From assembly GCA_963843975.1 (NCBI GenBank), contig CAWJMG010000003.1, forward strand, positions 2,070,001 through 2,102,000: a stretch of 32,000 bases of DNA, read 5' to 3'. How positions within the stretch are numbered: position 1 is the first letter of the stretch; the number at the start of each line of letters is the position of its first letter. The notes under the pieces are model-generated. The model saw only the letters and a program-made list of their open reading frames with translations. It did no database searches and was not told the DNA's origin. Source of the DNA: an uncultured Actinomycetes bacterium. GTDB taxonomy: Bacteria > Actinomycetota > Actinomycetes > S36-B12 > CAIYMF01. The position numbers were made by a program, and so were the translations under genes. Positions 1 through 32,000 of the stretch are shown piece after piece.

Positions 1-527
1 AGCGCGTCCGGCGTGCCGAGGTCGAGGCGCGTCTCGCGCAGCGCGGCCGTGATGCGTCCGGCGGCGCCGTCCACCTCGCCGCGCTGCTCGGTCCACGAGC
101 GGTGGATCGAGGTGATCAGCTGCCCGAACGACGGCATCCCGTGCCGAGGCTGGGGCGGGAAGTAGGTGCCGGCGTAGAAGGGCTCGCCGCGCGGCGTCAT
201 GAACACCGTCATCGGCCAGCCCCCGCTGCCGGTGAGGGCCTGCGTCGCGCTCATGTAGACGGCGTCGACGTCGGGCCGTTCCTCGCGGTCGACCTTGATC
301 GCGACGAACCGGCCGCTCAGGAAGTTCGCGATCCGCTCGTCCTCGAACGACTCGTGCGCCATCACGTGGCACCAGTGGCACGCGGCGTACCCGACGCTCA
401 GCAGGATCGGCAGGTCGAGACGACGCGCCTCCTCGAAGGCCTCGTCCGACCACTCCCACCAGTCGACCGGGTTGTCCTGGTGCTGCAGGAGGTACGGCGA
501 GGTCGCGGACGCGAGTCTGTTCGGCAC
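1..527 (-). CDS. Thioredoxin-domain protein (DUF255 / YyaL / SSP411-like), N-terminal part. The C-terminus lies beyond the window start.
   Basis: Not in the ORF track, so I translated the minus strand by hand: VPNRLASATSPYLLQHQDNPVDWWEWSDEAFEEARRLDLPILLSVGYAACHWCHVMAHESFEDERIANFLSGRFVAIKVDREERPDVDAVYMSATQALTGSGGWPMTVFMTPRGEPFYAGTYFPP... This is the hallmark N-terminus of the family, including the CHWCH motif. GTG start at 527..525. An in-frame stop at 584..582 bounds the start. Confidence 0.85.
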   Translation of the reverse strand, partial: MPNRLASATSPYLLQHQDNPVDWWEWSDEAFEEARRLDLPILLSVGYAACHWCHVMAHESFEDERIANFLSGRFVAIKVDREERPDVDAVYMSATQALTGSGGWPMTVFMTPRGEPFYAGTYFPPQPRHGMPSFGQLITSIHRSWTEQRGEVDGAAGRITAALRETRLDLGTPDA

Positions 528-603
528 GCGCCCATCCTCACCCAGCTGGTACGCGGCCGCTCCCCCGGCGCCGACCCCGGATCATCCCGGCTGCGCCCGG
601 AGG

Positions 604-910
604 TCAGGTCGGCAGGCGGCCGTCGCCGTACGTCGTGACGATCTCGCTCACGACGATCCGGTAGCCGTCGTACCAGCGCGCGACCTGGCCCTTGGCCTCG
701 AGGTGCTGCGGGAAGCGGGAGAAGCTCGGCCAGCGCCTCGCGGTCGGCGAAGTAGTACGTCGCGTTGACCGTCCGCCCGTCCGCGGACTGCCAGGACTCG
801 ACCCGGTCGAAGCCGGGAAGGCTCCGCGCGAAGGCCTCGATGGCTCCGTCGAGGCGGTGGAACTCGTCGTCGTACTCACCGGGCATGAAGATGAACTGGA
901 CGCAGATCAT
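604..910 (-). pseudogene. ABM (antibiotic biosynthesis monooxygenase-like) domain protein, interrupted by a +1 frameshift at 721..727.
   Basis: Frame 1 (from ATG 910) reads MICVQFIFMPGEYDDEFHRLDGAIEAFARSLPGFDRVESWQSADGRTVNATYYFADREALAEL and then turns into Arg/Pro junk. Frame 2 continues SRFPQHLEAKGQVARWYDGYRIVVSEIVTTYGDGRLPT* and ends at 604. The span is 307 nt (102 codons + 1). Deleting one T from gene-strand GAGCTTC restores a 101-aa ABM-like protein. The ATG overlaps the upstream B3/4 stop (ATGA). Confidence 0.7.
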
Positions 911-1683
911 GCGCTCTCCCGAGGCCCGGTCGACAGGTCAGGTCCGGCACCGAGGAGGCGCCAGGCCACCTCGACGCCCGGTGCGTCGGCGCGCAGGTGG
1001 GTCACGAGAGCCTCACCTGCTGCGTGCAGGTGTCCTTCCTCGACCGGCTCGAGCCCGTCGAGGATGAACAGGATGTCCTCAGTGGTCCCGTCAAGACGCG
1101 TGCGCACGCACTGACGCCAGTTCCAGCGACGGCAGGTCACACCGAGGTCGTCGCGCCAGACGACCTCGCCCTGGTCGGCGGTGACGACGACCTGCTCGCC
1201 GTCGGCGACCGTGTCGAACGCCTCGTCCCCGACCGCCCGCACGAGGCGCGGAAGTCCGACGTAGCGCGCGAGGTTCTCGCCGCCGATCGGGATGAGGTGC
1301 TCGACCGAGACCGCGTTGTAGAGGTCGGTGAGGCGGTCGATGCGCGGAAGCCCGGCGTCGAGCCGTCGCACCAGGGCCTCGACGCTGCTGCGGGCCTGGC
1401 GCGGCTTCACGCCGAAGCCGAGGAAGGCCTCGCGCCACGATGCGATCTCGGGCAGCGACTCCGGGGCAGCGCCGTCGAGCCGGCTGCGAACCGACTCCTC
1501 GGCCTGCCGCAGCGCGGCCTCGCTCCGCTCGTCGCTGGGTCCGCCACGCACCCCGCGCGCCACGATCAGCAGTGCGCGGTAGTCGGGACGCAGGGCGAGC
1601 ACGGCGTCGTCGATGCTCGCCGCTGCGAGGACTGCGTTCGGCGAGGTGCTTCCCGCGCTCGTCACGTCCGGTCCGGCCGGCAT
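907..1683 (-). CDS. B3/4 domain-containing protein (PheT B3/B4-like, COG3382 type).
   Basis: This is the C-terminal 258 aa of the 423-aa track ORF: MPAGPDVTSAG...ASWREAFLGFGVKPRQARSSVEALVRRLDAGLPRIDRLTDLYNAVSVEHLIPIGGENL...TCRRWNWRQCVRTRL. ATG at 1683..1681 overlaps the restored DinB stop (TGATG). High GC3. Confidence 0.8.
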   Translation of the reverse strand: MPAGPDVTSAGSTSPNAVLAAASIDDAVLALRPDYRALLIVARGVRGGPSDERSEAALRQAEESVRSRLDGAAPESLPEIASWREAFLGFGVKPRQARSSVEALVRRLDAGLPRIDRLTDLYNAVSVEHLIPIGGENLARYVGLPRLVRAVGDEAFDTVADGEQVVVTADQGEVVWRDDLGVTCRRWNWRQCVRTRLDGTTEDILFILDGLEPVEEGHLHAAGEALVTHLRADAPGVEVAWRLLGAGPDLSTGPRESA

Positions 1684-2178
1684 CAGGTGCGGGGGGCGAG
1701 GATCTGCTCGCGCAGGATGTCGCCGTGGCCCGCATGCCGGGCGAAGCTCGCGGATCATGTGCGCGTACACCCAGCGCAGGGTGAGCGGGCTGCGCCGGTT
1801 GTGCAGCACGAGGTCGTCGAGGCCGTACGACCCCGCGATGCCGTTCGACTCCGCGCACGCCTCGCGGTACGCCGCGAGCAGCGACCCGACCGTGTCGCCG
1901 TCGTCGAGCCGCCAGCTGTCGTCCGCCTCCTCGGGGATGCCGAGCTCGGCCCGGGTGCGCCCCGCGAGCCCGACCTGGAACCACACCTGCTCGACGAACG
2001 TGCAGTGCTTCACCAGCGACGCGAGCGTCGTCAGCGACGGCACGAGGCTGCGCCGCGCCTGCTCCTCGGTGAGGCCCTCGAGCAGCTCGGCGATCTCGAG
2101 GCGCTGGTCGTCGACGAACGCCTGCAGCGTCGTGCGCTCGTCAGCGCGCAGCACGTCGTCGGTGCCGAGCTCTGCCAT
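1683..2178 (-). pseudogene. DinB / DUF664 family (mycothiol-transferase-like) protein with a +1 frameshift at 1743..1749. As sequenced it reads through into the B3/4 gene as a 423-aa chimera.
   Basis: The N-terminal 145 aa (…LASLVKHCTFVEQVWF…LTLRWVYAHMIREL) match the DinB/DUF664 pattern. The family C-terminus ARHAGHGDILREQILAPRT* is present but in the +1 frame. The span is 496 nt (165 codons + 1). Removing one T of GAGCTTC restores a 164-aa protein. Confidence 0.75.
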
Positions 2179-2200
2179 GGCCTGCCTTCCGTCGTACGTG

Positions 2201-2842
2201 TCAGCGCGACGCGGTGGCGACGCGCAGGCCGAGCAGGATCAGCACCGAGCCGCTGACGTAGTCGATGCGCCGGCGGATCTTGGTGCGGCTGAACCAGGTG
2301 CTGGCGCGACCGACGGCGAGGGCGAGGCCGAGGTAGAGCACCGTCTCGACGGTGACCTGGATCGTCGCGAGCACCATCGTCGTGGCGAGCACCGGGCCGT
2401 CGTGCGGCACGAACTGAGGGTAGAAGGCGAACATGAAGGCCGCCGCCTTGGGGTTGGCGAGCTGGACGAGCAGCCCTTCGAAGAAAGCGCCGCGGCTGGA
2501 GTGAGGCTTCGGCGGCTCGGGCAGCGCCTCGACGCCGCCCTGGTCGCGCAGCCTCCAGCCGGCACGGAGCGACTTCACGCCGAGGTACACGAGGAACGCC
2601 GCGCCCACGACCTTGAGCACGAGGAACGCCGTCTCCGACGCCGCGACGAGCGCGGCCAGACCAGCACCGGCGGCCAGCGCCCAGAGCCACAGGCCCAGCT
2701 CGAGGCCGAGGACGGTCGGCACCGCGGCGCGGAACCCGTGCAGCCCGGCCCGCTGGAAGATCAGCGCCATCGCCGGGCCGGGGCTCGCGGCGATCACGAG
2801 CACCGCGACGAGGAACGCCGGGAGCACGGAGAGGATGTCCAC
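2201..2842 (-). CDS. LysE/RhtB family amino-acid exporter.
   Basis: VDILSVLPAFLVAVLVIAASPGPAMALIFQRAGLHGFRAAV…ANPKAAAFMFAFYPQFV…: typical LysE family motifs and about 6 TM segments. GTG start at 2842 chosen at the family N-terminus. The track ORF extends upstream as an Arg/Pro-rich shadow. Confidence 0.85.
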   Translation of the reverse strand: MDILSVLPAFLVAVLVIAASPGPAMALIFQRAGLHGFRAAVPTVLGLELGLWLWALAAGAGLAALVAASETAFLVLKVVGAAFLVYLGVKSLRAGWRLRDQGGVEALPEPPKPHSSRGAFFEGLLVQLANPKAAAFMFAFYPQFVPHDGPVLATTMVLATIQVTVETVLYLGLALAVGRASTWFSRTKIRRRIDYVSGSVLILLGLRVATASR

Positions 2843-2945
2843 GGCGCGATTCTGGCAGCGATGGTCCCGTGAGGTCCTGCGCGTTCTCGTCGGACATGCA
2901 GGAGCCGGGGCCGCTGGGAGGCGGCCCCGGCTCCTTCGTGCCTCG

Positions 2946-3494
2946 TCAGCCGAGCGCAGGTCGCCCGAAGGTAGGAGCCTCCGACCGGGACGCGGACAGC
3001 GTGACGAGCGAGCCGGGACCGGCGACGGGAGGAGAGTCCACGCCGGCACGGCCCAGGTGGTGGGCCTCAGGGTCGAGCAGGGACGTGCGCACCGTGCTCG
3101 GGGCAGCCACGCCCATCGCCTCGGCCGAGGTCGCCGCCCCCGCGGCCCGCGCTGCAGCAGCCCGTGCCCGCAGCTCGCCGCTGCGGAAGTGGGCCTCCCT
3201 CGGCAAGGTGGCCGGGACGCCGGTGACCGGCACCGTCTGCGGCCGGGGGACGACCGAGCGGGCGCCGTACGCGTGCGTCTCCGGGTCGGGGCCCGTGGTG
3301 CGGTGGATGGCCGCGGAGGTCCCGGCGGCTCCCGCCGGCGCGGACCCGCTGTCGGCACGTGAGCCGATGAGCGCGCCGGCGGCGAGCCCGATCAGGAGGG
3401 CGATGACGGCGACGACGGCGAACGCCGAGATGTCGAGGTCTGACCGACGCGGTGTGAAGGACGGCGCAGGGGCGGTGAGGGGCATCGCGTTCAT
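2946..3494 (-). CDS. Hypothetical membrane-anchored protein (short N-terminus, one TM, Ala/Pro-rich extracytoplasmic part).
   Basis: ATG at 3494 with GGAG 7 nt upstream. Very high GC3 in this frame. TM segment ISAFAVVAVIALLIGLAAGALIG. I recognise no family. Confidence 0.55.
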   Translation of the reverse strand: MNAMPLTAPAPSFTPRRSDLDISAFAVVAVIALLIGLAAGALIGSRADSGSAPAGAAGTSAAIHRTTGPDPETHAYGARSVVPRPQTVPVTGVPATLPREAHFRSGELRARAAAARAAGAATSAEAMGVAAPSTVRTSLLDPEAHHLGRAGVDSPPVAGPGSLVTLSASRSEAPTFGRPALG

Positions 3495-3651
3495 GTCGGG
3501 CTCCGGTGGCTCGGGGATCCGGGGAGGGCGGATCCGTCATGAAGGACGCTAGATTTCGGGCCCTGCGGCCCGCGTCAGGGGAATCCCTCGACCTTGGCCC
3601 GGAGGCCCCGAAGCACCGTTGAGGCCGACGTCCAGGTGTCACAGTGACGAC

Positions 3652-6315
3652 GTGATAGTCGGACGCGATCTGGAGAAGCAGGCGGTCGAGGGCCTGGTCA
3701 CCTCGGCATGCGACGGTCAGGCTTCTGTGCTGCTGCTCGTCGGATTGCCTGGCATCGGCAAGACCTCGCTCCTCGACCACGCCGAAGAGGCAGCCGCCGC
3801 CAGAGGAATGTCCGTGTGGCGCCTGACCGCCGTCGAGGCCGAATCGGGCATCAGCGGCTCGGGCCTCAGCCTGCTGGGGCCGGTGGCATCGGACGACAGG
3901 CTCATGAGCCCGTGGGGCCTGCTCGATGTCCTCGCCACGGCTGCCGCGGACAATCCGCTGCTGCTCGCGGTCGACGACGCACACTGGCTCGACGAGGTGT
4001 CGCTCACAGCGCTGGGCTTCGCCTGCCGACGGCTCCAGTACGACGCGGTCGCTGTCGTCATGACTGCTCGGCCGGAGATCGACCTGCGCCACGAACTCTC
4101 CGGCGTCGGACGGATCGAGGTCGGTCCGCTGACGGACGACGAAGCCAGCGCCCTCCTCGTGCACACGTCGCCGGGGATGCCCGTCGACGTCGCCCGCTCG
4201 ATCGCCGCGTCCCTCGGTTGCGTCCCGCTGGCGCTGGTCGAGGCCCCCGCCCTGCTCCCGCTCGACATGCTCGAGGGCAGGACGGCGGTCACCTCGCCCC
4301 TCCCGGTAGGGCGTTCGATCACCGCCAGGTACGCGCGGGGCATCGACTCCCTTCCCGAGGCCACTCGCCGCGCTCTGGTGATCGCGTCGGCCAGTGACTC
4401 CGGCAGCGCGGCGACCATCGCCGAGGCGCTCGACCTCGCCGGGCTGTCCCCGGGGGACCTCGTGCCGGCGCACAAGGAGGGACTCGTCCTCCTCGACGGC
4501 GGATTCCGGTTCCGGCATCCGCTCGTGAGGTCCGCAGTCCACGCGGCGGCCCGCGACAGCGAGCGCCGGGACGCCCATCTCGTCCTGGCGGCGGTGGCCA
4601 GCCGCCAGGGCGACGAGGACGCCCGGCTGCGGCATGCGTCGGAAGCCGCGCTCGTGCCTGACGAGGCTCTCGCGGCCGGCCTCGAGGGGCGCGCTCCGGA
4701 GGTCGCGCGACGATGCGGCGGAGCCGCAGCCGCAGCCGCGCTCGAGCGCGCAGCCGAGCTCTCACCTGTCGTCGCTGACCGATGGCGCAGGTTGGTGGGT
4801 TCGCTCGAGCTCGCTGGCGCTGCGCCCGCGAGCGCGCGGCATGCCCACGAGGTGCTCGAGCAGTGCGCGGACCCCGAACTGCGCGCTCGTGCAGCCCTCG
4901 TCCTCGCGGACGAGCACCTCCCGGCCGCGGCGGCAGGGCTCCTCCTCGAGGATGCGTTGCGGGACCTGCCCCGGGGGGAGATCGCGGACGGGCTGATGGT
5001 TCTGCGGGCGCGCCTGGCGATGCACCAGCTGGACCTGCCTGCGTTGGATCGGATCGCCGAGCAGCTCCTGTCCTGGGAGGCGGACCAGCCCCTGTCCTGG
5101 AGGTGCGCGGGGACCGTCGGTGAGATCGCCACCTTCCGCGGTCGGCACCGCGAGGCTCGGGAGTGGATGCGGCGGGCGGTGCGTGACTCCGCCACCGATG
5201 ACGCCGACTCGCTCCCGCTCTACTCCTTGTTCGACTGGGTGGTCGTCGCCAACCACGTAGGCGAGGAATGCATGAACGACCCGCCGACCGCGGTGCGCCG
5301 GGCCGCCGCGTCACGCCGTTTCCGGGCGACCCGCGACCCGATCTGGATGGGGCTCGACGAGATGCTCGCCAGCGAGGCGGCACGCCGTGCGGGCAACCCG
5401 ACCCTCGCCGCGGTGACCGCCCGGTCGGCCCTCGGCTACGGCCCGGACACGGGAGGGCTCCGCACAGCGCTGCTGTCGCGTCTCGCGCAGGTCCTCGGCT
5501 CCGTCGGCGACGAGGCCGGTGCGCTCGCTGTGGCCGACGAGCTCGACAGCTACGCCGAGCTGCTCGACATGCCGTGGGAGGGCCTGTGGTCGCACTACGC
5601 GCGAGGGGTGCTGCACTTGGCGACTGGCCGTGCGGACGCCGCAGTTGTGGCGCTCGCGCGCTTCGACGGGATCGGTTATCTGGGTCGCGGGGTCCGGGAC
5701 GCGGTCGCCACGTCTCTCGTCATTCTCGTCGAGGCCTTCGCCGCCTCCGGTCGGGATTCCGACGCGCTTCGCGTCGCCGGCGACCTCGAGCGGTGGTTGG
5801 ACGGCTCGGCAGACCCTCTGGCCGCGGCCTTCGTCCACAGGGCCCACGCACTGGCCGGCACCGATGATCCGGATGTGCGCTTCACGACCTCGGCCCTGCA
5901 CCACCGCGCCACGGACGACCCGTTCGAGCTCGCACGAACCCTTCTCCTGCATGGGGAGTGGCTGCGTCGCAACCGGCGGCCCGCCGACTCGCGCATTCCG
6001 TTGCGGGAGTCGGCTGTGATCTTCGAGCGCCTGGGGGCGGCCACGTGGGCGGCACGGGCGCACAGCGAGCTGGCCGCCACCGGAGAGACGCGCGCACCCC
6101 TCGGGGGGTCCACTGCGGCGGCCGACCTGACGCCTCAGGAGCTCCGCATCGCCCTTGCCGTCGCCGAGGGCCTCAGCAACAACGAGATCGCGGCCGCGGT
6201 GTTCCTCAGCGTGAAGACCATCGAGACCCATCTGACGCGGCTCTACCGGAAGCTGGGCGTGCGCTCGCGGGCGGGCGTGGCCAAGGCGCTCGCCGAAGCC
6301 GGCATCGCCGCGTGA
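3652..6315 (+). CDS. Large ATP-binding LuxR-family regulator (LAL/MalT-like: N-terminal P-loop NTPase, helical/TPR-like middle, C-terminal LuxR HTH).
   Basis: Walker A GLPGIGKTSLL. C-terminal LTPQELRIALAVAEGLSNNEIAAAVFLSVKTIETHLTRLYRKLGV is a canonical LuxR/FixJ HTH. GTG 3652 (VIVGRDLEKQ…) fits the family N-terminus. The track start at 3619 is a TTG and is an alternative. Confidence 0.85.
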   Translation: MIVGRDLEKQAVEGLVTSACDGQASVLLLVGLPGIGKTSLLDHAEEAAAARGMSVWRLTAVEAESGISGSGLSLLGPVASDDRLMSPWGLLDVLATAAADNPLLLAVDDAHWLDEVSLTALGFACRRLQYDAVAVVMTARPEIDLRHELSGVGRIEVGPLTDDEASALLVHTSPGMPVDVARSIAASLGCVPLALVEAPALLPLDMLEGRTAVTSPLPVGRSITARYARGIDSLPEATRRALVIASASDSGSAATIAEALDLAGLSPGDLVPAHKEGLVLLDGGFRFRHPLVRSAVHAAARDSERRDAHLVLAAVASRQGDEDARLRHASEAALVPDEALAAGLEGRAPEVARRCGGAAAAAALERAAELSPVVADRWRRLVGSLELAGAAPASARHAHEVLEQCADPELRARAALVLADEHLPAAAAGLLLEDALRDLPRGEIADGLMVLRARLAMHQLDLPALDRIAEQLLSWEADQPLSWRCAGTVGEIATFRGRHREAREWMRRAVRDSATDDADSLPLYSLFDWVVVANHVGEECMNDPPTAVRRAAASRRFRATRDPIWMGLDEMLASEAARRAGNPTLAAVTARSALGYGPDTGGLRTALLSRLAQVLGSVGDEAGALAVADELDSYAELLDMPWEGLWSHYARGVLHLATGRADAAVVALARFDGIGYLGRGVRDAVATSLVILVEAFAASGRDSDALRVAGDLERWLDGSADPLAAAFVHRAHALAGTDDPDVRFTTSALHHRATDDPFELARTLLLHGEWLRRNRRPADSRIPLRESAVIFERLGAATWAARAHSELAATGETRAPLGGSTAAADLTPQELRIALAVAEGLSNNEIAAAVFLSVKTIETHLTRLYRKLGVRSRAGVAKALAEAGIAA

Positions 6316-6341
6316 GGCCTGCGCGCAGGACGCGCAGCGGG

Positions 6342-6363
6342 CCCGGCTCCTCGTGAGGAGCCG
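6342..6363. terminator. GC-rich hairpin between the convergent LuxR regulator and aminotransferase genes (candidate bidirectional terminator).
   Basis: CCGGCTCCTC gt GAGGAGCCGG gives 10-bp complementary arms, extendable with one mismatch to GGGC…ACCC. No clear U-tract. Confidence 0.4.
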
Positions 6364-6387
6364 GACCCGAGCAGTGCAGGTGATGCG

Positions 6388-7812
6388 TCAGCCGCGCAGG
6401 GCCTCGGCGAGCTCGCGGAACTCCTCGACGAGCAGGCCCATGTCGTCGGGCGTGTGGGCCAGCGACACGAGCCACTGCTCGTCGAGCCCGGGCGGGGTGA
6501 GGATTCCGCGGTTGACGCCCCACAGCCACGACAGCTCGGCCGCGCCGAAGTCGGTGCGCTTGTAGTCGCGGTAGTTGCGGACGGGCTTGGCCGACCAGGT
6601 GACCGCGCCCTTCACACCGAAGCCGACAGTGTGGGCCGGCAGCGCGTGGGTCGTGATGATCTCGTCCATCTGGCGCAGCGCGCCGACGTTGAGCGCCTTG
6701 GCGGTCGCCAGGGCGTCCGGGGTCGCGATCTCGTCGATGGCCACCGCGGCCGCCATGACGAGCGGGTTGCCGTTGTAGGTGCCGAAGTGCGGCATGCGGC
6801 CGTCGGTGACGCAGGCCATGACCTCGGCGCTGCCGCCGAAGGCCGCGAGCGGGAGGCCGCCACCGATGCTCTTGGCGAGGCAGACCAGATCCGGCGTGAC
6901 GCCGAGCCGGTGCGAGGCACCGGCGTACCCGGCCGTGAGCCCGGTCTTGACCTCGTCGAAGACCAGCAGCGAGCCGTGGGCGTCGCACATCGCGCGGACG
7001 GCCGCGAGGTAGCCCTCGTCGGGAACGACGATGCCGATGTTCTCGAGCACGGGCTCCATGAAGACGCAGGCGATCTCGGAGCCGTGCTGCTCGAAGAGCT
7101 GCCCGAGGCGGACGAGGTCGTTGTACGGGACGACGTGGACGGTGCCGGCCTCGACCTCGAACGGCGTGACCGGGGTCGGCGCGTCCTCGGGGCCGGCGTC
7201 GGCGACGTCGGGCTTCACGGAGACCTGCAGCGCGTCGTAGCCGCCGTGGTAGCCGCCCTCGATCTTGATGATCGCCTTGCGGTTGGTGAAAGCGCGCGCG
7301 GTGCGCAGCGCGTACATCGTGGACTCGGTGCCCGAGTTGGTGAAGCGCAGCTGGTCGAGGCCGAACCGGCGCTGGAAGCGCTCGGCGGCGTCGGTGGCCG
7401 ACGGCGACGGCGTCACGAACAGCGTGCCGGTCTCGAGCGCCTCGGTCACCGCCGCGACGATGGCCGGGTTGAGGTGGCCGACGAGCATCGCGCCGAAGCC
7501 CATCGACAGGTCGAGCAGCTTGCGGCCGTCGACGTCCGTGAGCCACGCGCCCTGCGCCGACGTGACGGCGACGGGGTACGGGTCCCAGTGCTGGAACGAC
7601 GACGGCACGCCGAGCGGCAGCGAGCCCAGCGCGCGCTCGTGGTGCGCGCCCGACTTCGGCGTGATGGCCGAGAACCGCTCCCACTCCGCGGCGAGCAGCG
7701 CCTGCACCCGGGCCGAGTCGAGCGGCGCGGACGAGGTCGGCACGACGCGCCAGGTGGCAGGGTCGTGGGCCGGCCAGGTCACCTGGGTCTCGACGGTCGT
7801 GTCCTGGGTCAT
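6388..7812 (-). CDS. Class-III (omega/GSA-like) PLP-dependent aminotransferase.
   Basis: 474 aa. Motifs: …LSMGFGAMLVGHLNP…RFTNSGTESTMYALRTARAFT…IIKIEGGYHGG…LVFDEVKTGL…LVCLAKSIGGGLP (PLP-lysine context). RBS ACGGAGG lies 5 nt before the ATG. Confidence 0.9.
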   Translation of the reverse strand: MTQDTTVETQVTWPAHDPATWRVVPTSSAPLDSARVQALLAAEWERFSAITPKSGAHHERALGSLPLGVPSSFQHWDPYPVAVTSAQGAWLTDVDGRKLLDLSMGFGAMLVGHLNPAIVAAVTEALETGTLFVTPSPSATDAAERFQRRFGLDQLRFTNSGTESTMYALRTARAFTNRKAIIKIEGGYHGGYDALQVSVKPDVADAGPEDAPTPVTPFEVEAGTVHVVPYNDLVRLGQLFEQHGSEIACVFMEPVLENIGIVVPDEGYLAAVRAMCDAHGSLLVFDEVKTGLTAGYAGASHRLGVTPDLVCLAKSIGGGLPLAAFGGSAEVMACVTDGRMPHFGTYNGNPLVMAAAVAIDEIATPDALATAKALNVGALRQMDEIITTHALPAHTVGFGVKGAVTWSAKPVRNYRDYKRTDFGAAELSWLWGVNRGILTPPGLDEQWLVSLAHTPDDMGLLVEEFRELAEALRG

Positions 7813-7866
7813 CCGAGCCTCCGTTGGCTGCGCAGTGCGGGCCCCGGAATCGTAGACCGTCCCGGT

Positions 7867-9420
7867 CTAGACGATGTCCGCCGCGTCGATCTCCGCCTGG
7901 GTGGCGAGGTCGCCGCGCGTGTTCTTGCCGAGCGCCCAGAAGACGACACCGGTGATCACGAAGAGGGTGAGCGGGATCATCTCGACGAGCGCGAACTTCC
8001 ACTTCTCGTCGGCCTCCCAGCCGTCGAGGCGGAAGTCGTCGCCGAACCAGTCGACGCCGAGGCCAGGGAAGAACACCTGCACGGTGGCGAACAGGATCAG
8101 GATCGTGAGCCACACCGACAGGAACGTGGGGATCGGCGCCTTGTAGGGGCGAGGGACTCTGGGAGCCTTGCGGCGAAGCACCGCGAGCGCCGGGAAGATG
8201 CCGATGTAGCTCAGCAGCGTCGTCGAGACTGCGAGGCCGAGCACGGTCGTGAACAGCTTCGCGGCATCGCCCTGGGTGATCTCGTGGGCGAGCACGAGGA
8301 CGAGCGTCGACAGGATGCCGCTGAAGACGTTGACGCGCACCGGCGTGCCGAACCGCGCCGAGATGACGCCGAGGTAGCGCGGGCCGGCGCCGTCGAACGC
8401 GGACACCGCGAGGGCGCGGTCCGAGCCCATGATCCAGGCGACGCCGGAGCTCAGCAGCGACAGGATGAACATGATCGCGGCGAGGTCGCCGAGCACGAGG
8501 CCGAGACCCTCGAGGGTTGCCGTGCCGTCGTCGGCGATGCTGCCGCCGTACACGGTGAAGACCGACTTGATCGCGTCGATGAAGCCGCCGAGACCGGTGA
8601 CCTGGTCGATCGGGAGCACCAGCAGGATGCCGAGGATCGGGACGCCGTAGAGCAGGATCGCGGCGATCGCGCTGCCCGAGATCGCCCAGGGCACGTCTTT
8701 CTGCGGGTTCTTCATCTCGTCGCCCGCGCTGCTGGGCAGCTCGAAGCCGACGTACTGGAACATCAGGACGGGCACGAGGGCGACGGCACCCGCGAACGTC
8801 GGGTTGAAGTCGGTCGGGAAGGACAGCCCCTTGACGCCGTTCTGGACGGCGTAGACGACGACCGAGATCGAGAAGAAGCCGAGCAGCAGGAAGCGCGACC
8901 AAGCACCGATCGTCGGGATCCACTTGCCGAGATTGAACGACAGGATCGCGGCGAGGACGCCGACCCACACGAAGATCAGGGTGAAGATGTAGAACGGCAC
9001 AGGCTCGAGCTCCGACGAGCTCGTGAAGAAGGTGGCGAACGCCGTGGCCGCGGCCACAGCGAGGGTGCCGCCGAGCCACACCGGGTTGGTCACCCAGTAG
9101 AGGAAGTTGTTGACCGCGCCGGCGAGTCGACCGAAGGCGATGCGCGTCCAGACGTAGGGGCCACCCTCCTCGGGGAAGGCGGTGCCGAGCTCGGCGAACA
9201 GCAGAGCCGACGGGATGAAGAAGACGGCGGCCATGATCATGAGCCACGTGAAGGCCTCGCCCCCGCTGGCGGCCACCGTGCCGATCGTGTCGACGCCGAC
9301 GAGCGTGCAGATCAGGAAGAAGAGGATGTCGAAGCGGCCGAAGTGGCGCTGGAGCTTGGCCTTCTCGACGAGCTCGGCCTCGGTGACGTCGTAGGGGACG
9401 TCGTGGTGCGTCGTGGACAC
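7867..9420 (-). CDS. APC-superfamily amino acid/polyamine permease.
   Basis: 517 aa with about 12 TM segments. N-terminal motif FGRFDILFFLICTLVGVDTIG…FAELGTAFPEEGGPYVWT. GTG start with GAGGAGGA 5 nt upstream. Sits 54 nt upstream of the aminotransferase on the same strand. Confidence 0.9.
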   Translation of the reverse strand: MSTTHHDVPYDVTEAELVEKAKLQRHFGRFDILFFLICTLVGVDTIGTVAASGGEAFTWLMIMAAVFFIPSALLFAELGTAFPEEGGPYVWTRIAFGRLAGAVNNFLYWVTNPVWLGGTLAVAAATAFATFFTSSSELEPVPFYIFTLIFVWVGVLAAILSFNLGKWIPTIGAWSRFLLLGFFSISVVVYAVQNGVKGLSFPTDFNPTFAGAVALVPVLMFQYVGFELPSSAGDEMKNPQKDVPWAISGSAIAAILLYGVPILGILLVLPIDQVTGLGGFIDAIKSVFTVYGGSIADDGTATLEGLGLVLGDLAAIMFILSLLSSGVAWIMGSDRALAVSAFDGAGPRYLGVISARFGTPVRVNVFSGILSTLVLVLAHEITQGDAAKLFTTVLGLAVSTTLLSYIGIFPALAVLRRKAPRVPRPYKAPIPTFLSVWLTILILFATVQVFFPGLGVDWFGDDFRLDGWEADEKWKFALVEMIPLTLFVITGVVFWALGKNTRGDLATQAEIDAADIV

Positions 9421-9499
9421 GCGGATCCTCCTCGGCCCCGAGTACGGGAGTGACGGAGCCGGGTGGACTCTAGGGCGGTCGTCCCCGTCCGGAGAACGG

Positions 9500-9519
9500 A
9501 TCCTGCGATTTCGCAGGAT
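9500..9519. promoter_or_regulatory. Palindrome ATCCTGCGA-tt-TCGCAGGAT between the EamA stop and the permease start (operator and/or EamA terminator).
   Basis: Perfect 9-bp arms with a 2-nt spacer. Flanking GAAC…GTTC extends it imperfectly. It lies in the most AT-rich part of the 127-bp spacer. Confidence 0.3.
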
Positions 9520-9547
9520 GTTCTTACCCGGACGTCACATGCCCGAC

Positions 9548-10480
9548 TCATTCCTCCGGGGCGACGACCGGGTTCGAACGGCTCCGCTGCGCCCAGACGA
9601 CGCACGCGATGACCACGAGCGCAGCCACGACGGTGCCTGCTGTAACCGTCTCCCCGAGCCACCACGCCGACCACACGAGCGTGAGCGGCGCCTGCAGCTG
9701 CTGCACCTGGCCACCGCGTGCGGTTCCGGCCATCGCGAGCCCGCGGTACCACGCGAAGAAGGCGACGTACATCGACGAGACGCCGAGGCCGACGAGGCAC
9801 GCCCACTCGACCGTGGTCGGCGTGTACGCCGCCTGCGCGGTGAACCACGTGACGACCGCCCAGGGCACCGTGACCGGCAGCGCGATCACGACGACCCACG
9901 AGATGACCTGCCAGCCCGGCATCTCGCGGCTGACGGCCGCGCCCTCGACATAGCACCACGAGGACGACAGGACCGCACCGACGACGAGCAGGTCGGCGGT
10001 GAGGTCGGCGTTGTCCGCCCCGCCCCGGGTGAGGGCGAAGACCACGAGCGCCGCGGTGCCCGCGCACGCGGCCAGCCAGAACTGCGCCGACACGCGCTCG
10101 CGGTGGCGCAGGACTGCGAAGAGGGCCGTCGTGAGCGGCATGAACGCCGCGATGACGGCGACGTGCGCGGAGGTCGTGCGCTGCAGCGCTAGCGCGATGA
10201 GGATCGGCCAGCCGAACACCGCTCCGAGCACCGTGAACAGCAGGGGCTTCACGAACCGTCGGTCGGGGAACGGCACCCGCCGGATCCCCAGCAGCACCAA
10301 CGCGAGCGAGCCGGCGATCACCGCGCGGCCGGCCGCCGTGAAGAACGGGTCGAACCCACCGATCGCGACCTTCGTCATCGGGACCGACAGGGAGAACAGC
10401 AGCACCCCGACGAAGGCCCAGAGCAGCCCGGTCCGCAGCACCGCGCCCGTCGCAGGCGCGACGGGGTTCTGCGTGGCCAT
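9548..10480 (-). CDS. EamA/DMT-family transporter.
   Basis: About 10 TM segments and a duplicated EamA-like organisation (…LLWAFVGVLLFSLSVPMTKVAIGG…; …VSSMYVAFFAWYRGLAMAG…). ATG 10480 (MATQNPV) is preferred over the upstream Arg-rich extension of the track ORF. Confidence 0.85.
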   Translation of the reverse strand: MATQNPVAPATGAVLRTGLLWAFVGVLLFSLSVPMTKVAIGGFDPFFTAAGRAVIAGSLALVLLGIRRVPFPDRRFVKPLLFTVLGAVFGWPILIALALQRTTSAHVAVIAAFMPLTTALFAVLRHRERVSAQFWLAACAGTAALVVFALTRGGADNADLTADLLVVGAVLSSSWCYVEGAAVSREMPGWQVISWVVVIALPVTVPWAVVTWFTAQAAYTPTTVEWACLVGLGVSSMYVAFFAWYRGLAMAGTARGGQVQQLQAPLTLVWSAWWLGETVTAGTVVAALVVIACVVWAQRSRSNPVVAPEE

Positions 10481-10548
10481 GCGGTGCACCGTAGCCGCCG
10501 GTCGTCGCCTAGCCTCGAGGTGAACGCCCGAGACCCCAGGAGGACGTC

Positions 10549-11019
10549 GTGAAGGCCGCACGCGCGATCACGGCAGGAGCCCTGGTGCTCGTGGCAGCGA
10601 CCGGGTGCTCCAGCGGCGGCACGCCCACGCCCACGTCCTCGGCGCCGGCCACGTCCGCGGCGCCCAGCTCGAGCACCCCGTCGAGCACGCCCACGAGCGC
10701 CTCGCCCAGCGCGAGCCCGTCCGAGGAGCCCACGGCCGGGCCGTCGAGCACGCTGCCCCCGAAGCTCGCGGCGTACCAGCTGTGCGGCACGGTCCTCGGC
10801 CTCGCGGCCGGCTTCATCGGGCAGATCGCGCCGGACCAGCTCGACGAGGGGAAGAAGATCGCCGAGCAGGCGCGCGCCGACTACGTCGACGACGGCTCCG
10901 GCCTGGCGCAGAAGGCCGACGCAGTGCTCGACGCCGTCGAGTTCGCCGACCAGACCAAGGTCGTCACCTCGTCCAAGGCGCTGGCCGACGCGTGCAAGCA
11001 GGTCGACCCCGGCACGTAG
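10549..11019 (+). CDS. Putative lipoprotein with a Ser/Thr/Pro-rich linker.
   Basis: GTG start with AGGAGGA 6 nt upstream. Signal peptide plus lipobox-like LVAATGC. Low-complexity STP tract followed by a roughly 90-aa globular part. I recognise no family. Confidence 0.7.
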   Translation: MKAARAITAGALVLVAATGCSSGGTPTPTSSAPATSAAPSSSTPSSTPTSASPSASPSEEPTAGPSSTLPPKLAAYQLCGTVLGLAAGFIGQIAPDQLDEGKKIAEQARADYVDDGSGLAQKADAVLDAVEFADQTKVVTSSKALADACKQVDPGT

Positions 11020-11038
11020 CCCGCCGTACGGTGACGGC

Positions 11039-11713
11039 GTGCCCTCGATCGTGCTTCTCGGCGACCATGACCCGTCGTACGTGACCCACCGCGCCCTCGA
11101 CGTGCTCGTCGACCGGCTCGCGCCCGACGCGTCGCTCACCTGGGTGCCGACGACACGCACCGACGACCCGTTGCTGGCGTCCGCCGACGGCGTCTGGGCG
11201 GTGCCGGGAACGCCGTACGCCGACGAGGATGCCGTGCACGCCGTGCTGCGCCACCGGCGCGAGGAGGGGCTGCCGACGCTCGGCACCTGCGGGGGCTTCC
11301 AGCACCTGGTGCTCGAGTTCGCCCGCAACCACATCGGAATCCACGAGGCGGCGCACGAGGAGACCGAGCCCGATGCCGAGCAGGTCGTGGTGGCCGCGCT
11401 CGCGTGCAGCCTGGTCGGCGAGGTCCGCCCGGTGACCGCCGTGCCCGGCACGCGGATGGCCGAGATCTGCGGCCTCGAGCCTTTCGGCGGCTTCCACTTC
11501 TGCAGCTACGGCATCAACCCGCGCTACCGCGACACGCTCGTGGAGGCCGGGCTGTTCTTCTCGGCGTTCGCGCCAGACGCCGGTGTCGAGGCGGTCGAGC
11601 TCGAGGGGCATCCGTTCTACCTGGGCACGCTCTTCCAGCCGCAGATGTCCTCGCTCGACAGCGGGCCGGTGCACCCGTTGGTGCTCGCGTTCGTCGAGGC
11701 CGCGGGCGCCTGA
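11039..11713 (+). CDS. Class-I glutamine amidotransferase-like protein resembling the C-terminal domain of CTP synthase.
   Basis: Nucleophile elbow LPTLGTCGGFQHLVLEFARN, and HPFYLGTLFQPQ in the position of the CTP synthase HPFF.G.QFHPE motif. Confidence 0.8.
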   Translation: MPSIVLLGDHDPSYVTHRALDVLVDRLAPDASLTWVPTTRTDDPLLASADGVWAVPGTPYADEDAVHAVLRHRREEGLPTLGTCGGFQHLVLEFARNHIGIHEAAHEETEPDAEQVVVAALACSLVGEVRPVTAVPGTRMAEICGLEPFGGFHFCSYGINPRYRDTLVEAGLFFSAFAPDAGVEAVELEGHPFYLGTLFQPQMSSLDSGPVHPLVLAFVEAAGA

Positions 11714-11717
11714 GGCG

Positions 11718-12086
11718 TCAGGACGCTGCGGGCTCCTGCGACGCCGACTGCTTCGCCTCGACTGCGGCGATCTCGGCCTCGACCCAGCCGCGCACCTTGT
11801 GCTCGGCGATGAACGACACGAACGGGATCGTGCCGGCGATCACGACGAACACCATGCGCAGGAACGGCCAGCGCATCCGCAGGCACAGGTCGAGCGCCAC
11901 GATCACGTAGATCATGTAGAGCCACCCGTGCGCGATCGCGACCGGCGCCGTCGTGCTGATGGCCCCGAAGCCGTACTTCAGCACCATGGCCGTCACGAGC
12001 AGCAGCAGCATCACGCCGACGATCCACGCCATCACGCGGTAGCGCGTCAGGGCCTTGCGGACGGTCGGGACGGGGGCGGTGATCAC
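11718..12086 (-). CDS. DUF3817 integral membrane protein.
   Basis: 122 aa: …ALTRYRVMAWIVGVMLLLLVTAMVLKY…AIAHGWLYMIYVIVALDL…GTIPFVSFIAEHKV. GTG start with GGAGAGGAA upstream. Paired with SURF1, which I recall as a common actinobacterial arrangement. Confidence 0.8.
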   Translation of the reverse strand: MITAPVPTVRKALTRYRVMAWIVGVMLLLLVTAMVLKYGFGAISTTAPVAIAHGWLYMIYVIVALDLCLRMRWPFLRMVFVVIAGTIPFVSFIAEHKVRGWVEAEIAAVEAKQSASQEPAAS

Positions 12087-12111
12087 GGTGTTCCTCTCCG
12101 GTGTCGTGGGC

Positions 12112-12846
12112 TCAGTAGATCTCGGGACGTGACGGTTGCGCGACCGGGGCCTGCTCCTGCCCGATCCGCGAGTCCTCGCGCAGGAACCGTCCCCACACGA
12201 AGACCACGAACCCCGCGAAGATCACCCACTGCACCGCGTAGCCGGCGTTCTGCAGTCGGATGCCGGACGTCGTGGCCGCACCGAACGGCGGCAGCACGGG
12301 CCCGAGCGCGGGCTGCGTCTCGGGCGTCTGCGAGGTGAGCGCGACCCAGCCCTGCACGCCGGGGTACGGCAGCGCGAGAGCCGAGGCGGTGAGACGAGGC
12401 GCGACGCCGTCGTCGGTGGTGTCGGCTGTGCCGGGGTCGCCCTCGAACGGCTGCGCGAGCCCGCGGACCGTGACGGTGCCGGTAGGAGCAGCCGCCACCC
12501 TCGGGTCGGTGGGGCTCGACACCGTGCCGCGCGCCACGGCGACGGCGTCCCCGACGGCCGGGCGCAGCGGCGTCACGACCCAGTACTCGCCCTGGCCGTG
12601 GTCGACCAGGATCTGCGCGGCGACGTCATACGTGCCGGTCACCTCGACGGGGGCGCCGTAGTCGGACTCGGCAAGCGGCGCACCGGCCGTGAGCACCTGG
12701 GACGACGCCACGGTGTCGCGCGCGGGAGCCTCGTCCCTCTGGGCTCGCTGCCACTGCCAGTACGACATCCCGCCGAACGCGGCGATGAGCAGCACCGCGG
12801 TCACCGACAGCCCGATCCACTTCGGGGTCGCGAGGGTCCGCAGCAC
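12112..12846 (-). CDS. SURF1-family (cytochrome oxidase assembly-like) membrane protein.
   Basis: N-terminal LATPKWIGLSVTAVLLIAAFGGMSYWQWQRAQ, a C-terminal second TM, and an overall SURF1 topology. Confidence 0.8.
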   Translation of the reverse strand: MLRTLATPKWIGLSVTAVLLIAAFGGMSYWQWQRAQRDEAPARDTVASSQVLTAGAPLAESDYGAPVEVTGTYDVAAQILVDHGQGEYWVVTPLRPAVGDAVAVARGTVSSPTDPRVAAAPTGTVTVRGLAQPFEGDPGTADTTDDGVAPRLTASALALPYPGVQGWVALTSQTPETQPALGPVLPPFGAATTSGIRLQNAGYAVQWVIFAGFVVFVWGRFLREDSRIGQEQAPVAQPSRPEIY

Positions 12847-12900
12847 CCGACCACGGTAACCCGCGCGGCCGCCGGGCTCTCCCCGGGCCAGGATGGGCGC

Positions 12901-13326
12901 GTGCCCGGAGACCTGCAGGTCCGCGGCTCGGTCGTCATCCCCGAGGCCGAGCTCTCCTGGCGTTTCTCCAGGTCGTCCGGCCCGGGCGGCCAGGGCGTGA
13001 ACACCACCGACTCACGGGTCGAGCTGCTCTGGGACGTCGCAGCCACCACCGCGCTCGGCCAGGTGCTGAAGGATCGCGCGCTCGATCGCCTGGCCGATCG
13101 GCTCGTGGACGGGGTGCTCAGCGTCACGGCGTCCGAGCAGCGCAGCCAGTACCAGAACCGGCTCGCCGCCGAGCGGCGGCTCGTGGACACCGTGGCCGCC
13201 GCGATCGCGCCGCCGCCGAGGCCGCGCCGCGCCACCAAGCCCACCCGAGGCTCGGTCGACCGCCGCATCGCAGCCAAGAAGCGCCGCGGCGAGACCAAGC
13301 GCCTCCGCCGCCCCGACGCCGACTAG
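12901..13326 (+). CDS. arfB: Alternative ribosome-rescue factor ArfB (peptidyl-tRNA hydrolase, GGQ class).
   Basis: VPGDLQVRGSVVIPEAELSWRFSRSSGPGGQGVNTTDSRVEL…ASEQRSQYQNR… followed by a basic C-terminal tail KKRRGETKRLRR. 141 aa from GTG 12901. The upstream part of the 396-aa track ORF is antisense to SURF1. Confidence 0.85.
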   Translation: MPGDLQVRGSVVIPEAELSWRFSRSSGPGGQGVNTTDSRVELLWDVAATTALGQVLKDRALDRLADRLVDGVLSVTASEQRSQYQNRLAAERRLVDTVAAAIAPPPRPRRATKPTRGSVDRRIAAKKRRGETKRLRRPDAD

Positions 13327-13343
13327 CCGCGTCCCTGGCGCAC

Positions 13344-13373
13344 GTGCCAGAAAGCACAAGGGTCTTCTGGCAC
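13344..13373. terminator. Hairpin between convergent arfB and the EcsC-family gene.
   Basis: GTGCCAGAA (13344..13352) pairs with TTCTGGCAC (13365..13373), leaving a 12-nt loop. Confidence 0.4.
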
Positions 13374-13397
13374 TCGGGTGAGCGACGTGAGGCGAGG

Positions 13398-14063
13398 TCA
13401 GGAGGTCGCGAAGGTGCGGCCTGCGAGGCCGCCGACGTACTGGGTCAGTGCGGCGTCGATGCCGCCACCGACGAGCCCGCCGACCAGCGGGATCGACCGG
13501 ACGGCGGTGAACGCGAGCCGCTTCCCGCCGTACTTGGCGACGAGGAAGATCCCCGCGCGACGGTTGATCTCGCGCACCACCGGCACCGGCAGACGCGCGA
13601 TCGCGTCGTGCGTGCGACCGTCCACGATCTCGACACCGAGCTCGGTGAGCACCTTGGCGGCATCGGCTCCCGCGACCGTCAGCAGGATCGATGCCTGCGT
13701 GTGCTGCGAGTCGAGGTAGTGCCCGTGCAGGTGGGCGATCGCGCCGACCATCCGCGAGTTGATGACCAGGTTGCCGGCGACGTTGGCCGGGAACGTGAGC
13801 GGCAGGGCCAGGAAGCCGCCGAGCCCGGTCAGGAATCCGGTCCCGCCGGTGGCGATCACGGACTCGCGGATCATCAGCGCGATGGCTGCGTCGCGGTCGC
13901 CGGTGTCCGCGAGGCGGGCGTCGCCGTACGCCGCGGACCCCACGAGCGGCCCGGCGCCGTGGTCGACCACGTCGAGCACGACCTGCTGCAGCTTCTGCTC
14001 GAGCCGCAGAAGGAGCGACTCCGGCTCCCGCTCAGCGGCCGCGGGCTCGACGACCTCGACCAT
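13398..14063 (-). CDS. EcsC-family protein.
   Basis: …IRESVIATGGTGFLTGLGGFLALPLTFPANVAGNLVINSRMVGAIAHLHG…RSIPLVGGLVGGGIDA… ATG 14063 with GAAGGGGGA upstream. The track start at 14132 adds an Arg-rich leader that I consider unlikely. Confidence 0.75.
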   Translation of the reverse strand: MVEVVEPAAAEREPESLLLRLEQKLQQVVLDVVDHGAGPLVGSAAYGDARLADTGDRDAAIALMIRESVIATGGTGFLTGLGGFLALPLTFPANVAGNLVINSRMVGAIAHLHGHYLDSQHTQASILLTVAGADAAKVLTELGVEIVDGRTHDAIARLPVPVVREINRRAGIFLVAKYGGKRLAFTAVRSIPLVGGLVGGGIDAALTQYVGGLAGRTFATS

Positions 14064-14171
14064 GTCCGTCCCCCTTCGTCGTACGCGATACCTCGAGGAT
14101 CGCACCGAAGGCGCGGCCTGTCCGAGCTTCACCGCGGTGCGCGGTCAGCGGAGCAGACGAGGGTCTTCGGG

Positions 14172-14498
14172 CTAGGGGGCCGGCGAGGAGGGGGCCGACG
14201 GCGTCGGCTCCTCCGGGCTGGCGCCCAGATCCACGGCTGCAGCGGCAGCGGCCTCACGCTCCGCCTTCTTGCGGGTGTAGCGCGGGTTCTCGGTGGTCGA
14301 CTCGTCGAAGTCGACCCGCTTGATCTGCTTGTTGAGGCTCTTCCAGATCACGAACACCGCCACGGCCATGAACAGCACCGCGAGCAGCCCGAGGAAGCCC
14401 GGCGAGACGCGGTCGGGGTCGATCGCCGGGGCCGTGGACGACGGCGACGGCGACGGCGACGGGGAGACGGACGCGGCCACCAGCCACAGGGTGCTCAC
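14172..14498 (-). CDS. Small single-pass membrane protein (Ser-Pro repeat, one TM, charged tail), translationally coupled to mca.
   Basis: GTG 14498..14496 overlaps the mca TGA (GTGA). High GC3. TM segment [18 protein letters not shown]. The start is uncertain; shorter internal starts are possible. Confidence 0.5.
14440..14462. repeat. Short hexanucleotide tandem repeat (GACGGC, 3 perfect copies plus a partial one) encoding the (Ser-Pro)n tract of the small membrane protein.
   Basis: Read directly from the sequence: gacggc gacggc gacggc gacgg. Confidence 0.5.
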
Positions 14499-15448
14499 AG
14501 GGACCTCGATGCATCGGAGAGCTCGGCGTCGAGCGCAGAACCGGGACGGATCCCGGCGAAAAGGTCGGTCTCGATGCCGTCGCCGACGGGCACGAGCGAC
14601 CGGGCGAGCTGGAAGTCCTCGGTGGGCCAGGCCGCGCGCTGCGCGTCCATCGGCACGGCGAACCAGCGGCCGTCCGGATCGATCTGCGTCGCGTGAGCCT
14701 TGAGCGCCTCGTCCCGCGCCTCGAACCACTCGGAGCACTCGACCTGCGTCGTGAGGCGCGCGGCATCCTCGGGCTTGTCCTCCCAGGTGGCCAGCCAGTC
14801 GCCGAACGGCGACTCGACGCCCGCGGCGAGGCACATCTCGTGCAGCGCGATGAGGCGGGCCTTGTGGAAGGTCAGGTGGTAGTAGAGCTTGGCCGGCTGC
14901 CACGGCTCGCCGGTGCCGGGGAACTCGGCCGGGTCGCCCGCGGCCTCGAACGCGCGCATCGAGACCTCGTGGGTCTTGATGTGGTCGGGGTGCGGATAGC
15001 CGCCGTTCTCGTCGTACGTCGTCATCACGTGCGGGCGGAACTCGCGGACGAGCCGGACGAGGGGCTCGGTGGCCTCGTCGAGCGGCACCAGCGCGAAGCA
15101 GCCCTGGGGCAGCGGCGGGACGACGCCCTGCTCGTCGGCCTCGGGCAGGCCGGAGTCGTGGAAGCCGAGCCACGTGTGCTGGATGCCCAGGATCTCGGCC
15201 GCGCGCGCCATCTCGGTGCGCCGGTAGGCCGCGAGGTCCTCGAGCACGGCCGGGTCGTGCGCGAGACCGGGGTTGAGGACGTCGCCGCGCTCACCGCCGG
15301 TGCACGTGACGACCAGCACCTCGACGCCCTCGGCGACGTACCGCGCAGCCGAGGCCGCGCCCTTGCTCGACTCGTCGTCGGGGTGGGCGTGCACCGCCAT
15401 GAGGCGCAGCGGCTCGCCGGGCGCCGGAAGGTGGGGTGCAGCGGTCAC
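14495..15448 (-). CDS. mca: Mycothiol S-conjugate amidase (LmbE/PIG-L family).
   Basis: …[18 protein letters not shown]…[15 protein letters not shown]…[24 protein letters not shown]… GTG 15448 with AGGAG 5 nt upstream. The context next to DUF4307 and greA matches mca rather than mshB. Confidence 0.88.
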
Positions 15449-15562
15449 GGTCGCTCCTGGTCGTGGCGGTCGGGCAGAGGTGAGGGACACTCGTACCTGG
15501 ACGGTCGGCGCCCCGGCACCGACACAGTCTCCCAGACCCGTACGACCACGCGAGGAGGCCCG

Positions 15563-16069
15563 GTGACCGAGCCCGCCACCGACCTGCGCCGCGAGGCCCG
15601 CACCGGCCTGATGCTCACCCCGGCGATGGCCGCGCGGTACGGCGTCCGCCGCACGAACCGGGTGGCCGTCGGAGTTCTCGCCGTGCTCGTCATCGGCTTC
15701 GTGGCCGGCGTCCTCGGCCTCGGCTACCGCCTCGCGACGCCCGACACCCAGGCCAAGCTGCTCGCCTTCTCGGTCGAGTCCCCGACGCGGATCAACGTCA
15801 CGTTCGAGGTCCGCCGCGACTCGCTCGCCGAGACGTACTGCGTCCTCCGCGCCCGCGCCGTCGACCACACCGACGTCGGGTTCGCGCAGTTCCGCATCAC
15901 CCCCGGCCGCGAGTACGTCCAGGTGACCTACCCGCTCGCGACGTACGCCGAGGCCACGAGCGCGGAGGTGCTGGGCTGCGCCGCCGGGGAGCCCCCGCGC
16001 GTCGACCCGCCCGGGTTCCTCCCCGGGACGACGAACCCCGAGCAGGTCGCGGTCGTCGACGGCTCGTAG
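15563..16069 (+). CDS. DUF4307 domain membrane protein.
   Basis: GTG 15563 with GAGGAGG upstream. N-terminal [23 protein letters not shown] followed by …[10 protein letters not shown]…YCVLRARA…. Occupies the conserved position between mca and greA. Confidence 0.75.
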
Positions 16070-16154
16070 CCGCATCAGCGGACGGGCGCCGTACGCTGTT
16101 CTCCCTGACGTCCGGCCGCCTGCGGCCACCCTCGAGCGAAGTGAGACAGATCCC

Positions 16155-16643
16155 GTGAGCGAGACCACCGAGACCTGGCTGACCCAGGAGGCGTTCGAGC
16201 GTCTCCAGGAGGAGCTCGCCGACCGGTCGGGTCCGCGCCGCGCTCAGATCGTGAAGCGCATCGAGGCCGCGCGCGAGGAGGGCGACCTCAAGGAGAACGG
16301 CGGGTACCACGCCGCCAAGGAGGAGCAGGGCAAGAACGAGGCCCGCGTGAAGGTGCTCACCCACCTCCTGGAGAACGCCCAGATCGGCGCACCGCCGGCC
16401 ACGGACGGCGTCGTCGCGCAGGGCCAGGTCGTCACCGTGCGCCTCGTCGAGTTCGACGAGGAGGAGACGTTCCTGCTCGGCTCGCGCGAGGAGGCCGCGA
16501 CCACCACGCTCTCGGTCTACTCCCCCACCTCGCCGCTCGGCGGCGCGGTTCTCGGCGCGAAGGTCGGCGACACCGTGAGCTACCGCACACCCGCCGGCAA
16601 GACGCTGAACGTCGAGGTCCTGCGCGCCGAGTCGCGCGCCTGA
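16155..16643 (+). CDS. greA: Transcription elongation factor GreA.
   Basis: [58 protein letters not shown]… is the canonical GreA coiled-coil and C-terminal domain. Confidence 0.95.
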
Positions 16644-16654
16644 GAACGCCCGAA

Positions 16655-16685
16655 GGCCCGGCCCCGCTGCGACGGATGCCGGGCC
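16655..16685. terminator. Hairpin between convergent greA and the ABC-2 permease.
   Basis: GGCCCGGC (16655..16662) pairs with GCCGGGCC (16678..16685), leaving a 15-nt loop. Confidence 0.4.
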
Positions 16686-16696
16686 ATCGTCGTGCG

Positions 16697-17566
16697 TCAG
16701 GAGTTGGCGCGGTACTTGCGGACGGCGAGGGTGCTGAACAGTGCGATGAGCGCGGTGCACGAGATGAGCGTGTAGGCCACCGGGTGCTGCATCGGCCAGG
16801 GCGAGGACGCCAGGTTGTCGGCGAGGCCGGTCGGGTTGCCGAACAGCTCGCGGCAGGCGAGCACCAGCGACGACACCGGGTTCCACTCGGCGAAGGTGCG
16901 CAGGAGTGCGGGCATGCCCGCGAGCGGCACGAACGCGTTCGACAGGAACGTCAGCGGGAAGAGCCAGATCAGGCCGGCGGTGCTGGCCGTCTGCGGATTC
17001 GGCATGTGCAGCCCGACCCACGACCCGATCCACGCCACGGTGTAGGCGAAGAGCAGCAGCAGGAGGTACGCGAGCACCGCGTTGAGGAAGCCGTTGTCGA
17101 TGCGCCACCCGACGATGTAGCCGGTGATCGAGAGCACCACGAGCACACCGATCTGCTGCAGCGCGTCCGCCGCCGTGCGGCCGAACAGGACGGCCGAGGC
17201 CGCCATCGGCAGCGAGCGGAACCGGTCGACGATGCCCTTGTGCAGGTCGTCGGCGAGACCCACGGTCGAGGCGGCCGCGGCGAACGCGACGGTCTGGCCG
17301 AAGATGCCGGGGATGAGGTACTGCCGGTACGCCTCGGCGCCTGCGCCCGGGTCTGCCCCGGGGACGGGGATCGCGCCGCCGAAGACGTACGCGAACATCA
17401 GCACGAAGATCACGGGCTGCACGAGCGAGAAGAAGATGCTCTCGGGGACGCGCAGCGACTGGATGAGGTTGCGCTTGGCGACGACGACGCCGTCGTGCAG
17501 GAACCAGCCGATGCCGGGGCGCTTCAGCTCGCGCCCGACCGGCGAGGGTGCGGTGGTGGCAGCCAT
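16697..17566 (-). CDS. ABC-2 type transporter permease (DrrB-like).
   Basis: 289 aa with 6 TM segments. …VVAKRNLIQSLRVPESIFFSLVQPVIFVLMFAYVFGG… The ATG lies 1 nt after the ATPase stop. Confidence 0.9.
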   Translation of the reverse strand: MAATTAPSPVGRELKRPGIGWFLHDGVVVAKRNLIQSLRVPESIFFSLVQPVIFVLMFAYVFGGAIPVPGADPGAGAEAYRQYLIPGIFGQTVAFAAAASTVGLADDLHKGIVDRFRSLPMAASAVLFGRTAADALQQIGVLVVLSITGYIVGWRIDNGFLNAVLAYLLLLLFAYTVAWIGSWVGLHMPNPQTASTAGLIWLFPLTFLSNAFVPLAGMPALLRTFAEWNPVSSLVLACRELFGNPTGLADNLASSPWPMQHPVAYTLISCTALIALFSTLAVRKYRANS

Positions 17567-17567
17567 G

Positions 17568-18581
17568 TCAGGCCTCCTTCTTCGCGCGGCCGCGCTTGCG
17601 TCCGGTGGTGGCAGGGGTGGTCTCCTCCTCGGCCGCGTGGCCGGTGAGGGTGAGGAACACGTCGTCGAGCGTGGGACGTCGCAGCGCGAGGTCGTCGACC
17701 TTCACCCCGGCCGAGTCGAGCGCGCGGACCGCCTCGACCAGGACCGTCGAGCCGCCGGAGACCGGGGCGCGCAGGGTGCGGGTGTCGGCGTCGACGACGG
17801 CGTCGCCGTCGCTGACCGACCGCACCGCGGCCACTGCCGCGTCGAGGTCGGTGCCGGGCGACACCACGATCTCGAGGCGGTCGCCGCCGACCTCGGTCTT
17901 GAGCTCGTCGCTCGTGCCCTGCGCGATGATGCGGCCCTTGTCGATGACGACGATGCGCTCGGCGAGCTGGTCGGCCTCCTCGAGGTACTGCGTGGTGAGC
18001 AGGACGGTGGTGCCGTCGGCGACGAGGTCGGTGATGACCTCCCACATCTGCAGGCGCGAGCGCGGGTCGAGGCCCGTGGTCGGCTCGTCGAGGAACAGGA
18101 TCTTCGGGTTGCCCATGAGGCTGGCCGACAGGTCGAGGCGGCGACGCATGCCGCCGCTGTAGGTCTTGGCCGGTCGGTCGGCGGCATCGGTGAGCGAGAA
18201 GCGCTCGAGCAGCTCGTCCGCCCGGTTCTTCACGTACGCCTTGGGCAGGTGGTAGAGCCGCCCGATCATGTCGAGGTTCTCGCGGCCGGTGAGGTACTCG
18301 TCGACCGCGGCGTACTGCCCCGTGAGGCCGATCTGGCGGCGTACCTCGTCGGGCTTCTTGGCGACGTCGATGCCGGCGACGGTGGCGTGGCCGCCCGTCG
18401 GCTTGAGGAGCGTCGCGAGGATGCGCACGGTCGTGGTCTTGCCGGCGCCGTTCGGGCCGAGCAGCCCGTAGACCGTGCCGTACGGGACCGTGAGGTCGAT
18501 GCCGTCGACGGCCTTGACGTCGCCGAAGTGCTTCACGAGGCCTTCGGCGTGGATCGCCGCCTCGCCGGGTGGATGTGCCAT
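17568..18581 (-). CDS. ABC transporter ATP-binding protein (DrrA/daunorubicin-resistance family).
   Basis: Walker A GPNGAGKTT, signature YSGGMRRR, Walker B ILFLDEPTTGLD, and a DrrA-type C-terminal extension. Confidence 0.9.
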   Translation of the reverse strand: MAHPPGEAAIHAEGLVKHFGDVKAVDGIDLTVPYGTVYGLLGPNGAGKTTTVRILATLLKPTGGHATVAGIDVAKKPDEVRRQIGLTGQYAAVDEYLTGRENLDMIGRLYHLPKAYVKNRADELLERFSLTDAADRPAKTYSGGMRRRLDLSASLMGNPKILFLDEPTTGLDPRSRLQMWEVITDLVADGTTVLLTTQYLEEADQLAERIVVIDKGRIIAQGTSDELKTEVGGDRLEIVVSPGTDLDAAVAAVRSVSDGDAVVDADTRTLRAPVSGGSTVLVEAVRALDSAGVKVDDLALRRPTLDDVFLTLTGHAAEEETTPATTGRKRGRAKKEA

Positions 18582-18705
18582 GGATGGAGCCTTCCCCTCG
18601 ATGGTGATGCGCGCATACGGGTTTCGCCCCTCGCGGAACCCGTGCGGTGAACTGGATACCGGTTGACGCCGGGTGAGGGTCCAGGGTGCGCGGCACCCCG
18701 GACGC

Positions 18706-19092
18706 TCAGTCGGTGAGCAGCTTCTCCGCCTCGTCGACGGTGATCCGGCCGGCAGCCACGTCCGCGAGGACGGCGTCGCGGTCGACGGACTTCGCCGCCG
18801 CGGCGGGGTCCTCGAGCCCGAGCCTGGCGAGCAGGTCGGCGTACCTCTGGCGGGTGGTGGGGTACGAGACGCCCAGGTGCTTCTCGAGCTCGCGCATGTT
18901 GCCGCGGCTCACGAGGAAGACGCGCAGCATCTCGAGCTCGTCGTCCGACAGCGCGTCGTACGGGCTCATCCGGAACGCGCCGCTGATGCCGGTGCCGCAC
19001 TCGGGGCACCCGCAGCCCGTGATGACGAGCTCGTGCGCGCACACCGGGCACGAGCGCGGGGCACGACGGACGGGATCGGAAGCCGGGGTCAT
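18706..19092 (-). CDS. DUF2089 protein (zinc ribbon plus HTH) with a SHOCT-like C-terminal tail.
   Basis: CPVCAHELVITGCGCPECGTGISGAF…LSDDELEMLRVFLVSRGNMRELEKHLGVSYPTTRQRYADLLARLG is the DUF2089 signature. The tail is …VLADVAAGRITVDEAEKLL. The ATG overlaps the upstream stop (ATGA). Confidence 0.75.
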   Translation of the reverse strand: MTPASDPVRRAPRSCPVCAHELVITGCGCPECGTGISGAFRMSPYDALSDDELEMLRVFLVSRGNMRELEKHLGVSYPTTRQRYADLLARLGLEDPAAAAKSVDRDAVLADVAAGRITVDEAEKLLTD

Positions 19093-19865
19093 GACGCCAC
19101 CGCCACCGAGGCCGAGCCGAGCCGGACGGCGATCGTGAACGGGTGCGTACCCGCGCCGACGACGTACGACTGCCGGGCGGAGGACGCCTCGCGCTTGGGC
19201 ATGCCCGCGATCTTCACCTCGCCGAGGTCGGTCGTCGCGGTCACGGTGACGTCGGACCCGGGCAGCAGCCGGACGTCGAGGCTGCCGAGCTCGCAGGACA
19301 GGTCGCTCGACTCGCGCACGGTGGCCACGACGTCGAGCGAGCCCATCGCGAGGCTGCCGTGCAGGGCTCCGACGTGGTCGCGGACCTGGACGGACGACGC
19401 GCTGCCGCCGAGCGTCAGTGCGGCCCGCATGCCGGAGATCTCGACCGCGCACGCCGTGGCCTCGACGGTCAGGGCCAGCGCGGGATTGATCCGGACCATC
19501 ACCTTCTGGCCGCGGCCGCCGGTCCAGACGGTGGGCACCCAGCCGAGGAAGCGCGGGGGCGGGGTGGTGCGGTAGCCATCCTCGCTCGGGGCGTCGAGCA
19601 CGAGGACCGAGCCCTCGCGACGGACGGCGTGCGGGCCGTCGGCGACCGCGGTCGCAACGGTGGGGTCGGCGACGATCGTGAGCTTCACGCCGCCGGCGTG
19701 GATGGCCACGGCCGTGGGCGGGGCCTCGGAGCTGATGCCGTCCCGGCGGTCGAGGGTGGGGGCGGCGGGGTCCTCGTCGAGCCGGCGGGCTGCCTCGGCA
19801 GGGTCGATCTCGCCGGAGGCCACCCGCGTGAGCAGGTCGCGCAGTGCAGTGGTGTCATCGGTCAT
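19089..19865 (-). CDS. SHOCT-like N-terminal domain fused to a DUF4097/Toastrack-like beta-repeat domain.
   Basis: N-terminus LRDLLTRVASGEIDPAEAARRLDE. C-terminal periodic strands …ISGMRAALTLGGSASSVQVRD.VGALHGSLAMGSLDVVATVRESSDLSCELGSLDVRLLPGSDVTVTATTDLGEVKI are typical of DUF4097-type repeats. No TM segment seen. Confidence 0.65.
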   Translation of the reverse strand: MTDDTTALRDLLTRVASGEIDPAEAARRLDEDPAAPTLDRRDGISSEAPPTAVAIHAGGVKLTIVADPTVATAVADGPHAVRREGSVLVLDAPSEDGYRTTPPPRFLGWVPTVWTGGRGQKVMVRINPALALTVEATACAVEISGMRAALTLGGSASSVQVRDHVGALHGSLAMGSLDVVATVRESSDLSCELGSLDVRLLPGSDVTVTATTDLGEVKIAGMPKREASSARQSYVVGAGTHPFTIAVRLGSASVAVAS

Positions 19866-19891
19866 GGGATGACTGTAAAACGGTTCTTTCT

Positions 19892-19917
19892 ACTTTGGCA
19901 ACCCCGGTTGCCAAAGT
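19892..19917. promoter_or_regulatory. 12-bp-arm palindrome (ACTTTGGCAACC cc GGTTGCCAAAGT) overlapping a candidate leaderless promoter of the Toastrack/DUF2089 operon. Also positioned as the ilvA terminator.
   Basis: Arms read directly from the sequence. On the minus strand, TTGCCA (19901..19896), an 18-nt spacer and TACAGT (19877..19872) sit 6 nt before ATG 19865. This is the lowest-GC stretch locally. Confidence 0.35.
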
Positions 19918-19921
19918 TCTC

Positions 19922-21134
19922 TCATCCGGCCCGGACGTGGAAGCCCTCCCGGGCGAGGTGGGCGAGGACGTCCTCCCGGTGGGCGGGGCCGCGGGTCTCC
20001 ACCTGCACCTCGATCTCCACCTCGTGCAGGTGCAGCTGGGGGTCGGCCCGTCCGTGCTCCACCTCGACCACGTTCGCGTCGGCGGCGGCGAGGGCTGCGA
20101 GCAGGGAGGCCAGCGAGCCGGGCCGGTCGGGCATGCGCACGGTGAGGGTGCTGTAACGGCCGGCAGCGGCGAGGCCGTGGCGGATCACGCGCAGCAGCAG
20201 CAGCGGGTCGACGTTGCCGCCGGACACGACCACCACCACCGGGGGCTCGAACGCCTGCGGGTCGTCGAGCACGGCCGCCAGCCCGGCCGCACCTGCGGGC
20301 TCCACGACGAGCTTGCCCCGCTCGAGCGTGAGGACGAGGGCCCGAGCGATGGTCTCGTCGTCGACGACCACGATGTCGTCGACGAGGTGGTCGACCAGCG
20401 CGAACGGCACGTCGCCCGGCCGCCCGACGGCGATGCCGTCGGCCATGGTCGACATCGAGGCGAGCGCGACCGGGTGGTGCGCCTTGAGCGAGTCGGGGTA
20501 CGCCGCTGCTCCCGCGGCCTGGACGCCGACGATGCGTACGTCGGGGCGCACAGCCTTCACGGCCACGGCGATACCTGCGAGCAGCCCGCCGCCGCCGGTG
20601 CACACGACGATCGTCTTCACGTCCGGTCGCTGCTCGAGGATCTCGAGGCCCACCGTGCCCTGCCCGGCGACGATGTCCTTGTGGTCGAACGGATGGATGA
20701 GGATTGCACCCGTCGCGTCGGCGAACTCCTGCGCCGCGACGAGGCACTCGTCGATGGCCGAGCCGATGAACCGGACCTCGGCGCCGTACCCGCGCGTGGC
20801 CGCCACCTTCGGCAGGGGCGCGCCGACGGGCATGAACACCGTCGCGCTGATGCCGAGCATCGACGCCGCGAGGGCCACCCCCTGCGCGTGGTTGCCGGCG
20901 CTCGCGGCCACGACGCCGCGGGCCCGCTCCTCCTCCGACAGCCGCACCATGCGCGTGTAGGCGCCGCGGATCTTGAAGCTGCCGGCCCGCTGGAGGTTCT
21001 CGCACTTGAGCTTCGACCGGTCCCCCGACCTTGTCGGCGAGCCACCGGGCGGGCCGCAGCGGGGTCTCGCGGGCCACCCCCTTGAGGGCGATCCGCGCTG
21101 CTTCGACGTCCTGCACCGTCACCGTCTCGATCAC
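19922..21134 (-). pseudogene. ilvA: Threonine ammonia-lyase (biosynthetic/short IlvA with a C-terminal ACT-like domain), interrupted by a +1 frameshift at 21008..21014.
   Basis: N-terminal frame from GTG 21134: MIETVTVQDVEAARIALKGVARETPLRPARWLADKVGGPV. The shifted frame continues (E)LKCENLQRAGSFKIRGAYTRMVRLSEEERARGVVAASAGNHAQGVA…, which contains the PLP-lysine motif SFKIRGA. The span is 1213 nt (404 codons + 1). Deleting one A of gene-strand GAAGCTC restores a 403-aa protein. Confidence 0.85.
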
Positions 21135-21161
21135 GCCGTGCAGTCTGCCGTTCGTTTGCGA

Positions 21162-21206
21162 TGAAGGGGGCTTTCGTTGCTAAGAGCGCAACAAAGTCAC
21201 CCTTCA
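21162..21206. promoter_or_regulatory. Compound imperfect hairpin or palindrome in the ilvA / P450 divergent intergenic region.
   Basis: TGAAGGG gg CTTTcGTTGC taagagc GCAACAAAG tca CCCTTCA: an outer 7-bp stem plus an inner 9-bp stem with one bulge. Locally low GC. Confidence 0.3.
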
Positions 21207-21309
21207 CGGACGCCGCGATCCACAGGCTGGCGCCGTGTCCGGGTCATGTCAGCGTCGTGCAAGGACCACCTCACCGGGGTGTCGCCGTTCACCGAGGAGG
21301 GGTACACCT

Positions 21310-22827
21310 GTGCCTGTGACCACGATGTCCGAGCGACGCCGCACCCGCGAGGCCGCCGCGCGTGCCGCCGCCCGCCGCCGTCCGCGCGAGGACGCGCCCA
21401 CCCCGGCGGAGAGCCGCCTCGACCGTGTCGAGCGGCCAGACGGCCCCTGGGGCGCCGGCGTCGTCCTCAGCCTGCTCAGCCGACGCGAGCCGCCGAACCG
21501 CCTCTTCGAGACCATCGCGCGCGGCCATGGGCCGGTCACGCACTACACGATGGCCGGCGAGCACGTGTACCTGCTCAGCGACCCCGACCTCATCACCGAG
21601 GTGTTCCTGACCCGCGCCCGAGAGGTCATGAAGGGTCGCGGGCTGCAAGCCGCGAGGCCGATCCTCGGCAACGGCCTGCTCACGAGCGAGGGCGAGTTCC
21701 ACTTGCGCCAGCGCCGTCTCGCGCAGCCGGCGTTCCACAAGCAGCGCATCGCGGCGTATGCCGACGACATGGTCCGTGAGGCGCTGCGGCACCAGGGATC
21801 CTGGCGTGACGGCGAGCAGGTCGAGATGGTCGACGAGATGACGTCGCTGACCTTCGCGATCGTCGGCCGCACGCTGTTCGGCACCGACCTCACCGGCGAC
21901 GCGCAGGCGTTCGGCGACACGCTCGAGGAGCTGATGAGCGGCTTCGGGCAGCTCTCGGCGATCGGCAACGAGCGGCTGGTGCGCGCGCTGCCCAAGGGCC
22001 GCCATCTCCTGTCGCGCGTGGAGGATCTCGACGCCGTCGTGCAGCGGATCATCGATGAGCACCGCGCGAAGATCGAGGCGGGCGAGGCGGGCGACGACCT
22101 GCTGACGTGGATGATCCAGGCGCGCGACGCCGAGGGCGCCGACCGCTTCGGCGAGTCGATGACCGACGACCAGCTGCGCGACGAGGTCATGACGATGGTG
22201 CTCGCCGGTCACGAGACGACCGCGATGGCACTGTCGTGGGCCTGGTGGCTGCTGTCGGCGCATCCCTCGATCGCCGACCGCGTCGCGGCCGAGGCCACCG
22301 GCGTGCTGCGCGAACCCTCGGCCGACGACGGCCTGCGCGCACCGACCATCGAGGACATCGCGGCGCTGCCGTTCACGCACGCGGTGGTCGCCGAGACGAT
22401 CCGCCTCTACCCGCCCGCGTGGATCATGGGACGCCGCACCCTCACCGACATGCGCCTCGGCGACTGGGACGTCCCCTCGGGGTCGATCGTGCTCGGGTCG
22501 CCGTGGATCATGCACCGCGATCCGGACCTCTGGCCGCGGGCGACGTCGTTCAACCCCGACCGCTGGCTCGACGCCGACGGCGCGTACGACGAGAGCGCGC
22601 CGGGCCAGCGCCGCGGCGCCTACATCCCGTTCGGCTTCGGCAACCGCCGGTGCATCGGCGAGCAGTTCGCCTGGACCGAGGCGATCCTGCTGCTCGCAAC
22701 GCTCGCCGCACGCTGGGACGCCCGCCTCGTCCCGGGCTCGCCCGTCGACACGCAGGCGGCCGTCACGCTGCGCCCTGCCCACGGCCTGCCCATGACGCTC
22801 CGGCTGCGTCCGGCGCCGTCCGACTGA
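21310..22827 (+). CDS. Cytochrome P450.
   Basis: I-helix MVLAGHETTA, EXXR AETIRLYPP, and heme loop FGFGNRRCIGEQFA. GTG 21310 lies 9 nt after GAGGAGG. ATG 21325 is an alternative start. Confidence 0.9.
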   Translation: MPVTTMSERRRTREAAARAAARRRPREDAPTPAESRLDRVERPDGPWGAGVVLSLLSRREPPNRLFETIARGHGPVTHYTMAGEHVYLLSDPDLITEVFLTRAREVMKGRGLQAARPILGNGLLTSEGEFHLRQRRLAQPAFHKQRIAAYADDMVREALRHQGSWRDGEQVEMVDEMTSLTFAIVGRTLFGTDLTGDAQAFGDTLEELMSGFGQLSAIGNERLVRALPKGRHLLSRVEDLDAVVQRIIDEHRAKIEAGEAGDDLLTWMIQARDAEGADRFGESMTDDQLRDEVMTMVLAGHETTAMALSWAWWLLSAHPSIADRVAAEATGVLREPSADDGLRAPTIEDIAALPFTHAVVAETIRLYPPAWIMGRRTLTDMRLGDWDVPSGSIVLGSPWIMHRDPDLWPRATSFNPDRWLDADGAYDESAPGQRRGAYIPFGFGNRRCIGEQFAWTEAILLLATLAARWDARLVPGSPVDTQAAVTLRPAHGLPMTLRLRPAPSD

Positions 22828-22968
22828 GGGCCGGTCGGCCACCCGCCCGACACCGAAGCGTCACCGGGCATCCCCCATCCGGTCGAGCCGGTCGCCTCGT
22901 GCACCGCCGATACCCTGATCAGAACGTGTGCGGGCGGACGTCGGCACGCACGAGCCAGGGGACGGGCC

Positions 22969-24180
22969 ATGAGCGACAGCAACGACATCACGGGCGGCGA
23001 CGCCGGCGGTCAGGGCCACCAGCCCGTCAGCTGGGAGCCGCCCATCGGGTCGCCGGCCATGTCGCCTCTCGAGACCCTCGGCGACGGCACGAGCACCGAC
23101 ATCCTCCCCGCGGTCGAGCCACGGGCACCGCGCAGCAAGCGGCCGTGGCTCATCGGCACCGCCGTCGCGGCCGTGCTGGTCCTCGTGCTCGGAGGCGCTG
23201 CCGCCGCACTGCTGCTCAACCGTCCCGACGTGAAGCTGCAGCGCGCCCTGTCCGCGACCACCGACCGTCCGACCGGCAGCATGACCATGTCGGTGCGCGC
23301 CTCCGACGTCGGTGACGAGCTCGCGCAGAGCCTCGTCGACAACGGATCGGTGCGCCTCGCGTGGGACCACCCGGGCGACCAGCAGCAGATCACCGTGCTC
23401 ATGCACGGCGACAAGGTCGTCGACGTCGTTTCGACCCCCGACAGCGTGGTCATCACGCAGGGTCTGGCCTCTCTCCCGCTTCCGGGCATCGAGGACACGC
23501 TCGCCGCGATGCGGGAGGCCGGCAGGGCGCTCGGGCCGGACGGCGAGGCGCTCGTCGACTTCACCCGCGGTGTCCCCCTCCGCATCAAGACCGGCCCAGA
23601 CTCGGCCTTCGGCAAGCTGCTCAAGCAGGCAGAGAGCACGTCCGGCTCGAAGAACCAGCTCGACGAGGCGAAGATCCAGTCCGTCGTCGACAAGATCCAG
23701 CAGAGCGTGCGCGACCACGTCACGGTCACCGACGAGGGCTCCGACGAGTCGGGCGACCAGCTGCGCGCGACGGTCCCCCTCAAGCCGGTGATCGCCGACG
23801 TCGCGCCGACCGTCGCGGAGATCGTCGGCCAGCCCGTTCCAGCCGACCTGCTCTCCGGTGTGAAGGGCGACCCCACACTGGTTGTCGACACCTGGGTCAA
23901 GGACGGCGTGATCGCCAAGGTCGAGATCGACCTCGGCCCGCTGATGCAGGACTCCGTCGGTGGCGGTGCCGCGCCGGACATCACGCTCGTGATCGAGATG
24001 AGCGACGTCGGGGTGCAGATGCCGCCCGCGCCGATCTCGGACCTGCCGGACTCGATCTTCGACAGCCTCGGCAGCGGACTGCTGGGCGGCATGGGCGGTC
24101 TCGGCGGGCTCGGTGCCGGTGGGGGCAACGACTTCGGCGTCGAGTCCAGCAGCGACTTCGACGTCACCGAGAGCTCGTAG
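22969..24180 (+). CDS. Hypothetical single-pass membrane protein with a large extracytoplasmic domain and a Gly-rich acidic C-terminus.
   Basis: High GC3. TM segment WLIGTAVAAVLVLVLGGAAAALLL at about residues 60-83. C-terminal GSGLLGGMGGLGGLGAGGGNDFGVESSSDFDVTESS. I recognise no family. Confidence 0.6.
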   Translation: MSDSNDITGGDAGGQGHQPVSWEPPIGSPAMSPLETLGDGTSTDILPAVEPRAPRSKRPWLIGTAVAAVLVLVLGGAAAALLLNRPDVKLQRALSATTDRPTGSMTMSVRASDVGDELAQSLVDNGSVRLAWDHPGDQQQITVLMHGDKVVDVVSTPDSVVITQGLASLPLPGIEDTLAAMREAGRALGPDGEALVDFTRGVPLRIKTGPDSAFGKLLKQAESTSGSKNQLDEAKIQSVVDKIQQSVRDHVTVTDEGSDESGDQLRATVPLKPVIADVAPTVAEIVGQPVPADLLSGVKGDPTLVVDTWVKDGVIAKVEIDLGPLMQDSVGGGAAPDITLVIEMSDVGVQMPPAPISDLPDSIFDSLGSGLLGGMGGLGGLGAGGGNDFGVESSSDFDVTESS

Positions 24181-24197
24181 CCGGGGGCAAGCCCCGG
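24181..24197. terminator. Short hairpin CCGGGG gcaag CCCCGG filling the 17-nt gap between convergent genes.
   Basis: Read directly from the sequence: 6-bp GC stem with a 5-nt loop. Confidence 0.35.
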
Positions 24198-25112
24198 TCA
24201 GGCGACGTCGTCGAGCACCAGCGCGGCGGCGCCGGCCACCCCGGCGGTCGTGCCGAGCATGGGCAGGGTGACCCGGCACCGCTCCACGAAGTCGTAGCCG
24301 GCGTGCTCGTGGAACGACGCGCGCAGCGGGTCCCAGAACACGTGCCCCGCCTGGGAGATGCCACCGCCGACGACGGCGACGTCGAGGTCGAGCAGCGCGG
24401 CCGACGACGCGATCGCCTGGCCCACCGCACGTCCCGCCCGGTCGAACGCAGCGATGCAGGCGGCATCGCCCTGCCGCGCGCCCTGGGCCACGGCCACGCC
24501 CGTCTGCTCGCCCTGCCACCCGAGGCTCACGGCGTACGCCGCGAGCGCCGGCCCGCGGGCGATCGGCTCGAGGCAGCCGCGCGCGCCGCAGCGGCACATC
24601 TCTCCGTCGGGCGCGACGATCGTGTGGCCGAGGTGCCCGGCGTTGCCGGTCTTGCCGTCGATGCGGCGCCCGCCGAGGACGAGGCCCGCGCCGACGCCGG
24701 TCGAGACCACCATCCCGAGCACGTGCCCGTGCCCGCGTCCGGCGCCCCAACGGTGCTCGGCGACGGCGAGGGCGACGGCGTCGTTGTGGATGGCGATCGG
24801 GCGGTCTCCCGCGTACCGCTCACGGACGCGCTCGAGCAGCGGGAAGCCGCGCCAGGCCGCCATGTTGCCGGGAGAGACGACACCGGACGGCCACTCCATC
24901 GGGCCGCCGCAGCCGACGCCGACGGCCTCGTAGCCGTCGCCCTCCTCCGCGATCACGCGGTCGAGAACGGCGCAGACCGTCTCCCAGACCGCCTCTGCGT
25001 CGACAGATTGCGGTGTGTCCTCGCGGACGTAGCCCACGACCTCGCCGTCGCGCCGGACGAGCCCGGCGGCCGTCTTCGTGCCGCCGACGTCGAGCCCGAG
25101 CACGAGAGTCAC
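24198..25112 (-). CDS. ROK-family sugar kinase (no N-terminal HTH).
   Basis: VTLVLGLDVGGTKTAAG (ATP-binding motif), …NDAVALAVAEHRWGAG…, and the zinc motif GHLGHTIVAPDGEMCRCGARGCLE. GTG 25112 overlaps the FIST stop (GTGA). Confidence 0.85.
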   Translation of the reverse strand: MTLVLGLDVGGTKTAAGLVRRDGEVVGYVREDTPQSVDAEAVWETVCAVLDRVIAEEGDGYEAVGVGCGGPMEWPSGVVSPGNMAAWRGFPLLERVRERYAGDRPIAIHNDAVALAVAEHRWGAGRGHGHVLGMVVSTGVGAGLVLGGRRIDGKTGNAGHLGHTIVAPDGEMCRCGARGCLEPIARGPALAAYAVSLGWQGEQTGVAVAQGARQGDAACIAAFDRAGRAVGQAIASSAALLDLDVAVVGGGISQAGHVFWDPLRASFHEHAGYDFVERCRVTLPMLGTTAGVAGAAALVLDDVA

Positions 25113-26305
25113 CGCAACGCGTCCTCGAAGGCCAGCACCGTGGCCGAGACGCCGTGCACGTGGTTGCGGCCGCCGACGGGGCCGATCTCGCCGGCGGCGA
25201 AGAAGCCGCCGACGTGCTCGACGCCGAGGGCGCCGCGCACGGCCGCGACGTCGTGCTCCGGCGAGGCGAAGAGATCGCGGCCGCGGCCGTCGCCGGTGAA
25301 GAGAAGCGCACCCGCGAGCCGGTCGAATCCGACGTCGCGCCGCAGGGACACGAGCCCCTCGACGAGGTCCTCGTGCGCCGACGACGCGTCGCGCAGGAGG
25401 AACTGCACGGTCGCCCCGACGGGAACGACGTCGCCCACGGAGATGGAGCCGTCGAGGTCGTCGGCCGCCACGATGCCGCGTGCGACGAAGTCGCCGTGGC
25501 CGTGCTCGTACACGTACTCGTCCATCGCGACCCCGAGGTGCAGGCCGTGCACAGCCAGGTCGCGCGAGTCCTCGGGCAGCTCGGAGATCGCGACCTTCGC
25601 CTGCATCAGCGGCGACTGACCCGCGAGCGCCGTGATGCGGCTGCCCTCCGACGCGGTCACGGTCATCGGTCGGCCGATCGGGCGGCAGCCCTGGGAGACG
25701 ACCGTCCGTACGGCGACGTCTCCCCCGAGCACGACGCCGACGGCGCCGCGGTCGACCACGCGGCCGTCCACGAGCAGGCGCGTTCCCTGCGCCTCCGCAG
25801 CGCCCGACGCCAGGCCGCCGACGAGCGGCAGACCTCGGAGCACGTCGTACGACTGGCCGACGAATCCGTCCACGGGGAACGACCACGGGTCGGCGAGCAG
25901 GACACCGACGGCGTCGTCGACACGGCGCTCGGGCATGCCGACGACGGCGATGGCCTCGGACGTGCGCAGCACCTCGAGGTGGAACGAGCGGAGGGCCACC
26001 CCCGGCAGGCGAGCCGCCCAGACGCTGACGGCGGGGTCGCCCTCGACCGCGCGGCCGGCGCCGATGACGCCGTGGGCGGAGCAGCCGAGCACCGTCGCGG
26101 CGTCGATGCGGTCGGACGCCGCGAGCAGTGCTGCCTCGGTCTGCTCCGGGGACCCGCCGGCCACCCACACGAGGGCGAGGTCGGGAGCGGGCCCCGGCCC
26201 GAGCTGCAGGAGCGCAGCATCGGCCGCCCGGCGCGCGGTCTCGACGAGGTCGCTGCCCATCGCCAGGCCGTCACCGGTGCGCGTGGTCACGGCCAGGGAG
26301 GTCAC
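25109..26305 (-). CDS. FIST-domain (FIST_N + FIST_C) putative sensory protein.
   Basis: …DLALVWVAGGSPEQTEAALLA…VLGCSAHGVIGAG…VSVWAARLPG… then …GALLFTGDGRGRDLF…EHDVAAVRGALG…VGGFFAAGEIGPVGGRNHVHGVSATVLAF, a typical FIST_C ending. The start is uncertain: GTG 26305 (AGGA 7 nt upstream), GTG 26311 or TTG 26344. Confidence 0.75.
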   Translation of the reverse strand: MTSLAVTTRTGDGLAMGSDLVETARRAADAALLQLGPGPAPDLALVWVAGGSPEQTEAALLAASDRIDAATVLGCSAHGVIGAGRAVEGDPAVSVWAARLPGVALRSFHLEVLRTSEAIAVVGMPERRVDDAVGVLLADPWSFPVDGFVGQSYDVLRGLPLVGGLASGAAEAQGTRLLVDGRVVDRGAVGVVLGGDVAVRTVVSQGCRPIGRPMTVTASEGSRITALAGQSPLMQAKVAISELPEDSRDLAVHGLHLGVAMDEYVYEHGHGDFVARGIVAADDLDGSISVGDVVPVGATVQFLLRDASSAHEDLVEGLVSLRRDVGFDRLAGALLFTGDGRGRDLFASPEHDVAAVRGALGVEHVGGFFAAGEIGPVGGRNHVHGVSATVLAFEDALR

Positions 26306-26503
26306 CCGCACATCCTGGCCCACTGCAGCCTCGCCGTTCAGCAAACGTCACCCGTCCGTGCACCACCCGTTCCGGTGACTCCGCTGCAACGCCCGCCGGG
26401 GTCGCTCAGCGGACGCCCGCCGTGGCCTATTCCCATGATCGCTGCGCGGACGGCGTACGACCGACCTGGTGCGCTCGCGGGTGGGGCGACGTACGGTCAG
26501 GAG

Positions 26504-27931
26504 GTGACCGAGCTGCGCGTCCCCGACGCTCCCGCCGACCTCCCCCGCACCCTCGGCGCCCTGCGGGCGTCCGGGCACGAGCACCTCACTGTGAAGGCGG
26601 AGCTGCGCACCAACCTGGTGGCCTGCCTGGTCGCCGGCGAGGACCCGTTCCCGGGTGTCGTCGGCATCGAGGACACCGTGCGCCCGCAGCTCGAGCGCGC
26701 GATCCTCGCCGGCCACGACCTCGTGCTCCTCGGCGAGCGCGGCCAGGGCAAGACGCGCCTGCTGCGCACCCTCGTCGGCCTGCTCGACGAGTGGACGCCG
26801 GTGCTCGAGGGCAGCGAGCTCAACGAGCACCCGTACGACCCGGTCTCGGTCTGGGCCAAGCGCCAGGTGGCCACGCACGGCGACGCGACCGCCGTCGGCT
26901 GGCTGCACCGCTCGGCCCGCTACGGCGAGAAGCTGGCGACCCCCGACACCAGCGTCGGCGACCTCATCGGCGACGTCGACCCGGTGAAGGTGGCCGAGGG
27001 CCGCACCCTGGGCGACCCGGAGACGGTTCACTACGGCCTCGTGCCGCGGACGAACCGCGGCATCTTCGCCATCAACGAGCTCCCCGACCTTGCCGAGCGC
27101 ATCCAGGTGTCGCTGCTCAACGTGCTCGAGGAGCGCGACATCCAGGTGCGCGGCTACGCGCTGCGCCTCCCCCTCGACCTCATGCTCGTCGCGAGCGCGA
27201 ACCCCGAGGACTACACCAACCGCGGCCGCATCATCACGCCGCTCAAGGACCGCTTCGGCGCCGAGATCCGCACGCACTACCCGCTGCGCCTCGCCGACGA
27301 GATCTCGCTCGTGCGCCAGGAGGCCGACCTCCAGGCCCAGGTGCCGCACCACCTGCTCGAGGTGGTCTCGCGCTTCACGCGGCTCGTCCGCGAGTCGACG
27401 GCCGTCGACCAGCGCTCCGGCGTGTCGGCGCGCTTCTCGGTCGCGGCGGCCGAGTCGCTCGCGGCGAGCGCCCTTCGACGGGCCGCCATCACCGGTGAGG
27501 CGCTCGGCGTCGCCCGGGTCGGCGACCTCCCGGCCGTCGTGCCGACGCTGCGCGGCAAGGTCGAGTTCGAGGTGAGCGAGGAGGGTCGCGAGGAGGAGGT
27601 GCTGCAGCACCTGCTCAAGCGCGCCGTGGCCGAGACCTTCCGGGCCCGCCTCGGTGGCGTCGACCTGACCGCGCTCATCACCCGCTTCGACGAGGGCACC
27701 TCGATCGAGGTGGGCGACCTCATCACGAGCGAGGAGATCCTGCGCCGCGTCGGGCCGGTCGACGGGCTCGGGCGCATCGTGTCCGCGCTCGAGGGCGAGG
27801 AGGCCGGCGGCGAGTCGCCGGGCATCGTCGCGTCGTGCCTCGAGACCGTGCTCGAGGGGCTCTACCTCACCCGCCGCATCTCCAAGGACGAGGTGCCCGG
27901 CGGCGGCCGCGCCGTCTACGGCGGTGCGTGA
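26504..27931 (+). CDS. ChlI/BchI-like AAA+ ATPase (often auto-annotated as a sigma-54-interacting or Mg-chelatase subunit).
   Basis: Walker A LLGERGQGKTRLLR. Walker B-like GIFAINELPDL. ChlI-type sensor/Arg-finger region ASANPEDYTNRGRIITPLKDRFG. The start is uncertain: GTG 26504 directly abuts GGAGG, and ATG 26435 is the alternative. Upstream of about 26435 the 972-aa track ORF is antisense shadow. Confidence 0.85.
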   Translation: MTELRVPDAPADLPRTLGALRASGHEHLTVKAELRTNLVACLVAGEDPFPGVVGIEDTVRPQLERAILAGHDLVLLGERGQGKTRLLRTLVGLLDEWTPVLEGSELNEHPYDPVSVWAKRQVATHGDATAVGWLHRSARYGEKLATPDTSVGDLIGDVDPVKVAEGRTLGDPETVHYGLVPRTNRGIFAINELPDLAERIQVSLLNVLEERDIQVRGYALRLPLDLMLVASANPEDYTNRGRIITPLKDRFGAEIRTHYPLRLADEISLVRQEADLQAQVPHHLLEVVSRFTRLVRESTAVDQRSGVSARFSVAAAESLAASALRRAAITGEALGVARVGDLPAVVPTLRGKVEFEVSEEGREEEVLQHLLKRAVAETFRARLGGVDLTALITRFDEGTSIEVGDLITSEEILRRVGPVDGLGRIVSALEGEEAGGESPGIVASCLETVLEGLYLTRRISKDEVPGGGRAVYGGA

Positions 27932-27938
27932 GCCGGTG

Positions 27939-28436
27939 TCAGCCCTCGATGCGCTCGACCGTCACCGCGGTGCCGTACGCCGCGACCTCGTTCATGAGGT
28001 CGGCGATCTCGCCGGTGTCGAAGCGCATGGCCAGCACTGCGTTGCCGCCGACCTGGTGCGCGGCGTAGCGCATCCGCTCGACTGCCTCGAGGCGGCTGTC
28101 GGACAGCAGCTTGGTGTAGCCCTTGGCCTCGCCGCCGAACACCGTGCGGAAGCCCGCGCCCATGTTGGAGAACATGTTGCGCGCGCGGACCGTGATGCCG
28201 AAGACCTCGCCGTGCACCGCGGTCACGCGGTAGCCGGGCAGGTCCGGCGTGGTCACGACCAGGATCGGCGGCCCGATGTAGCGCGCGGGCAGGGCGCCCA
28301 CCTCGCCGTCCGCCTGCTGGGAGATCGACGGCTGCACGCGGTCGGTCCAGCTCGCGCCGTCCCACCAGCGCAGCTGGGTGGAGTTTTCGGGGTTCGGGTA
28401 CCAGCCCTCCGGGGGCAGTCCGCTCGCGTCGTTCAT
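27939..28436 (-). CDS. DUF2510 N-terminal module fused to a YbjQ/UPF0145 (annotated as heavy-metal-binding) domain.
   Basis: GWYPNPENSTQLRWWDGASWTDRV is the DUF2510 signature. …PGYRVTAVHGEVFGITVRARNMFSNMGAGFRTVFGGEAKGYTKLLSDSRLEAVERMRYAAHQVGGNAVLAMRFD is the YbjQ signature. Confidence 0.85.
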   Translation of the reverse strand: MNDASGLPPEGWYPNPENSTQLRWWDGASWTDRVQPSISQQADGEVGALPARYIGPPILVVTTPDLPGYRVTAVHGEVFGITVRARNMFSNMGAGFRTVFGGEAKGYTKLLSDSRLEAVERMRYAAHQVGGNAVLAMRFDTGEIADLMNEVAAYGTAVTVERIEG

Positions 28437-28492
28437 GCCGCCACCGTACGACGCCGGCCCGGCGTTGGCTCGGGTCGAGAGGTGACCTTGAC

Positions 28493-30454
28493 ATGAACCG
28501 CTACCGCTACGGCGCGTACGACGACGGGCCCGACCCCCTGGCCGCGCCGTACGACGCCGGTCGCGCGGTCGACGAGCTCGGCGACCGCGTGCTCGACGGC
28601 CTCGGCGTGCGTGACGCCGTGCGCGACCTGCTGCAGCGCGGCGCCGACGGCGTCCGCGGCCTCGACGACCTCATGCGCACGGTGCAGCAGCGGCGTCGCT
28701 CGCTCGAGCGCTCGGGCCGCATGGACGGGATGCTCGAGAAGGCCGCCGAGATGCTCGACCAGGCCGTGGAGCAGGAGCGCTCGGCGCTGTTCCCCGACCC
28801 GTCGGACGACGCGCGCTTCCGCGAGGCTCAGCTCGACAACCTGCCGTCGTCGACCTCGCGCGCGGTGCGCGAGCTGTCGGAGTACGACTGGCGCTCGCCC
28901 GAGGCGCGGCAGACGTTCGAGGACCTCAAGGACATGCTGCGCCGGGACGTGCTCGACCAGCAGTTCCGCGGGATGAAGCAGGCCCTGCAGGACCCGGCCG
29001 GCTCGGAGTCGCGCGAGCGGCTGAAGAACATGATGGCCGACCTCAACCAGATGCTCGAGAAGCACGCGCGCGGCGAGGACACCGAGCAGGACTTCGCCGA
29101 CTTCATGGACAAGCACGGCGAGTTCTTCCCCGAGAACCCCGAGAACATCGAGCAGCTGCTCGACCAGCTCGCGCGCCAGGCAGCGGCGATGCAGCGGATG
29201 CTCGAGTCGATGACGCCCGAGCAGCGCGAGGAGCTCGCCGAGCTCATGGCCGACGCGCTCGGCGACATGGACCTCGCCTCGGAGATGGGTCGGCTCACCG
29301 ACAACCTTCGAGCGATGCGCCCGGACCTCCCGTGGAGCGGGCGTCAGCGGCTGCGCGGCGACGAGCAGCTCGGGCTCGGTGACGCCACCGAGGCGCTCGC
29401 CGACCTCGCCGACCTCGACGCGCTGTCGGAGGCCCTCGGCCAGGACTACGCAGGGGCCTCGCTCGAGGACGTCGACGAGGAGGCGGTCGCGCGCGCCCTC
29501 GGACGTCAGGCGGTCGACGACCTCAAGCGGCTGCAGGAGATCGAGCGCGAGCTCGAGCGCCAGGGCTACCTCACGCGCAAGGGCGGCGAGATCGAGCTGA
29601 CCGCCAAGGCGATCCGACGTATAGGCCAGACGGCGCTCCGCCGGGTCTTCGCCTCGCTCGAGTCAGGCGGTCGCGGCGACCACGACGTGCACGACGCCGG
29701 TGCCGCGGGCGAGCTCACGGGGACGACGCGCGAGTGGCGCTTCGGCGACGAGCAGCCGCTGGACGTCGTGAAGACCGTGTCGAACGCCGTCCGCCGTCGC
29801 ATGGTCGACAGCGACGGCCCCCTGCTGCGGCCCGAGGACTTCGAGATCCGCGAGACCGAGCGGCGCACCCGTGCGGCCGTCGTTCTCCTGGTCGACCAGT
29901 CGTTCTCGATGGTCATGAACGACACGTGGCGTACGGCGAAGACCACGGCGATGGCGCTGCACGCGCTGGCGACGACGCAGTTCCCGCTCGACGCCGTCGA
30001 GATCATCGCGTTCGCCAACCTCGCGCGACGCATCTCGCCGCACGAGCTGCCCGACCTCGACGCGAACGAGGTGCAGGGCACCAACCTGCAGCACGCGCTC
30101 ATGCTCGCCGGCCGATTCCTCGACAAGCATCCGGACGCCGAGCCCGTCGTGCTCGTGGTGACCGACGGCGAGCCGACCGCGCACCTCGATCGCGACGGGG
30201 AGTGGTGGTTCCAGTGGCCGCCGGGGCCGGAGACGATCGAGCTCACGCTCGCCGAGGTCGACAAGATGACCCGCCGCGGCGTGCCGCTGTCGTTCTTCCG
30301 CCTCGGCGACGAGCCGCGCCTCGCGCAGTTCCTCGACGACATCGCGCGCCGCAACGGCGGCCGCGTGCTCGCCCCCGAGGGCGATCGCCTCGGCGACTAC
30401 GTGGTGAGCGACTACCTCAAGCGCCGCAGCGGCACCCGCCGTCGCTCCGCCTGA
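28493..30454 (+). CDS. VWA-domain protein with a long acidic helical N-terminal region (about 430 aa).
   Basis: C-terminal VWA domain with MIDAS motif VVLLVDQSFSM, then …VVLVVTDGEPTAH… The N-terminus is rich in D/E/R/L heptad-like sequence. ATG with GAGAGGTG upstream. Confidence 0.85.
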   Translation: MNRYRYGAYDDGPDPLAAPYDAGRAVDELGDRVLDGLGVRDAVRDLLQRGADGVRGLDDLMRTVQQRRRSLERSGRMDGMLEKAAEMLDQAVEQERSALFPDPSDDARFREAQLDNLPSSTSRAVRELSEYDWRSPEARQTFEDLKDMLRRDVLDQQFRGMKQALQDPAGSESRERLKNMMADLNQMLEKHARGEDTEQDFADFMDKHGEFFPENPENIEQLLDQLARQAAAMQRMLESMTPEQREELAELMADALGDMDLASEMGRLTDNLRAMRPDLPWSGRQRLRGDEQLGLGDATEALADLADLDALSEALGQDYAGASLEDVDEEAVARALGRQAVDDLKRLQEIERELERQGYLTRKGGEIELTAKAIRRIGQTALRRVFASLESGGRGDHDVHDAGAAGELTGTTREWRFGDEQPLDVVKTVSNAVRRRMVDSDGPLLRPEDFEIRETERRTRAAVVLLVDQSFSMVMNDTWRTAKTTAMALHALATTQFPLDAVEIIAFANLARRISPHELPDLDANEVQGTNLQHALMLAGRFLDKHPDAEPVVLVVTDGEPTAHLDRDGEWWFQWPPGPETIELTLAEVDKMTRRGVPLSFFRLGDEPRLAQFLDDIARRNGGRVLAPEGDRLGDYVVSDYLKRRSGTRRRSA

Positions 30455-30459
30455 CCCCT

Positions 30460-30526
30460 CCCGCTCACACTGATCAATCCGTCGCTTCCCGGCTCCGGAG
30501 ACAACGGATTGGTCAGTGTGAGCGGG
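30460..30526. repeat. Long inverted repeat with 23-bp arms (22/23 complementary) and a 21-nt spacer, immediately after the VWA stop and upstream of the MFS gene.
   Basis: Left arm CCCGCTCACACTGATCAATCCGT (30460..30482). Right arm ACGGATTGGTCAGTGTGAGCGGG (30504..30526). The single mismatch is a G-U wobble on the plus-strand RNA. The spacer contains the palindrome CTCCGGAG. Confidence 0.6.
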
Positions 30527-30600
30527 TGGGTGGGGCAGCGTGCGGCGACAGCCACGGGTGAGAGGATGCGCGACGTGCCTGGCGACTGCGTGACCGAGCG

Positions 30601-31920
30601 ATGAGCGACGGGCGCCGCTCCCCCTTTGCCGCCGCTCGCGCCCAGTGGGACTTCAAGGGTCTGCCGCGCGAGGTCGTCGTGCTCTCCGCCGTCGCGTTCT
30701 GCGTGGCGCTCGGGTTCGGCATCGTGGCACCGGCGATCCCGCTCTTCGCCCAGGAGTTCGACGTCACCGCGTTCTGGGCCAGCTCGGTGATCAGCGCGTT
30801 CGCGCTGATGCGGCTCATCGGTGCGCTGCCCGCAGGCTGGCTCGTCGACCGCGCCGGCGAGCGCATGACCCTGATCATCGGCCTCACCATCGTGGCCGCT
30901 TCCTCGGCCGTCGCCGGGCTGTCCACCACATTCGTCCAGCTGATCGTTCTGCGAGGGATCGGCGGGCTCGGCTCGGCCATGTTCACCGTGTCGGCGCTCG
31001 CGCTGCTGCTGCGCGTCGCAGCACCCGATCAGCGCGGACGTGCCGCCGCGGTGTTCCAGGGCGGCTTCCTGCTCGGCGGGATCGTGGGCCCGTTCTTCGG
31101 CGGACTCGTGCTCGGCATCTCCATCCGGCTGCCCTTCTTCGTGTACGCCGCGACCCTCGGCGCGGCGGTGGTCGTGGTGATCGTGACCTTGTCCCGCACC
31201 CACCTGCTCGACGCCCCGACTGCGGCAGCCACGGACGCGTCCGGCGGTGAGGAAGGGGCGAGGTGGAGGCAGCTACGCATCGCGCTGCGCGACCGCGCCT
31301 ACGTCACGGCGCTGTCGGTCAACCTCGGCAACGGCTTCGCGTCGTTCGGCCTCCGCAGTGCGATCGTGCCGCTGTTCGTCGTGAACGCGCTCGCCCTCCC
31401 GGCCGCGTGGGTGGGGTACGGCGCCTTCGTGTCGGCGCTGGTGCAGGCGCCGTTGCTGTTCATCGCCGGCCCCGCGACCGACACCCGCGGCCGGCGGTTC
31501 GCCCTGATGCTGGGCACCGGCCTCACGGCCGTGGCGTTCGTCGTGCTCGCAGGACTCGAGACGCTGCCCGGCTTCCTGCTCGCCATGGCCGTCTTCGGCG
31601 CCGGCGCTGCCTTCCTCGGGTCCGGCCCCGCGGCCGTCGTCGGGGACATCACGGGCGGGCGCCGCGAGGGCCCGATCGTCGCGACGTTCCAGATGATGAG
31701 CGACCTCGGCGGCGTCGTCGGCCCGCTCCTCGCCGGCGCGATCGTGACGGCCACCGACTCCTACACGCTCGGATTCACGGTGGGCGCGGTAGTCCTGGCG
31801 ATCACGTTCGTCATGTCCGCGACGATGCCGGAGACCCTCGGCCGGGCGATGTCCCAGACTGCCACCGCACCGACGCTCGACCCCGCCACCGAGCCCGAGG
31901 CCCCACCGGCGTCGCCCTGA
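30601..31920 (+). CDS. MFS transporter.
   Basis: 439 aa with about 12 TM segments. The MFS loop 2-3 motif is LPAGWLVDRAGERMTLIIG. Typical duplicated 6+6 layout. Confidence 0.9.
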   Translation: MSDGRRSPFAAARAQWDFKGLPREVVVLSAVAFCVALGFGIVAPAIPLFAQEFDVTAFWASSVISAFALMRLIGALPAGWLVDRAGERMTLIIGLTIVAASSAVAGLSTTFVQLIVLRGIGGLGSAMFTVSALALLLRVAAPDQRGRAAAVFQGGFLLGGIVGPFFGGLVLGISIRLPFFVYAATLGAAVVVVIVTLSRTHLLDAPTAAATDASGGEEGARWRQLRIALRDRAYVTALSVNLGNGFASFGLRSAIVPLFVVNALALPAAWVGYGAFVSALVQAPLLFIAGPATDTRGRRFALMLGTGLTAVAFVVLAGLETLPGFLLAMAVFGAGAAFLGSGPAAVVGDITGGRREGPIVATFQMMSDLGGVVGPLLAGAIVTATDSYTLGFTVGAVVLAITFVMSATMPETLGRAMSQTATAPTLDPATEPEAPPASP

Positions 31921-32000
31921 TCCGCTCGGTGCGGGGTCCCGGGCCCAGCCCGCCCACGAGTCAACCGGAGCGACGCGGGCCGCATCCGCGCGGCAGACTG

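Follow-up and report, generated by a model that had tools for sequence, protein, structure and literature searches.

Three of the approximately 33 genes in the window (the whole stretch of DNA that was analysed, 32,000 nt) are each interrupted by one frame break, and all three breaks fall on the same heptamer, GAGCTTC (GAAGCTC on the opposite strand), which is one base longer than the palindrome GAGCTC. We asked whether these breaks are present in the DNA of the organism or were introduced when its genome was assembled. As proposed in an earlier, sequence-only reading of the window, each gene carries one extra base: deletion of a single T/A restored the reading frames of an ABM/HmoA-like gene, a mycothiol S-transferase (MST)/DinB_2 gene, and ilvA. 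No further frame breaks were found among the other ~30 genes, which showed either near-full-length Pfam domain matches or a continuous GC3 frame.

The heptamer was present in exactly six copies when both strands were considered, at 721 (−), 1743 (−), 10761 (−), 14124 (+), 19680 (+), and 21008 (+), the same six that the sequence-only reading had listed. In shuffled sequences, the expectation for the window was 4.2 ± 1.9 copies on either strand. Intact GAGCTC, of which "dozens" of sites had been noted by eye, was counted 33 times versus 21.6 ± 4.3 expected from shuffles, and was thus over-represented. Not all copies of the heptamer are frame breaks. The copy at 19680 reads in frame as G AAG CTC, and that at 10761 lies within an uninterrupted plus-strand frame. 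The copy at 14124..14130 (+) is intergenic, located between genes at 13425..14075 (−) and 14259..14498 (−), and may be natural or, like the three breaks, the result of an insertion. Overall, the extra base affected three of 36 motif sites while GAGCTC was kept at 33, a proportion that counts against an error in the consensus sequence. No flanking context distinguishing the three affected sites from the rest of the 36 was found.

The ABM/HmoA-like gene (604..910, minus strand) is currently split over two frames, and removal of one base gives a 101-aa product; its heptamer (721..727, minus strand) has one T more than GAGCTC. The repaired protein was 87–92% identical to its four closest homologues (101–110 aa), and the homologue alignment across the junction reads ...ALAELSRFPQH..., with AELSRFPQH spanning the break. 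The name ABM (antibiotic biosynthesis monooxygenase) given to this gene earlier agrees with the names that the sources give to the homologues (heme-degrading monooxygenase HmoA or ABM family), but the Pfam match does not carry it, as the product of 604..910 missed the gathering score of PF03992 (E = 0.064, 13.9 bits versus a cut-off of 23.1). The MST/DinB_2 gene (1683..2178, minus strand) encodes 164 aa when repaired, and its heptamer (1743..1749, minus strand) likewise exceeds GAGCTC by one base. The repaired protein matched positions 1–147 of the 149 in profile PF04978 (E = 2e-44) and also matched PF12867. The DUF664 of the earlier label DinB/DUF664 is now called MST in Pfam. Without repair, the frame runs into the downstream B3_4-domain gene (907..1683, minus strand), forming a fused 423-aa ORF (907..2178).

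The third gene, ilvA (threonine ammonia-lyase, PALP + ACT; 19922..21134, minus strand), encodes 403 aa when repaired and is now divided into a 342-aa ORF and a fragment from the N-terminus. Its heptamer (21008..21014) reads GAGCTTC on the plus strand and GAAGCTC on the coding minus strand. The repaired protein was 99% identical to a 403-aa homologue, with the junction reading ...GGPVELKCENLQ..., and the alignment over the junction followed GGPV-E/D-L-KCENLQ with an invariant L. Relative to the coding strand, ilvA therefore has GAA GCT C where the other two genes have GAG CTT C. Protein alignments placed every extra base inside the CTTC/GAAG portion of the heptamer; at two of the three breaks, removal of the neighbouring C or G yields an identical protein. 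Both the fused 423-aa product (P0143) and the shortened 342-aa ilvA product (P0138) are present in public protein collections.

Relatives were checked on contigs with SPAdes-style (short-read-style) names (L027 and L028) and on JGI contigs. All three sites carried an in-frame 6-mer in relatives: GCC GAGCTC TCC at the ABM site (L027 and L028), CGC GAGCTC GCC at the MST site (L027), and GTC/GTG GAG CTC AAG at the ilvA site (L037, L039, and L035), with one relative (L001) reading GTC GAG CTG AAG at the last. The ilvA junction was one base shorter than the window in every relative compared. The sequence-only reading had reckoned with close relatives that carry the 7-mer in frame, in which case its junctions would be wrong; this turned out not to be so. 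For the ABM and MST genes, the DNA of relatives also decides which base is extra, in favour of GAGCTC as the form without it.

The interrupted genes otherwise looked intact. GC3 was 0.95–1.0 in both halves of all three, the repaired ABM and ilvA proteins were 87–99% identical to their closest intact homologues, and no secondary decay (additional lesions or lost codon bias) was found in any of the three. The codons CTT and GAA were each counted 16 times among 9547 codons, versus 606 for CTC and 540 for GAG. The inserted base thus creates codons that are almost absent from genome usage, which supports the insertion being an error. On the other hand, in-frame GAG-CTC pairs numbered 29 versus ~34 expected, so that no restriction-type avoidance of GAGCTC was seen, and this counts against the error reading.

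The recurrence of one sequence at all three breaks could also be expected if the heptamer were a signal for programmed +1 recoding, in which ribosomes shift frame, or transcription slips, at GAGCTTC and full-length proteins result. However, the orientation of the heptamer on the coding strand differs between the genes and a ribosomal signal cannot work both ways, the orthologues in all relatives examined are single-frame and lack the extra base, and an in-frame MST allele is found in the organism's own read set (see below). The orientation difference and the in-frame orthologues effectively refute recoding, to which we assign a vanishingly small probability.

We compared the window with Logan k-mer contigs built from run ERR12037365. 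The six contigs cover 15,330 nt of the window but not the ilvA junction; they may derive from the assembly's own reads and do not represent an orthogonal technology. The contigs and the window are from the same organism: over 15.3 kb, they differed at three positions in total (1744, 28577, and 1255), and no substitutions away from motif sites were found. At 1744, contig L003 reads GAGCTC versus GAGCTTC in the window and encodes an intact 164-aa protein (P0144) that falls into one cluster of at least 90% identity with the repaired MST protein. At the ABM site, L003 reads GAGCTTC, as does the window. The MST insertion is thus absent from L003 and the ABM insertion is present in it. As the latter is common to both sequences, the read evidence there does not conflict, which counts against the error reading.

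The second difference also involves the motif. At the intact GAGCTC site at 28574..28579 (+), contig L026 reads GAGTTC, a C→T change at the fourth base (28577). Five relatives, including a Longivirga aurantiaca isolate, read GTC GAC GAG CTC GGC at this site, and the Logan C→T is the deviant version because the window and all five agree on GAGCTC. Alternate alleles were therefore seen at the level of k-mer contigs at two motif sites, 1744 and 28577. The third difference, at 1255, is GAAG versus GAG and lies outside the GAGCTC motif; here, the B3_4-domain gene is intact in the window, where the Pfam B3_4 domain spans 1255, whereas L003 lacks one A, has the gene broken at that point, and carries a gene call of only 181 aa. 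GAGCTC-derived sites account for ~0.65% of the covered bases, and two of the three differences fell within them (p ~1e-4). Differences dominated by indels fit long-read data, and indel-only noise together with a single 2.76-Mb (2,758,296-bp) contig only suggest that long reads were used.

Taken at face value, the off-motif difference at 1255 shows the same GAAG versus GAG pattern as the breaks, as would be expected if all of these were generic long-read indels (one versus two A/T between G/C at low coverage) that are independent of modification and share a motif by coincidence. Such a coincidence would be aided by the fact that no Glu-Leu codon pair is commoner than GAG-CTC, by the high frequency of GAG (825) and CTC (763) in the window, and by the occurrence of GAGCTC above the shuffle level. 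Yet only ~72 (~4.5%) of the 1588 GAG/CTC trinucleotides in the window lie within GAGCTC-derived sites, and if GAG→GAAG errors were random over these trinucleotides, the probability of three out of three falling in the motif would be ~1e-4. Sharing of any 7-mer by three random positions occurred in 0.02–0.4% of trials, the range reflecting the localisation tolerance allowed. The earlier contention that three chance indels in one 6-mer are improbable was thereby borne out, at ~1e-4 to 4e-3 with the post hoc choice of motif allowed for. In addition, the C→T in the reads also falls in a GAGCTC site, and a substitution is not a homopolymer-length error. We consider generic indels a very improbable explanation.

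Real mutations were the second possibility raised by the sequence-only reading. Under this explanation, GAGCTC would be an in vivo hot spot for +1 insertions, arising for example from mutagenic repair of SacI-type cuts or nicks or from slippage at a methylated palindrome, and the ABM-like gene, MST, and ilvA would have become pseudogenes recently, perhaps in only part of the population. That the deposited contig and the independent k-mer assembly of ERR12037365 share the ABM insertion agrees with this, motif specificity would suit a site-specific enzyme, and alternate alleles within one sample could in principle represent population polymorphism. Moreover, 5-methylcytosine is a genuine hot spot for C→T deamination. 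Real mutation would nevertheless require the motif to mutate much faster than the surrounding sequence, given alternate alleles at two motif sites in 15.3 kb that are free of off-motif substitutions, and it leaves the lack of secondary decay in the broken genes to be accounted for. By reasoning only, GAGCTTC is not derivable by simple rejoining of GAGCT^C or GAG^CTC ends. The off-motif 1-base deletion at 1255 shows that technical indel noise exists in the read set, and the loss of ilvA, MST, and the ABM-like gene within 21 kb by one rare type of event is implausible for a free-living organism. For these reasons, we regard real mutation as unlikely. Slightly less likely still is the reading in which GAGCTC is such a hot spot in this uncultured Sporichthyaceae-like actinobacterium, for instance through a SacI-type restriction-modification system that nicks or cuts its own under-methylated sites with mutagenic repair to follow, and in which the alternate alleles are real polymorphism; if true, a defence system would disable host genes at its own recognition sequence.

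Most likely, then, the three frameshifts do not occur in the DNA of the organism and arose as errors at modified GAGCTC sites in the consensus of a long-read assembly, most probably a Nanopore one. This corresponds to the systematic basecalling or polishing error, one of two causes that the sequence-only reading had left unranked, and it is favoured by the MST allele in the reads, the C→T within another GAGCTC site in 15.3 kb otherwise free of substitutions, the relatives, the lack of decay, and precedent in the literature. Strand-specific errors induced by modification are known from R10.4.1 Nanopore data, where they outlast polishing with Medaka or Racon and bear a C2T/G2A signature (Hammerhead study, PMC11610603); related work includes PMC11610573 and PMC11389150. 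The deviations described here resemble those of the Hammerhead study in being tied to a short methylation-type motif, in the alternate calls within one read set, in the C→T at a presumably methylated C (28577), and in outlasting consensus polishing. They differ in that each error fixed in the window adds one base, a T following C-T or an A on the opposite strand. The assembly errors reported in that study are substitutions and not +1 insertions, which counts against the error reading.

A second precedent comes from Propionibacterium freudenreichii, also a high-GC actinobacterium, whose methylated GRGCYC class includes GAGCTC. In PMC11649196, P. freudenreichii strains with 5mC at GRGCYC had 114–126 differences with Native Duplex R10.4.1 reads, whose error distribution resembled that of regular Native reads. 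The strain without it had a perfect assembly from Duplex reads and two differences when regular Native reads were used, compared with about 100 or more residual differences in native R10.4.1 assemblies of strains with the motif. Indels inflated the CDS counts. The passages considered neither link these errors to the motif nor mention insertions at it; here, all four anomalous sites are GAGCTC. Compared with the frameshift pseudogenes of decaying genomes, the breaks are similar in that single-base shifts truncate or fuse recognisable genes; unlike those pseudogenes, they show no secondary decay, are identical motif-bound events, and have an in-frame MST allele in the sample.

For the consensus errors, we propose that GAGCTC is methylated in the organism; the likeliest form is GAG(m5C)TC, produced by a cytosine methyltransferase of the SacI/Sgr13350I type. 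Methylation of this kind, by an M.Sgr13350I-like enzyme, was found by RIMS-seq2 in Patulibacter (PMC11954522, citing REBASE), which is also a soil actinobacterium; for the present organism, the link to such an enzyme would follow from the error pattern alone. This type of Type II m5C methyltransferase acts on the same hexamer, its methylated fourth base (GCT context) is the position of the C→T seen in the reads, and this base directly precedes the duplicated T of the heptamer. These two positions, together with the Patulibacter precedent, suggest that the fourth base of GAGCTC would be the methylated one. The modified C beside T would distort the signal in reads of the modified strand, and, judging from the two kinds of deviation, the "mC-T" step could be read either as T-T (C→T) or as C-T-T (+1 T). 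The error may arise on either strand because the site is palindromic, giving GAGCTTC or GAAGCTC in plus coordinates, and both orientations were observed. The consensus would be right at most sites (33/36), with the insertion winning at a minority and entering the assembly.

The specificity of the presumed enzyme was assessed from the distribution of the anomalies. Each of the four distinct anomalous sites is a GAGCTC site, and the 65 remaining GRGCYC sites (GGGCCC/GAGCCC/GGGCTC) were all unaffected, which, within the limits of such small numbers, favours SacI-type over BanII-type (GRGCYC) specificity ((36/101)^4 ~0.016). No DNA methyltransferase gene was found within the 32-kb window, and this counts against the error reading.

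Once a +1 frameshift has entered the assembly, gene callers would output truncated or fused proteins, as was observed for the ilvA and MST genes. It follows from the GAGCTC-linked frame breaks that pseudogene calls in this genome may be inflated in a motif-dependent way. The relevance of the three frame breaks is thus one of practical data quality, and they hold little biological interest.

We surveyed all of the approximately 33 genes of the window for frame breaks, using a GC3-based gene map together with Pfam scans. Three breaks were detected, each on a GAGCTTC heptamer (GAAGCTC on the other strand), that is, on the palindrome GAGCTC with one extra T or A. The sequence-only reading had listed six such heptamers over both strands (at 721, 1743, 10761, 14124, 19680 and 21008), and both their count and positions matched ours exactly; its further claim that three minus-strand genes are each broken by one extra base at a heptamer was fully confirmed. 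Removing one base at 721–727 restored a 101-aa ABM-like protein (gene at 604–910), 87–92% identical to its four closest homologues (101–110 aa) and with the same junction as in these homologues, ALAELSRFPQH. The corresponding repair at 1743–1749 yielded a 164-aa mycothiol S-transferase (MST)/DinB_2 protein to which essentially the whole of PF04978 was matched (E = 2e-44); the unrepaired frame continues into the downstream B3_4 gene, producing a 423-aa chimeric ORF (907–2178, minus strand). At 21008–21014, the repair yielded a 403-aa threonine ammonia-lyase (ilvA), 99% identical to an intact homologue, with a junction, GGPVELKCENLQ, that is near-invariant across the family. No further decay was seen in the broken genes.

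The event was identical each time: the single A or T of a half-site was doubled. Protein alignments placed the extra base of each heptamer within CTTC (or GAAG), and the insertion was found in both orientations, whether judged against the plus strand or against the coding strand. The codons made by the inserted bases, CTT and GAA, are rare here (16 each among 9547 codons, versus 606 CTC and 540 GAG). Codon bias across the 33 genes is extreme, TTT being used once versus 306 times for TTC. Codons ending in A or T are handy pointers to bases that were inserted or miscalled in this genome. As for the remaining heptamers, the one at 19680 reads in frame as G AAG CTC and that at 10761 lies inside an unbroken frame. 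The heptamer at 14124–14130 (plus strand) is intergenic, upstream of an EcsC-like gene, and spanned by none of the relative or Logan contigs retrieved; it may represent one more insertion of this type, a fourth and silent one.

Comparison with the DNA of relatives established GAGCTC as the reconstructed ancestral state. The ABM site reads GCC GAGCTC TCC in two ~90%-identical relative contigs with SPAdes-style names, one of which also covers the MST site, reading CGC GAGCTC GCC there. The ilvA site reads GTC GAG CTG AAG or GTC/GTG GAG CTC AAG in relatives. The window was one base longer than every relative examined at the three sites; the sequence-only reading had named an in-frame 7-mer in relatives as grounds for refutation, and it withstands this check, since what they carry is the shorter, in-frame site. 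In JGI metagenomes, no match was found for a 28-mer identical to the repaired ilvA junction, and a degenerate 21-mer matched more distant relatives only. Programmed recoding is effectively excluded, as the orthologues are in frame and the heptamer occurs in two orientations relative to the mRNA.

The concentration of the breaks on one motif was assessed in two ways. Three random window positions shared some 7-mer in 0.02–0.4% of simulated triples, depending on the break-localisation tolerance. Sites derived from GAGCTC hold only ~4.5% of the 1588 GAG/CTC trinucleotides, so that if GAG could become GAAG anywhere, finding three of three breaks in the motif has a probability of ~1e-4, which makes a coincidence of generic indel errors very unlikely. 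The window holds 33 GAGCTC sites, and no flanking context separating these intact sites from the three expanded ones was found. Fixed substitution-type motif errors gave no signal in the window (one in-frame GAA-CTC pair observed versus ~1 expected). Restriction avoidance of GAGCTC was not seen in the window, which is uninformative.

Read-derived calls for part of the window came from Logan, which assembles every public sequencing run on its own, using 31-mers that occur two or more times (PMC12424806). Six Logan contigs of the same organism (L002, L003, L004, L024, L025 and L026; run ERR12037365) covered 15,330 nt of the window and differed from it at only three positions. At 1744, Logan reads GAGCTC and the MST gene is intact, being called as the 164-aa protein P0144. 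At 28577, Logan has GAGTTC versus GAGCTC in the window, the fourth motif base being changed from C to T; the conserved version is that of the window (GTC GAC GAG CTC GGC in five relatives, one of them the cultured Longivirga aurantiaca). At 1255, one A of GGAAGTCC is absent from L003, so that the B3_4 gene is broken there and intact in the window. The last position (minus-strand context GTCGG[A]CTTCCG) was the sole non-motif discrepancy across the 15.3 kb; it resembles a generic AA-to-A deletion in reads. Because motif sites make up ~0.65% of the covered bases, the probability of two of the three differences falling on them is ~1e-4, and no substitutions away from motif sites were found in the 15 kb. 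The read set contains alternate calls precisely at GAGCTC sites, beside ordinary single-base indel noise, and such a pattern of discrepancies is what technical error looks like. The four distinct anomalous sites were all GAGCTC, and the other 65 GRGCYC sites were all unaffected, which mildly favours SacI-type over BanII-type specificity; GRGCYC is correspondingly disfavoured as the motif.

The ABM insertion is also present in a Logan contig, which fits poorly with an artefact. Logan contigs may share reads with the assembly and therefore do not represent an orthogonal technology. They break every 2–6 kb with no obvious repeat at the breaks (ends at 488, 6490, 18439, 20453, 21177, 23294, 24194, 25982, 27253, 29117 and 30461). 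The stretch 20453–21177, which holds the ilvA junction, is in no Logan contig carrying a complete gene. Neither repaired protein, ilvA or ABM, had an exact copy in the protein collection searched, and a search for a fragment near-identical to the ilvA N-terminus found none.

Three published precedents are relevant to the proposed mechanism. In Nanopore R10.4.1 data, modification-induced errors are strand-specific, consist mainly of C2T/G2A at the modified base and survive polishing with Medaka or Racon (PMC11610603). In the soil actinobacterium Patulibacter, m5C has been shown at GAGCTC in a GCT context, therefore at the fourth base, and the methyltransferase resembles M.Sgr13350I of Streptomyces (PMC11954522). 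P. freudenreichii strains with 5mC at GRGCYC, to which motif class GAGCTC belongs, had 114–126 differences with Native Duplex R10.4.1 reads; a similar error distribution is described for regular Native reads, and the strain lacking the motif had two differences with regular Native reads (PMC11649196). From the precedents in these three papers, we infer that this organism may methylate GAG(m5C)TC at the fourth base and that mC-T would in some reads of the modified strand be miscalled as T-T or C-T-T. The motif being a palindrome, the miscall could arise on either strand, and at a minority of sites (3/36 here) the inserted T or A would have won the consensus. The reads would presumably be long ones, from Nanopore or a different platform sensitive to base modification.

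Systematic error at a modified motif, the first of two causes put forward in the sequence-only reading, is the best supported given GAGCTC in relatives and the alternate motif-site calls in reads of the same organism. As biology, the three frameshifts are most likely no real feature. The other cause, a real site-specific mutational process at GAGCTC, appears unlikely: for the alternate calls to be real polymorphism, the motif would have to mutate far faster than the background. In addition, no route from rejoined SacI or blunt-cut ends to GAGCTTC could be constructed on paper, a point against simple cutting and repair as the origin. Such a process retains a small probability owing to the ABM insertion shared with Logan, the Logan gap over the ilvA junction, the possible sharing of reads, and the type of error: known modification errors are mostly substitutions (PMC11610603), whereas those here are +1 insertions, a type not described in the nanopore error literature cited.

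The G+C content of the window is 72%, and the closest matches of its genes come from Longivirga aurantiaca (Sporichthyaceae) and metagenomic genomes labelled 'Candidatus Nanopelagicales' by NCBI. Exact-sequence look-ups placed its proteins on one contig of 2,758,296 bp, present at NCBI and ENA. The mycothiol S-transferase (PF04978, 1683–2178, minus strand) and a PIG-L/MshB-type deacetylase (PF02585, 14564–15427, minus strand), both mycothiol-related, fit a mycothiol-using actinobacterium. An AAA+ (MoxR/Mg-chelatase-like) ATPase gene (26435–27928, plus strand) forms a conserved pair with a gene (28493–30454, plus strand) whose 653-aa product has a VWA domain at its C-terminus; a YbjQ/DUF2510 gene on the opposite strand sits between them, and the VWA gene is kept in Longivirga as well as in four related MAG contigs. 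A LuxR-family regulator of ~900 aa (3553–6312, plus strand) carries an AAA_16 ATPase domain at its N-terminus and a GerE HTH at its C-terminus; its GC3 signal is patchier and weaker than that of the adjoining genes. Just right of the window, L002 encodes a class-I SAM methyltransferase (Methyltransf_11/12/25; L002:1547–2431); it was ruled out as the GAGCTC enzyme, being of a small-molecule type and not a DNA methyltransferase.

The data-quality issue is concrete here: the chimeric 423-aa P0143 and the truncated 342-aa ilvA product P0138 are already stored in public protein collections. In 32 kb, three of the 36 motif sites failed; by rough extrapolation, and not by measurement, the 2.76-Mb genome would hold GAGCTC ~3,000 times, and frameshifts linked to the motif might number a few hundred. 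If the preferred explanation is true, pseudogene counts, completeness estimates, pathway calls and protein clustering would be biased in long-read-only catalogues in a methylome-dependent manner; isoleucine biosynthesis, for example, would look broken. An insertion-type error at GAG(m5C)TC would also broaden the range of errors described to date, which are mostly substitutions. For the organism itself, the three 'pseudogenes' would be artefacts, with ilvA, the mycothiol S-transferase and the ABM-like protein intact, and the error pattern would give, indirectly, the methylation motif of an uncultured lineage from assembled sequence alone.

What the first reader, a model, noticed from the sequence alone, without database searches (positions are those of the whole stretch)
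26435..30454. Orphan chelatase-like AAA+ (ChlI-type) / VWA pair, split by an opposite-strand DUF2510-YbjQ gene
The ATPase has ChlI/BchI-type motifs. The partner has a C-terminal MIDAS-containing VWA domain preceded by about 430 aa of acidic helical sequence. This recalls the ChlI/ChlD motor, but there is no ChlD AAA-like N-terminus and no ChlH/CobN-type substrate subunit in the window. Such ATPase/VWA pairs are normally adjacent and co-transcribed. Here a 165-aa gene sits between them on the other strand, only 7 nt from the ATPase stop (convergent, no room for a terminator) and 56 nt from the VWA start (divergent). The VWA gene therefore needs its own promoter, and read-through from the ATPase gene would be antisense to the YbjQ gene. 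YbjQ-family proteins are annotated as putative heavy-metal-binding, so the three may form a metal-handling or remodelling module of unknown substrate. The FIST-ROK pair lies divergently upstream.
Basis: partly seen in the sequence, partly recalled or inferred. Interest (0 to 1): 0.6.

Follow-up and report, generated by a model that had tools for sequence, protein, structure and literature searches.

The report
Split ATPase–VWA pair with passenger gene
A widespread but uncharacterised actinobacterial motor/adaptor gene pair (the Rv0958/Rv0959 type) is interrupted here by an old, optional small gene that relatives have repeatedly lost, so the interruption looks like a tolerated passenger, not a third subunit.

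Summary
A ChlI-like AAA+ ATPase gene (26435-27931, +) and a gene for an acidic-helical protein ending in a VWA/MIDAS domain (28493-30454, +) are separated by a DUF2510-YbjQ gene on the other strand (27939-28436). The gaps are 7 nt (convergent) and 56 nt (divergent).

The pair belongs to a large, uncharacterised family. The two genes co-occur in exactly the same 88 of 251 sampled Actinomycetota genomes. Mycobacterial orthologues cluster with the M. tuberculosis "magnesium chelatase"/vWA proteins (Rv0958/Rv0959 type). It is not a tetrapyrrole chelatase: the genome has no CobN/ChlH, the VWA partner has no AAA-like N-domain, and scores fall far below the curated cut-offs.

The YbjQ insert is old and confined to Nanopelagicales-type relatives. 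Its divergence tracks that of the flanking genes, and it has its own leaderless-type promoter geometry. It is also dispensable:
- 8 of 24 congeners have the pair contiguous and no YbjQ orthologue anywhere.
- One family kept YbjQ at this site but lost the pair.
- Elsewhere in the phylum the same junction holds unrelated genes.

The three-part "metal module" reading is therefore not supported. The scan has noted this pair before on other genomes. Interest is modest. The pair itself (invariant Walker-B Asn, invariant MIDAS, 430-aa helical arm with no structural relative) is the better target.

The parts
26435..27931 (+). ChlI-like AAA+ ATPase, 498 aa, Rv0958 type. Walker A GERGQGKT at aa 100-107 (nt 26732-26755). 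Walker B reads hhhhNE, with N214-E215 at nt 27074-27079.
   Evidence: Pfam and NCBIfam hits. The nearest solved relatives by sequence and by fold are ChlI/BchI, then NorQ, MCM and LonC. Motifs are invariant in 113 and in 49 orthologues.
27932..27938 (.). 7-nt spacer between the convergent stop codons of the ATPase and YbjQ genes.
   Evidence: Read directly from the sequence. No terminator-like hairpin; fold z-scores 0.01 and 0.21. The spacing is not conserved: 3 nt in G021, about 18 nt in G011, longer in G033.
27939..28436 (-). DUF2510-YbjQ (UPF0145) fusion gene, 165 aa. A lineage-specific insert between the pair genes.
   Evidence: Pfam YbjQ_1 117 bits and DUF2510 41 bits. Orthologues sit at the same site in 15 congeners and in G033, L045, L047 and L054. 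At least 120 clusters with the same fusion exist, mostly Nanopelagicales. Its divergence tracks the flanks, Spearman 0.82.
28437..28492 (.). 56-nt divergent spacer. On the minus strand a TACGGT hexamer (plus-strand ACCGTA, 28443-28448) lies 6 nt upstream of the YbjQ ATG. This is the geometry of a leaderless-mRNA promoter. A GAGAGG Shine-Dalgarno-like run precedes the VWA ATG.
   Evidence: Sequence. A TANNNT hexamer lies 6-7 nt before the YbjQ ATG in the 10 insert-bearing loci whose start could be placed, and possibly in the rest. The consensus sigma-70 scan found no promoter. No VWA promoter was identified.
28493..30454 (+). VWA/MIDAS partner, 653 aa, Rv0959 type. Acidic all-helical region at aa 1 to about 430, and a VWA domain at about aa 445-646. 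MIDAS DxSxS at aa 468-472 (nt 29894-29908), with T530 and D558.
   Evidence: Pfam VWA_2. Invariant MIDAS. AlphaFold2 model with mean pLDDT 77. Foldseek matches cover only the VWA part, best NorD in the NorQD complex (9qhe_G, E 9.7e-7). The helical part has no PDB relative by sequence.
24198..26344 (-). ROK (24198-25112) and FIST (25109-26344) genes, divergent from the ATPase gene. Conserved synteny, not shown to be functionally linked.
   Evidence: Pfam. FIST lies next to the ATPase gene in about 36 of 80 orthologous loci across several actinomycete orders. They stay together after a rearrangement in G032. There is no phyletic coupling or adjacency in the phylum-wide sample.
30601..31920 (+). 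MFS transporter gene downstream of the VWA gene. A conserved neighbour in Nanopelagicales-type relatives.
   Evidence: Pfam MFS_1. Synteny in L023-L043.

Best explanation
Two separate things overlap here.

**1. The ATPase and VWA genes encode a two-component AAA+/MIDAS remodelling machine.**
- It belongs to a large, uncharacterised, vertically inherited family, the mycobacterial Rv0958/Rv0959 type.
- By analogy with ChlI-ChlD, CobS-CobT and NorQ-NorD, the ATPase would form a hexameric clade-7 AAA+ ring. The ring would pull or twist on its VWA partner.
- The partner's MIDAS site and long acidic helical arm would engage a still-unknown client.
- It is not a tetrapyrrole chelatase.
- The family-wide Asp-to-Asn change in Walker B suggests slow or switch-like ATP turnover.
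- Status: family membership, strict pairing and motif conservation are shown. Ring formation, the pulling action and the client are inferred.

**2. The DUF2510-YbjQ gene is an old, clade-specific insertion into the ancestral translationally coupled junction.**
- It brought its own leaderless-type promoter.
- It has been inherited with the locus in Nanopelagicales-type actinobacteria.
- It is functionally independent of the pair. It was lost at least four or five times, each loss restoring a coupled junction. It survives where the pair was deleted.
- Where it is present, the VWA gene must be expressed in one of two ways: from a promoter overlapping the start of YbjQ, or by read-through from the ATPase gene running antisense to YbjQ. 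Which one applies is untested.
For: **The pair**
- Both genes are present in exactly the same 88 of 251 phylum-sampled genomes and the same 30 of 41 relatives.
- The gene order ATPase then VWA, on the same strand, holds in all 79 genome-contig loci that carry both genes.
- The profile finds 1119 clusters (at 50% identity) at E<=1e-30, including one from Dehalococcoidia.
- Mycobacterial orthologues are 59-63% (ATPase) and about 50% (VWA) identical over full length. They sit in clusters with the M. tuberculosis 459-aa 'magnesium chelatase' and 672-aa 'vWA domain-containing protein'.
- Fold and sequence are nearest to ChlI and NorQ for the ATPase and to NorD for the VWA domain.
- Walker A, the Walker B N214-E215 and the MIDAS residues are invariant.

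**Not a chelatase**
- TIGR02030 scores 32.9 against a cut-off of 467. TIGR02031 scores 39 against 500.
- The genome has no CobN/ChlH.

**The insert**
- An orthologous YbjQ gene lies in the gap, on the opposite strand, in 16 of 25 genomes of the genus and in G033, L045, L047 and L054.
- YbjQ pairwise identity tracks flank identity (Spearman 0.82; mean identity 0.79 against 0.81).
- The 8 congeners with a contiguous pair have no full-length YbjQ orthologue.
- The junctions read in 4 of them (plus G029 of another family) are tight and mutually different: TGA-N4-ATG, an ATGA overlap, TGATG.
- The flank tree needs at least 5 state changes.
- L024 (G026) reads ROK-FIST-YbjQ|MFS, with the pair gone.
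- In other lineages the same junction holds a cyclase-like gene, YjbR, RpiA+GH1, a polysaccharide deacetylase or a small membrane protein.
- A TANNNT hexamer lies 6-7 nt before the YbjQ ATG across loci.
Against: - The insert has been kept at one site through about 25% protein divergence and across at least four families.
- After the G032 rearrangement it stayed divergently paired with the VWA gene while the ATPase moved 2.8 kb away. This is also what a functional or regulatory tie to the VWA gene would predict.
- Repeated 'precise' losses could instead be allele replacement by recombination with contiguous alleles. I cannot separate the two.
- No expression data were available.
- No multimer modelling was possible.
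- The ATPase model has low confidence in its conserved core, residues 177-280.
- The link to the locus tags Rv0958/Rv0959 rests on cluster names, lengths and papers. It does not rest on a direct alignment to H37Rv.
Confidence: 0.7

Rival explanations
1. DUF2510-YbjQ is a genuine accessory or regulator of the pair in Nanopelagicales. It could be a client or metal donor for the VWA protein. Alternatively, the convergent/divergent layout could act as a transcriptional-interference switch that sets the ATPase:VWA ratio.
For: - The same site and orientation are kept in 16 of 25 congeners and in other families.
- The gene is under purifying selection and co-diverges with the flanks.
- It stays divergently next to the VWA gene after the G032 rearrangement.
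- The stop codons are only 3-18 nt apart in three genomes, with no terminator in this window.
- No independent VWA promoter was found in the short spacer.
Against: - It was lost in 8 congeners and in G029 while the pair was retained.
- It was retained in G026 and G034 without the pair; the ROK-FIST-YbjQ|MFS context was read in G026 (L024).
- It is absent from the pair's neighbourhood in every other lineage examined.
- Other lineages carry unrelated genes at the same junction.
Confidence: 0.17
2. The pair is the I/D-type motor of a true ATP-dependent metal chelatase (Mg or Co) whose H/CobN-type subunit is encoded elsewhere.
For: ChlI/BchI are the nearest solved relatives of the ATPase. The VWA part gives a weak TIGR02442 hit. 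Source annotations call the orthologues 'magnesium chelatase'.
Against: - No CobN/ChlH match in the 93%-complete genome, while the control genomes gave matches.
- Scores are an order of magnitude below the curated cut-offs.
- The VWA partner has a helical N-terminus, not an AAA-like one.
- No large third gene appears in 79 neighbourhoods.
Confidence: 0.02
3. The pair is a mobile conflict or defence system of the MoxR-vWA type, and YbjQ is an effector or cargo.
For: A weak, sub-threshold hit to the bpMoxR domain of MoxR-vWA-beta-propeller ternary systems (18 bits against a cut-off of 27).
Against: - The pair is single-copy, sits in a chromosomal backbone position conserved across orders (ilvA-ROK-FIST|pair) and is inherited vertically.
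- No meaningful PADLOC hit.
- GC content is uniform across the window.
Confidence: 0.03

Closest known systems
Mycobacterial Rv0958 ('possible magnesium chelatase') / Rv0959 (conserved hypothetical vWA protein); MSMEG_5512 in M. smegmatis
   Same: Same two-gene architecture and gene order. Full-length similarity to mycobacterial orthologues is 59-63% (ATPase) and about 50% (VWA). Those orthologues cluster with M. tuberculosis proteins of 459 and 672 aa. No client is known.
   Different: In mycobacteria the genes are contiguous, and FIST is not adjacent. There is no YbjQ insert. The function is unknown there too. MSMEG_5512 co-purified with RNA polymerase but showed no DNA association (PMC7092591). 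A transposon insertion 49 bp upstream of the M. marinum orthologue appeared in a B12-resistance screen (PMC11237697).
ChlI/BchI-ChlD/BchD motor of Mg-chelatase (and CobS-CobT of cobaltochelatase)
   Same: Clade-7 AAA+ ATPase; nearest solved structures are 8osf and 1g8p. The partner ends in a MIDAS-bearing VWA domain.
   Different: The partner has no AAA-like N-domain. The genome has no ChlH/CobN. Scores are far below the equivalog cut-offs. Walker B has Asn in place of Asp. The ATPase carries about 190 extra C-terminal residues.
NorQ-NorD (MoxR-type AAA+/VWA pair that inserts non-haem iron into NO reductase)
   Same: NorD is the best structural match to the VWA domain (9qhe_G), and NorQ is the second-best match to the ATPase. 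The partner architecture is also similar: an N-terminal region, then a linker, then a VWA domain. In NorQD the ATPase ring acts on the partner through a VWA finger in the pore and remodels a linker (PMC13036017).
   Different: No NOR or other client gene is nearby. The ATPase is ChlI-like rather than MoxR proper (AAA_3 is below its cut-off). The 430-aa helical region has no match in NorD or anywhere in the PDB.
YbjQ/UPF0145 (PF01906) stand-alone proteins
   Same: A full-length YbjQ_1 domain.
   Different: Fused to an N-terminal DUF2510 module. This fusion is an orthologous group largely confined to Nanopelagicales-type genomes. The 'heavy-metal-binding' label is an annotation, not a tested function.

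Membership tests
Class I ATP-dependent chelatase (ChlI/BchI + ChlD/BchD + ChlH/BchH, or CobS/T/N) | I subunit reaches the curated equivalog score (TIGR02030, cut-off 466.95) | tested here: not met
   32.9 bits.
Class I ATP-dependent chelatase (ChlI/BchI + ChlD/BchD + ChlH/BchH, or CobS/T/N) | D subunit combines an AAA-like N-domain, an acidic linker and a VWA domain (TIGR02031, cut-off 499.55) | tested here: not met
   P0003 gives no TIGR02031 or AAA hit. Residues 22-356 are all helical in the model.
Class I ATP-dependent chelatase (ChlI/BchI + ChlD/BchD + ChlH/BchH, or CobS/T/N) | A large H/CobN substrate subunit (PF02514) is encoded in the genome | tested here: not met
   No match in the 93%-complete genome. 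The same search matched 5 of 14 control genomes. None appears in 79 neighbourhoods.
Class I ATP-dependent chelatase (ChlI/BchI + ChlD/BchD + ChlH/BchH, or CobS/T/N) | ChlI-like clade-7 AAA+ fold | tested here: met
   8osf and 1g8p are the best PDB hits by sequence and by profile. 8osf is the best fold hit.
AAA+/VWA remodelling pairs (MoxR-vWA, NorQ-NorD, CbbQ-CbbO, RavA-ViaA) | The partner carries a VWA domain with a complete MIDAS (DxSxS...T...D) | tested here: met
   D468, S470, S472, T530 and D558 are invariant. NorD is the best fold match.
AAA+/VWA remodelling pairs (MoxR-vWA, NorQ-NorD, CbbQ-CbbO, RavA-ViaA) | The ATPase and VWA genes co-occur and are linked | tested here: met
   Both genes are in the same 88 of 251 and the same 30 of 41 genomes. 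Most pairs are contiguous.
AAA+/VWA remodelling pairs (MoxR-vWA, NorQ-NorD, CbbQ-CbbO, RavA-ViaA) | The ATPase belongs to MoxR proper (AAA_3 / bpMoxR above cut-off) | tested here: not met
   AAA_3 scores 17.6 against a cut-off of 27. bpMoxR scores 18 against 27. AAA_5 scores 30.3 against 22 and passes.
AAA+/VWA remodelling pairs (MoxR-vWA, NorQ-NorD, CbbQ-CbbO, RavA-ViaA) | Physical ATPase-VWA complex and an identified client | not testable with these tools
   No multimer prediction or experiment was available.
Rv0958/Rv0959 orthologous group | Full-length similarity of both proteins to the mycobacterial pair, with the same gene order | tested here: met
   59-63% (ATPase) and about 50% (VWA) identity; the cluster names include M. 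tuberculosis 'magnesium chelatase' (459 aa) and 'vWA domain-containing protein' (672 aa).
Rv0958/Rv0959 orthologous group | Direct alignment to the H37Rv locus-tag proteins | not tested
The link rests on cluster names, lengths and papers.
YbjQ/UPF0145 | PF01906 above its cut-off over the whole domain | tested here: met
   117.1 bits against a cut-off of 23, profile positions 1-103 of 103.
YbjQ/UPF0145 | Heavy-metal binding | not testable with these tools
   This is an annotation only. The literature search found no functional study.
PrkA/YeaH (AAA-like kinase/protease + DUF444 VWA) | AAA_PrkA and DUF444 above their cut-offs | tested here: not met
   AAA_PrkA scores 24.5 against a cut-off of 25. 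P0003 gives no DUF444 hit.
Known anti-phage defence systems (PADLOC) | A significant match to a defence protein model | tested here: not met
   Only a P-loop-local hit and coiled-coil noise.

The most novel reading that the evidence does not exclude
The Rv0958/Rv0959-type pair may be a distinct, ancient class of AAA+/MIDAS machine. Its marks are an invariant Walker-B Asn, a 430-aa acidic helical arm with no structural relative, and an extra C-terminal domain of about 190 aa on the ATPase. Its client may be a membrane or envelope protein.

The hint is that small polytopic membrane proteins are encoded inside or just after the pair in several lineages:
- a protein of about 125 aa with four predicted TM segments (judged by eye from the sequence) between the genes in two families;
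- a DUF2269-like protein after the VWA gene in 29 of 79 loci;
- an MFS transporter here.

On this reading the DUF2510-YbjQ insert, where present, uncouples VWA expression from the ATPase.
Probability: 0.2. Interest if true: 0.6.

Novelty: new member of a known kind. Interest (0 to 1): 0.35.

Why it matters
AAA+/VWA pairs that have been solved turn out to be metal-insertion or enzyme-activation machines (Mg- and Co-chelatase, NorQD, CbbQO). This family is present in about a third of sampled Actinomycetota, including M. tuberculosis. It is strictly paired and highly conserved, yet it has no known client.

This locus adds three things:
- A natural experiment: alleles with and without a gene wedged between the partners occur within one genus.
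- Evidence that co-transcription of the two partners is not required.
- A clear negative: the neighbouring YbjQ and FIST genes are not obligate partners. This narrows the search for the client to biochemical trapping, not gene context.

Tried and rejected
- **Pfam PF27532 and PF27098:** these are precomputed on the VWA protein but absent from the local library, so their names remain unknown.
- **Promoter and terminator evidence:**
  - The consensus scan found no sigma-70-type promoter and no relevant terminator.
  - Folding of the convergent junction was no better than shuffles.
- **Structural relatives of the N-terminal helical region:** PDB sequence and profile searches found nothing. Foldseek matched only the VWA domain.
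- **FIST-ROK as functional partners:**
  - The adjacency holds in about 36 of 80 near relatives.
  - The even phylum sample shows FIST without the pair (f27 11/18, f31 4/4).
  - It also shows the pair without FIST (f30, and most mycobacteria).
  - It shows no adjacency elsewhere.
  - I downgraded this to conserved synteny.
- **Defence-system reading:** rejected.
- **True chelatase reading:** rejected.
- **Mobile element around the insert:** the junction sequences I read by eye showed no flanking repeats. I ran no dedicated repeat search across loci.
- **Two align_proteins calls** failed on a stop codon in L006. That locus was dropped.

Full report
**What is there.** The window is 72% GC throughout. 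It comes from a 4.19-Mb actinobacterial genome (G000, 93% complete). The closest database proteins are labelled Candidatus Nanopelagicales.

- ATPase, 26435-27931 (+).
- DUF2510-YbjQ, 27939-28436 (-).
- VWA, 28493-30454 (+).
- The stop-to-stop gap is 7 nt and the start-to-start gap is 56 nt.

Pfam gives Mg_chelatase and AAA_5 for the ATPase, YbjQ_1 plus DUF2510 for the middle gene, and VWA_2 at residues 463-560 of the third. FIST and ROK lie divergently upstream and an MFS transporter lies downstream.

**The pair is one conserved family.**
- In 40 relatives plus G000, both genes are present in the same 30 genomes.
- In an even draw of 250 Actinomycetota plus G000, both are present in exactly the same 88, family by family.
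- A profile of 50 orthologues finds 1119 clusters (at 50% identity) at E<=1e-30 among 1.84 billion representatives. One checked cluster is from Dehalococcoidia.
- In 80 named genome loci the family covers Actinomadura, Nonomuraea, Streptosporangium, Thermobifida, Frankia, Blastococcus, Modestobacter, Nocardia, Micromonospora, Actinoplanes and others. The ATPase gene lies upstream on the same strand in all 79 loci that reach it.
- Mycobacterial orthologues were cut from three genomes. They are 59-63% (ATPase) and about 50% (VWA) identical over full length.
- Those orthologues sit in 90%-identity clusters with M. tuberculosis proteins named 'magnesium chelatase / sigma-54-interacting regulator / ATP-binding protein' (459 aa) and 'vWA domain-containing protein' (672 aa).
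- This is the Rv0958/Rv0959 type. I did not align directly to H37Rv.

Papers give no function for this pair:
- MSMEG_5512 (the Rv0958 orthologue) co-purified with RNA polymerase but showed no DNA association (PMC7092591).
- An insertion 49 bp upstream of the M. marinum orthologue appeared in a B12-resistance screen (PMC11237697).

**What kind of machine.**
- By sequence and profile, the ATPase's nearest solved relatives are ChlI/BchI, then archaeal Lon.
- By fold they are ChlI, NorQ, MCM and LonC, which is the clade-7 AAA+ group.
- The ATPase model is poor in the conserved core, residues 177-280. I would expect this of the insert hairpins in a monomer model, so the fold scores are weak.
- Walker A (GERGQGKT) is invariant. 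Walker B reads hhhhNE, with N214-E215 invariant in 113 and in 49 orthologues. ChlI and Lon have Asp at that position.
- The VWA protein's MIDAS residues are invariant.
- In the VWA model (pLDDT 77) residues 22-356 are helical, followed by a VWA fold.
- Foldseek matches only the VWA part. The best match is NorD in the 2026 NorQD complex, followed by the VWA-fold subunits of TFIIH and the Rea1/Mdn1 MIDAS domain.
- The helical region has no relative in the PDB.
- In NorQD, a finger from the VWA domain enters the ATPase pore and the ring remodels a NorD linker (PMC13036017). This is the closest mechanistic template, by analogy only.

It is not a tetrapyrrole chelatase:
- The equivalog scores are 33-39 bits against cut-offs of 467-500.
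- The genome has no CobN/ChlH, although the controls gave matches.
- No large third gene appears in 79 neighbourhoods.

**The YbjQ insert within the genus and its order.**
- In the genus, 16 of 25 genomes (G000 included) have a gap of 514-630 nt between the pair. The gap holds an orthologous DUF2510-YbjQ gene on the opposite strand.
- In 8 genomes the pair is contiguous. One genome is broken at a contig end.
- The 8 contiguous genomes have no full-length YbjQ orthologue anywhere. Seven give only DUF2510-type hits at E 1e-6 to 1e-8, and G015 gives none.
- The junctions read in 4 of them (G020, G014, G016, G015), plus G029 of another family, are tight and mutually different: TGA-GGCG-ATG, TGA-GCCG-ATG, an ATGA overlap, TGATG and TGA-GAC-ATG.
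- G020, whose flanks are 96-97% identical to the window, lacks the insert. G021, at 96%, has it.
- A tree of the concatenated flanks needs at least 5 changes of state.

Outside the genus:
- G033 has the same layout, as do three named MAG loci (L045, L047, L054).
- G029, G030 and G037 have the pair contiguous.
- In G032 the block is permuted: YbjQ(-)|VWA(+)-MFS ... FIST(-)|ATPase(+). The break therefore fell between the ATPase and YbjQ genes.
- In G026 the locus reads ROK-FIST-YbjQ(-)|MFS(+). Both pair genes are gone and YbjQ remains.

YbjQ pairwise identity correlates with flank identity (Spearman 0.82; mean 0.79 against 0.81). The insert is therefore old, vertically co-inherited and under purifying selection.

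A TANNNT hexamer lies 6-7 nt upstream of the YbjQ ATG in the loci where the start could be placed. This is the geometry known for leaderless actinobacterial transcripts (established knowledge; its function here is inferred).

**The same junction elsewhere in the phylum.** By my hand count:
- About 50 pairs are within 170 nt of each other.
- About 28 are 0.48-10.8 kb apart.
- The rest are split across contigs.

I fetched 19 split loci. None holds a YbjQ homologue. The gaps hold other genes:
- A conserved protein of about 125 aa with four apparent TM segments (by eye), on the same strand just after the ATPase gene (six loci, four genera).
- A conserved cyclase-homology protein of about 185 aa on the opposite strand (three genera of one family).
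- YjbR.
- RpiA plus a GH1 enzyme, or GH1 alone, on the opposite strand.
- A polysaccharide deacetylase.

This family therefore tolerates separation of its two genes, often by opposite-strand genes. The YbjQ case is one of several independent examples.

**FIST-ROK.**
- The block ilvA-ROK-FIST, divergent from ATPase-VWA, is kept in about 36 of 80 named loci across several actinomycete orders.
- In G032, FIST stays with the ATPase gene after the rearrangement.
- In the even phylum sample, FIST homologues occur without the pair and the pair occurs without FIST. Where both exist outside that group they are not adjacent.
- I read this as backbone synteny, with at most a lineage-limited link.

**Verdict.** The 'orphan ChlI-like/VWA pair' reading is right, and the pair can be placed in the uncharacterised Rv0958/Rv0959 family. 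The 'three-gene metal module' reading is not supported. The insert is an ancient, clade-specific, dispensable passenger with its own promoter.

What remains open:
- How the VWA gene is transcribed when the insert is present.
- Whether the contiguous alleles arose by repeated deletion or by recombination.

Earlier first-stage notes of this scan describe the same pair on many other genomes, including the Walker-B Asn and the divergent FIST gene. I tested those points independently here.

Noticed in passing
L005:2594-2983(+), L007:3631-4020(-), L008:3610-4002(-), L012:5626-5997(-), L013:2416-2787(+), L019:4194-4559(-): In two other families of the phylum, a conserved protein of about 125 aa is encoded on the same strand directly after the ATPase gene, between it and the VWA gene. 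It looks like a four-TM membrane protein (by eye from the sequence). The copies are 51-84% identical to one another, with a weak DUF4079 hit. It is a candidate third component or client in those lineages.
   Followed up: partly
L006:3172-3735(+), L011:2391-2957(-), L017:2399-2947(-): In three genera of one family, a conserved protein of about 185 aa sits on the opposite strand between the ATPase and VWA genes. It gives a weak adenylate/guanylate-cyclase-domain hit, and the copies are 54-61% identical to one another. This is an independent parallel to the YbjQ insert.
   Followed up: partly
L051:8014-8571(+) and 28 other loci: A small integral membrane protein (weak DUF2269 hit) follows the VWA gene on the same strand in 29 of 79 orthologous loci. 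Next come cystathionine gamma-synthase/lyase-like and CBS-domain PLP enzymes on the other strand.
   Followed up: partly
L027 (G021), spacer between YbjQ and VWA, about 125 nt: This close relative has a longer divergent spacer. It contains an inverted repeat with arms of about 14 nt (TTACTGCCCAAA... / ...TTTGGGCAGTAA) that is absent from the window. It could be an operator or a small inserted element.
   Followed up: no
window 27074-27079 (ATPase N214-E215): Walker B is hhhhNE instead of hhhhDE in every orthologue examined (113 sequences). This is a family-defining substitution whose effect on ATP turnover is unknown.
   Followed up: partly
L024 (G026) 3754-5470: Where the pair has been lost, YbjQ lies 53 nt upstream of FIST on the same strand, giving YbjQ-FIST-ROK. 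That would allow co-transcription of the three.
   Followed up: no
L072, L092, L100 (Nonomuraea, Microtetraspora): Gaps of 0.87-1.1 kb lie between the ATPase and VWA genes in these Streptosporangiales. Their content was not examined.
   Followed up: no
cluster 2: One 90%-identity cluster mixes mycobacterial ATPase entries (459-461 aa) with vWA entries (593-672 aa). Some deposited gene calls probably fuse or overlap the two genes.
   Followed up: no
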